Counted from the stretch's first letter, positions 1 to 64,000 are shown. The stretch: 64,000 nucleotides of DNA from an uncultured bacterium (GCA_963695335.1 OY968764.1:1280001-1344000), one strand, 5' to 3'. Numbers and translations: made by a program. Notes: generated by a model from the letters alone, not told the origin.

Positions 1-627
1 CAAAAAGATTTTAACACATGCATTGCAACATGCATGCAATACCTCTCACCAAAAGAAACAGATAAAACCAAAAGAGATACTACATATACAATACTTAAAA
101 GGCTTACGCTAAAACACGGGCACTATACTATAGTACCTCTCTTACGTAATAAATCTGATAGAAAAAATCTTATCAAACAACTCATTACTCTACAAATTAA
201 ACATAAAAGACATAGCAGCAATTTTGTGATTGAAGATGAACTTATCACACAACATCTGACATCGGGAGAAAATGATCAATCACCTATTGCCATTGCCGAT
301 ATATATCAAATGATTGCCAATAAAAAAGGAAATACATTATCGCATCTCGTTGTAACATCACAAGATCCAGATGAATTATGGAAGCTTATTACCAAAGAAT
401 ATGTGTCTCCATTCCCAAATAAAGAGGAAAAAACCGTTCTCAATCTTGCACACGCATATTTCCAATCATTCAGCAAAGATGCAGCATCATTTGATATATA
501 TCGAGAAGAATCTCAGCATGCTCGTTGCTGCTTATTCATGCTTCTCAATTATATCAAGTCAAAGCAAAACAATCAGGAACTTGCAACATTTACACCATGC
601 TGCGATAAACATACTGTAAAAAAATAA
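1..627 (+). CDS. Hypothetical protein, paralog family A (5'-partial)
   Basis: Frame is open from base 1 (QKDFNTCIATCMQ, matching DDFDLCLATCVKH of 656..1660). Shares GNTLSH, CCLFMLL.YIKS and CCDKH motifs. Confidence 0.85.
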   Translation, partial: QKDFNTCIATCMQYLSPKETDKTKRDTTYTILKRLTLKHGHYTIVPLLRNKSDRKNLIKQLITLQIKHKRHSSNFVIEDELITQHLTSGENDQSPIAIADIYQMIANKKGNTLSHLVVTSQDPDELWKLITKEYVSPFPNKEEKTVLNLAHAYFQSFSKDAASFDIYREESQHARCCLFMLLNYIKSKQNNQELATFTPCCDKHTVKK

Positions 628-655
628 TTTATATCTTCAACAAAAGGACATTCTC

Positions 656-1660
656 ATGAAGCGCACACAACTCTTTTCCTGTTTACTTTTCACCGCAATT
701 ACAACTCACTGCATGGAGGACAAGCCACAAAAACAAGAACTTGCAAATCCTTGGAAAGCAATTGATTGCCAAGTCATTGAAAAAAGCCTCACAGACGACT
801 ATCATAACTATCTCAAAAACCGTTTGGAAGAATATAAAAAGGTTGATTTTACCCCTGAAAATATGATTCATCTGATATCTACAGGTATTTTTATAACAGG
901 AGATAAATACATAGGTCTTCCTTATAATGTTATCCGTGATGAAAACAATGATACTTTCCATAATATCGCAGTTAAACAACAAAATTTACCGGTCATTAAT
1001 TACTGTGTAAAAGGACATGGGTTTCATTGCATCACTCGTGATGACTTTGATCTATGTCTTGCAACATGCGTCAAACATCTTCACCCAGAGAAAACTGATG
1101 CAACCGAAAAAACAACAGCCTATGAAATTATTAAAACACTCTGCACAAAACAAGGACCTAATGCGTCTATTTTTACTTTACGCGAAAAATCTTGCAGAGA
1201 AAATCTTATCAAGCAACTCATCTTGCTCCAAATCAAACATAAAAAATATAAGAGTGATTTTGTGATTGAAGATGAACTTATTGCGCAACACCTGACATCA
1301 GGGGAAAATGATCAATCGCCTATTGTGCTAACAGATATGTATCAAACGGTTGCTAATAAAAAAGGAAATACATTATCTCATATAGTTGTAGAGTTACAAA
1401 ACCCAGATGAGCTGCATCAACTTATTACCAAAAACTATATATCACCTGCTATAAATAAAACAAATGATACCGTACTCGATATTGCATTGTGGCACTTCCA
1501 AGACTTTACTCATAACATATCTTCACTTGATGCGCATAAACCGCAAGCAGATCAATCACGATGCTGTTTATTTATGCTACTTAGCTATATTAAGTCAAAA
1601 CAGAACGGCATATTAGACAAAAGTCAGCAATGTTGCGATAAACATCCTATAGCATTATAA
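656..1660 (+). CDS. Secreted hypothetical protein, paralog family A (degenerate ankyrin-like)
   Basis: 334 aa ORF, AAAGGA RBS, signal peptide ending THC-ME, ankyrin-like NDTFHNIAV and GNTLSHIVV segments. Confidence 0.85.
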   Translation: MKRTQLFSCLLFTAITTHCMEDKPQKQELANPWKAIDCQVIEKSLTDDYHNYLKNRLEEYKKVDFTPENMIHLISTGIFITGDKYIGLPYNVIRDENNDTFHNIAVKQQNLPVINYCVKGHGFHCITRDDFDLCLATCVKHLHPEKTDATEKTTAYEIIKTLCTKQGPNASIFTLREKSCRENLIKQLILLQIKHKKYKSDFVIEDELIAQHLTSGENDQSPIVLTDMYQTVANKKGNTLSHIVVELQNPDELHQLITKNYISPAINKTNDTVLDIALWHFQDFTHNISSLDAHKPQADQSRCCLFMLLSYIKSKQNGILDKSQQCCDKHPIAL

Positions 1661-2303
1661 AACCAACAGCTTCCCATAAAAGAAACACAACAAAAAGGTA
1701 CTTCTGATGAAAAATACACAACTCTTTTTCTATTTACTTTTCATAACAATCACAACTCATTGCATGGAACCCAATCCTTGGGCAGCCATTGATTGCCACA
1801 AAATCGAACAAACCTTATTTACTGATTACCGTAATTATTGCGCTGGACAACTTGAAGAATACAAGCAAACTACTTTTACGCCGCAACATATGAAACATAT
1901 AGAAGATATGGCAATCACGTATACGGGATACAATCATTATAAATCAACTCTCTATGATGTGCGTGATAAAGAAGATAATTGTTTTCCACATATTGCAATT
2001 CAAAAATTTGATTTACCAACACTTACATGGCTTGTAAGACAAAGAATATATTATCCAAAAAACAAACAGGGCAAAGGGTTTATCGAAGTATGCATTGATC
2101 ATTTATCCCCCCACAACAATATTGACGCTGAAAAGAAACAAATCGCATATGCTATGCTCAACACTATTATAACAAATTACGGCAAGAGGTTAGGCATTTC
2201 GCTCAGAAAACCAATTGTAGAAAATCTTATTGCGCTACAAATCGAACACAGAAAACAACACAACAACAATGTTTTAGCTGACATTGTATTGACACCATTA
2301 CTA

Positions 2304-3153
2304 GGTTCTGTTGAGTTTTTGAAAAGATAAGTTTTGAAGTATGATAACACCGAAAAAGCAAAAACCAAATCACTAAAACGGTGCTATCATGAAAAAAGAG
2401 TATATCAGCGAAATGGCCTGGAGCAAAATTTTTAATTTTTTAAAACAGCAAAAAAACATTTATATAAAAGAAGAAAAGGACTGTAAAAAGTTTATAGAAG
2501 GGACATTTTGGATGGCAAGAACAGGAGCACAATGGAGAGAGTTGCCGGAAAAATATGGAAATTGGAATAGTGTGTTCAGCAGATTTAATGCTTGGTCAAA
2601 AAAACATATTTGGGAAAAATTACTCAGTTTTTGTGCAGAGGATCCCGATATGGAATATGTAATGATTGATGCCACGATAGTCCGCGCACATGCCTGTTCT
2701 GCTGGATATGATCAATTTAAAAATGAAGGACTGGGAAGAAGTAAAGGTGGTTTTACAAGTAAGATACATGCAACAGTAGATGCTTTAGGCAATCCTTTAA
2801 GATTTGTTATTACTCCTGGTCAGCGTAATGATATTACTCAGGCTGATATTTTATTAAAAGATATTTCTGAATCATATGTAATAGCGGATAAAGGATATGA
2901 TTCCACTGAATTACGTTCGAAATTAATAGAAAAAAATTGTGTTCCCGTTATTCCTCCAAGATCCAATCGTAAAGAACAATATCAATATGATGAACATCTA
3001 TATAAAGAGAGACATGCGATTGAATGCTTGTTTTCAAAGATAAAACACTTTAGAAGAGTGTTTGCTCGTTTTGATAAATCGGCACGAAATTTTTTATCTT
3101 TTCTTTCTTTTGTGGGAACTTGCATATGGTTACGATGAAAACTCAACAGAACC
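2304..3153 (+). mobile_element. IS5-family insertion sequence (850 bp)
   Basis: Perfect 16-bp TIRs GGTTCTGTTGAGTTTT (2304-2319) and AAAACTCAACAGAACC (3138-3153). TA duplication at 2302-2303 and 3154-3155 within a CTAG target. Confidence 0.95.
2389..3138 (+). CDS. IS5-family DDE transposase (IS427/IS1031-like)
   Basis: RTGAQWRELP, IDATIVRAH, GRSKGG.TSKIH, ADKGYD and YKERHAIE motifs in a single uninterrupted ORF. Confidence 0.95.
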   Translation: MKKEYISEMAWSKIFNFLKQQKNIYIKEEKDCKKFIEGTFWMARTGAQWRELPEKYGNWNSVFSRFNAWSKKHIWEKLLSFCAEDPDMEYVMIDATIVRAHACSAGYDQFKNEGLGRSKGGFTSKIHATVDALGNPLRFVITPGQRNDITQADILLKDISESYVIADKGYDSTELRSKLIEKNCVPVIPPRSNRKEQYQYDEHLYKERHAIECLFSKIKHFRRVFARFDKSARNFLSFLSFVGTCIWLR

Positions 3154-3562
3154 TAGCCGAAGGTCCAAACAATGGTCGTGCAACTATTGATTTACCAACA
3201 TTATACCGACAAGTAACTGATAGCAACGGAAACACGCTCTCTCATATCATTGCTGCCTACGCAAATGATGCAGATGAACTGTATCAACTCATAAAAAATA
3301 ACTCTGTATCTCCTGCACCAAATACAGCTGGTAAAACTATTGTTGACCTTGCCTTGGCAAAGTTTCGATCATATACGAATGAGCCATTTGAATACTTGGA
3401 TCTGTTACCAATAGACAAACCATTTAACAGCAGTCGGTGCTGTTTATTTATGTTGCTCAAGTACATTAAATCACAACAAGATGGTAAGTTAACTGATAAT
3501 TACACATGTTGTGATAAACATGTTATAACAATCTAACCGCAAAAACTGTTATGTAACATTAT

Positions 3563-3605
3563 AAAAAAAGAAATTGTGAATAATATATTCGCAATTTCTT
3601 TTTTT
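3563..3605 (+). terminator. Probable rho-independent terminator
   Basis: AAGAAATTGTGAA/TTCGCAATTTCTT hairpin with T-run downstream of the family A cluster. Confidence 0.6.
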
Positions 3606-3663
3606 ACTTTTTTATCCTCTTTTTTAATAGATCTTCTCAAGTATCATTAAAAAGGGGGCGCCT

Positions 3664-4116
3664 ATGAAATATATCAGAGTATATACATCTTTCATGCTAT
3701 TTTTACTATCGTCATCTACAGGAATGCAAAATATACACTTTAAAGAGCAACTGAGTGAAATAGAAAAATTAATTGTCTTGCATAAAATGAAACATGCTAG
3801 TCATAAAATAGATTTTAATGCTGCACACATCTTTGATGCACCAATAATAACAAAAATTGAAAAAGATCGAACTGATGATTTTGCTACTTTGATTATGGAA
3901 ACTATCAAAGAGCAAGAAAAAGAACTGGGGTACGTACCAGAACAAATATCTGAAAAAATAGATGGGGTATGGCACCTTACCATACCCACCAATTATATCG
4001 GCAAGTACACACGTTATTATCATACAAAAGATTTTGCAGGGGAGTATATTGAACTGCATTCAACGTTTATCTATCAACCAGCCGTACTAGAAGTGCTTAA
4101 CAATTATTCCTCATAA
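3664..4116 (+). CDS. Secreted hypothetical protein
   Basis: 150 aa ORF with G-rich RBS and signal-like N-terminus ending STG-MQ. Confidence 0.7.
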   Translation: MKYIRVYTSFMLFLLSSSTGMQNIHFKEQLSEIEKLIVLHKMKHASHKIDFNAAHIFDAPIITKIEKDRTDDFATLIMETIKEQEKELGYVPEQISEKIDGVWHLTIPTNYIGKYTRYYHTKDFAGEYIELHSTFIYQPAVLEVLNNYSS

Positions 4117-4190
4117 AAAACTCATGTTATCTTTTAAAAGACAATGAAGAATGCTATGATGTGCAGAAAAATTATAAAAAAAGGATCGGT

Positions 4191-4652
4191 ATGTGTAAAA
4201 AGATTATAAATTGGACTATGCACAATTCTCCTACATTGCAACACCTTGGCCTCACCATAATCCGCATCGGGTTTGGTATCACATTAACTATATTTGGTTA
4301 CAACAAACTCTTTTCAGGCAGCGCTAACCTAACACAAATTGGTAGCGCAATGTCATTTTTTGGTATCACCCATGGATATGTAATCTGGGGATATCTTGCA
4401 GCACTCACAGAACTGTGCGGTGGTTTTGCATATGCAATTGGCCTTTGGACACGCATTGCCTCTTTACCTCTTATCTGGCTTTTGATTGTCGCAATCAGAT
4501 TTCATCTGCAAAGAGGTGATGCATTTACTGTATGGGCGTTTCCAGTTACTTGTTTGTGCATTGTTATTGGATTTTTGATTGCAGGAAGTGGTGTTTACTC
4601 TGCTGATTATGTTCTTTACGCGCAAGCGCATAATAAGAATCACGATTTTTAA
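4191..4652 (+). CDS. DoxX family membrane protein
   Basis: IRIGFG...GYNKL, E..GG...IGLWTR and GSGVYSADY motifs, four hydrophobic segments. Start uncertain (4161/4191/4218). Confidence 0.85.
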   Translation: MCKKIINWTMHNSPTLQHLGLTIIRIGFGITLTIFGYNKLFSGSANLTQIGSAMSFFGITHGYVIWGYLAALTELCGGFAYAIGLWTRIASLPLIWLLIVAIRFHLQRGDAFTVWAFPVTCLCIVIGFLIAGSGVYSADYVLYAQAHNKNHDF

Positions 4653-4736
4653 CTATCGTTTTTTTAATCCTCCAGCATGAACTGTTGAAAAATTAATCAA
4701 AAAAACAGCAAACACATGCAATCAAAAGGTTTATTC

Positions 4737-5690
4737 ATGCATAAATATAATCTTCTCATTACCCTCACATCCCTTGTTACCGCATCCATACTAGCAATGG
4801 AACAAGAACAAAAAAACATACAACTTCAAAAAACAGAAAAATCTCGTTGTAAAATTTCTGAACTTCTAGAAAATCCTCGTACCCCAAAACGCCTTATAAT
4901 GGAAATTAACAATTTACTAGAGAACAAAAACTTTACTCTTGATGCTCATTCTGTTGATTCAAAAACGCATCCATTCGAGATAAAAGTTGCTTTTTATAAT
5001 GATAACATGGAACATGCATTAACGTATAAAATGCCACATGATTATCCATTTTATGCTCCTATTCTTTCATCTCTTGAAACGAGCAATACCATGCTTACAA
5101 CACAAGACTTGATCGCCATTAAAAAAAAATTTAATGATGATCTTAAACAAATCTGGAATCCCGCACGACGAATGACTGAAATAGTTGCGATGACTCATAA
5201 ACACATAAGTTCCTATGAAGATCAAAAAATAGCATCTCAACGAGTTGCTCAAGGTTATGAAAGAACGTTACCTCAGATAAAAGAAAAATATCAAACGACC
5301 AATGTCTATGTAAATAGCCAATATCCAGAATTTCAAGAAAAATTACATGGGCTTTGGATTAAAGAAATGCCAAGCGGATATTTTGTATTTCATGTCGAAT
5401 ATAATTACATAAATATAGCTTTTGAACCTAAGTACATAGGTGCAGAACCTCTATCATACCATGGATACTGTGCTGTGGGGTATCACGAGACACATAATAA
5501 CCAATTTCATATACACATAAGTGATACCAATGATTCAGGAAAAATAAATGCCTTTAAAATCTTTGTATACTCTGATCATATTTCAATCATATTTAACTCT
5601 CTACAACACGATTCAATCTTAAACGCCATCATATCTCAACTCAAAATGGATGATGTTATTGGAGAACGCATGGATTTAATAAAAATATAA
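4737..5690 (+). CDS. Secreted protein with ubiquitin-conjugating (E2/UBC/RWD)-like domain, catalytic Cys absent
   Basis: KRLIMEINNL, MPHDYPFYAP and WNPARRMTEIV align by eye with E2 motifs KRI.KEL, FPTDYPFKPP and WSPALTISKV. Start placed by RBS and by homology with the 5' end of 5774. Confidence 0.6.
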   Translation: MHKYNLLITLTSLVTASILAMEQEQKNIQLQKTEKSRCKISELLENPRTPKRLIMEINNLLENKNFTLDAHSVDSKTHPFEIKVAFYNDNMEHALTYKMPHDYPFYAPILSSLETSNTMLTTQDLIAIKKKFNDDLKQIWNPARRMTEIVAMTHKHISSYEDQKIASQRVAQGYERTLPQIKEKYQTTNVYVNSQYPEFQEKLHGLWIKEMPSGYFVFHVEYNYINIAFEPKYIGAEPLSYHGYCAVGYHETHNNQFHIHISDTNDSGKINAFKIFVYSDHISIIFNSLQHDSILNAIISQLKMDDVIGERMDLIKI

Positions 5691-5773
5691 TAGTTCATCT
5701 TTGTCTCATTGCCTTTTTAGATAAAAAATATAACCTTATACTTAAAAAAATAATCATAATAAAAGGTTTATTC

Positions 5774-6928
5774 ATGCATACATATCATCTTCTCATTATC
5801 CTCACATCAGTTGTTACTACATCTACTATGACAATGGAAGACTACCAACTTGATTTAGCTCATATAAAAAGGCTACAACGCAAATATATTGGAAAACATG
5901 GTTGGACAGTAAAAACAGACAAGAACGGAAAATACTCTGTATGCATAGATTGTAGTGATGGTCAAGGTGAGTTCTATGCAAAAACACAAGTTATTCGCGA
6001 ATTCAAAGAATATCAAAACACTCAATTCTTACTACAATTAGATACTACAAACAAATCCATAATCAGCGATGATAATGATGTGCACATTATTGACATGCAA
6101 ACTGGCGAGGCTCAAGAAACTCTATCTGGTCATACAGATCTTGTCCATTGTTGCGCACATACCGATTACCGCCACATACTCGTTACAGGCTCCAATGATA
6201 CAACAATTAAATTGTGGAATATAAAAAATAATCAATGCATGCGAACATTGCATAGCCATAAACACTATGTAACAAATGTTGCTTCAAAAGGAAATACTAT
6301 CACTTCAACAGACAGAGAGCCTTGCTTAAAATTATGGGATATGTCATCTGCCAAAACATTTCATACAAAACTCTTTATTGATAAAAGTAATGAGCATCAT
6401 ATGCCTACGAGCCTCATGATGCATAACAACCTTATATATGTAGGACTCACAAAGGGGATAATCACAATAATTGATCCACGATCAACAATATCAGTCTATG
6501 AAGGAACTACCCACGCAGGCCCTGTTGAATGCCTTACTCCATGCACAAATAATAATGATGTATTCTATTCTGGATCATCAGATCAAACGGTCAAACAATG
6601 GGATCTTCGTCGTCCTAATGCTCCCACCAAAATATTACATAAAAAAAATAATCCTGATAACCAAAAATATAGTATTCAAAATGTCTATGAAGATCATAAT
6701 GGTAAAAAAATATTTTCATCGGACAAAAATAGAATCTATATATGGGATGTTTCCACAGAAGAACCAAAAATAGTAACCACAAAAAAATTTGATCATGCTA
6801 TTTACCCCAACTGCATGCGCATGAATAATGATGAAACTGAGCTGTATATTGGCACAAAAGAAGGTATAAAAACCCTCACTCCCGCACTCAGCTTTGAACA
6901 ACTTGCTGCATTAGCGGAACAAAAATAA
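5774..6928 (+). CDS. Secreted WD40-repeat protein
   Basis: GHTDLVHC..TGSNDTTIKLWN, HAGPVECL..SGSSDQTVKQWD, KLWD and IYIWD repeats. Confidence 0.9.
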   Translation: MHTYHLLIILTSVVTTSTMTMEDYQLDLAHIKRLQRKYIGKHGWTVKTDKNGKYSVCIDCSDGQGEFYAKTQVIREFKEYQNTQFLLQLDTTNKSIISDDNDVHIIDMQTGEAQETLSGHTDLVHCCAHTDYRHILVTGSNDTTIKLWNIKNNQCMRTLHSHKHYVTNVASKGNTITSTDREPCLKLWDMSSAKTFHTKLFIDKSNEHHMPTSLMMHNNLIYVGLTKGIITIIDPRSTISVYEGTTHAGPVECLTPCTNNNDVFYSGSSDQTVKQWDLRRPNAPTKILHKKNNPDNQKYSIQNVYEDHNGKKIFSSDKNRIYIWDVSTEEPKIVTTKKFDHAIYPNCMRMNNDETELYIGTKEGIKTLTPALSFEQLAALAEQK

Positions 6929-7010
6929 ACAACCCAAATGATTGCTTTTTAGCGATCTCAACTGGCATACTCTAATTGAAATATAAAATAATCAATAAAG
7001 GATAAATGCC

Positions 7011-7415
7011 ATGAAAAACCATTGTCTTATAATAGCAATCACTCTTTCCATGGGAATATTTTCACACAACTTCGGCTCAGAAACATCAAGCATAACAGGT
7101 TCATCGCTTATCAGCTGGACCCAAACCGGCTTATATAACATCTACCAAGGAATGATCAGCTCTGTTACTGGATTAATCAACATACCATATTCAATCATGA
7201 ATACCGTTTCGGCATGGAGCGAGCAAAAACAAATATTTATTACAACCGCAGCAGTCGCAACACTCTTGGCTGTATACCAAAAAGAAGTTATTAAAAAATG
7301 GCTTAATGACATGGTAGAACGGCTTACTACCCCAAAAGAAACCCGACGACTATTACGAGACGTCAACGTTGAAGAAATTCCTTGGGATGAAAATTACGAG
7401 AAAAGAGTTAAGTGA
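7011..7415 (+). CDS. Hypothetical membrane/secreted protein
   Basis: 134 aa ORF with AAGGA RBS, signal-like N-terminus and a second hydrophobic segment. Confidence 0.65.
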   Translation: MKNHCLIIAITLSMGIFSHNFGSETSSITGSSLISWTQTGLYNIYQGMISSVTGLINIPYSIMNTVSAWSEQKQIFITTAAVATLLAVYQKEVIKKWLNDMVERLTTPKETRRLLRDVNVEEIPWDENYEKRVK

Positions 7416-7530
7416 GCATTACAATAACCAGAAGCTAACTTGCTTTACCCTGCTATTTATATACACTAAAGTTATGCACAATAGGGAATATTACTTCACA
7501 CAGATATAACACAACAAAAGGACTTTTTTT

Positions 7531-7920
7531 ATGTTGAAAAAAATAGCATTAAGCATGTTAGTTACTGCATCTACAATAACAACTGCACAAATCAGCCTTG
7601 ATCTTAATCTAACAATAAACAGTCAAGGCATGCAACACAACATACCAGGCTCTATCACTATTGATGAAGGAATGATTGTACCAGTTGAATTCAATGGTGT
7701 TGATGGATTAATCGTTGGTTTACGTGCACAAAAAAATAATGATAATGTTATTATTGATGCACAATTTTTCCAAAAAGTAGAAAATGATGAACTTGCAGCG
7801 GTTAGTGACGTTTTCCATGTAGAAACAACGTTTAATGAAGCTGCTTCTATAACAGTGAGCAACCCTGAAGATGATAGCGCATCTCTTGTTCTTACTATCA
7901 CTCCTACACAATCAGAATAA
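7531..7920 (+). CDS. Secreted beta-rich hypothetical protein
   Basis: 129 aa, Sec-type signal peptide (TTA-Q), alternating beta-strand pattern. Confidence 0.7.
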   Translation: MLKKIALSMLVTASTITTAQISLDLNLTINSQGMQHNIPGSITIDEGMIVPVEFNGVDGLIVGLRAQKNNDNVIIDAQFFQKVENDELAAVSDVFHVETTFNEAASITVSNPEDDSASLVLTITPTQSE

Positions 7921-7957
7921 GATTATTTTCCCCTATTTTGCTTTTAAGAAAAAACAT

Positions 7958-7990
7958 AGGTCCTGAGGAATAACTCCCGGACCTTGTTTT
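7958..7990. terminator. Probable bidirectional terminator
   Basis: AGGTCC...GGACCT hairpin flanked by A and T runs between convergent genes. Confidence 0.5.
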
Positions 7991-9445
7991 TTACCAATTT
8001 CTTGGATCTACAATCTGTGTACAGGTAATGATATCATCAAAATATGCTCGCTTAATTAATGCATCGTCAGCGCCCTCATTACAAATAAGTACTTTATGAA
8101 TTGTCTTATTTCCTTTATTAGGAAACAAAGACAATTTTTTTTCAAACTCTGCAATAACACTGGTCCCAACTTTACCCTGCAAATATTTGATCTCACAAAT
8201 GGTGTACACATTGTCAGCTCTATCAAAAATAAGATCAATCTGATATCCCGGATTTTCCTTATCAGTTGCGCGACTAAAAAAAACTCCTGAACGATAATGC
8301 ACACCCGAAAAATACAAAATCTTAGCAAGCACATAATGATATTTACGACAAAAACGCTCAAAAGCAAAACCTAGCCATTTGATATAACTATCCACTTTAA
8401 GTGCTGCTTTTGGATTACGATTATACGCGCCACTCTCTATATTTTGTTGTAACGGCTTGATGAATTTACAATAAAAATGTAGGTAATTATCATCAATTGC
8501 ATATCGGGTCAACAGCGTATTCTCTTCTAGATTAAACGGATAATAATGTGTAATAAAACCAGATTTTTCTAAATCTAATAACACATTAGTTAAACTACCC
8601 CCAGAAGATACATCAAGTAAATCAACTAATTCAGCCCGTGTTGCAAATTTTTTATTACTCAAAATATCAATAATAGCGCGATAATGTTTATTGTTGGACA
8701 TACTACTCGTGAAAATACGCTCATACTCACGCGCAAAAAAACTTCCTGACACAAAAGAATTGATACATAAACTGATAAATACTGATGATTCTTTATTGAT
8801 CCATTTTAGATATTCTGGAACGCCACCAATTGTTAAATACGCATCAAAAACTTCTCGATTACTTCGTTTTTTAAGAAATTCTTTTGCTTCATACACAGTA
8901 AATTCTTTAAGATGAAATTCATACTGCGAGCGATTATATAATGCCTTGGAATGAATTACATGATCGATCATAAATGATGGCGCTGAACCACACAAAATAA
9001 TGATAAGTTTGGGATTATGGCGAAAAAAATTATCCCAGACATATTTAAGTTCAGCAATCAACGCATCATCATAATGCGCTAGCCACTGCAACTCTTCCAA
9101 ATAAATGGTCCACGTGCCTTTACGTGTATATTCATACAAAATCTCAAAAAACTCACGCCAACTTTCTACCACCGTTTTAGCTAATAGTTTGCTCTCTGTA
9201 TATGTGGCCAACTGATTCATCACATGAGCCAACTGTTCTTTCTGAGAGAACCCTTCTATCCCCTCAAATTTAAGTAATTTCCTATTTCTAAACGCCTGCT
9301 CACACAATTCTGTTTTTCCAATTCGCCTGCGGCCATACATAATAATAATTGATGCCTCTCCTGATGCACCAATCTTATGCAAACGCTCCAACTCATCGAC
9401 TCTTCCAACGAAATTTTTTTTTGTTTTTATGCGCAATGGTTTCAT
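7991..9445 (-). CDS. AAA ATPase (archaeal-type ATPase_2) with C-terminal PD-(D/E)xK (DUF234-like) domain
   Basis: FVGR..EL, Walker A GRRRIGKT, ILCGS, TIGGVPEYL, G.AFE..C and QIDL...ICEIK motifs. Confidence 0.85.
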   Translation of the reverse strand: MKPLRIKTKKNFVGRVDELERLHKIGASGEASIIIMYGRRRIGKTELCEQAFRNRKLLKFEGIEGFSQKEQLAHVMNQLATYTESKLLAKTVVESWREFFEILYEYTRKGTWTIYLEELQWLAHYDDALIAELKYVWDNFFRHNPKLIIILCGSAPSFMIDHVIHSKALYNRSQYEFHLKEFTVYEAKEFLKKRSNREVFDAYLTIGGVPEYLKWINKESSVFISLCINSFVSGSFFAREYERIFTSSMSNNKHYRAIIDILSNKKFATRAELVDLLDVSSGGSLTNVLLDLEKSGFITHYYPFNLEENTLLTRYAIDDNYLHFYCKFIKPLQQNIESGAYNRNPKAALKVDSYIKWLGFAFERFCRKYHYVLAKILYFSGVHYRSGVFFSRATDKENPGYQIDLIFDRADNVYTICEIKYLQGKVGTSVIAEFEKKLSLFPNKGNKTIHKVLICNEGADDALIKRAYFDDIITCTQIVDPRNW

Positions 9446-9504
9446 AAAAAATACTCCTTATTTTTCCAACTAACTATATTTTATCATCTATTTGGCTAAA
9501 ATTA

Positions 9505-9752
9505 CAATAAAAAATTGAGCCAAATAGGCCATATTCATAACCTATTTGGCTCAAAATTAGCGATCCCCCTAAAAACAGATTAGTAAGACTAGACACATCT
9601 TGCATAGATAAAAGCAAATCTTTAAAATTCTTTTGATTAACACGACTCAATCGCTATTAAATAAAAAATTCTGCAATTTGGAAGCAATAATTCCAAATTG
9701 CAGAAAATATAGGTTTGAAGCGATTCAATCACACTATTCTTTGTTCTTATTG
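9505..9752. repeat. Intergenic duplicated segment (copy at about 18976-19173)
   Basis: Shares the AGCCAA.TAGG..CCTATTTGGCT repeat, ACACGACTCAAT, the TTCTGCAATTTG...CAAATTGCAGAA hairpin and CGATTCAATC.CACTATTCT with the second copy. Confidence 0.8.
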
Positions 9753-10396
9753 TATTCTTCAAAAAGAGCACGCTGCTTGATATAACAATCTTTTTTATGC
9801 CGCAAAAGCCCCGCTATTTTCTTACATTGCTCAGCGGTGATCTTGTCATGAGCCCACAACAATTTTCCTTCTTCTTCCTTGCTCTGCAATTTTTGTAAAC
9901 CTGCGTTTACAGTCATTACAAAATGATGCTCCTGATTAGCATCAGAGAAAAGTTCAACTCTTTTTTTCTGAGCATCATACAGGTCAAGATACTTACAACA
10001 ACGTGGATTGCTACATGGGATTTTTTTAATATATGCAAAAGAACACTCATCACTACCAATTTCTGCAATATCATAATAAAGTTTTTCAGCCCTAAAAGCT
10101 TTTGGGTCACGTACATACTTATACGTTTTATGCACACCTTTACATGCACCACCAATAATATAACATCCAGCAACAGTTGCAACTTGCCCTAGAGCATAAC
10201 CGAGAGGCAAAATGAACATTGCTGCAGCAACAATTTCACCAGCCTCATCAAAATTTCTTTTTTGTATCATAGGACTTGTTACATTGACCCGATGTACAGA
10301 TTTTGGCATCCGCTTGGTAACCAACTGCATTGCAGATACTTCTGATGCAATGATCATTGATACGCACAATCCAAAAAAAATAGTCTTACCATCCAT
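9734..10396 (-). CDS. Secreted hypothetical protein, paralog family B
   Basis: Signal ending VSA-MQ, CSNPRCC motif, homologous to 11264..12226. Confidence 0.8.
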   Translation of the reverse strand: MDGKTIFFGLCVSMIIASEVSAMQLVTKRMPKSVHRVNVTSPMIQKRNFDEAGEIVAAAMFILPLGYALGQVATVAGCYIIGGACKGVHKTYKYVRDPKAFRAEKLYYDIAEIGSDECSFAYIKKIPCSNPRCCKYLDLYDAQKKRVELFSDANQEHHFVMTVNAGLQKLQSKEEEGKLLWAHDKITAEQCKKIAGLLRHKKDCYIKQRALFEEYNKNKE

Positions 10397-10401
10397 CTGC
10401 T

Positions 10402-11229
10402 TTACTCTCTTGTTTGATTCTTGCCACAGTGCAATAACTTATACTCTTCATCGATACGGCTTAATTTATATGACACAGTACGATTGCCTACCAGAGCGTT
10501 TCTATAATCTATTTTTGCCTGCTCATCAACTATCGCATCTTTATATTCTTTCTCATTTTCATACCATTCACTAATATCATCTCGGATCTCACGAATTTGT
10601 TTGATTTTAGATGTCATTTTAAAATGATCTTCTTTCCAAGTATCAAAGCTATCTTCTAAAATAACTTGTGCCTGATTAAACAAACATGCATTTATATTAG
10701 AAATCATCGAATATAATACTAAACGCTTTGACCTATCTGCATTACAAAATTCATTCAATATAACTCTATACTGTATTAAATCTATATATAAGTCTTTAAT
10801 ATCTTCCAAATATGCAACTCTACCTTTTTTTTCAACATTCTCCAAAAATCTCTGCCTTATTGCATGTGATCTTCGCGCTGCTTGTATATTTTTTTGCATT
10901 CCTAACAACAATGCTCCACCGCAACATATAGGTGAATTACATGCATCTGCTTTGAGAATTCGCTCAGCAAGAAAATTTTCACATTTCTTTGCACCTAATT
11001 CTTTAATGTCTTCATACATTTCTGCTAAATCTTTTGACGTATATAGTGCATCTGAATAAAAACTAACACTATCTTTACCTACTCGAATATCAAAAGGCCT
11101 ACTATTATTTCTTTGTTGAATTTTACAAAAAACATTCGACATGCGCTTAGTTTTGACTATCATCGCATGTGTCACCGACACAAACATCACTGATGCACTC
11201 AATACAAAAAATATATTCTTACATTTCAT
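10402..11229 (-). CDS. Secreted hypothetical protein, paralog family B (divergent)
   Basis: AAGGAG RBS, signal ending THA-MI, ELGAKKC...CNSPICC motif. Confidence 0.8.
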   Translation of the reverse strand: MKCKNIFFVLSASVMFVSVTHAMIVKTKRMSNVFCKIQQRNNSRPFDIRVGKDSVSFYSDALYTSKDLAEMYEDIKELGAKKCENFLAERILKADACNSPICCGGALLLGMQKNIQAARRSHAIRQRFLENVEKKGRVAYLEDIKDLYIDLIQYRVILNEFCNADRSKRLVLYSMISNINACLFNQAQVILEDSFDTWKEDHFKMTSKIKQIREIRDDISEWYENEKEYKDAIVDEQAKIDYRNALVGNRTVSYKLSRIDEEYKLLHCGKNQTRE

Positions 11230-11263
11230 CTGCTGCTCCTTAAAAAATTAAAAACTTTTCCAT

Positions 11264-12226
11264 TTATTCAATACTACTATGGCTACTTGAAGAACTATCC
11301 GAAGAAAAACTACTATCCCTATATGATTGCGAAGAATAACTCTCCATATTTGACATATACGATGAACTTGATGAACTATCAGAATGGGCAGTTGCACTAT
11401 CACAAATTTGCTTTGCCACATATGCATGCATCATCAACATATTTAAATCGCGCGCAGGATCGTCATTTCTACGGCCATCGTCAGCTTTATCTTGTTGCCG
11501 TGGTGTATGTTGTTGTAGATTACACTCTTGATTATGTTGCTGCTGATTATCATATCGCTGCGTCTTTGGGACCATCAAAGTAATAGATTTAATCTTCTCA
11601 CAATATTCTTTATCGCTCTGTTTTTTTGCTTCAGCACTATCAAAAAATTCATCAGAAAGAGCTATCTGTTTTATATGACAATCTTTTTTATGCTCAAGAA
11701 GACCCATAATTTTTTGATATCCTTCAATATAAATTTTATCTTGAGCAAGTAATTGCTTTGCTTCTTCTTCTTTATTATGCAATTTTTGTAAACCATCTTT
11801 TACCCGTACTAAAAAATCACGTCCCTGATTAATGTCACAAAAAAGTTCAGGTCTTTTTTCATAAGCAAAGAGTGGGTGAAGATTCTTACAACATTGTGGG
11901 TTTTTACACACCTCTTTTTTGATATAAACATTGGAACATCTCTCGCTACCAATGCCTGCAACTTCATTATGTAACCTGTTAGCTGTAATTATCATCTTAG
12001 TAATTGGGCAAGTATTTAGAGCTTCTTCTATACAACAAATAGCCACAGGAACACCAACAAACCATATTAATGCTCCAAAACTTCCCCTTTTTTGCACCAG
12101 GGGACTCATGCTATTCACCCGATACATAGTTTTTGGTATTCGTCTTCTAACCAATTGCATTGCAGATATTTCTGATGCAATCATCATTGATGCACACAAA
12201 CCAAAAAATATATTCTTACCATTCAT
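11264..12226 (-). CDS. Secreted hypothetical protein, paralog family B, Ser-rich C-terminal tail
   Basis: AAGGAG RBS before MNGKNIFF, CKNPQCC motif, poly-Ser tail. Confidence 0.8.
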   Translation of the reverse strand: MNGKNIFFGLCASMMIASEISAMQLVRRRIPKTMYRVNSMSPLVQKRGSFGALIWFVGVPVAICCIEEALNTCPITKMIITANRLHNEVAGIGSERCSNVYIKKEVCKNPQCCKNLHPLFAYEKRPELFCDINQGRDFLVRVKDGLQKLHNKEEEAKQLLAQDKIYIEGYQKIMGLLEHKKDCHIKQIALSDEFFDSAEAKKQSDKEYCEKIKSITLMVPKTQRYDNQQQHNQECNLQQHTPRQQDKADDGRRNDDPARDLNMLMMHAYVAKQICDSATAHSDSSSSSSYMSNMESYSSQSYRDSSFSSDSSSSSHSSIE

Positions 12227-12318
12227 CTGCTGCTCCTTAAAAAAAGTAAAATTTTGCATATCAATATGCTATACTACTAAAAAAATAGAATTTATACATC
12301 ACCTAAAAAGGTATTTTT

Positions 12319-12759
12319 ATGAAACACACAAAACTTATTGCCATATTTTTTGCCACATACCACATTGCATCTTTTTCATCACAACATCAATCAGCTCCTG
12401 CATTACAAACAATAATGAATAAAATAGTTATGATTCAGCGTGAAAACGCTGAAAATAACCATCAAAGAATCGTAGAGTACTACAATCAATTTCCAAAAGT
12501 ATCACAAGAAGAGATTAATAGATGGGTAGCGAAAAAAGAACGTGAGATTAAAGAGAATCAAGCACAATATAAAAAAGAACAAGAACAACAAGAAATCCGA
12601 TGGCTTCTGAAATATAACCGCAAAAATAGGCATCAGCGCAGCCCTTATCACAAAGCAATCAAAAAAGATCTCCAAAACGATCACCGGAATAGATATAACC
12701 CACACATAAAAACAATCGAGTGTTATCCTACTCGATTGTTACTTGAATTAAAAAAATAG
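12319..12759 (+). CDS. Hypothetical protein
   Basis: 146 aa ORF with AAAGG RBS, signal-like N-terminus and coiled-coil/basic content. Confidence 0.6.
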   Translation: MKHTKLIAIFFATYHIASFSSQHQSAPALQTIMNKIVMIQRENAENNHQRIVEYYNQFPKVSQEEINRWVAKKEREIKENQAQYKKEQEQQEIRWLLKYNRKNRHQRSPYHKAIKKDLQNDHRNRYNPHIKTIECYPTRLLLELKK

Positions 12760-12793
12760 ACTTTTTAAAAAAAATTAAGAGATTATCTAAATC

Positions 12794-13453
12794 TTATACT
12801 TGCCAAAACCATTTCTTCCGAGAAGTTGCTTCAGAAATCATTTGTTTTACTTTTTCAAGTAATTGTTCATCGTGGCATTGTACAGCATCCGCATGATGTT
12901 CTAATGCACATTCATAAGCTTTATGTCCTAATCGATACAACATATAACCTATTGCGCATCTACCCATAAATTGTAGGATCTTCTTTTTATTTAAAAGTTG
13001 ATCTTCTTCTTCTCTCTGGTGATAATCGCGCTGAAATGCTTTAATATATGCTTCTAATGCTGCTTTTTTGTGCTCTACTTTATATTGTAACAATGCAAAG
13101 ATTTTTATTTCCAAAGAAGTGGAATCATCTACAATAATACGAGCAATACGCGGTAACTCATACCAGCAAAAATAATACTTAAATTGTGTAGCATCTGAAA
13201 ATGCACTATAAAACGAATGTGAGTGTGTTACTTTTACGCATTTATCGAGCCATTGTAATAGTTCTTCATGCAATGGCACAACTGATCTTTCTTTTAATTC
13301 CTCTATAAAATCCACTATAACAGTTTTTACATCATAGTTCTGGCCATCAATTTCCCAAAGCCACTTATTATTGATATCAGCGCATACATTAGATGATATG
13401 CCAAGACTTACACTTACTGCCGCAGCAAAAAATAGGTTTTTTAAAACGACCAA
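12794..13453 (-). CDS. Secreted hypothetical protein
   Basis: 219 aa ORF, GGGGA RBS, signal ending VCA-D. Confidence 0.65.
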   Translation of the reverse strand: MVVLKNLFFAAAVSVSLGISSNVCADINNKWLWEIDGQNYDVKTVIVDFIEELKERSVVPLHEELLQWLDKCVKVTHSHSFYSAFSDATQFKYYFCWYELPRIARIIVDDSTSLEIKIFALLQYKVEHKKAALEAYIKAFQRDYHQREEEDQLLNKKKILQFMGRCAIGYMLYRLGHKAYECALEHHADAVQCHDEQLLEKVKQMISEATSRKKWFWQV

Positions 13454-13480
13454 TATAATCCCCTAGGTTCTTAAATATGT

Positions 13481-14596
13481 TTATTCACAACGCCCAGCTT
13501 CATGGGCATGATCTCTATCCCACTGGTTAATATACCCTTCCACCATTTGTCGCCGATCAGCAGGAATAGGATGTAGAGGATAAATAATTTCTTTTATTAT
13601 CCTACTATTGAGTACTCTCTCTAGCCTACTATCTGATATTTTATTTTTCTTATAATAGTCTGTTTCATGTTCCTTCCAATATTTTGCAAACTCTTCAAGC
13701 TCTAATCGCGATACAGCATGTTCACACGCAAATGTATCCGCAGGTGCCTCAAACCAATGTTTCGATAAAAATCCACCTAAAACAGCATTGGCCAATGCTT
13801 TTGGTACAATGGCACCAATAGCAGAACCAGATCGCAACATAGTCTTTAAAAATGTTTTTGGTTGCGGTTGAATATTATATAATTTTCTCAATAGTTTAGT
13901 TGCTCCAAAAGATAATGCCTCAACTCCAAGAGGGATTGTTGTGAGAGCATACACATATTTATTACTATCCTCATGAACAATATGACCAAATTCATGATTT
14001 ACAATCATTGATTCTCGAGCGATTTTTGCTTTACATTGAGCAACATTTTGTTTCTCTACATCAATCTGTGATTCTGCAGATTTAATTAATTGGTTATCAG
14101 CACGCGACAAAAGAAAAGATTTAAATATTCCCCTTTTTTCTTTTTGTTGCTTGGCATATTCAAATTCTTTTAAAGCTTGATGAAGTCTTTCTTCTGCTAG
14201 CGGCTGATTGACTAAGGCTTCATGCAATTGATCGCAAACTTCTGAAGAAACTGATACCACACCAATATGTTCATTAGCACGAGCATGAGCATGACGTGAA
14301 TTCTTATGAGTCACTAAGAATATAGGTTTAGAATGAGGCATATTTGCTTGTTTTTTTTGACCTTCAAACCAATCATTAAGAGCTGGTTGCGTGGGCAACT
14401 CTTCATCAAAATCCAATACATTTACTTTTTCTAATGCTTTTTTATAGTTCTTAGAATGATACAATCCAAGAGTTGGCAACGTTGTTACGCCAACAAAACG
14501 AGCTAATTTAAAGACTTTTCCACCCATGGCAAAAGATGGGATCATAAACGTAAAAAGCAGCATTAGAGCTGCATATTGTAAATAACTTTTATTCAT
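13481..14596 (-). CDS. M48-like zinc metalloprotease
   Basis: HEFGH (HExxH), E..AD third-ligand motif and HP....R motif typical of M48 (HtpX/Oma1/Ste24). Confidence 0.8.
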   Translation of the reverse strand: MNKSYLQYAALMLLFTFMIPSFAMGGKVFKLARFVGVTTLPTLGLYHSKNYKKALEKVNVLDFDEELPTQPALNDWFEGQKKQANMPHSKPIFLVTHKNSRHAHARANEHIGVVSVSSEVCDQLHEALVNQPLAEERLHQALKEFEYAKQQKEKRGIFKSFLLSRADNQLIKSAESQIDVEKQNVAQCKAKIARESMIVNHEFGHIVHEDSNKYVYALTTIPLGVEALSFGATKLLRKLYNIQPQPKTFLKTMLRSGSAIGAIVPKALANAVLGGFLSKHWFEAPADTFACEHAVSRLELEEFAKYWKEHETDYYKKNKISDSRLERVLNSRIIKEIIYPLHPIPADRRQMVEGYINQWDRDHAHEAGRCE

Positions 14597-14754
14597 AACG
14601 TTCCTGATTGATAATTTTTTAACCTTTGGTTATATACTATACAGCATACATTTTTTACAAAAATTATCAATTTGAAACATCAAAAACTCCTAAAAAAATC
14701 CCTTCTAAAAATTAATCTAGAAGGGCAATAAATGCTGCTCAAGACTTTTATTAT

Positions 14755-16029
14755 TTACTTTTGTGTCTCAATAAAAGGATTTACTCCACCATGCTTCCTT
14801 ATTATTGCCTTATTTATTAAAGACAAAATTTCTGCATCTGATGTAATTGAAGGTTGCGGAAAACGTGTTGCTGCAGATTGTATTGCTGCTGCATACCCCT
14901 CTGGATAAATAATCTTTATAGCATTATTACGTGGCGTTACACCAAATTTATTGACAAACTCTGGGTCTGCTCCTGCATCAAGAAGTTCTTTAATCATTAA
15001 TTTATTTTTTGTATTAATTGCAGCCGAAAGAGCTGTAGTTCCTTTCTTATTCTGTTGATCTATTGCGATATAAGGATTATTTAAAAGACATTTGACTGCT
15101 TCCATGTGGCCCTCATCCACAGCAAATAATAATGCTGTATCTCCATACATAGGAGTATCTTTATTAACATCTGCTCCATACTCAAGAAGTATAGTAATCA
15201 TAGGGCAGTTATTGTCTTGTGCTGCATGCATAAGAGCTGTTAGTCCACCATTGCTTGGCTGATCTATCTTAATTCGAGGGTTACTTAAAAGACATTTAAC
15301 TGCTTCCATATGTCCTTGAGCAACAGCAAGTGCTAATACTGGGATTCCAGACTCTAAAACAATTTTATTAATATCTGCTCCATGCTCAAGAAGTATAGTA
15401 ATCATAGGACAATTGTTGTAAAACACTGCAAGCGAAAGAGCTGTGCCCCCATCAGTACCTACTTGATCTATCTTAATTTGCGGATTACTTAAAAGACATT
15501 TAACCGCTTCCATATGTCCTTCAGCAACAGCAAACCGCAATGCTGTCGTTCCTTTCGTATTACCTTTATTGATATCTGCCCCATGCTCAAGCAATATATT
15601 AATAACAGGACAATGATTTTCTTGTGCCGCAAACATAAGGGCTGTACTCCCAAAACTATCTTGTTGGTCTACCTTAATGTGAGGATTATCTAAAAGACAT
15701 TGAACTGCTTCTATATGCCCCTTTTGAGCAGCAAATATTAATGCTGTCCTCCCATCAGAATCAATTACGTTAACATCAATTCCATCATCAAGAAGTTTTG
15801 TAATTGTAGAGCAATCATTTTCCTTTGCTGCGTTCAAGAAGGCATCACTTTGTCCTCCTTGAATATATTTTTTATATGCTAAATAACCACCCCCAATAGC
15901 CGCTCCGATAAGTGCAATCAATCCTATTTTTTTTGCGGTACTTGATTCTTCTTCCATGCCATAATTATGATATGGTGTAATTATCAGCAAAAATGCAGTG
16001 ATCATGCTCAATTTTTTTGTACAATCCAT
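14755..16029 (-). CDS. Ankyrin-repeat protein
   Basis: About 9 repeats of G.TAL..AA..G/N...V..LL..GADIN. Signal ending NYG-ME, followed by a TM segment. Confidence 0.95.
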   Translation of the reverse strand: MDCTKKLSMITAFLLIITPYHNYGMEEESSTAKKIGLIALIGAAIGGGYLAYKKYIQGGQSDAFLNAAKENDCSTITKLLDDGIDVNVIDSDGRTALIFAAQKGHIEAVQCLLDNPHIKVDQQDSFGSTALMFAAQENHCPVINILLEHGADINKGNTKGTTALRFAVAEGHMEAVKCLLSNPQIKIDQVGTDGGTALSLAVFYNNCPMITILLEHGADINKIVLESGIPVLALAVAQGHMEAVKCLLSNPRIKIDQPSNGGLTALMHAAQDNNCPMITILLEYGADVNKDTPMYGDTALLFAVDEGHMEAVKCLLNNPYIAIDQQNKKGTTALSAAINTKNKLMIKELLDAGADPEFVNKFGVTPRNNAIKIIYPEGYAAAIQSAATRFPQPSITSDAEILSLINKAIIRKHGGVNPFIETQK

Positions 16030-16151
16030 ATATCCCCCTCCCTCTTTTTTTAATTACAACTTCCCTATAGAAATCTTAAACAATAGCATTTCAATTAGTC
16101 AACACTAAATCATAAAACCTATCAGATAATAGCTTTTTATAATAATAATTC

Positions 16152-16185
16152 AGCCAAGTAGACCAACTTCTTAGGCTACTTGGCT
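16152..16185. repeat. 10-14-10 inverted repeat AGCCAARTAG-N14-CTAYTTGGCT
   Basis: Same arms and spacing at 9518-9551 and 18989-19022. Confidence 0.75.
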
Positions 16186-16226
16186 GAATTATCGTTTTTA
16201 TGAATTTTATTTAAAAGGCGTTTTTC

Positions 16227-17408
16227 TTATAATTGGCAGCCATGACTTTTAACTAAATTATACATAATAAAGCGCATAACTCCCGCAGGGATGTTCTGCA
16301 TAGTTCCATAAAAATCAATGGTGTAATTTTTTAAAAACCAATATTTAAAAGCAAACGAGCGTTGCTTATCAATAGTATCAACCATCTCTTTGAGCCAACC
16401 TTTTGGCTCTCCTTGTTCCACATCGAATGCGGTTTTTTCCACACCATCATCTTCATGATACCAAAATGGATATTCCATTCGTTTAATGCTAGCACGTGTA
16501 ACACTATCACTATTTACAAAATACTGTAACAACAACCATGCATATTCTTGATCATTATTGCGTGCTGCAATCATAAGGGGAGAAAACTTTTCAAACGACT
16601 GAGTACAATCTGGATCGGCACCATATGCAAGGAGCGATAGTGCTATAATACAATAATGCACTTTTCTATTTCCATGTTTTCCAAAGCTCCAACAGCGTTT
16701 TTTGGCGATATCCAACAACAAATTATTGTTGATTTTATTTTTGCAATCAGAGCCAACGGCAAGAAGCTGCTCTATTTTTTCAAAATCCATTGTTTTAAAA
16801 GCCAAAGAAAGTAACGTATGTGGACTGTACTTTTCCACCAGTTGTTTAAATTTCATTCCCGTTCTTTTTGGTCTGGTAGTATCTCTGCTTTTATATTTTG
16901 CCATTTTATGACTTAACCAACCATGGCTTACTTGATAGCTCGCATTCAAATACCAAGAATCTTGCAAATCTTCTGGTGTAAACTGCCTATCTGCATCGGT
17001 CACAATATCAAACAACTGATCCATTTTTTGCCGTATAGTAAAAAAAACGCCGCCTTTTGAATTAAGGCAGCGAGCAACTGTTTCATCACACATCCAACGC
17101 TGATGTTGTGCAATACTCTTAATTATTTTTTGGGCACTCTTTTCTTTAGAAAATCTTTCAGAAAAAAACCTATTAACACATGTCACTGTCTGAAGATCTC
17201 TACCAAAGTGGTGTACCACACTATCATTGCAATGATTGTACTTTCTACCACCTGATTGATCTACAATAAAATGATTTTCAGCATACAGCCAGCTCAGAAT
17301 CTTTACCAACACTTGATCTCTAACTTTTTCTTCTTGCTGTATCACCAAATCCATACTATGCAATGCAGTAGTAATAATAAACAATGCAAAAACTATTTTT
17401 TTATGCAT
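16227..17408 (-). CDS. Secreted ankyrin-containing protein with possible F-box-like N-terminus
   Basis: LLAYGADPD..SPLMIAARNN ankyrin repeat. DQVLVKILSWL...DLQTVTCVNRFF resembles a split F-box. Confidence 0.65.
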   Translation of the reverse strand: MHKKIVFALFIITTALHSMDLVIQQEEKVRDQVLVKILSWLYAENHFIVDQSGGRKYNHCNDSVVHHFGRDLQTVTCVNRFFSERFSKEKSAQKIIKSIAQHQRWMCDETVARCLNSKGGVFFTIRQKMDQLFDIVTDADRQFTPEDLQDSWYLNASYQVSHGWLSHKMAKYKSRDTTRPKRTGMKFKQLVEKYSPHTLLSLAFKTMDFEKIEQLLAVGSDCKNKINNNLLLDIAKKRCWSFGKHGNRKVHYCIIALSLLAYGADPDCTQSFEKFSPLMIAARNNDQEYAWLLLQYFVNSDSVTRASIKRMEYPFWYHEDDGVEKTAFDVEQGEPKGWLKEMVDTIDKQRSFAFKYWFLKNYTIDFYGTMQNIPAGVMRFIMYNLVKSHGCQL

Positions 17409-17514
17409 GAAGATGAACTCCTTTTAATTCAACAATATATTGCTCGTATCACCTCATATTATGTAGGATCATCAAAAATAATCAAACATCAATCTTACTA
17501 AAAAAGGAAAAATA

Positions 17515-17835
17515 ATGAACAATTCAATACATCATTGCTGCAATTTTATGCAGCATTTTTTAGATGATACAAGAATGCCTCTCATGTATTCACCTATCTA
17601 TAAAGAATATGGAATCATTCTTTTAGACCAAGGGAAAGACGAAAAAGATCTATTAGAAAGAGAAATAATTTCCTACTGCCCATGGTGTAGTACACATTTA
17701 CAAACTGATCTACGCGATAAATGGTATGAAATTCTTGAAAAAGAATATCAAATCGATCCGGATGACGAAAAACAAAAAAAATCTATTCCTGCTGAGTTTT
17801 ATACTGAAGAATGGTGGAAAAAAAGGGGCTTATAG
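17515..17835 (+). CDS. Small Cys-rich protein (DUF6980-like)
   Basis: HCC..M...L, ISYCPWCS..L...LRD.W and IP.EF.TEEWW motifs. Confidence 0.65.
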   Translation: MNNSIHHCCNFMQHFLDDTRMPLMYSPIYKEYGIILLDQGKDEKDLLEREIISYCPWCSTHLQTDLRDKWYEILEKEYQIDPDDEKQKKSIPAEFYTEEWWKKRGL

Positions 17836-17864
17836 CAAATTCCTAAAAATATATACAGTCTCCA

Positions 17865-17972
17865 GCGCTCGTCCTGATGCTTCGTCAAGCTCAGCAGTAA
17901 ACACCTGCCTTGAGAACTTGCCATGCCTGCCATAGCCTTGGCGACGGCAGGTTGAAGGATATCTTCGAGCGC
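17865..17972. repeat. Composite palindromic REP/MITE-like element (family A with nested family B)
   Basis: GCGCTCGTCCTGA...AACTTG...TTGAAGGATATCTTCGAGCGC interrupted by CCTGCCATAGCCTTGGCGACGGCAGG. Confidence 0.7.
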
Positions 17973-17994
17973 ATTAAAAAAAAGGATGATTTCC

Positions 17995-18885
17995 ATGTAT
18001 AGAAAACATTCTCCATTCATTTCTATTATTTGCTCACTTTTAATTGTGGGTGCTTTTTTTTTGATGCAACATTTTTGGTATGCACAAAAAAATATTCAAT
18101 ATATTGATTCATATGTTCAAGTAAGCAATATTTTTGCAGAAGCGGATTCAAATACTCTGATTCTTTTCGATGTTGATGAAACACTTATTGAACCTAGGAG
18201 TGTAATATTTAGGCCAAAAACTATTGAAAACAAAGCTAATCTTCCATGGATTATCGATTTAGTATCACGAGTGTATGGCAAAAGTGATAAAACAGAAGAA
18301 TATTATGGAAGTATTTGGAAAGTACAAGAGACGCCATTGCTTATAGAGCCTCATATTGTGTCAGTTATTCAATCATTACAAGATCGTGGTGTAAAGGTTG
18401 TGGCTTTAACAGCTTTAAAAACTGGTTCAAGCTACATTATTTCTTCATTGCCAGAATGGCGATATAACAAATTAAAAGAATTAGGAATTGATTTTGCAAA
18501 AATTGGCTTACCAGATATTATCTTTGATGAATTACCAGAAAAAGATGGTAATTATCCTATGTTATATCGTGGTATATTATGTACCAATGGTGTATCTAAA
18601 GGTGAACTTGCCAGAGCTTTTCTAGATCGAATACAATGGAGACCTGATAAGGTTATTTTTTTTGATGATAATAAAGCTCGGGTTAAAGAAGTTGAAGAAG
18701 CTATGCAAAAACACTCAATTCCTTTCCAAGGGTTTGTGTATCTTGGTGCAGAATATATGCCAGGAGAGCTTAATAAAGAGGTTGCTGAATTTCAATTGAA
18801 TTATCTTGTAGAACATGAAGATTGGATAAGTGATGAGCAAGCTTTATCGCTTCTGAATAATCGTGCGATAGCTTATGAATATTAA
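17995..18885 (+). CDS. HAD-superfamily DUF2608-like protein
   Basis: LFDVDETL motif I, VVALTA, KG and IFFDD motifs, N-terminal TM segment. Confidence 0.85.
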   Translation: MYRKHSPFISIICSLLIVGAFFLMQHFWYAQKNIQYIDSYVQVSNIFAEADSNTLILFDVDETLIEPRSVIFRPKTIENKANLPWIIDLVSRVYGKSDKTEEYYGSIWKVQETPLLIEPHIVSVIQSLQDRGVKVVALTALKTGSSYIISSLPEWRYNKLKELGIDFAKIGLPDIIFDELPEKDGNYPMLYRGILCTNGVSKGELARAFLDRIQWRPDKVIFFDDNKARVKEVEEAMQKHSIPFQGFVYLGAEYMPGELNKEVAEFQLNYLVEHEDWISDEQALSLLNNRAIAYEY

Positions 18886-18916
18886 AATAGTTTTTGGTTT
18901 GAATGTATATTGTAAT

Positions 18917-18955
18917 GCGCTCGAAGATACCCTTCGACAGGCTCAGGGTGAGCGC
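18917..18955. repeat. Palindromic REP-like element family A
   Basis: GCGCTCGAAGATACCCTTCGACAGGCTCAGGGTGAGCGC. Confidence 0.8.
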
Positions 18956-18975
18956 CTGAAATATTGTTGTATAAA

Positions 18976-19173
18976 TTAATAAAAACTAAGCCAAGTAGGT
19001 CATATTTACAACCTATTTGGCTTAAAACGAGCGATTCATTCTAAAACAGATTCATACTTCAATGACACGACTCAATTGCTATTACAACAAAAATTCTGCA
19101 ATTTGAAACTATTACTTCCAAATTGCAGAAAATATAAATTTAAGTCGATTCAATCGCACTATTCTCTATTCTT
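18976..19173. repeat. Intergenic duplicated segment (copy of 9505-9752)
   Basis: Colinear similarity, including the 3' end of a family B gene (KNRE* versus KNKE*). Confidence 0.75.
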
Positions 19174-19180
19174 GCCAACC

Positions 19181-19741
19181 TTACACATCAGGACTATCAT
19201 CATTCAAAAAGAACTGAATATTAGATGGTGCGCCAAGCTCCAAAGCTACTGCCAACGGTCTATCTTTATACATCAGCGCATCAGGATTAATCATCATTGC
19301 TTCAATATCAGCTTTTTTGTCTAAAATAATATCTTTACCCACAATTTTATTATTCGGTAATTTTACGCCATCTCCTGGAGTGATAAAGTACCCCTTTTTG
19401 GTTGAAACAACTTGATATGCAATGTGCTGCATAGTTGGATTTTCTTGCACATATGGCCCTTGCCATTTTTCTGGATGTGCTAAATTCATCGGCCCTACTT
19501 CTGATCCGGTGAATTTTTCTACATTCAAAAAATTAATAGAATGTTTCTGATTATCAAAATCAATAATCACACAATTTTTATGAATACGGTGAAATACATC
19601 TCGCAATTCTACTACTGCATCTGCCATCATCATCCCTGAATCATCTTTTGCACGATACACGGTATTTATCAATGTCATGCCAATAAAAAATGCAGTTGCT
19701 ATAACAACTGCTGGTAATAAATACTTTTGAATTTTTTTCAT
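19181..19741 (-). CDS. Pseudopilin (GspG/PulG)-like protein
   Basis: N-terminal hydrophobic helix and a KWQGPYV motif resembling GspG W.GPYL. No clear prepilin G|FTLIE site. Confidence 0.5.
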   Translation of the reverse strand: MKKIQKYLLPAVVIATAFFIGMTLINTVYRAKDDSGMMMADAVVELRDVFHRIHKNCVIIDFDNQKHSINFLNVEKFTGSEVGPMNLAHPEKWQGPYVQENPTMQHIAYQVVSTKKGYFITPGDGVKLPNNKIVGKDIILDKKADIEAMMINPDALMYKDRPLAVALELGAPSNIQFFLNDDSPDV

Positions 19742-19763
19742 TATATTCCTTTTGTTTTTATAA

Positions 19764-19828
19764 GCGCTCATCCTGAACTTGTTGAAGGATTAAGCGCTTT
19801 AATTCTTCGACAGGCTCAGAATGAGCGC
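19764..19828. repeat. Paired inverted family A palindromes downstream of trpS
   Basis: GCGCTCATCCTGAACTTGTTGAAGGATTAA...TTAATTCTTCGACAGGCTCAGAATGAGCGC. Confidence 0.8.
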
Positions 19829-19834
19829 TAAGAT

Positions 19835-20848
<1,014 letters not shown>

Positions 20849-20858
20849 TTAAAATTGT

Positions 20859-20944
20859 GTTCGTATCCTTCGACAGGCTCAGGACGAACGGAACTTAATA
20901 TCTTTTAAACCCGTTCGCATTGAGCTTGTCGAAATGCGCGAACG
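20859..20944. repeat. Paired family A palindromes upstream of trpS
   Basis: CCTTCGACAGGCTCAGGACGAACGG...CCGTTCGCATTGAGCTTGTCGAAATG. Confidence 0.75.
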
Positions 20945-21043
20945 TCTTTTAAGCATACAGATGACACCAAAAAAAGACAAAACCTAAAAACAACTTGCAA
21001 AATATACGTTCACTAAGATACAAACAATAAAAAGGAGTCTATT

Positions 21044-21793
21044 ATGTTTTACCATTTAATAACACGCGATATTATTGAAATAGTTTTTTATTCCTCATGC
21101 ATATTCACCTTCTGCCAATGGCTCAGAATAGACAAAACAAAAAGTATAACCATCTATTTTTTTGCATATTGCGCACTTGCAATCAGTGCATGGGTAGCAC
21201 AATTACCAACACTCTCACCATTCTTATTCACCTATGCTCCTGTTGCGCTTCTTCTTTTTATTGTACTCCATGAAAAAACATTACAGCGTAACTTAGTTGC
21301 ACTATGCTCAATTACCCCAGCACGCATAGAACATGCTGATTGGCTTGATACACTCTTAAGCAGCAGCCTTGCAACGATTAATGCCAACAAAGCTATTACC
21401 GTAATCATAGAACATAAAGCAGCACTTGATCACTTCCTTACCACTCCTTTCAGCATTAATGCTGACCTAACAAGAAATATTTTGGATATTTTTCTCTCTA
21501 GTTCATCCTATGATGAAGATAAAATGGTATGGGTAAGCACAAGTGGTAAAATACGTGGGATTAATGCAACGTGGAATAATATACAAGAGAAATGTGATGA
21601 TCACATTATATTTAGCACTCATCCTACCAGCAGAACATTTTCTGTGATTATCAATGGCAAAGAAACAAAAAATCTTTCCGCGCATCACGTGCATACAATG
21701 ATCAAAAAACAACTTTCTTCTCTTTCATCATCACAATCGCCTAAAGGAGCGTATCGTGAATATACAAAATCTGAAAAAACTCTTTCTCAGTAG
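21044..21793 (+). CDS. Diadenylate cyclase CdaA/DacA-like protein with degenerate active site
   Basis: Three N-terminal TMs (RDIIEI..), A.TVIIE..L and INADL..NIL.IF segments, overlaps a YbbR-like gene. DGA and RHR motifs are absent. Confidence 0.6.
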   Translation: MFYHLITRDIIEIVFYSSCIFTFCQWLRIDKTKSITIYFFAYCALAISAWVAQLPTLSPFLFTYAPVALLLFIVLHEKTLQRNLVALCSITPARIEHADWLDTLLSSSLATINANKAITVIIEHKAALDHFLTTPFSINADLTRNILDIFLSSSSYDEDKMVWVSTSGKIRGINATWNNIQEKCDDHIIFSTHPTSRTFSVIINGKETKNLSAHHVHTMIKKQLSSLSSSQSPKGAYREYTKSEKTLSQ

Positions 21794-22148
21794 CGGACCA
21801 CTCTTAATCATCAGCTTGGTTCTTGGATACAGCTTTTGGTACATTGCAAGTTATGATCAAACTATTATGCTCAATTTGAATGTACCACTCTGTTTTGCTG
21901 GAAAAATAAACAGTTATAATCTATATGCTCCTGAAAAAATAGACGTCTGCCTTAAAGGCAAACGCACTGATATCTATGCATTGGATAAAGAAGCTCTTGC
22001 TGCACACGTAAATATCAGTAAACTGTTACCAGGAAAACATGGTATATTATTAACAGAACAACATCTCTTTTTACCCAAAAATATAACTCTGGTGCAGTAT
22101 AAACCTTCCAATCTTACCATAACCATTTCAGACAACAGTAACGCTTAG
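21756..22148 (+). CDS. CdaR/YbbR-like membrane protein
   Basis: LIISLVLG..FW TM followed by P.KIDV.LKG...A.VN.S.L.PG.H, a YbbR pattern. Confidence 0.65.
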   Translation: MNIQNLKKLFLSSGPLLIISLVLGYSFWYIASYDQTIMLNLNVPLCFAGKINSYNLYAPEKIDVCLKGKRTDIYALDKEALAAHVNISKLLPGKHGILLTEQHLFLPKNITLVQYKPSNLTITISDNSNA

Positions 22149-22153
22149 GAAAC

Positions 22154-22792
22154 ATGATGTCTCAAAAACCAAATTTTTTTATTTCTTTTATTGATTCAGT
22201 CAGTTCTCTGTTTTTAACAGGACTTTTTTGTATATTACCCATAACACTCACTATTGCGGTATTTACTATCTCATTCCGTGTAATTGTTAATTGGCTTGAA
22301 CCGTTACGCCGTTTTAACATACCATTTTTAAATGCGATTCCTTATTCAGAAGTTATTTTAGCACTCGCGCTTATTTTTGCTGCAGGAATGCTCTATAACA
22401 TGTTTTTATTGCGCCCTATCATTCATGCAATAGAAAATCTGTTCTCACGCATTCCACTCATTCGTCCAGTCTATTCTGGTATTAAAAAATTGGTCGATGC
22501 TTTCAGTTTTCAAGATAAAGTATCATTCACCAAAGTTGTGCGTGTTGAATTCCCGCGCCCAGGTATTTATAGTATTGGATTTCTTGCCAACCAAGTGGAT
22601 GAAAAAATTGCTCCTGACATGAATGCAAAATATTTTAGCATTTTCATTCCAACAACACCAAACCCAACAAGTGGTTTTTTAATTATTGCACCAGAAGAGC
22701 AAATAGCCATTCTTGAAATTTCTCGCCAAGAAGCTATGGCAATGGTAATATCTGGAGGTATTATTCAACCCGATACTGATAAAATAAAATAA
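22154..22792 (+). CDS. DUF502 family membrane protein
   Basis: RIPLIRPVYS..K, VEFPR.G and FIPTTPNPTSGF motifs. Confidence 0.9.
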   Translation: MMSQKPNFFISFIDSVSSLFLTGLFCILPITLTIAVFTISFRVIVNWLEPLRRFNIPFLNAIPYSEVILALALIFAAGMLYNMFLLRPIIHAIENLFSRIPLIRPVYSGIKKLVDAFSFQDKVSFTKVVRVEFPRPGIYSIGFLANQVDEKIAPDMNAKYFSIFIPTTPNPTSGFLIIAPEEQIAILEISRQEAMAMVISGGIIQPDTDKIK

Positions 22793-22832
22793 GATATGAT
22801 AACTATTCATACAGCCTGATCAATATTATCCC

Positions 22833-22970
22833 GCGCTCGCCCTGAACTTGTTGAAGGGTATCTTTCGAGCGCTCGAAGATATCCTTTTTCCCCAGTTTTC
22901 GTTTCACTCCAAACCGGGGTCCCCGTCTGAAGGAACTGAAGATGGGGTTAAACAGGCTCAGGATGAGCGC
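22833..22970. repeat. Composite palindromic element (two inverted family A units with nested family C)
   Basis: GCGCTCGCCCTGAACTTGTTGAAGGG...GAGCGCTCGAAGATATCC[CCCCAGTTTTCG...GGGGTCCCC...ACTGAAGATGGGG]ACAGGCTCAGGATGAGCGC. Confidence 0.75.
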
Positions 22971-22972
22971 AT

Positions 22973-23803
22973 ATGCGATATATAATTCTTCTCTTAAGTT
23001 TATATACAACACCGTTGTATGGTATGAAATCTTTAATTGAAAAAGAGCCACGCTATTGTTTTAAAAACTTAACGGTCTTCAGCTATGATGGCTGGGAAGG
23101 TAATGCTATTTTCATCGCAAAAAACGCCGCATTAGTTCATTCCAATACACCAATAATAAACAACACAACCAATGACGTTAAAAAACCAGTAAAACATCCT
23201 GAGATAAAAAACCTCTTTTTTAGAGAGCCGCAACAGAATACCTATGATCTTGTTACTGTATATAATCCCTACATGCTCAATAAAAAAAACATACTCATTC
23301 ATCTCAAAGCAATTCATAATTATCTTGCACCATCGGGCAAATTCTGTTTTTTAATAAGAACAAAAGCAAACACTCTCTCTGTTCCTGAACAAGCATTTGC
23401 AACTATCTTCCCCCACGAGTATTTATCTACTCAACGCGCAAAAGAAGAACAAATAAAAGCAAACTATTTTACTGATGATGAACTCAAGGAACTTATCTGG
23501 TCAAATGGATATAATATCAATGTCTACGAAAATAAAACCTATGAAACCATTTTACCCGATATACACGATTATCAAGAAGCACTTGCAGCAACATTTATTC
23601 ACAATATACGCCATACCAATGTATCAAAAACAATAACACAACAGCTCACTGAGCAATTTATACAACTTGTTATGCAACAAAGTAAAAGAAATCGTCGCAA
23701 CCAAATAATAGAATCTTGGAATTTTACAAAAATAATCTTATGCAAAACAGATAAACTCAGGCCTCCTGTATTTTTGAACAATTCACTATTATCAACGCAC
23801 TAA
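22973..23803 (+). CDS. Secreted SAM-dependent methyltransferase-like protein (degenerate)
   Basis: TYDLVT and IHNYLAPSGKF motifs, weak motif I, in tandem with two paralogs. Confidence 0.55.
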   Translation: MRYIILLLSLYTTPLYGMKSLIEKEPRYCFKNLTVFSYDGWEGNAIFIAKNAALVHSNTPIINNTTNDVKKPVKHPEIKNLFFREPQQNTYDLVTVYNPYMLNKKNILIHLKAIHNYLAPSGKFCFLIRTKANTLSVPEQAFATIFPHEYLSTQRAKEEQIKANYFTDDELKELIWSNGYNINVYENKTYETILPDIHDYQEALAATFIHNIRHTNVSKTITQQLTEQFIQLVMQQSKRNRRNQIIESWNFTKIILCKTDKLRPPVFLNNSLLSTH

Positions 23804-23888
23804 ACTTAACAAGATTTCTCGACAATACACTGTAGCAATGGTAACATTTGGTGAAATTATTCAATCATATACAAAATAAAGGTTTCCC

Positions 23889-24761
23889 ATGAAAAAATAT
23901 GTTTTACTTGCAGCATTCATAATCAGCGCACTTAATGGAATGGATAATCAACAACCTAAGAACTCATCTATTGTTTCACAACTTTTAGAACATTATAATA
24001 TTCCCATTCAAAATCGTGCCATTTTTCATATTGGATGTACCACAGGAAAAAGATCTGTCGAACTTGCACAAAAAGCATCTCGCGTTCATGTATTCGATCA
24101 AAATAAAAATTTTATTGATACTGCGCAAAACACATACCAAGATATCAAAAACATTACGTTTGAACAATGTAATCCCATGAATTTTAATTTTCCAAGACAA
24201 TGCGATGTGGCAATCATTGATTACACCACAATAAACGATTATGCGGAGATTAATGAACACAAACAAGAACTATTCCAATGTATGCATCAACATTTATTAC
24301 AAAATGGTGAAATATTGCTTTCTATTACAACAACTGAAAACACACCACATCCAAATATTGATGCTGCCAAAGAAATGGCTTCAGTTCTACAAGCATACAT
24401 ACCTGGTACAACAGAAGAAGAAATTATCAATCTTATGACACCATCGTACCCTTCTTTGCAAGACCTACTCACTGCACTCGAAGAAACTGGCTTTGAGATT
24501 ATTACTCATAAAGAACAAATTATTACTAAAGAAATGAACGAAAAAAAATTCTTGAACAGCTGTGAATATATCATTACCCAAAACCCAATATCTGAAAAAA
24601 TACAAGATCCTAATCTTAGAAATGACCTCACTCATCACTTTATACATTCTTATCTAAAACATTTAACCCAGTTTGTACATATACACAATTTGCAAAAAAG
24701 GCATGCAAATACTTACTTAGAACCACTAATTACTACGATCATTCATGCGCGTAAAAAATAA
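23889..24761 (+). CDS. Secreted class I SAM-dependent methyltransferase-like protein
   Basis: IFHIGCTTG motif I, VFD, CDVAI, LLQNGEI and LEETGFEI motifs. Confidence 0.75.
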   Translation: MKKYVLLAAFIISALNGMDNQQPKNSSIVSQLLEHYNIPIQNRAIFHIGCTTGKRSVELAQKASRVHVFDQNKNFIDTAQNTYQDIKNITFEQCNPMNFNFPRQCDVAIIDYTTINDYAEINEHKQELFQCMHQHLLQNGEILLSITTTENTPHPNIDAAKEMASVLQAYIPGTTEEEIINLMTPSYPSLQDLLTALEETGFEIITHKEQIITKEMNEKKFLNSCEYIITQNPISEKIQDPNLRNDLTHHFIHSYLKHLTQFVHIHNLQKRHANTYLEPLITTIIHARKK

Positions 24762-24773
24762 AAAAGGAATTAC

Positions 24774-25706
24774 GTGAAAAAGTATCTTATTGCTCTGTGC
24801 TTCATCAACAGCCTCAACTGCATGGAAAAGGAATCTTCTCTTAAAAAAACTGAAATATCCAAAAAAATAAGCAAACGTAAAGATTATGATGCGTACGCTT
24901 ATGACAACATCAAAATGAATATTGAAGTAGAAAATACTGTTTTACAATGGTTTCAAGATTGCAACATTGATACCACTGAAAAAACGATTCTGAACATGGA
25001 TTGCAACACAGGTAATATTAATGCAAGACTTGCAGAAACAGCAAAATATGTTCATGGAATTTCCGAAAGTAAAAATTTTATTAATTTTGTACTCAACAAA
25101 CACACAAATGCTATACAGGATGGAAAACTCTCTTTTGAATATGTCAAAACAAAAAATTTTGAATCAAACCCTCAGCAATATGACATAGCAATCACATGTT
25201 CTATGAATAACTGGAAAACTCATAGTGAAAATATCTTACGTAAAGTTAACAAAGGCCTCAAACCAAATGGAGATTTTTTCGCAGTTCTTTTAACAAGTGA
25301 TAATCCTGAAATTTACAGCTATGTTGCTGCTCAAAAATTTATAAAAAAACATATTTCTTCTTATCTTAATTTAGCCAAATTAACAGGCTGGTCGCCTTTA
25401 TCTAAAGAAGCCCTCATAAGTCTCTTTACAACAACAGGCTTTGAAATTATTACCCTCGAAAATCAATCTTGTAAAAGAACAATGACCAAAGATGATATAC
25501 GTGAAAGCGCTAAATATGTGGGTAAAAGCACCCCATTGGCAAAATACATACCAGATAAAAAACTTGAATCAGGCTTAAATAAGTATGCTGATCTGTGTAT
25601 AGAAGAATTACAATGTGTTGATAAAGATAAAGATGAATATACATTTGAGGTATTACTCACTGTTGTTCATGCACGCAAAACTCAAGAAATTGATAATAAA
25701 AAATAA
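24774..25706 (+). CDS. Secreted class I SAM-dependent methyltransferase-like protein
   Basis: ILNMDCNTG, YDIA, LKPNGDF and TGFEIITL motifs. Paralog of 23889..24761. Confidence 0.75.
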   Translation: MKKYLIALCFINSLNCMEKESSLKKTEISKKISKRKDYDAYAYDNIKMNIEVENTVLQWFQDCNIDTTEKTILNMDCNTGNINARLAETAKYVHGISESKNFINFVLNKHTNAIQDGKLSFEYVKTKNFESNPQQYDIAITCSMNNWKTHSENILRKVNKGLKPNGDFFAVLLTSDNPEIYSYVAAQKFIKKHISSYLNLAKLTGWSPLSKEALISLFTTTGFEIITLENQSCKRTMTKDDIRESAKYVGKSTPLAKYIPDKKLESGLNKYADLCIEELQCVDKDKDEYTFEVLLTVVHARKTQEIDNKK

Positions 25707-25715
25707 TAAAATCTC

Positions 25716-26147
25716 ATGAAAAACGATTTATTCATTAAAAACGGCATCACCATTCCAGAACATGAATTAGAAATAACCACCAGCAGATCAGGCGGCGCTG
25801 GTGGTCAACATGTCAATAAAACAGAAACACGCATAACTGTGCGGTGGAATATCAAAAACTCAACTACTCTTACTGAAGAACAGAAAAACTATCTTTTAGA
25901 AAAGCTGCATTCACAACTCACCAGCGAAGGCGATATTGTGGTGCACAACAGCGAATCCCGCAGTCAACAACAAAACAAAAAAAATGCTCTTAATAATCTT
26001 GCTGCCATCATACGCAATGCTTTACACAAGCCTAAAAAGCGTATCGCAACAAAAATATCAAAAGCATTAAAAGAAGCACGGTTAAAAACCAAAGCGCATC
26101 GGGGGAAGATTAAAGAGATGCGCAGTAAAAAAATTAGTTTTGATTAA
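25716..26147 (+). CDS. arfB: Ribosome rescue peptidyl-tRNA hydrolase ArfB
   Basis: SRSGGAGGQHVNK, RSQ.QN and basic C-terminal tail. Confidence 0.95.
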   Translation: MKNDLFIKNGITIPEHELEITTSRSGGAGGQHVNKTETRITVRWNIKNSTTLTEEQKNYLLEKLHSQLTSEGDIVVHNSESRSQQQNKKNALNNLAAIIRNALHKPKKRIATKISKALKEARLKTKAHRGKIKEMRSKKISFD

Positions 26148-26157
26148 TACATTACTT

Positions 26158-27936
26158 TTATTTATTGCGCTCTGTATTTATAAATGCTTCTACCGCCTCC
26201 ATAAATGTATCAAAAACTGACATTATCTTAGAAGAGGCATGCCTTTTTACAATATCTTCCGCATAGTCTTTATCAAATCCAGCTGTTAAACACACATTAG
26301 TAAACTCATTTTCCTCATGTGATGCATAACGTAATATGTACATTTCTACAGCGATAAATAACCCAACTTTTTTTGCTAAATCAGGGTGTAATCTTTTAAA
26401 TCCTTCATAATCTTTTTTTACACGATCAAATTCATCCATTAATTCCTTAAGGGTATACCTATACATATACTCTCCCTTTCGGATCTTTCCTACTCTTTCA
26501 TTAAGAGCAAACATCATATCAATTACCCTCTTGGCAATCACTTTAATAACAAGTTGTGACGGGATTTTTAAATAATCAAAATAATTTGCTAGGTCAATCA
26601 TTGCATCAAATCCCCAATCCAATGACTTTTGTTTCATACCCCATTCAACATCCCATGTAGATTTTTCTTGAGCGTTCAAATGTTCAATTTTATTAATTTC
26701 AGAGATTACATAATGGATTCTTTCTATGACATGAAAAGGAAATCTCATGGAAATAGCAATCTGTCCATTCTCTTTGCCCAAATCTTCCACAAAGTTTTTA
26801 AGAACTTCACTTTGTTGTAGTATATCCCATGAAAAAACTACTCCATCAGCTATTCCTTCTTGATATATAAAAAACTCACCTGGTTTTAAAGTTTTTTCTA
26901 TCGCAACCACTTTTGCAGCTGCTTCTTCTCTTGTCAGCTTTCTTGCAAAAAATCTCATTTTTCCTTGAGCTACTAGTTCTTGTTCTTGAGCTCGTTGCTT
27001 CTCTATAAAATCTTCCAAGGCGCCTATAAAATACTCTTCAAACCAAGCTGCTAAAGGAGATTTTTTTAATATCTCATCTGCATGTGCTATATACTCATCA
27101 CTTAAATCTATTTCTTTAAATAAATCAGAAGTAGTTTTCAAAAAAACACGATAAGAATATGGTTTTATACATGGAACAAGCTTATAAGCCTTTTTACTAT
27201 ACAGCTCTTTTTTTACCAGCTCAGCCACATCACTATTCAATAATTTTAATTGTGCAAAAAAGTTTTGTACCTCTTTACATACCATCTCTAATTCATTAAA
27301 AGTTATTTTACGGCTAAAATTATCATGTATTACAAGAAAAACGGTATCAACCGTTTTCATTATCCTTGCCGCAATACATACAACAAGCATAGAAATATCA
27401 AGATCTAAAAAGTTATACAAATCAGCAACCCCAACAAGCATTGGAAAGTCTAAAGAAGCAATATCAAATTCTTGTTTTTTACGCCAATCACGTATGTATT
27501 GCTGCTTTGCCTCTTCACTTTCTTTTGTCTTTAAGACATCTAAAAGATCAAATTCGTCTTGTAATATGGAAAAAACTTTTTTGATTACATCATAATGAGC
27601 ATACAAAGGAATAGCACCACTACCCATATCGCCTAAATCCTCAAGCATACTCTTTGTAGAAGGAGCCATTTGCAACAGTTCATGAGGCACAACAATCCCA
27701 TTGTCTGTTCCTGCTTGGTATACAAAAAACTCTCCTGACTTTAAATTTTTTTCTATATCGACAATCTTTTTTGCCGCTTCCATTTCTGCAGTTTTTGCCG
27801 CAGTTGTGGCTCTTTCTCTTTCTATGAGCTTTTTAGTCGATGCTTGGCTCTTTGGCGTCATCTTCATAGAAAAAACATTACCCATAAAAATTATCGTCAA
27901 GAAAGCAATCAATCGAGTTACTCCATTACTCTTCAT
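26158..27936 (-). CDS. Secreted protein with two tandem Skp1/BTB-POZ-like repeats
   Basis: Internal duplication (IEK.LK.GEFF.YQ.G). TKSMLEDLG..AIPL..VIKKV..LYNFLDL and QSEVLKNFVEDLG..LANYFDYLKI resemble Skp1. Confidence 0.7.
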   Translation of the reverse strand: MKSNGVTRLIAFLTIIFMGNVFSMKMTPKSQASTKKLIERERATTAAKTAEMEAAKKIVDIEKNLKSGEFFVYQAGTDNGIVVPHELLQMAPSTKSMLEDLGDMGSGAIPLYAHYDVIKKVFSILQDEFDLLDVLKTKESEEAKQQYIRDWRKKQEFDIASLDFPMLVGVADLYNFLDLDISMLVVCIAARIMKTVDTVFLVIHDNFSRKITFNELEMVCKEVQNFFAQLKLLNSDVAELVKKELYSKKAYKLVPCIKPYSYRVFLKTTSDLFKEIDLSDEYIAHADEILKKSPLAAWFEEYFIGALEDFIEKQRAQEQELVAQGKMRFFARKLTREEAAAKVVAIEKTLKPGEFFIYQEGIADGVVFSWDILQQSEVLKNFVEDLGKENGQIAISMRFPFHVIERIHYVISEINKIEHLNAQEKSTWDVEWGMKQKSLDWGFDAMIDLANYFDYLKIPSQLVIKVIAKRVIDMMFALNERVGKIRKGEYMYRYTLKELMDEFDRVKKDYEGFKRLHPDLAKKVGLFIAVEMYILRYASHEENEFTNVCLTAGFDKDYAEDIVKRHASSKIMSVFDTFMEAVEAFINTERNK

Positions 27937-27968
27937 TTATGTCCCCATACATTATTAAGTTTTCAAAC

Positions 27969-28916
27969 TTATATAGCACCAGCTGATTCATTCATTTCAG
28001 CTATAGCCTGAGCTATAAACGGATCTTTTTTTAAACCTTCACTCATGTGGATTCCTGCAGCAATAAGCAATTTCATCATATCAATTGCTGTTCTATGTGC
28101 TGCTTGCGCATTAGCACCCTTTATCACAGCCATTTGCTTATAAAAATATGCTGCTGTAAGTACATCCTTGGAAGTAGGGTAGTTTACATCAACGCCGTAT
28201 TGAGTCAAAATTTTAACGGCATCGATATTACCCTCGCTTAAAGCTATCAGTAATGGTGTTTTAAGTGATGCAAGACGTTTCATCTCATAATTTAATTTTG
28301 CTCCATGTTCCAAAAGAGCACTCAGAGCCTGAAGATTATTCATACGTATCGCATCCGCTAATGGCGTAAAACCATAAATACTCGTAAATTCTAAATCAAC
28401 GCCTTTGTTGATAAAATCTTTAAACCTATCAATCGAAAATTGTGCAGGGTTAGAAATAAAGCTTTCAAAAGCAATCTGTAGGTCAAAACGCTTTTCAGCA
28501 CAATTCATTTCATCTATTCTCTGTGCTACCATGGCATCAGACCATATCTCAAACTTTTCTGACAGATGCTTTATGAATTTCAAACAAAAATCAGGATCTT
28601 TAACCAATTCGTTTAATGTTTTATTTATTTGTGAAAGACGACTCACTGTTTGAGCACAAGTTTCAATAGTATCTCCAGTACCATGTAACAACAGTAAGCC
28701 AGCTATCTTATTTTGAACATTTATAGGAAGATAATGGGCTAATAACGAAAATTCATCTGATTCAAACCCAACATTATCAAGTAAAATATTGCCAATATAT
28801 TCAACATAATCTCGGAATTTTGGTTTTTCTAATGATGTTGATTGCTCAGGTTCCATGGTATGAATATTGCGAGCAAAAACAATAACAACAAATAATAGAA
28901 AATATAACCTCTTCAT
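27969..28916 (-). CDS. Secreted F-box-like/ankyrin-repeat protein
   Basis: LPINVQNKIAGLL...LSQINKTL F-box-like segment. GFTPLADA, KTPLLIAL and YGVDVN ankyrin repeats. Confidence 0.75.
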   Translation of the reverse strand: MKRLYFLLFVVIVFARNIHTMEPEQSTSLEKPKFRDYVEYIGNILLDNVGFESDEFSLLAHYLPINVQNKIAGLLLLHGTGDTIETCAQTVSRLSQINKTLNELVKDPDFCLKFIKHLSEKFEIWSDAMVAQRIDEMNCAEKRFDLQIAFESFISNPAQFSIDRFKDFINKGVDLEFTSIYGFTPLADAIRMNNLQALSALLEHGAKLNYEMKRLASLKTPLLIALSEGNIDAVKILTQYGVDVNYPTSKDVLTAAYFYKQMAVIKGANAQAAHRTAIDMMKLLIAAGIHMSEGLKKDPFIAQAIAEMNESAGAI

Positions 28917-29183
28917 AAAACTCTCCTAGTTCTATTATACAAAACATATTTATTTTCAATTATAATAATAAAGGATGGGGGGGGTAAAAAACAATAGTTT
29001 TTCGAAAATCTATTGAAATTTATGAAAATGCCCTACTGGCCAATCTATAGAAATCTTCAGTGAGACGGACAAATCAGTAAGATAAGTAACATTATACCAG
29101 ACGAGTTATATTCAATCACATTGTCTTAAAAAAGAAAAAAGGCCAAAACTTATAGTCTTGACCCATCAAAATCGTACCAATAA

Positions 29184-29858
29184 TCAGTAATACTCACTTC
29201 TTGCATGCCAAGAACGTCCACCAAAAGAAAGAATGCGTTCTGCCATTTCAACTTTTTTTCGCTCTTTTTCCTCTTGCTCATACGCCTTAAACAAATCAAT
29301 AAATTTTTGTACCTCAGGATATTGCTCTTTAAGATTATTGGCATAATGATAACCGCTCAGATACTCACCATTGCATGTTACTGGCTTTCTAGTATCCAAA
29401 AGCCATTTGATAACTGGCACCATTTCATCTACCGTGGATGTTTCAACTGCCTCTCTAATATTAAGACAATACGCATTCCAAACAGCCACTGTATTTCTTT
29501 CAAGCAACCATAAAGCAAGCTTATCTTTTTTATTTTTTACTGCATAAGCAAATTCTTGATGCTGTTCGAGCGCACCCATACTTTTCCAATAAAACATTTG
29601 ATGCATATCATTTTTAGCAAAAAAAGCTTCCTTATAATTTTTATTCAATTCATCTTGTGAATGAACAATTTTTAAATATTTTGTACAGGTACATCGTAAA
29701 GTATCCCGTGCTGGCCGATCTAAGCGTGGACAAACAGAAGTAATGAATAAATCATCTGTAATACATATGCCACTGGAATGATTTGTTGTTGTAAGTTCCA
29801 TTGCAGATATTGGAAAAAAAGATAGTAAAAAAATGATAGCAAGCCATTTGTATTGCAT
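29184..29858 (-). CDS. Secreted F-box-like protein, paralog family C
   Basis: ITDDLF..VCPRLD...RDTLRCTCTKY. Close paralog of 31620..32315. Confidence 0.65.
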   Translation of the reverse strand: MQYKWLAIIFLLSFFPISAMELTTTNHSSGICITDDLFITSVCPRLDRPARDTLRCTCTKYLKIVHSQDELNKNYKEAFFAKNDMHQMFYWKSMGALEQHQEFAYAVKNKKDKLALWLLERNTVAVWNAYCLNIREAVETSTVDEMVPVIKWLLDTRKPVTCNGEYLSGYHYANNLKEQYPEVQKFIDLFKAYEQEEKERKKVEMAERILSFGGRSWHARSEYY

Positions 29859-30032
29859 ATTATGTCCCTAAAAAAATATAATTTCTTAAATATACAGTTT
29901 AAATTACATCATACAAATCAGTTTAACAATGCAAACTATTCATGAATAACCTCATAAACTCACCAATAGTTAAAAAAGCAATGTCTGAATTTCAGCTACA
30001 AAAATTTTGCAAAACCATTATAATAAAAAGAG

Positions 30033-40095: not shown

Positions 40096-43000
40096 TTATA
40101 TACCTGAAGCTGAGTTATCTCTCGCATCACGACGTTCTCCTTCTTGAGCTTGCCGCTCAAGATCAGAAAGATCGTCTCCTAGGTATCGTTTTCTAAATGA
40201 CTTAACACCAGTTCCTGCAGGAATTAACTTACCTACAATCACATTTTCTTTTAAGCCATAGAGATGATCAATTTGTCCACTAATTGCTGCTTCAGTAAGG
40301 ATTCGTGTTGTTTCTTGGAATGATGCAGCAGAAATAAAGCTTTCTGTACCCAATGAAGCCTGAGTAAGACCCATAAGTATAGGTTTTGCCACAGCAGGAC
40401 GTTTACCTTGCGCACGCAATGCACTATTTACCGTTTGAAAGTGAACAGAATCCACACGATCTCCAATCAAGAAATCACTATCACCATTGTCAATCAACAC
40501 GAACTTTACGTAACATCTGACGAACAATCAACTCAATATGGCGATCATTAATATCAACATCTTGTAAGCGATAAATTTCTTGAATTTGATCCACAAGATA
40601 ACGTTGAACTTTTTCAGCACCCATGATACGCAACATATCATGAAGCACTGGAGCACCTGCTGTTAACGGATCACCTGCACTCACGTGCTCACCATCAACA
40701 ACGTTCAACTGTTTACCACGTGGTACCAAATATTCATGGCGATCTGCACCAGTTACAACACTCACTTTTCTAAAGCCGCGATGTAATCCACCAATTACAA
40801 CTTCTCCATCAATATCAGATAAAATAGCTGCATCTTTTGGACTTCGTGCTTCAAAAAGTTCTGCAATACGAGGCAAACCACCCGTGGTAATATCTTTTGA
40901 TTTTGCAACTTCACGAGGCATTTTAACCAAAACATCACCAATATTAACGCGTTGTTTTTCAAGAACGTTCACATAAGAACCTTCAGGAAGGAAGTACTGA
41001 GTTAACTCTTCACCTCTATCATCAACAATACTAATTGCTGGCTGATATTGTTCTCCACGAGTTCCCATAACGATTGTTCTTGATTTACCCGTTGCTTCAT
41101 CAGAACGTTCATGAATCGTTACGTTTTTGATAAGATCAAGATACACAACTGTTCCTGCTTTTTCAGTCATAAGAACTTTATTGTTAGCATCCCAATCAGC
41201 AAGTTTAGTACCCGCTTTAACTTCTTGTTTATCTTTAACATGAACAATTGAACCATATTCTAAAGCATGTTGTTGTAATTCGCGACCATCTGGAGCAACA
41301 ATAAGAAGTCGAGCTTTTCTACTCATAACCACCATTTGCCCTTGTGGATCAATAACTACACGAACTCCATGCCATTCAATTGTTCCATCATATTTTGCAT
41401 TAATAAATGGTTGCTCACTCAGACCACTCGCCAAACCACCAATATGGAATGTTCTCATGGTAAGCTGAGTACCAGGTTCACCAATTGATTGCGCTGCAAT
41501 AATACCAACAGTTGTACCTTCATCAACCAATCTTCCTTTAGATAAGATCATAACCATAACAAAGTGCACATACACCACGTTTAGCCTGACAAGAAAGAAC
41601 TGATCGAACAAGAATCTTAGAAACTGCAGTACCATCAAGCTTCATCATCATTTCACGCGTAACTATATCACCACGGCTCAAAAGAAACTCCCCGCTTACT
41701 GGATCTTTAAGATCCGCTGCAAGAACACGACCAAATACACGTTTACCCATTGGATATACCGTATCGCCCGCTTCTTTTAAATCTGAAATTTCTAAATAGC
41801 CAAGTGTATTACAATCATGCATTGTCACAACAACATCTTGAGCAACATCTACCAATCGACGAGTCAAGTAACCAGAATTTGCTGTTTTCAACGCTGTATC
41901 GGACTGACCTTTACGAGCACCGTTCGTTGAAATGAAGTATTCAAAAACACTCAAACCTTGTTTAAAGTTCGATTTAACTGGTATTTCAATAATTTCACCA
42001 GTTGGTTTTGACATCAATCCACGCATACCAACAAGCTGTTTAATCTGATCTTTTGTACCACGAGCCCCTGATTCTAACATCATAAAGACAGGGTTAAATG
42101 GTTTATTCAAATGATCTTCATTCGCAAAGACTTTTTTGTCTGCTACATCAAGCTCATTATACATAGTTTGCGCAACAGCAGCTGTTGCATCTCGCCAAAT
42201 ACTAACAACTTTGTTGTAACGTTCACCGTTGGTAATAACACCATCCATATATAATGATTCAATTTTCTCAACTTCTTTTTCAGCTTTTTGTACAAGAGCA
42301 TCTTTTTCTGCCGGAACAATAAGATCATTAAGAGAGAGAGACATGCCTGAAATAGTTGCGTAATAAAAACCAAGATGTTTAATTCTATCTAAGCATGAAA
42401 CAGTTGCATCTTTACCAAATTGATAGTAAATCAATTCTATCAATTTACCTAAATCGCTCCGTTTCAATATTTTATTAATTGGTTGGAAAGTGAAATCCTT
42501 CAGGGAAAGATTCATACACCAACACACGTCCAACTGTTGTTTCAACAATTTCATTATTAAATAAACGTACTTTTATTTGCGCATGAAGATCTACGCTGCC
42601 AGCATTGGAAAGCGGTAACAACTTCAGCAACACTTGAGAAACGTAATTCCTTCCCCTTTTGACCCTTTACGAATCTTGGTCATATAGTGAAGACCAAGAA
42701 CCATATCTTGAGAAGGAACAGTTACAGGACGTCCATTTGAAGGAGAAAGAATATTATTTGTTGATAAAATTAAACGTTCACCTTCTAATTGAGATTTTTT
42801 GCTCAATGGTAAATGCACTGCCATCTGGTCACCATCAAAATCCGCATTAAATGCAGAACAAACGAGAGGGTGAATTTTGATTGCTTTACCATCAACAAGA
42901 ATCGGATAGAATCCTTGAATACCAAGTCGATGCAACGTTGGTGCACGGTTTAAAAGTACTGGTCTATTTTTTACGATATCTTCCAATACATCCCATACTT

Positions 43001-44228
43001 CTGGCTCCAATTCTTCAACCATACGACGTGCAACACGCATATTAGGCGCTAATTCACGCTCAATAAGCCCTGCATAAATATATGGTTTGAAAAGTTCTAA
43101 CGCCATAACTTTTGGAATGCCGCATTGATCCATACGTAATTCTGGATCAACAACAATCACAGATCGTCCTGAATAGTCTACACGACGACCAAGAAGGTTT
43201 TGTCTGAAACGTCCTTGCTTACCACGAAGCATTTCACTCAATGACTTTAACGGACGTTTATTAGATCCACGTACAGCTTGGCCTCTGCGACCATTATCAA
43301 CAAGCGCATCAACCGCTTCTTGAAGCATACGTTTTTCGTTTTTAATAATGACACCAGGAGCATCAATTTCCATAAGTCGTTGTAAACGAATATTTCTATT
43401 CAATACACGACGATATAATTCATTCAAATCAGAGCTTGCAAAGCGTCCACCTTCAAGTGGTACTAATGGGCGTAAATCAGGCGGAAGAACTGGCAATACA
43501 GTTAAAATCATCCATTCAGGACTAATGTCACCATTCATAAGACCAGTGAGCACCTTCATACGGCGCATTATTTTGTGACGCACAGCAATAGAACTTGTAT
43601 GACTATAATCAGATTGAAGTTTTTCTATTTCAATCTTTAAATCCATAAAACTTAAAATAAGACGAATCGCTTCTGCGCCTATTTCAGCTAAGAATTCAGT
43701 ATCATCAGTCCGCTGCATGATGTAATTTTCATATTCTGTAGAACTTAATAACGTCTTAGCAGGATACGGAGATTTACCTTGTCGTACAACCATGTACATA
43801 TCAAAATAAATAACTCGTTCTAAATCCTTCACCGGCATATCAAGAACTAAACCAAGATAACTTGGAATACCTTTGAGGTACCAAATATGACACACAGGAG
43901 CAACAAGCTGAATGTGTCCCATTCTTTCACGACGGACACGTGACTGAATAACCTCAACGCCACATTTTTCACAGGTAATACCACGATGTTTCATGCGTTT
44001 ATATTTACCGCAATTACATTCCCAGTCTTTTACCGGACCAAAAATACGAGCGCAAAACAGTCCATCTCGCTCAGGCTTTAATGTTCTATAGTTGATTGTC
44101 TCAATTTTTTTCACTTCGCCATATGATAACGAGCGAATTTTTTTAGGAGATGCAAGACTAATTTTGATAACATTAAAACGTGTAACGCTTATATATTCTT
44201 TAAACCGTTCTAACATTTGATTACTCAT
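40096..44228 (-). CDS. rpoC: RNA polymerase beta' subunit (five apparent +1 frameshifts)
   Basis: NADFDGD, zinc finger [26 protein letters not shown] and SFQETT motifs across several ORFs. Confidence 0.97.
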
Positions 44229-47200
44229 TAACGTTCTCCTTACCCAGCTTGAGTAAATCCACCTGTAAATTTAAGCTTTGAAGCTCTTTAATAAGCACAT
44301 TAAATGACTCTGGAACGCCCGGTTCTGGTAAATCATCACCAGCAATAATCGCTTGATATGCTTTATGTCGACCAGTCACATCATCAGATTTGATAGTTAA
44401 CATTTCTTGTAAAGCATACGCAGCACCATAAGCTTCCATTGCCCATACTTCCATCTCACCAAGACGCTGACCACCTTGCTGAGCTTTACCACCTAATGGT
44501 TGTTGCGTCACAAGAGAGTAAGGCCCGACTGAACGTGCGTGTAACTTATCATCAACCATATGGTTCAGTTTCATCATATACAGATTACCAACAGTAACTG
44601 GCTGTTCAAAATATTCACCAGTTCTACCATTACGCAATCTAAATGATCCTGAACTTGGTAAGTTGAGATCTTTTAACATTGGTTCAATATCTTTTGTTAA
44701 ATCGGCACCATCAAACACTGGTGTTTTAAAGCACACACCATTTTCAGCGGTTTTTCGCGCAAGGGCCATTAGCCCTTCTTTGCCATAGTTAACTTCATAA
44801 TCTTCAACCATTTCTTTATCAAAACATTTAATAAGATACTTTTTAATTGAATCATATCCATCTGTTTCTAAAAGAGATTGAATTCTGTTACCCAGTTCTC
44901 TACCTGCAAGACCAAGGATTGTTTCTAAAATTTGCCCAACGTTCATACGTGATGGAATACCTAATGGATTCAACACGATATCAACCGGCGTACCATCATC
45001 AAGATACGGCATATCTTCACGAGGAACAATGTTAGAAACGATACCTTTGTTACCATGACGTCCCGCCACTTTATCCCCAACGGAAATGTGACGTTTCATC
45101 GCGATATACACTTTAACCATCTTAATAACGCCTGATGGGAGCACATCACCTTTTTTAAAGTGATTAATGCGATCTTCTTTGAGACCTTCCAAGATGCGAA
45201 GCTGATTCTCATAAGAATCCTTGAGATGCTTCAGCTCTTCTTGTGCCGGTTTTTCTTTTATTTTTAATTTAAAGAGATCTTCAAGCGTAAAGTCTTTAAG
45301 TTCTTCTTTATTGAACTTACCACCACGAACACCTTTCTTTTCAGATGCTGTTGCTGGTGTATTACCATGAAGAACATCACAAGCTTTGCTCATAATCATC
45401 TTTTGCAAGAAAATAGTATGATGCTTGTTACTCATTTCTAATTTTTCAATCTGCTTAGCTACTTCTTGCTTATAACGAGCATCTTTTCGCACACCACTTC
45501 TTGAAAATATTTTCACGTCAATAACCGTGCCTTCAATCCCAGGTGGAACACGCAATGAAGTATCTCTTACTTCACGTGATTTTTCCCCGAAAATTGCACG
45601 TAACAGTTTTTCTTCAGGAGAATATTGAATATCACCTTTAAGAGTGACTTTTCCGACAAGAATATCACCAGGTTTAACACGAGTACCCACACGAACAATA
45701 CCATCTTCATCCAAGCATTCCAACGCTGATTCACTCACATTTGGAAGATCACGCGTCAGCTCTTCAGGCCCAAGTTTTGTATCACGAGCATCAACGATAT
45801 ATTCATCAATATGTACAGAAGTCAGTTCGTTATCACTCACAAGACGCTTATTTAATACAATAGCATCTTCAAAGTTATAACCATGCCATAACATAAATGC
45901 TACAGAAAAGTTCTTCCCTAAGGCTAATTCACCATCGGAAATAGAAGCACCATTAGTTAAAACGTCTCCACTTTTAACTTTTTCACCAACGCGAACGATT
46001 GGAGCATGGTGAATCCATGTACTATAACTTGAACGTTGGAATTTCTTCAGATAATACGTGTCGATACCATGTGTTACCCAATCATCTGTGTTGGCACATT
46101 CATCTTCATTAACACGAATAATAATTTTGTCTGAAGAAACATATTCAACAACACCACCGCGTTTAGCTAAAATTAACGCACCTGATGATTTAACAATTTC
46201 ACTTTCCATACCAGTACCAACAATTGGTGCTCTGGTTGAAATAAGTGGAACTGCTTGACGTTGCATGTTTGCACCCATAAGCGCACGAACAGCATCATCA
46301 TGATCAAGGAATGGTACTAATGCAGCAGAAACAGACACTAACTGTTTTGGAGATAGATCAATGTAAGTAATATTTTCTGCGTCAACATATAACAAGTTGT
46401 CATCATGTCGGGCGAAAATTTTACCTTGTTTTAATTGATTTGTTTTAGGATCAATTGCATCTGCTTGTGCAATATAATTACCTGATTCTTCAAACGCATC
46501 CAAGAAAACAACTTCATCTAAGATTTTACCATTTTTTACTGGCCTATATGCTGTTTCAATAAATCCTAAATCATTCACCATTGCATATGTTGCAAGAGAA
46601 GAAATCAAACCAACCGTTTGACCTTCCGGCGTTTCAATAGGACAGATACGACCATAATGAGATGGATGAACGTCACGAATTTCGAATGTTGCACGATCTT
46701 TCAAGACACCACCAGGCCCGAGCGCGGATAAACGACGCTTATGCGCAAGCTCTGCCATTGGGTTTGTTTGATCCATAAATTGAGACAATTGACCAAGACC
46801 AAAAAATTCTCTAATAACGGCGCTCAATGGCTTAACGTTAAGAAAATCTTGTGGCATCAATGCACCATGCGCTTCTTGCATTCTGAAACGTTCACGAACA
46901 ATACGTTCTATACGAGTAAAACCAAGATACATTTGATTGTTTAACAATTCACCAACCAATCTTACACGACGATTACCCAAATGATCAATGTCATCCAGTT
47001 CGCCTTCTCCTCTTTCGCGAAGATTAACAAGGTAACGAATTGTTTGAACAATATCATCACGTGTTAAAGCTAACTGTTCTTCGGACGTTGATAAGCCTAA
47101 TTTACGATTCATACGAACACGACCAACGCGTGTTAAATCATAAAAACGATTATTGAAGAGCATATTAGTTAAACGCTCAGCAACCTCTTTAAGAGATGAA

Positions 47201-48548
47201 GTATCTCCAGGCCATATTTTTGCATGAAGATCTTTTAATGCAGCGTCCTGCGATTGACATTTATCTTGAGCAAGAGTTAAGGCAATAGTCGGCTGTAACG
47301 CATAACCATTTGATCTAATTAACTCAAATTGTAGTGAATCGAATTTTTTAATAATTTTAAGATGGTTTTCAGAGAACAGTTCGCCTTGCTCAATAAGAAT
47401 TTCTCCTGTTTCTGAATCAACAACATCTTTTGCAAAAACACGCCCTACCAGACTTTCTGATTTGAGCGTTATTAATTCAACATGAGCTTTTTTAAGTTTA
47501 GCTAATAACTCTTTTGTATACTCTACGACCAACAAAGCCTTCTTCTTGCTCAGCAGGAACCATGCCTTTTTCAATACGTTGACCTATAAGATGTTCATCA
47601 ACATCACTAAAAAATTGATCTTTTTTAAAAGAAACAGTGTCAAATGTATAAAATAAGAGGAATAATTTCATCACGAGAAAAGCCAAGCGCTTGTAAGAAC
47701 GTAGTAACGTATAATTTTTTCTTTTTATCTATACGTACATATAAAATATCATTGCTGTCAGATTCAAAATCAATCCATGAACCACGCATTGGTATAATAC
47801 GCGCAAGATAGTATGGTCGCCCACGAAAATCTTTTACTTTTTTGCTTTGGGAAAATACCACACCAGGAGATCTATGCAACTGACTCACAACAACACGATC
47901 AACGCCATTAATTAAGAAAGAACCCAAGTTGCCGAGTTTAAATCTTCCTTGCTCTTCATAAAGATCTGCCATAACTGGCAAATCTGCAAAGAAAATATCT
48001 TGCTCTTTAATATCGCGAACTATTTTGTTGCCTTCAGCATTAGTTGTCCAACTAATCAGCTGCACTTTAATTTTGAGGGACATAGAAAAAGTTTGGCCAC
48101 TTGTACGACATTCATCCAACAAAAGCGGAGTATGAACTGTTGTACGTACCAAACAGTTAGAACACGTCACATAACGTGCTGTTTTTTCTTTACAGAAAGT
48201 ACATGCTTGATCTTTAGATAAACGTGAACAATCAGATTTTTTACATGATGTACAGCTCCACTGATAACGACTTTCGATACCAGTTAACTTCCCACATGTA
48301 CAAGCCCAACGCCCTAACTCATAGCTAACATACTCGAGCGAAAGCTTATCCTCATACTCAATAGGAAAAATATCCCGCAACACTTTTTCAAGCCCAATAA
48401 GCTTTCTTTCTTGCGGTAAATAATCAAGCTGAACAAAATCATTAAATGATGTTGATTGTATTTCGATCAAATTTGGTACCGGAACAACGTCCCTTATTTT
48501 ACCATATTGTTTACGAAGGGTACTCTTGCTTATAAGTACATTAGACAT
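44221..48548 (-). CDS. rpoB: RNA polymerase beta subunit (two apparent +1 frameshifts)
   Basis: [29 protein letters not shown] and GQRLGEME motifs. N-terminus lies in ORF 47640..48557. Confidence 0.97.
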
Positions 48549-48772
48549 TAAGACCACTCCTCACTAACGCCAAACATGTGGCCAACAGATTCAATCCCCC
48601 ACTACACCAAAAAACTGTGCCCCAACATTATTCCCAATTTATATCACTCCAATTGGAATTTCCATTGGAATAAAACAAAAATTGAGTATTAAATTGGGGT
48701 CCCCATCAAAAGAGATATCCTCATATAAGAGGAAAACTGAAGATGGGGCTAAAAAGGCCTGCATAACAAAGG

Positions 48773-49159
48773 TTATGCAAGCTCTACTTTTGCGCCAACT
48801 TCTTCAAGTTTCTTTTTCATTTTTTCTGCATCAGCTTTTGATACTGATTCAGCAATGACTGCTGGCGTTTCTTCTGTTAATTTTTTAGCATCAGAAAGTG
48901 CCAAGTTAGGAATAACTTCACGCAATGCTTTAATTACTTTGATTTTTTCAGCGCCAGCATCAGTTAATGATACTTTGTATTCGCTTTTTTCTGCTACCGC
49001 TGGAGCCGCATCAGCTGACGCTGCTGGAGCTGCAGATGCCATTGGCATAGCTGCTGAAATACCAAATTTTGATTCAAGAGCTTTAACTAAATCTGCTAGC
49101 TCAAGAACCGTCATATTACTGATTTCATCAATAAATTTTTCATGAGATTTTGCTGCCAT
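48773..49159 (-). CDS. rplL: 50S ribosomal protein L7/L12
   Basis: MTVLEL..LVK.LE.KFG, KIKVIK and GAKVEL motifs. Confidence 0.97.
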   Translation of the reverse strand: MAAKSHEKFIDEISNMTVLELADLVKALESKFGISAAMPMASAAPAASADAAPAVAEKSEYKVSLTDAGAEKIKVIKALREVIPNLALSDAKKLTEETPAVIAESVSKADAEKMKKKLEEVGAKVELA

Positions 49160-49227
49160 TGCAATCCCTAAACGTTAAAAAGTGACTATAAAACAACTAC
49201 TATCATCTATACACAAACACATTTATT

Positions 49228-49755
49228 CTACGATTGTTTTTGTTTTTCAACTTCTTTCAAAGCAACTAAAAACTTAACCATCACAGAATTAAGACCAAAT
49301 ACAAATGAGGTTAATGGAGCATTAAGCGTACCGCATAGCTGAGCCAACAATACTTCTTTTGATGGAAGCGTTGCAATACGAGTGATTGCTGCTTTATCCA
49401 AAAGCTGTGCATCTACACAACCAATAACAAGACCAAGCGCTTCATTCTGTTTTGCAAAATCATTAAGTGTTTTTGCTACGCCGGAAACTTCGGCTGCATC
49501 AAACGCAAAAACAACGCCAACCTGATTTTTACAATGAGAAAGAAGCCCTTCAGCGCCTTCAACATCTGCAAGCGCTCGTCTAACAAGCCGCATCTTTGCG
49601 ATTTTGAGCGCGCCGCCTTTTTGGCGCAATTGCCTTCTTAAATGTTGCATTTCAACAACAGTTAATCCGGAGTAATTAACAAAAAAGGTGCCCTTATTTG
49701 CCAAAAAATCTTTATGAAATACTTCAACAACCGATTCTTTTTGTTGTCGATTCAT
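49228..49755 (-). CDS. rplJ: 50S ribosomal protein L10
   Basis: Y.GLTV..M..LR and A.LPSKEVL motifs, between rplA and rplL. Confidence 0.95.
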   Translation of the reverse strand: MNRQQKESVVEVFHKDFLANKGTFFVNYSGLTVVEMQHLRRQLRQKGGALKIAKMRLVRRALADVEGAEGLLSHCKNQVGVVFAFDAAEVSGVAKTLNDFAKQNEALGLVIGCVDAQLLDKAAITRIATLPSKEVLLAQLCGTLNAPLTSFVFGLNSVMVKFLVALKEVEKQKQS

Positions 49756-49769
49756 TGAAACCTCTTTAC

Positions 49770-50468
49770 CTATAAGGAACGCACAAATTCATCAGGATTA
49801 ATAGAGATGCCAATGCCCATCGTTGAAGACACGGTCATCTTTTTTAAATACTTACCTTTAGCAGTTGCAGGCTTTACCGCCACAACAGCTTTTACTAAAG
49901 CATCCAAGTTTTCATGAAGCTTTTTAACATCAAATGAGACTTTACCAATTGAAAAATGAACGATGCCCTGCTTATCATTTCTGAAGAAAGCACGGCCTCT
50001 TTTTAGATCAGTAACAATTGCGTCTACATCAAACGTAACTGTACCTACTTTTTTGTTCGGTAACAATCCACGTGGTCCCAAAACTTTTGCCAACACACCA
50101 ACTGCACCCATAACATCTGGGGTTGCCACTGCATAGTCAAAATCAAGCCAGCCGCCTTGCACTTTTTCAATCAGGTCTTCCATGCCCACAAAATCAGCGC
50201 CTGCTTTTTTTGCTGCATCTGCATATTCACCTTTTGCAAATACAATAACAACTTTCTCTTTACCCTTACTATACGGTAACACAACAGAGCCACGAACAGT
50301 TTGTTCACCTTTTGATGCATCGATGCCTAAGTTAATAGATACATCTACTGATTCATCAAATTTAACAAAAGAAAGATCTTTAACCTGTTGAAAAGCTACA
50401 TCCACACCAAGATCATTACTAGGTTTTTTTGATACCGCCGCTCGATATTTTTTTCCGTGTTTAGCCAT
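49770..50468 (-). CDS. rplA: 50S ribosomal protein L1
   Basis: KFDESVD, LGPRGLLPN.K and SSTMG motifs. Confidence 0.97.
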   Translation of the reverse strand: MAKHGKKYRAAVSKKPSNDLGVDVAFQQVKDLSFVKFDESVDVSINLGIDASKGEQTVRGSVVLPYSKGKEKVVIVFAKGEYADAAKKAGADFVGMEDLIEKVQGGWLDFDYAVATPDVMGAVGVLAKVLGPRGLLPNKKVGTVTFDVDAIVTDLKRGRAFFRNDKQGIVHFSIGKVSFDVKKLHENLDALVKAVVAVKPATAKGKYLKKMTVSSTMGIGISINPDEFVRSL

Positions 50469-50482
50469 TATCTTTTCCTAGC

Positions 50483-50909
50483 TCAGTCAACAACATCAAT
50501 TCCAATACTTCGCGCACTACCAGCAACAATTTTTTTAGCTTGATCTATATCAATTGCATTTAAATCTGGCATTTTGATTTTTGCGATTTCTTCAATATCT
50601 CTCCATGAAATTTTTGCCAACTTTGATTTCATGAGGACGAGAAGAACCTTTTGTAAGGTTAATTCGCTTTTTAATGAGCTCAGTAGTTGGTGAAGTTTTC
50701 ACCTTAAATTCAAATGTGCGATCTGTGTATACAGTAATTTCTACTGGCACAGTCTCGCCTTTACGACCAGATGTCTGAGCATTAAATGCTTTGCAGAACT
50801 CCATAATATTAACTTGATGTTGACCAAGTGATGATCCTACTGGAGGAGCTGGAGTAGCGCTGCCGCCTGGAATCTGAAGCTTAATTTTTGCTTTAACTAT
50901 TTTTGCCAT
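50483..50909 (-). CDS. rplK: 50S ribosomal protein L11 (one apparent +1 frameshift)
   Basis: ATPAPPVG and NIMEFCK motifs. Removing one T from 50611-50615 restores [20 protein letters not shown]...GIDVVD*. Confidence 0.95.
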
Positions 50910-50930
50910 GTAGACAATTACCTCACTAAA

Positions 50931-51449
50931 TTATCGCTTAATTTGATGGAAACCAAGTTCCACCGGGGTCATTCTGCCAAAAATACTAACCATAACTGTT
51001 AACTTATCGTTATTATAATCTACGCTATCAATAATACCGACAAATCCAGCAAACGGCCCCTCAACTATATCTACTTCACTGCCAAGCGAAAACTCTTCGC
51101 GCGTAGTTTCAACCGCAACTTCTCCCTTAACTTGGGAAACGATACGATCAATTTCTCTTTGGGATATTGGTTCAGGATTTTTGCCCCCCAAAAATCTCAA
51201 AACCCGAATGCTTGCCGTTACAACACGGAGCGATTCAGGAGTCATTTCCATTTCGGCTAAAATGTAGCCAGGAAAAAGTTGTTGATCAGCACTGTCATCT
51301 GTTGCAAACATCGGTTTTGATTTAGCGGATGGCACAAGAATTTCACCAAAAAAATCTTGCATCTCTTCCGCTTGAATTCGTTTTTCGATGTCTAGCTTAG
51401 CTGCCTGCTCATAACCTGCATACACTTGTACAACATACCAGCGCTTCAT
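50931..51449 (-). CDS. nusG: Transcription termination/antitermination factor NusG
   Basis: WYVV..YAGYE, FPGY and KOW (GPFAGF.G, V.IFGR.TPVEL) motifs. Confidence 0.97.
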   Translation of the reverse strand: MKRWYVVQVYAGYEQAAKLDIEKRIQAEEMQDFFGEILVPSAKSKPMFATDDSADQQLFPGYILAEMEMTPESLRVVTASIRVLRFLGGKNPEPISQREIDRIVSQVKGEVAVETTREEFSLGSEVDIVEGPFAGFVGIIDSVDYNNDKLTVMVSIFGRMTPVELGFHQIKR

Positions 51450-51470
51450 ATGATCTTTGTCCTGTAAATA

Positions 51471-51671
51471 CTAGTAACCACTATATAATCTAACTACAAA
51501 TCGCCAGAGCTCGGTAAGCCCTTTATCAACTAGACCTAAATAAATTGAAAAAAAAGACATGAGAAGTAAAGCAACAATCGTTGACCCTACAAACTCATCA
51601 AATTTAGGCCAGGTAACTTTTGAAAGTTCAAGCTGCACATCTTTCACAAACTGCGTTACATCTTTTATCAT
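51471..51671 (-). CDS. secE: Preprotein translocase subunit SecE
   Basis: EL.KVTWP motif plus one TM, between tRNA-Trp and nusG. Confidence 0.93.
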   Translation of the reverse strand: MIKDVTQFVKDVQLELSKVTWPKFDEFVGSTIVALLLMSFFSIYLGLVDKGLTELWRFVVRLYSGY

Positions 51672-51694
51672 TATCTCTCTTTTCTTTGTGAAGT

Positions 51695-51771
51695 TGGCAG
51701 GCCAGGAGGGACTCGAACCCCCAACCGGCAGATTTGGAGTCTGCTGCTCTACCAAATTGAGCTACTGACCT
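51695..51771 (-). tRNA. tRNA-Trp(CCA)
   Basis: Anticodon arm GCAGA-CTCCAAA-TCTGC, 3' CCA encoded. Confidence 0.95.
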
Positions 51772-51780
51772 ACAGCTGGT

Positions 51781-51939
51781 CTATTTTGTTTCTTTATGAT
51801 CGTTGTGTTTACGGCAACGTGCACAATATTTGTTCAACTTCAAAGAACCTATAGTTCTTTTTTTTGAAACAACTTGAGTATAGTTGCGTTCTTTACACAC
51901 TTCACACACTAAATGGGTAGTTTTTCTATTTTTTGCCAT
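51781..51939 (-). CDS. rpmG: 50S ribosomal protein L33 (Zn-binding type)
   Basis: L.C..C.ERNY...L.KYC..C.KH..HKE motif. Confidence 0.95.
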   Translation of the reverse strand: MAKNRKTTHLVCEVCKERNYTQVVSKKRTIGSLKLNKYCARCRKHNDHKETK

Positions 51940-51982
51940 GATTATCAAAACAATTGAAGACCTAGATTCCAACAATTCTATC

Positions 51983-52057
51983 TGGAGCCCGCGACCGGGA
52001 TTGAACCGGTGGCCTCTTCCTTACCAAGGAAGTGCTCTGCCTCTGAGCTACGTGGGC
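51983..52057 (-). tRNA. tRNA-Thr(GGT)
   Basis: Anticodon arm CTTCC-TTGGTAA-GGAAG, 3' CCA encoded. Confidence 0.95.
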
Positions 52058-52212
52058 GAAGACCGTAATCCTTACGATTTATTATAGATTAATTAAAAAA
52101 ACAGAAAAAGACAAATTTTTAAACACCAATTGTGTATTAGAAATCAGAAAAATAACGCTTTTTTATAAAATATACAAAAAAAGAAGGCTCAAAAGCCTTC
52201 TTAAATGTATTC

Positions 52213-52288
52213 TGGAGCCGGCGACAGGATTCGAACCAGTGACCTGCTGATTACAAATCAGCTGCTCTACCAACTGAGCTACGCCGGC
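52213..52288 (-). tRNA. tRNA-Thr(TGT)
   Basis: Anticodon arm GCTGA-TTTGTAA-TCAGC, 3' CCA encoded. Confidence 0.95.
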
Positions 52289-52301
52289 ATATACTTTTTT
52301 C

Positions 52302-52377
52302 TGGAGCGGGAAACGAGGGTCGAACTCGCAACCTACAGCTTGGAAGGCTGTCGCTCTGCCAATTGAGCTATTCCCGC
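52302..52377 (-). tRNA. tRNA-Gly(TCC)
   Basis: Anticodon arm ACAGC-CTTCCAA-GCTGT, 3' CCA encoded. Confidence 0.95.
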
Positions 52378-52474
52378 ATATTTCAAAACAATCTCTTTCA
52401 AAAACTTTGCTTTTCGTCTTCTCCCATCCTTTTTTGAAGCTCCAGTTGCAGCATCGCGAAAACTGGAAAAAGTA

Positions 52475-52559
52475 TGGTGGCGAGGGCTGGATTCGAACCA
52501 GCGAAGACATAGTCAACAGATTTACAGTCTGCCCCTTTTGGCCGCTCAGGAACCTCGCC
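52475..52559 (-). tRNA. tRNA-Tyr(GTA)
   Basis: Anticodon arm GCAGA-CTGTAAA-TCTGT, long variable arm, 3' CCA encoded. Confidence 0.95.
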
Positions 52560-52798
52560 GCGCCCAAGCACATCTACAAGCTTGTTCAAATATGATATTG
52601 TTTTTTTCAATAGATTTCAACTGAAATTTAACGAAAAACCTCATTTTTTTAAAAAAACTTCAAAATTTGCCACATTTTCTGCTAAACAAGCTCTATAAAC
52701 AACATATATCCAAATACCCTATCTGCTTTACATTCAAACCAAAATTTTCTAATGTATAGCTCAAAATGGTCTCACAACAACAAAAAAAGGATCTGTTT

Positions 52799-53584
52799 AT
52801 GAAAATACATGCATTGGTCGTATTACTTTTATCTGCTTCTCTTGCCAGCAATTGCATGGAAAAAGAAAACTCAACTGCCACGGTTATTAGATATGATGAT
52901 TCCGGCATATCAATAACACGGCATAGAAAAGAAAATGTAATAGGCTTGATGCCAGCCTTTCAAGATACAAAGTTGACCGCCAAAGCCCAAGAAAGAGCAT
53001 CTCTAGTACCACAAGTTCCATTTTCTATCAATGAAAAAACAATGGAAGAATTACAGACTATCAACCGTAAAATTACAGAATTAGACCTAAGACTTAACGC
53101 TGCAAAAGCAAACTCAAGTAATGATCCATTTACGCCAATGGAAATCCAAGCAAAACTTAAAAAACGATACGAAAAGCTGGGTAATACTTTAAATCTTTTA
53201 AACAACGAAATAATGCAAAACTCAACAGATGTACTAGATAATGTGACAAAAGAGATAACATCTCAAGAATCAGTTCTAGTAAACAAATTACGAGATAACC
53301 AAATAACAAAAGATGAATATAATTCACAGTTAAAACAAATTAAAGATTCCTTCCGCAAATCACAAGTAAATACTACAATAATCAATGAATTCATATTGGC
53401 GCATAAAAAAGTACAAGCGATCCAACAATTTGCAGAAATTGGATTAACAAAAAATAAATCTGACAAATTATTTATAGCTATGGAGACAAAATATCGAATA
53501 CAAGCTGGTCATTTAGCAGCTTTAATTAATAAGTTTGTAGAAACATTAGAAGAGTTACCACAAGAACAAACATCAGACAAATAA
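52799..53584 (+). CDS. Secreted coiled-coil hypothetical protein
   Basis: AAGGA RBS before MKIHAL, signal ending SNC-ME, heptad-rich body. Confidence 0.75.
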   Translation: MKIHALVVLLLSASLASNCMEKENSTATVIRYDDSGISITRHRKENVIGLMPAFQDTKLTAKAQERASLVPQVPFSINEKTMEELQTINRKITELDLRLNAAKANSSNDPFTPMEIQAKLKKRYEKLGNTLNLLNNEIMQNSTDVLDNVTKEITSQESVLVNKLRDNQITKDEYNSQLKQIKDSFRKSQVNTTIINEFILAHKKVQAIQQFAEIGLTKNKSDKLFIAMETKYRIQAGHLAALINKFVETLEELPQEQTSDK

Positions 53585-53607
53585 GATCAATTTTATTTCG
53601 TACACAA

Positions 53608-53645
53608 AGAAAGCTTCATGCGTACAAACATGAAGCTTTTCTTTT
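53608..53645. terminator. Bidirectional terminator
   Basis: AAAGCTTCATG...CATGAAGCTTT hairpin between convergent genes. Confidence 0.65.
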
Positions 53646-54075
53646 ATTCACACTCAATTTTGACCACCCGTTTATCAGGCTCATCGCCATAATCAAATGT
53701 CACCCAACAAACGTTATGCGTTAACAGTGGTTTAATTACTTCTGGCCACTCAATAAAAACCCAACTATTAGGTTCATACAAATATTCATCAAATCCTTGT
53801 GCCTGGAACTCTTCCACACTACCAACTCTGTACAAATCAAAATGATAAAAATGTTCATCTTTATCATTGGTATATTCATTCACATACGTAAATGTTGGGC
53901 TTGTGATAACGCCAGTAACGCCACCACTGCGCAATAATGCTTTGATTGTTGTTGTTTTACCTGCACCTAATGGGCCAACGCAAGCAAATATGTGCACATG
54001 CGACATTAAATTCTTAAGCTCTTTTATGACCACTTCGTGGTCGTCCAAAGAATATGTAATTTCTTTTTTAAACAT
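53644..54075 (-). CDS. tsaE: tRNA threonylcarbamoyladenosine biosynthesis ATPase TsaE
   Basis: GPLGAGKTT, SPTF, HFDLYR and IEWPE motifs. Confidence 0.95.
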   Translation of the reverse strand: MFKKEITYSLDDHEVVIKELKNLMSHVHIFACVGPLGAGKTTTIKALLRSGGVTGVITSPTFTYVNEYTNDKDEHFYHFDLYRVGSVEEFQAQGFDEYLYEPNSWVFIEWPEVIKPLLTHNVCWVTFDYGDEPDKRVVKIECE

Positions 54076-54077
54076 AC

Positions 54078-54668
54078 TTATAACTTCTTTAATTTCTTCA
54101 ACAACTCACGCTCGCGCTTATTTATCTCATTCTTTTTAACATGATGCCGTTTTGGACCACTCACCACATCTTCACTTTTTTGTGGGACAATTTTACTCGC
54201 TTGCAGCATCAATTCATCAATATCGAATGCATCATTCTCATGATGCAACTTTGTCACAATAGAATCTTTTTCAGCAACTACCTCTTTTGTTGATAACTCT
54301 TGATGCAATAAGTGCGAAAATGTTGATGAATCAATAGAAGGAATGTTTAAACGTTCTGCCCAGCGGTTAAGTTCACTATCTGATGATACTAACAAAAGAT
54401 CTTGGGTATGATGCGCCTCAACATACTCTTTGATATAATCATCGGCAGTTTCATGAATACCAGAATAAACCACCGTTACCCTTTTCATCTGTTCTTTGAA
54501 CGGCCATTCATGAGGACCCCCATCAAAAACAATCACTACTTTATGACCTTTACGGCGCCCATACGCACTCAATTGCGCAATAAACTGCGCACGCTCTTTA
54601 TCCGTAATTGTTTTTTTATACGGAGGCACGGATCGCAAAAGATTGTAAGCATCAACCACAATAATCAT
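54078..54668 (-). CDS. NYN-domain (YacP/Rae1-like) ribonuclease
   Basis: VVDAYN, IVFDG, TADDYI and VSSD motifs. Confidence 0.85.
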   Translation of the reverse strand: MIIVVDAYNLLRSVPPYKKTITDKERAQFIAQLSAYGRRKGHKVVIVFDGGPHEWPFKEQMKRVTVVYSGIHETADDYIKEYVEAHHTQDLLLVSSDSELNRWAERLNIPSIDSSTFSHLLHQELSTKEVVAEKDSIVTKLHHENDAFDIDELMLQASKIVPQKSEDVVSGPKRHHVKKNEINKRERELLKKLKKL

Positions 54669-54846
54669 ATGTCCCTTTAACCCAAAGCTTTAAACTATCC
54701 CCTAGCTCCATAAGTATAACAAGCACCTATTCAAAACAATAGTCACCTATATATTTCATTGAAAAACATTTCAACTAAAGGTAGATTAAACTATAATTGC
54801 TTTAAAATCATAAAAAAAGCTCGGCAACGAGCGCGAGTAAGATTTC

Positions 54847-55698
54847 ATGTCAAAACTCATTCAAATGCGCAACCGCATTAAAACAATCGAAACAATCAGA
54901 AAAATCACTGATGTGATGCGTATTATTTCTATGTCAGCTCATTCACGGCTTAAAACAAAACAAGAACCACTCAGCGATTATCTTACTGAACTAAAATCAT
55001 TATTCGCTAAAGTACAATTAGCAACACCTTCATGGACAAATGAACGCTTGATGCCAACTGGAGCAGATACCAATCCACTCATTGTTATCATTGGATCACA
55101 AAAAGGTTTGTGCGGCGGCTTTAATACACAACTATCAAAGCTATTACAGCATTACATAGCCCAAAACCCATCAGCTCACTATCATTTTACTGCCATCGGT
55201 AAAAAACCAATTGATTACTTAATTAATAATTATCCTGATAAATTACTCTCTTCTTTCCCTATACTCACTGCACGTAATTTTTTAACCATTTCACAAGAAC
55301 TGACTGATATGATTATGACAACAACTCCTGCGTATACATCAGTCACTATTATCAGCAATCTGTTTAAAAACTTTTTTACCCAAAAAGCAACCATCACTCA
55401 CCTTGTTCCATTTAATGCTACAGATATATCAATGCAGATCCCCGCACCGACGGAAGAATATATTTGGGATGAAGCGCCACACACCATTCTGGATGCGCTT
55501 GCTGTGCAATATGTTGAAGCACAATTTCAGCACCTTATTTTTCAGTCGCTGCTTGCTGAGCATGCAGCGCGTTTTATTTCTATGGATAGCTCAACGCGCA
55601 ATGCGTATAATTTATTAAGTACAACAAAATTGGAATACAACAAAGTGCGTCAAGCGAAAATTACCACTGAAATTACTGAATTAACGGGGAATTTTTAG
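54847..55698 (+). CDS. atpG: ATP synthase F1 gamma subunit
   Basis: RI.T..T..KIT..M, KGLCGGFN, EHAAR..SM and YNKVRQAKITTEI motifs. Confidence 0.95.
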   Translation: MSKLIQMRNRIKTIETIRKITDVMRIISMSAHSRLKTKQEPLSDYLTELKSLFAKVQLATPSWTNERLMPTGADTNPLIVIIGSQKGLCGGFNTQLSKLLQHYIAQNPSAHYHFTAIGKKPIDYLINNYPDKLLSSFPILTARNFLTISQELTDMIMTTTPAYTSVTIISNLFKNFFTQKATITHLVPFNATDISMQIPAPTEEYIWDEAPHTILDALAVQYVEAQFQHLIFQSLLAEHAARFISMDSSTRNAYNLLSTTKLEYNKVRQAKITTEITELTGNF

Positions 55699-57478
55699 TA
55701 GCCAACTCTTTTTGTTTTTCACGTTGCTTGATAAGCACGTTTTCTATTTTTTTGATTTGTTCAGAACTAATTTCTTGTCGTACTTCTTTTGCAGCTGCCG
55801 ACAATTGTTGATACTGATCACGTATCATATTCATTTTTTCTTGATAAAACTTTTCAAGCTCAGAATCTTTCTCAACTTTCTCTATTTTTATCTTTTTTAA
55901 ACCAAAAAAATGAAAAATCCGCGTGAGCAAGCTTCTCTTTTTTTGTTTACTTTTTTCTCCAACAAATAAAACATCATTTTTGTCTTTGTAAAAAACTATC
56001 ATATCATTATGCACACTAAAAATATGCTTTTGTTCTTGATAATTATATGGTGAACCAACAATGAGAATATCTTTATAATCACCAATTTCATCGATAAAAA
56101 ATATAATTCTTCCTCTCGATGAAATCACTAATTCAAACCAATCTAATATATCATAAAAACTCTGTGTTGATGATATATTTTTTATCCTCGTAACAACAAC
56201 CAAATCTTCATCAATTTCTTTTGGTGATACCATAGGGATTATTGCTTTTACACGAGACGAATTAACCACCAACTCAAATGGAATTTCATCTGCATATAAC
56301 AAAATTAATTCCGGATCTTTCTTAAAAAAGTTCACGATATGTAACGGTTTTTGAGGGTCTCTGGTTTTAGCTAAAATTGAACCTATGGAAACAGTTTTTT
56401 TATCCGCATCTAATACTGAAAACCATTCAATACCAGGTAATTTAATTTGCGGTGTATTTTCTATATAATTTTGAGAAATAGGTTTTATTATATCACTATA
56501 ATGCCCTTCTAACTCTTTTGCTTTTTTGAAAAAATCAGCAAAATCAGAATCTGTTAATTCTGTTAAAATAAAAGCTCGAATATATGTGGCAACATTATTA
56601 AGCGCTTGGACTATGATAGGAAATGAATAATACTGTTGCGTTTCTAACTTTATTTCTCCGTATACCTTGTCAACATTCATTCCTGCTGCATAACAAGAAT
56701 CAATCACAAATAATCGTGTATGTATTTTATTGTCTAAAAAATGTAATAATTTTTTAAACCCATCAAAACTCAGATGAGCAATTGAATAATCAATACCCCC
56801 ATGACCCTCTATAAACAAAATCCATTCAGGAATACTCATATTTTTATTTTTATAATCAGATTTTTTACAAAAAATCTCATCTAATGAATCACTAAAATAA
56901 TCAGCAAATTCTGGCCGTGATGACGATTGAGTTAGATCTATATCATTAATAGTTTTCATGTGATTGACTTTAAGACCAAGTTGTAACTCTATATCAGATA
57001 TCACATCTGCAGAACCACCACTCTCTTTTACTTTATCTTTATCAATCTTCAAAGCCTCCAAATAGACATCAGGTAGCAACAAATTCAATGATTCGTTAAT
57101 TTGTTTTATAACCCATCGTCTTGGTTGAAAAGCCATTCTACTTTGCAAATTACTCCAAGCTATTTCTTTTCTTTTTTTAAACACATTATGGAGCAATGAA
57201 GTAGAAACAATGATTGGTCCTACTTGTTGGTATAAAGCAGTTAATAAACTCACACTGACTGCATCAAATTTTCTTTCTGAATCATCAAGAAATATTAACA
57301 ATCCTTTTTTATTATCTAAATCATCTTTAACCGTTGATACTATTGGCTCTTGCGCTGGTACTTTTGTTATCTTCTTGGGTATATACAATGGTTTAGATTT
57401 TTTATTTATGTGCATCTGTTTAGCAATAATACCTGCAAAAAAGACTACAAAAAAAATACCTACCTTTATATTTTTCAT
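55673..57478 (-). CDS. Secreted clan CD (caspase/hemoglobinase-fold)-like cysteine protease, copy 1
   Basis: WILFIEGHGG...RLFVIDSCYAAG His/Cys dyad pattern. Paralog of 57670..59556. Confidence 0.6.
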   Translation of the reverse strand: MKNIKVGIFFVVFFAGIIAKQMHINKKSKPLYIPKKITKVPAQEPIVSTVKDDLDNKKGLLIFLDDSERKFDAVSVSLLTALYQQVGPIIVSTSLLHNVFKKRKEIAWSNLQSRMAFQPRRWVIKQINESLNLLLPDVYLEALKIDKDKVKESGGSADVISDIELQLGLKVNHMKTINDIDLTQSSSRPEFADYFSDSLDEIFCKKSDYKNKNMSIPEWILFIEGHGGIDYSIAHLSFDGFKKLLHFLDNKIHTRLFVIDSCYAAGMNVDKVYGEIKLETQQYYSFPIIVQALNNVATYIRAFILTELTDSDFADFFKKAKELEGHYSDIIKPISQNYIENTPQIKLPGIEWFSVLDADKKTVSIGSILAKTRDPQKPLHIVNFFKKDPELILLYADEIPFELVVNSSRVKAIIPMVSPKEIDEDLVVVTRIKNISSTQSFYDILDWFELVISSRGRIIFFIDEIGDYKDILIVGSPYNYQEQKHIFSVHNDMIVFYKDKNDVLFVGEKSKQKKRSLLTRIFHFFGLKKIKIEKVEKDSELEKFYQEKMNMIRDQYQQLSAAAKEVRQEISSEQIKKIENVLIKQREKQKELATKNSPLIQ

Positions 57479-57669
57479 AATGAGAAATCCTGTATTAATG
57501 AATTATTCATTCACCCGTACAATAGCGGATTTCCAATTTGAAAAACAACCCTTTAATATATCCTCCTTCGCATAAAGCTATGGAGGCAGGTCAGAAGAGA
57601 AACATAAAAAAAGAGGCTGTTTAAAAGCCTCTTTGTAGAAATTACTGAATTTACGGGTAATTTTTAAAT

Positions 57670-59556
57670 TTATTTTTGAACTTCCTGCAATTGTTTTACA
57701 CGTTGCCGAGCAAGCACTTCTTCTACCAATTGCTGTTTTTCTTCTTTACTTTTTTGTCTTTCTTTTTGTTTTTCATATTTCTGTGCAATTACATTTTCCA
57801 TTTTCTTAATCTGTTCAGAAGAAATTTCTCTTCTTATTTCTCTCGACCGCATCTCTAAAATTCTGTCATTATAATCTTTTTCCTCATCAGAATCATGTTT
57901 AACCAATACCAATGCCTTTTCTATTGGATTTGAGTACACCCTTTCTATCTCTGCCATAAATAGTGTATTACCTTTAAAAATTGGTTTATCATTATTGTCT
58001 TTAAAATAAACTTTTGTACCATAATCTTTAGTGCCAAAAATCAGAATATCCTTATAACCATCAATTTCATCAATAAAAAAGCATTTGGATCCTCCCGATG
58101 TTCCCGTTAACATAAACCATTGCAATATTCCAACAAAACTATGCGTTGCTGATGATATTTTTTTTATCTTATGAAAAATACGTTCTGGTTCATTTGGAAC
58201 AGACCCTGATGACATCATAGAAAATATACCTTGTAAGTTTTTAGAATTAATTGTCAACTCAAATGGTATTTCATCGGTATATAATAAAATTATTTCTGGA
58301 TCCTTTTTAAAAAATGAAACTATGTTGAGTGGTTTCTGAGGATCCTGAGTTTGAGCTAAGATAGAACCTATTGAAACAACTTTTTTATCAACTATATCAA
58401 CGGAAAGCCATTCAATTCCAGGTAATTTAATTTGTGGTATCTGAAATAACTTACTTACATAAGAGAAAAGATGTTTAAAATTACCTTCTTTTATTTTTTG
58501 CGCTATTTCAAAGGGAGAATCAAAATGAAGGATGTATGTAAGTTCTTCCCGTTCATGCCATTTATGCATATCAATATCAGGCGCTTGATCTGTTCTAACA
58601 ACATCATTAATTCCATTCACTATAATGGGAAATGAATACTGAGCTTTAACTTGTGATTTCATATTTCCAAAAATTTTATCTGTATTCGCTCCTACGGCAA
58701 AACAAGATACGTACATCAATAATTGTGTTTTTATTTTATGTTCTAAAAAATGTAAAAACTGCTGAAACCCATTTAAGCTGAGACCTACAACTCTAGTGCC
58801 AATACGCCCATGTCCTTCTATATACATAACCCATTCAGGACTCTGTTGCTTTGCGATTCTATAGTCCGAGTTTGTACAAAAAATAGAATCCATTGCTTCA
58901 ACAAAATAATCAGCAAACTTAAAATCTTTGGGTCTTTCAATCTGATCAATGGTAATAGTTTCCATATGATTAACTTTAAAACCTAATTTTAATTCAGTCT
59001 CAGATGGCAACTCTACATTTTTATTATAGTCAACTTGTTTACCATTAATGTGTAATGTTTCTAAATAAACCTTAGGGATTAAAAGAACCAATGAATCATT
59101 AATCTTTTTTATAATCCATGGTTCTTGTTCAAAACATATTCTCGATAGAATAATACTTTCTTTTTCTGCAAATTCCTTAAATTTACCAGAAGAATAATCC
59201 GACCAGCTATCATTTAATAAATCCTTAATTGGTCTTATATCCTTCTTTGCTGCCTCATGTACATTATACAATAATGATGTAGATAGAATTATTGGATAAT
59301 TTTTTAGACAAAGTCCTGTCAAAACCATCCCTCCTATACCACCGAGCTCTTTTTCCGAATCATCTAAAAATATGAGTACGTTCCTTGTTTCAGCTTCTTT
59401 TGTTTCTATTAAATCTTGCTTTTCAAAAAATTGAATCTGCAATTTTTCTGTTTCAGATGTATGCATAGAAAAAAGATTTGTTGCAAAAAAAGTCCCTAAC
59501 AAACCACTCAAATAAAACAATTGAGTTATTCTTAAACTATTTTTTAAGTTTTTCAT
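57670..59556 (-). CDS. Secreted clan CD-like cysteine protease, copy 2
   Basis: WVMYIEGHGR...LLMYVSCFAVG. Shares IFLDDSE, PQIKLPGIEW and FFKKDPE with copy 1. Confidence 0.6.
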   Translation of the reverse strand: MKNLKNSLRITQLFYLSGLLGTFFATNLFSMHTSETEKLQIQFFEKQDLIETKEAETRNVLIFLDDSEKELGGIGGMVLTGLCLKNYPIILSTSLLYNVHEAAKKDIRPIKDLLNDSWSDYSSGKFKEFAEKESIILSRICFEQEPWIIKKINDSLVLLIPKVYLETLHINGKQVDYNKNVELPSETELKLGFKVNHMETITIDQIERPKDFKFADYFVEAMDSIFCTNSDYRIAKQQSPEWVMYIEGHGRIGTRVVGLSLNGFQQFLHFLEHKIKTQLLMYVSCFAVGANTDKIFGNMKSQVKAQYSFPIIVNGINDVVRTDQAPDIDMHKWHEREELTYILHFDSPFEIAQKIKEGNFKHLFSYVSKLFQIPQIKLPGIEWLSVDIVDKKVVSIGSILAQTQDPQKPLNIVSFFKKDPEIILLYTDEIPFELTINSKNLQGIFSMMSSGSVPNEPERIFHKIKKISSATHSFVGILQWFMLTGTSGGSKCFFIDEIDGYKDILIFGTKDYGTKVYFKDNNDKPIFKGNTLFMAEIERVYSNPIEKALVLVKHDSDEEKDYNDRILEMRSREIRREISSEQIKKMENVIAQKYEKQKERQKSKEEKQQLVEEVLARQRVKQLQEVQK

Positions 59557-59705
59557 AATTGAAAATCCTTTATTAAAAACTTTGTTAAATACAATCATCG
59601 TTATTATAATATCAAATTTTCAAATTGAAACACAAGAATTGCTTTTTAAACAAAAAAAGAGGCTGTTTTACAGCCCCTTTTACTTCTTCTATTTTTATCT
59701 TATGA

Positions 59706-61373
59706 CTATGCCTGTTGTTGTATTAAGCGTGCAATATTTGCAGCAATCAAATAAGCTGACGCCATTGGTGCACCATCCATACATAATGGAACTATAGAAT
59801 CATCTGCTACAATCAGGTCACATACACCATATACATTTCCTGAACTATCAACAACACCGCCTTGTCCGAATGGAGCCATGCGGCAATGGCTTTGAAAAGA
59901 TTCACTTGAAATAATATTATTCTGTATAAAATCTGTAACTGCTGCAAGGTCATTGAGTATTGCAGGATCTGGATATACCAATTGATAACGAGAATTAATA
60001 CTCTGCAATGCATTGTTTGTATTTTTAATAGTGATCATAAGAAGCTTTTGAAGCATGTTTAAATCTGCCGGATTAGATAATACACCTAAATCAATTACTG
60101 GTGGCTGTAATGGATCTGCACCATTAATCGTGATGCTTCCGCGACTTTGTGTTGGCTCAAGCGTAAGTACTCCCACAGCTATTCCTGGTATTGGATTAAT
60201 AGTAAAAAAACTAGCTGCCCGTATAGATTGATCTCCCAATGGATCTGGCAACCATGCAATGTTATTCAAATAATTACTTGGATCAACAGCAGGAACTGGC
60301 GTATCACTTGGATCAGTACTAAAGAATAATGGTACAATATAATGATCAGCCAATCCTTGACCTACATTTGGATTATCAAATACCACTGGTATATTAAGTG
60401 ATTTCAATACTTTTCTAGGACCTACACCAGAATGCATTAACAATGAACTACTAAAAAGTCCGGCACTTATAATAACTTTTTTATTTGCAAAAACTTGTTC
60501 AACTTTACCGTTGTGCATATATTCTACACCAATTGCCCTATTGCCTTTCCACAATATTCGCAATGCAGGTGATTCAAATAACACCCTCAATTTTCTTCCA
60601 TCAACACCAAAGCCCTCAGGAGTCATCACTTGATCATTCAAAAATGCAACTGCACTACTCACTCGTAATGTTCCATCAGGTGCGCTTTGCGTATACTGCA
60701 ATTGTGTTGAAGCGCCAGTGGGAGTTTGAGGATCATTATAATCACGCACAAAAGGAAGACCCGTTGCATCCATAATTGCTTGAGTAAATGTCTGCGACAC
60801 AGCTGTTGGATTTTGTGGTTGACGCACAGAAATAGGACCATGATATCCACGCGCTTTTGGATTAGTTGTCTTTCCTGAATACGTTTCAAGTTGTTTGTAA
60901 ATATCTAATATTTGATTAACGGACCAATTTTTGCCAGCGATAGCTTCCCATTGTGAATAAACAGCGCTTGTTCCCCTCACATAAGCACCTGCATTAATTT
61001 GCGATGCGCCACTTTCTGGCAAAGCGAGCACCCACAATAATTCTCGATCATCTGCATTGGGTTGTGGAACAGTGGATCCTGTTTGATAATAAGGCGCATT
61101 AAATAATGCCGACACAACAACCAAGGGTGCAAATGCAGAAAATGCAAGTAATGGATCTTGCGTAAGGTTTTTTCCATTATGCAATGCAACAACTGAGCTT
61201 GTTTTATCATCACTCAATAATTTAGCAAGTGTTGCACCGGCTGTACCAACACCAACAACAATATAATCTGCACGTTTTACTTTATCTTTTTTATTCTTGT
61301 GTTCTGCATGTAGCGGCACTATGGTGATATATGAAAAGAAAAAAAATAAAAGAAAATGGATGATATTTTTCAT
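59706..61373 (-). CDS. GMC family oxidoreductase (secreted)
   Basis: DYIVVGVGTAG FAD motif, INAGAYVRG, VG..L.DH, SRG.ITI and GVVD..G.VYGV motifs. Confidence 0.92.
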   Translation of the reverse strand: MKNIIHFLLFFFFSYITIVPLHAEHKNKKDKVKRADYIVVGVGTAGATLAKLLSDDKTSSVVALHNGKNLTQDPLLAFSAFAPLVVVSALFNAPYYQTGSTVPQPNADDRELLWVLALPESGASQINAGAYVRGTSAVYSQWEAIAGKNWSVNQILDIYKQLETYSGKTTNPKARGYHGPISVRQPQNPTAVSQTFTQAIMDATGLPFVRDYNDPQTPTGASTQLQYTQSAPDGTLRVSSAVAFLNDQVMTPEGFGVDGRKLRVLFESPALRILWKGNRAIGVEYMHNGKVEQVFANKKVIISAGLFSSSLLMHSGVGPRKVLKSLNIPVVFDNPNVGQGLADHYIVPLFFSTDPSDTPVPAVDPSNYLNNIAWLPDPLGDQSIRAASFFTINPIPGIAVGVLTLEPTQSRGSITINGADPLQPPVIDLGVLSNPADLNMLQKLLMITIKNTNNALQSINSRYQLVYPDPAILNDLAAVTDFIQNNIISSESFQSHCRMAPFGQGGVVDSSGNVYGVCDLIVADDSIVPLCMDGAPMASAYLIAANIARLIQQQA

Positions 61374-61429
61374 AAGACTCTCCTTTTTAACTGTTTTCAG
61401 CGAATCGTAGAAAAACAATCATATTAAAA

Positions 61430-62752
61430 TCAAGGATGTTTTTCATCATACTTATTTTCAGGCACAATAATACTCTCATCATCTTCATGCACCGTTACAC
61501 GTGCGCCTAATTGCTGCAATTTATTTTCAAGCGCATCATAGCCACGCTTAAAATGATGTAAGCCGGCAATTGTAGTGGTTCCTTGTGCATTTAAACCTGC
61601 AACAATCAATGCCATCACAGCTCTAATATCATTGCCAACAACTGCAGCACCGTATAATTTTTTACTGCCAGTTATGATAACTTTATTATGCTCAATCTTA
61701 ATTTCCGCACCCATTTTGACCAGTTCATGTGCATGATGAAAACGATTTTCAAACACTGTTTCTTCAATAACACTTGTGCCCTGAGCTAAACATTGTAATG
61801 CCATCATCGGTGGTTGCAAATCTGTGGGGAATTGTGGATAGGGGCCAGTTTTTAGAGACACAGCCCGAGGGGACTGTGTCGATTTTAAATGAATACCTTT
61901 ATTATTAGAACCAACGGTAATTGTGTGTCCCATTTCTTCTAATTTTAATAAAACAACATCTAAGACATCAGCACATGCATCAGGCAAATAAATCTCTCCA
62001 CCCGTTGCAGCTGTAGCAATTAATAATGACCCTGCTTCGAGCCGATCAAACATAATAGTGTGATCTACTGGATACAAAACATCAACACCTTCAACGGTGA
62101 TTGTTGCGGGAGCATCAACTTTTATTTTTGCCCCCATTTTTGTCAGGCATTCAATCAAATTAAAAACTTCAGGCTCACACGCGGCATTAATAATTTTCGT
62201 TGTTCTTTGAGCACGTGTTGCTGCCATAATGATATTTTCTGTTGCCCCCACACTGGGATATTCAAGAACAATTTTTGCAGCAATTAAATTTTCAACCTCT
62301 GCACACAGATAATCACCTTCATGATGTATCACCACACCCATCTTTGCAAAATTTTTTAAATGATAATCAATTGGTCTTTTGCCAATTGCATCACCACCGG
62401 GTTGTCCGCCAATACGCGCTTTGCCAAAGCGTGCCAACAGTGGTCCCATCACCAAAATTGATGTGCGTGTTTTTTTCATCATCGCACCACTCACATCCCA
62501 TGCATGCAACAACGTTGTATCAACAAACAGTTGATGATGCTCTGTATCAAAAAAAATAACTGCACCAAAATGGCGCAGCAATTCTATCATCTCAAAAACA
62601 TCCGCTGATGCAGGAACATTGTGTAATACAGATTTTCCACTCGTTAAAATTAACGATGCAATCGTCACTAAAACAGCATTTTTTGCTCCAGAAAGTGCTA
62701 CCTCGCCTTGTAATGCTGACGATTGTTCAACTTTTAAATATCCATTGTGCAT
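61430..62752 (-). CDS. murA: UDP-N-acetylglucosamine 1-carboxyvinyltransferase (Asp at the Cys115 position)
   Basis: GAKNA, PGGDAIG.RPID.H, SVGATEN, FPTDLQ and FENRF motifs. Confidence 0.96.
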   Translation of the reverse strand: MHNGYLKVEQSSALQGEVALSGAKNAVLVTIASLILTSGKSVLHNVPASADVFEMIELLRHFGAVIFFDTEHHQLFVDTTLLHAWDVSGAMMKKTRTSILVMGPLLARFGKARIGGQPGGDAIGKRPIDYHLKNFAKMGVVIHHEGDYLCAEVENLIAAKIVLEYPSVGATENIIMAATRAQRTTKIINAACEPEVFNLIECLTKMGAKIKVDAPATITVEGVDVLYPVDHTIMFDRLEAGSLLIATAATGGEIYLPDACADVLDVVLLKLEEMGHTITVGSNNKGIHLKSTQSPRAVSLKTGPYPQFPTDLQPPMMALQCLAQGTSVIEETVFENRFHHAHELVKMGAEIKIEHNKVIITGSKKLYGAAVVGNDIRAVMALIVAGLNAQGTTTIAGLHHFKRGYDALENKLQQLGARVTVHEDDESIIVPENKYDEKHP

Positions 62753-62826
62753 ATAAAAAAACTCCTGCTCATATCGTGTTAAATATGAGCAGTGTACTGG
62801 AAGTCAGCAAAAATTAAAAAGTTTAT

Positions 62827-63549
62827 TTACTGTTTTAATTGAGAAATTTCATTTTTAGTCAGATGGCGCCACTGGCCAACTTCAAGACGAGTTTTGGTTA
62901 ACCCTGCATAACCTGCACGGTCAAGTTTTCTGACATCATACCCCAAATGCTCAAAAATACGACGAATTATAAGATTTTTACCACTATGCAATGTCACCGT
63001 TAGATTTTGTTTTGATCTATCAGGAAAAAAACTTGCTGAATCGACCTGAATAAAGCCGTCTTCAAGTTGAACGCCTGCTCTTATTTTCTGCATATGTGTC
63101 CGTGTTAATACTTTATCAAGCTGCACATTATATATTTTTTCAATTTCAAAACGTGGGTGGGATAATTTTAGGGCAAGTTCACCATCGTTGGTCAGTACCA
63201 ATAAACCGGTGGTATTGCGGTCTAATCGCCCTACTGGATACACACGCTGTTTTATTTCTTGTTCAATCAGATTAAGGACATTATGACGCCCAAGATCATC
63301 AGACACCGTTGTAATGCAATTTTTAGGCTTATTGAGTAAGATATAGACCTTCTCTTCTGAACGGACTAAGGTTTCATTAATCCGTACACAATCATTGGGA
63401 TTAACCTTAAATCCTGGCTCATTGATCATGACACCATTAACGGTGACCACCTTGGATTTAATGATATCCACGACCTTACGGCGTGAGGCAATGCCCGCTT
63501 GGGCAAGGTATTTACTTAAAGAATCGGACTGGCTTTTTTGTGTATTCAT
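62827..63549 (-). CDS. rRNA pseudouridine synthase (RluB/RsuA family)
   Basis: S4 domain (LA.AGIASRR), NKPK and VGRLD..TTGLL.LTNDG motifs. Confidence 0.93.
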   Translation of the reverse strand: MNTQKSQSDSLSKYLAQAGIASRRKVVDIIKSKVVTVNGVMINEPGFKVNPNDCVRINETLVRSEEKVYILLNKPKNCITTVSDDLGRHNVLNLIEQEIKQRVYPVGRLDRNTTGLLVLTNDGELALKLSHPRFEIEKIYNVQLDKVLTRTHMQKIRAGVQLEDGFIQVDSASFFPDRSKQNLTVTLHSGKNLIIRRIFEHLGYDVRKLDRAGYAGLTKTRLEVGQWRHLTKNEISQLKQ

Positions 63550-63578
63550 ACTATAAGTATAGCAGAATAAGCAGATTT

Positions 63579-64000: not shown

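Follow-up and report, generated by a model that had tools for sequence, protein, structure and literature searches.

Methionine at the predicted first mature residue is tied to eukaryote-like cargo among signal-peptide proteins of a Babeliales genome

Residues that follow a cleavage site can set a protein's destination, as in the lipoprotein +2 rule and the Bacteroidetes lipoprotein export signal, which involve a lipidated Cys and signal peptidase II. Unlike in lipoproteins, a Cys in the proteins described here, if there is any, lies at -1 and outside a lipobox; a lipoprotein reading of C/M was rejected, as the Cys of HC/M, NC/M and FC/M comes after H, N, F or Q and there is no lipobox. In the Bacteroidetes Q-rule, as set out in the available parts of PMC5837995, signal peptidase I exposes a lineage-specific +1 residue on a large share of Sec substrates and a protective role is proposed; that residue, however, is Gln and is cyclised by a bacterial enzyme; it occurs on the majority of substrates, those of the periplasm among them, and according to the paper it is no sorting signal. 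By contrast, the class reported here starts with Met (or Ser) and is selective for host-type cargo, with a single envelope protein (1/41) included and Gln as the +1 residue at the best site in 13-17 of 561 proteins. Plasmodium PEXEL processing (bioRxiv 2023.07.12.548774, available sections) is similar in that proteolysis bares an x-E/Q/D terminus on host-bound proteins and that the first residue matters, but it belongs to a eukaryotic parasite and uses RxL, plasmepsin V and PTEX, none of which applies here, making this an analogy and not a homology. The PEXEL cut residues (Arg at -3, Leu at -1) are absent, -3 being L/I/T/V/S and -1 A/G/S/C/T, and the E, D or Q found at +2 in 153/231 proteins of our class is a resemblance only.

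Chlamydia CPAF, HtrA, CT311 and CT795 are signal-peptide proteins of an intracellular bacterium that end up in the lumen of the vacuole or in the host cytosol by a final step given as unknown in the available parts of PMC6717882, where Sec plus type II serves a handful of substrates and no N-terminal rule is reported, compared with >200 proteins here and no type III/IV system. Many ankyrin proteins of Dependentiae have signal peptides (79/126; 78%), with type II as the sole system and two gspD genes (PMC4378268, PMC6561590, PMC4776705); in the available portions of these main texts 'methionine' occurs 0 times and no +1 rule is described, and we found no report of a +1 Met rule in the literature. 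Dependentiae have no type III/IV system and encode hundreds of host-type proteins, and effectors among their signal-peptide ORFans have hitherto been indistinguishable.

Methionine at +1 across the signal-peptide proteins

The window, a 64-kb stretch of DNA, is part of a 1.37 Mb Babeliales (Dependentiae) genome (94% complete) from a lineage that is intracellular in protists. A first-pass annotation of the window had listed 20 genes in which a signal peptide runs directly into a Met, and all 20 motifs are present, with the Met at residue 17-31. They are given here with two Ser-Glu variants and a negative control.

656..1660, +: exported ORFan, 334 aa, THC then ME; +1 ATG 713-715
1707..2330, +: paralogue of 656, 207 aa, THC then ME; +1 ATG 1764-1766
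3664..4116, +: exported ORFan, 150 aa, STG then MQ; +1 ATG 3724-3726
4737..5690, +: exported ORFan, 317 aa, ILA then ME; +1 ATG 4797-4799
5774..6928, +: WD40 protein, 384 aa, TST/MT (Met19) or TMT/ME (Met21); residue-21 ATG 5834-5836
7011..7415, +: Ser-Glu variant, NFG then SE; no +1 Met
9734..10396, -: exported ORFan, 220 aa, VSA then MQ; ATG 10328-10330, blind models favour an earlier site
10402..11229, -: exported ORFan, 275 aa, THA then MI; ATG 11161-11163
11264..12226, -: exported ORFan, 320 aa, ISA then MQ; ATG 12158-12160, blind models favour an earlier site
13481..14596, -: exported ORFan, 371 aa, SFA then MG; ATG 14525-14527
14755..16029, -: ankyrin protein, 424 aa, NYG then ME; ATG 15955-15957
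16227..17408, -: ankyrin protein (weak match), 393 aa, LHS then MD; ATG 17352-17354
22973..23803, +: exported ORFan, 276 aa, LYG then MK; ATG 23024-23026
23889..24761, +: SAM methyltransferase, 290 aa, LNG then MD; ATG 23940-23942
24774..25706, +: SAM methyltransferase, 310 aa, GTG start, LNC then ME; ATG 24822-24824, chosen by the gene caller
26158..27936, -: 592 aa, weak Skp1_POZ match below cut-off (E 0.0014), VFS then MK; ATG 27865-27867
27969..28916, -: ankyrin protein, 315 aa, IHT then ME; ATG 28854-28856
29184..29858, -: 224 aa, without a Pfam family, placed by the Atlas near ankyrin clusters (0.93), ISA then ME; ATG 29799-29801
31620..32315, -: paralogue of 29184, 231 aa, MHA then MK; ATG 32256-32258
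33067..33873, -: Ser-Glu variant, IIA then SE; no +1 Met
52799..53584, +: exported ORFan, 261 aa, SNC then ME; ATG 52856-52858, blind models favour an earlier site
57670..59556, -: exported ORFan, 628 aa, 30-residue signal, LFS then MH; ATG 59464-59466
59706..61373, -: GMC oxidoreductase, signal peptide, LHA then EH, negative control; no +1 Met

Cleavage sites are predictions of a purpose-built model blind to the +1 residue and not SignalP output; two versions, both scoring only positions -13..-1, were used, an untrained seed and one trained on Met-free signal peptides alone. The proposed cut directly before the listed Met was recovered in 14/20 genes by the seed, 15/20 by the trained model and 16/20 by either, and the best site falls earlier in 9734, 11264 and 52799; in 5774, read by the annotation as TMT/ME, Mets stand at 19 and 21 and the trained model chooses 19. 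The named counter-examples (7531, 12794, 33067, 59706) all lack a +1 Met, and 33067 probably belongs to the same class as the Met proteins, with Ser replacing Met.

Proteome-wide, the suspected excess over background is confirmed with our own models. Met occupies +1 in 178/561 signal-peptide proteins (seed) or 174/561 (Met-free training), compared with 0-31 (seed) and 3-52 (Met-free training) at other offsets and a Met background of 1.8% (binomial p ~1e-105, tested against 4%); the enrichment is real and genome-wide. A refined rule applied to the 561 proteins defines a Met class of 231 (~4 in 10) that spans 154 unrelated families, the remaining 330 being non-Met; 642 cytosolic proteins of the same genome form the comparison set. 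In a Met-anchored profile, -1 is A/G/S/C/T in ~96% of the class and signal-peptide lengths peak at 18-23; our own model also finds the hallmarks of Sec and signal peptidase I (basic n-region, hydrophobic h-region, small -1/-3 residues, 17-25 residues). The genome has one lepB, a gene found in 31/31 genomes. The -1/-3 residues and the one lepB suggest that signal peptidase I processes the Met-class proteins as it does any Sec substrate. In 28/231 the gene caller used took the second Met as the start, which hides the signal peptide.

The most usual dipeptide at the mature start is Met-Glu. At +2 Glu outnumbers Asp 131 to 14 (n=231), and residues other than Glu account for 100/231; D/E/N/Q, a NatB-like start, is found in 162/231. 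Counted by family, Glu occupies +2 in 75/154, compared with residue 2 in 36/642 cytosolic proteins, and +2 residues permissive for aminopeptidase (A/C/G/P/S/T/V) occur in 20/231 of the class versus 193/642 cytosolic proteins. Glu also stands at +4 in 80/231. Met is followed by R/K/L/I in 41/231, ML, MV and MI are the starts used in G064, and Ser-Glu opens 14/24 confident Ser starts. N-myristoylation was rejected as a candidate, Gly standing at +2 in merely 2/231.

Cargo that carries the methionine

The annotation's association of +1 Met with eukaryote-like cargo held, and envelope proteins proved to be almost free of it: the refined rule places it on 38/47 ankyrin/WD40 proteins versus 1/41 envelope proteins (p 5e-15). 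Met-blind best sites give 25 versus 2 in one model and 29 versus 0 in the other. Nine of the 47 ankyrin/WD40 proteins lack a +1 Met by the rule; among all ankyrin/WD40 proteins confidently called by a model that sees Met-class residues +2..+5 and not +1, 37/38 start with M, S or T. CaaX ends occur in 5/231 of the Met class, 0/330 other signal-peptide proteins and 1/642 cytosolic proteins (p 0.012 and 0.0013), and besides these five no shared C-terminal signal was found in the class. In a set of secreted hydrolases and toxin-like proteins, the kind of cargo that type II systems usually export, the Met is found in 2/26; this set was composed after the repeat-versus-envelope result. Of three HtrA paralogues one is Met-class. 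Some cytosol-type cargo is without it: by the rule 7/33 signal-peptide enzymes of cytosol type are Met-class, about four more have a Met one to five residues later, and four AAA ATPases, three GNATs and two kinases have other predicted starts, some destabilising (H, K, Q, D). Among proteins without a Pfam family 183/389 carry +1 Met, and the one-residue mark is, on these counts and the repeat-versus-envelope split, usable as an effector predictor.

In the window, the WD40 (5774) and ankyrin (14755, 16227, 27969) labels of the annotation were borne out, and Pfam places methyltransferase domains in 23889 and 24774. Its Skp1 label comes down to the sub-cut-off match in 26158, its E2-like label has no such match among 32 window proteins, and its F-box label for 29184 and 31620 fails, neither having a Pfam family at E<=0.01 and 29184 lying near ankyrin clusters.

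As separate observations, basic clusters fall within the first 40 mature residues in 43/231 of the Met class versus 3/41 in the envelope set, and a second N-terminal class, K-[QVI]-[MVL]-[GKR]-[KR], is present on ~13 unrelated proteins.

Conservation, relatives and the export route

The +1 residue is under purifying selection, and Met and Ser are exchangeable. Methyltransferase orthologues keep +1 Met in 28/28, with internal Mets drifting to I/L/V, and in PP2C orthologues +1 is divided between Met (17) and Ser (9) with no third residue, followed by Glu in 26/26, Met and Ser rows interleaving in the tree. Where +1 Met is invariant, -1 to -8 vary freely, and the linker to the domain varies in length, the Met being fixed relative to the cleavage site. 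Judging from orthologues and other Babeliae, in which Ser (and Ala) replace Met, the code is not Met-only. Secretins were detected in 61/61 Babeliae searched, and +1 Met use is patchy and lineage-specific (0/26 to 7/15 per genome), Ser and Ala being the other frequent +1 residues. In 20 sampled alphaproteobacterial symbionts, the Met rule applied to 6/129 proteins versus 1/59 in free-living controls (p 0.44), and convergence in these symbionts was rejected; their ankyrin/LRR proteins have mixed starts (K, A, H, S, E, N, L, M).

Of the two-step export first proposed, both Sec and type II-like machinery are present, the latter as two tandem secretins, T2SSC-PDZ (GspC), PilM-like, T2SSE, two T2SSF and five N-methyl pilins. 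On the basis that no TolC, type III, IV or VI marker was found in the 94% complete genome, this type II-like system, the sole outer-membrane route found, is the likely exit for the Met class.

Candidate explanations

In the best reading, to which we assign a probability of about 0.5, a eukaryote-like N-terminus evades host N-degron turnover. Domains and CaaX ends suggest the host cytosol as the site of action; the way out of the bacterium would be by vesicles or by the type II-like secretin system. In favour of this reading stand the repeat-versus-envelope split, the CaaX excess, the conservation of +1 with its Met/Ser exchange, the scarcity of aminopeptidase-permissive +2 residues and the near-absence of Met from likely type II hydrolase cargo. 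Because signal peptidase and not the ribosome makes it, an N-terminus tolerated by the host must be encoded; the encoded start would be Met, mostly Met-Glu, with Ser-Glu and Ala-Glu as accepted substitutes, all of them normal eukaryotic cytosolic starts. Such Met, Ser or Ala starts would lie outside the Arg/N-degron set (R/K/H/W/Y/F/L/I/D/E/N/Q), would escape Met aminopeptidase under the small-residue clipping rule (PMC7458402) and would resemble NatB (ME) or NatA (SE, AE) substrates. NatA-E act co-translationally (PMC8358657, also for Nat specificities), which makes acetylation of delivered proteins uncertain. Counted against this reading are the 7/33 of cytosol-type enzymes, the ankyrin/WD40 proteins without Met, the null result in alphaproteobacterial symbionts, the preference of Glu over Asp, which NatB alone leaves unexplained, the ML, MV and MI starts of G064, and the M-[R/K/L/I] starts, which UBR ligases are able to target (PMC7458402). 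If the reading is true, host N-degron rules shape bacterial signal-peptide design. A single residue also offers a handle on the passage of Sec/type II cargo to the host cytosol and its survival there.

Compatible with this reading, and by analogy possible though doubtful in itself, is a sorting tag: mature [M/S/A]-E might be read by a secretin or the GspC PDZ, by vesicle loading or by a vacuole-membrane translocon, which would single out host-bound cargo in the periplasm, much as the mature xE/Q/D terminus serves Plasmodium export. The genome's tandem secretins and PDZ-bearing GspC fit this, but secretins are universal in the Babeliae searched whereas Met use is patchy. Likewise, 154 unrelated families share the start, as a modular tag would permit, and the second class decorates unrelated proteins as well, whereas likely type II hydrolase cargo mostly lacks the Met, and type II systems generally select their cargo by its fold and not through linear tags. 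PP2C conserves +2 Glu more than +1, Glu far exceeds Asp and recurs at +4; against this, +2 varies in 100/231 and no reader component was found. The PEXEL precedent, in which the first mature residue decides export according to the available sections (bioRxiv 2023.07.12.548774), also favours a tag. More speculatively, peptidase cleavage could expose a short linear address ([M/S/A]-E, or the second K-Q/V-M-x-K), and a machine derived from type II secretion could use it to deliver folded proteins, hundreds in all, to the host cytosol; such a general-purpose effector route would be a Babeliae counterpart of PEXEL/PTEX, with an address that doubles as the host-compatible N-terminus.

It is improbable that the pattern is a founder effect or processing preference with no role after cleavage, that is, a signal-peptide plus Met-Glu cassette spread by duplication or shuffling, or one that suits the peptidase. 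Met use is lineage-specific and unrelated ankyrin/WD40 neighbours (genome 680-685 kb) do share near-identical signal peptides, but just 12 cross-family pairs (n=231) reach >=60% signal-peptide identity, and +1 stays invariant with -1 to -8 free to vary. Acidic early mature regions aid Sec export, which counts for a processing preference; envelope proteins, cut by the same peptidase, nevertheless avoid Met.

Still less credible is a vestigial start codon, whereby a signal peptide was placed before a captured cytosolic gene and the old initiator Met remains. Signal-less methyltransferase homologues do begin with Met near the same place, but in the exported copy of thymidylate kinase and in GalU the old start Met persists at +6 and +5, respectively, downstream of a new Met-Glu at +1, and these double-Met cases largely refute the idea, which may cover the origin in some families and not retention; the Met is moreover tied to the cleavage site as linker length changes, and Glu at +2 far exceeds that at residue 2 of cytosolic proteins. 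The annotation's alternative, an internal translation start yielding a cytoplasmic isoform, can practically be set aside: single-copy GalU and OMP decarboxylase have signal peptides, which could call for a cytoplasmic form, but thymidylate kinase has a separate copy without signal, ribosome-binding motifs precede 165/231 first ATGs versus 0/231 +1 ATGs (synonymous shuffles predict 2.3), and the substitute for +1 Met, in PP2C, is Ser and never Val or Leu, with no GTG/TTG exchange. A Kozak-like mRNA signal was rejected as well, since purines are not strongly favoured in -1 Ser codons (AGY 18, TCN 25) and T occupies -3 in 58/231.

Methionine after predicted cleavage sites

Dependentiae (Babelota) are a phylum whose members are intracellular parasites of protists. 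The studied genome (G000) is a single 1.37 Mb contig (GC 35% in the window), and places in the Dependentiae through its nucleotide transporter, which is 84-88% identical to relatives named Ca. Babeliales. A dicodon model called 1269 genes, 561 of which we classified ourselves as signal-peptide-like from predicted sites, with at least 18 false members; outside this class, 33 extra candidates have a small residue followed by Met, and most look genuine.

To keep the test for Met at +1 (the first residue after the predicted cut) non-circular, cleavage was predicted from positions -13 to -1 alone, using two blind matrices. The untrained generic matrix placed Met at +1 in 178/561 proteins (0-31 at thirteen other offsets) and the matrix trained on 200 signal peptides lacking Met in the region did so in 174/561, compared to a Met share of 1.8% among mature residues. 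Met is therefore enriched at +1 over background, as the first-pass annotation had suspected from a list of 20 signal peptide-plus-Met motifs, 20/20 of which are present in the window. Under a refined rule, which accepts Met wherever a site has posterior >=0.1 and uses a matrix refitted on Met sites (hence not blind), 231 proteins are Met-class; the same rule gave 15-57 for ten other residues. These 231 spread over 154/405 sequence families, 120 of the 154 being singletons. Their +2 residue is Glu in 131, Lys in 22 and Asp in 14, and Glu occupies +4 in 80/231; small +2 residues are rarer than in cytosolic proteins (20/231 versus 193/642), and 41/231 start with Met followed by R, K, L or I. The window gene at 19181-19741 (minus strand; FIG|MT) scores as Met-class too, but may encode a membrane anchor.

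The alternative that the Met is an internal start codon giving a cytosolic isoform was rejected, because a ribosome-binding motif lies upstream of 165/231 first ATGs versus 0/231 +1 ATGs (2.3 expected), the exported second copy of thymidylate kinase carries a signal peptide, MEPEK and then a Met aligned with the start of the housekeeping copy, and the new Met-Glu of GalU sits four residues before the position where many homologues start. In one GalU homologue (protein P0214), a Ser-rich linker comes after the signal peptide.

Cargo selectivity and selection on the +1 residue

Pfam searches covered up to the first 320 residues of 533/534 signal-peptide proteins encoded outside the window, plus 32 proteins from the window. 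By the refined rule, Met-class proteins make up 38/47 of the ankyrin/WD40 proteins versus 1/41 of an envelope set chosen before Met status was seen (BamA-type, secretins, TolB, OmpA, PBP, binding proteins, DegP, collagens and others), establishing the association with eukaryote-like domains. The blind best sites gave 25 versus 2 and 29 versus 0, even though residues 15-35 include at least one Met in 16/41 of the envelope set. Met-class status extends to 183/389 proteins without a Pfam family, and 3/4 ankyrin-like genes missed by the classifier have a signal peptide and Met upstream. In two sets assembled after the first result, the counts were 2/26 for secreted hydrolases and toxin-like proteins and 7/33 for cytosol-type enzymes with a signal peptide. 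Pfam confirmed the WD40 and ankyrin labels of the first-pass annotation in the window, but not its F-box and E2 labels, and the Skp1 match exists but falls below the cut-off.

CaaX C-terminal ends, whose processing needs host prenyltransferases, occur in 5/231 Met-class, 0/330 other signal-peptide and 1/642 cytosolic proteins. Four Met-class enzymes of housekeeping type are candidate metabolic effectors.

Met-class proteins of G000 with CaaX ends or housekeeping-type functions
7578, 363594, 922336, 1085030 and 1185172: CaaX ends (one an ankyrin protein)
543580: second thymidylate kinase
1126799: sole GalU
229487: sole OMP decarboxylase
1146904: HIT protein

In an alignment of 28 methyltransferase homologues (40-79% identity, one fragment excluded), the +1 Met is kept in 28/28, while signal-peptide sequences differ, linker length is not constant and Mets at internal positions drift to I, L or V. 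More distant exported methyltransferases have E, N, Q or G as their first mature residue, and thus the rule is not universal in this family. Among 26 PP2C homologues, +1 is Met in 17 and Ser in 9, +2 is Glu in 26/26, and internal Mets are replaced mostly by L, I or V. Met and Ser rows are intermixed in the PP2C tree, where a supported clade of Ser rows includes one Met row, although resolution is lacking at the base. As Met-to-Ser is non-conservative, the constraint acts on the kind of N-terminus exposed. We put the probability that the +1 Met marks host-directed cargo under selection, whoever reads it, at about 0.85.

The G000 segment 840389-844618 encodes an exported GNAT between a pair of exported PP2C phosphatases; outside this genome, both phosphatases match plant PP2Cs best. 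Neighbouring HtrA/DegP paralogues at 1008054 and 1009857 have one A|QE and one C|MQ start.

Probable export machinery and spread across lineages

G000 has one lepB, and its secretion machinery is type II-like: two secretins, one ATPase, five pilins, two platform proteins and genes for GspC-PDZ and a PilM-like protein, with two long tandem secretins flanking the PilM-like and GspC-PDZ genes at 319659-328147. TolC and markers of type III, IV and VI systems were not found in G000 (94% completeness). Secretins occurred in 61/61 Babeliae searched, with two or three matches each, low-Met genomes included. This inventory matches statements in earlier reports, namely type II as sole secretion system of Babela (PMC4378268), two gspD genes and a degenerate outer membrane in TM6 genomes (PMC4776705) and vesicle budding early in infection (PMC6561590).

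The blind matrix was also applied to 20-100 kb from each of 14 other Babeliae, roughly half of them picked because they are dense in ankyrin genes. Among 235 +1 residues it found Met 34, Ser 30 and Ala 24, several counts being inflated by paralogues and related genomes not being independent. Met is common in some (G028 7/23, G031 7/15, G064 7/18; in G057 all 7/30 belong to a single paralogue family, whose site is ambiguous), but rare in others (G030 0/26, G023 1/38, G020 0/11, G068 0/11). The nucleotide transporter is present in 51/401 Alphaproteobacteria; 20 carriers (40 kb each) gave Ser 21, Leu 18, Ala 14, Glu 12 and Met 6 among 129 +1 residues, revealing no Met excess (6/129, not different from 1/59 in free-living bacteria with the blind matrix). 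Signal-peptide ORFans of these carriers (L225-L264) often start with Ser or Ala (35/129) and sometimes with MD, MN or MT, a weak hint of convergence.

Possible readers of the N-terminus

For a Sec-exported protein, signal peptidase sets the N-terminus. The residues usual at +1 in bacteria (D, E, Q, K, N) belong to the eukaryotic Arg/N-degron set (PMC7458402), whereas Met, Ser and Ala lie outside it. A Met-Glu start would also be spared by Met aminopeptidase; ME fits the NatB pattern and SE or AE that of NatA (PMC8358657). We give even odds to the +1 Met being a host-compatible N-terminus that avoids Arg/N-degron turnover, because this covers cargo selectivity, Met/Ser exchange, rare small +2 residues and lineage differences. 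It fails to explain cytosol-type enzymes with destabilising starts, the 41 Met-R/K/L/I starts and the Glu-over-Asp bias. As these cases fit a reader of x-E, as described for Plasmodium export (bioRxiv 2023.07.12.548774), we hold a sorting tag to be a plausible but less likely reading of the terminus. A sorting tag is compatible with a host-compatible N-terminus, and both can be true at once.

We file the +1 Met with post-cleavage N-terminal codes, in a form new relative to the literature found: searches of openly accessible main texts found no report of the rule (a passing mention elsewhere is possible), "methionine" is absent from the four Dependentiae main texts searched (among them PMC6561590, PMC4776705 and PMC4378268), and a word search of PMC12172432 gave no matches. 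The two nearest kinds, the Q-rule (PMC5837995) and the PEXEL mature terminus of Plasmodium (bioRxiv 2023.07.12.548774), have defining features that the +1 Met lacks.

A second post-signal class begins K-[QVI]-[MVL]-[GKR]-[KR] and continues into a tract rich in P, T and Q, in otherwise unrelated proteins (15 pattern matches in G000, two apparently spurious).

Window 55673-57478, minus strand: member of this class (about 12 other G000 genes)

Since Lys at +1 is destabilising, this class likely goes elsewhere, e.g. to the surface or vacuole membrane. Within the window, pnp, rpoC and rpoB (37255-48548) are each broken into two to four ORFs, most likely by assembly frameshifts, and an IS5-like transposase (2389-3138) has relatives in Babeliales, Methylococcaceae and Alphaproteobacteria.
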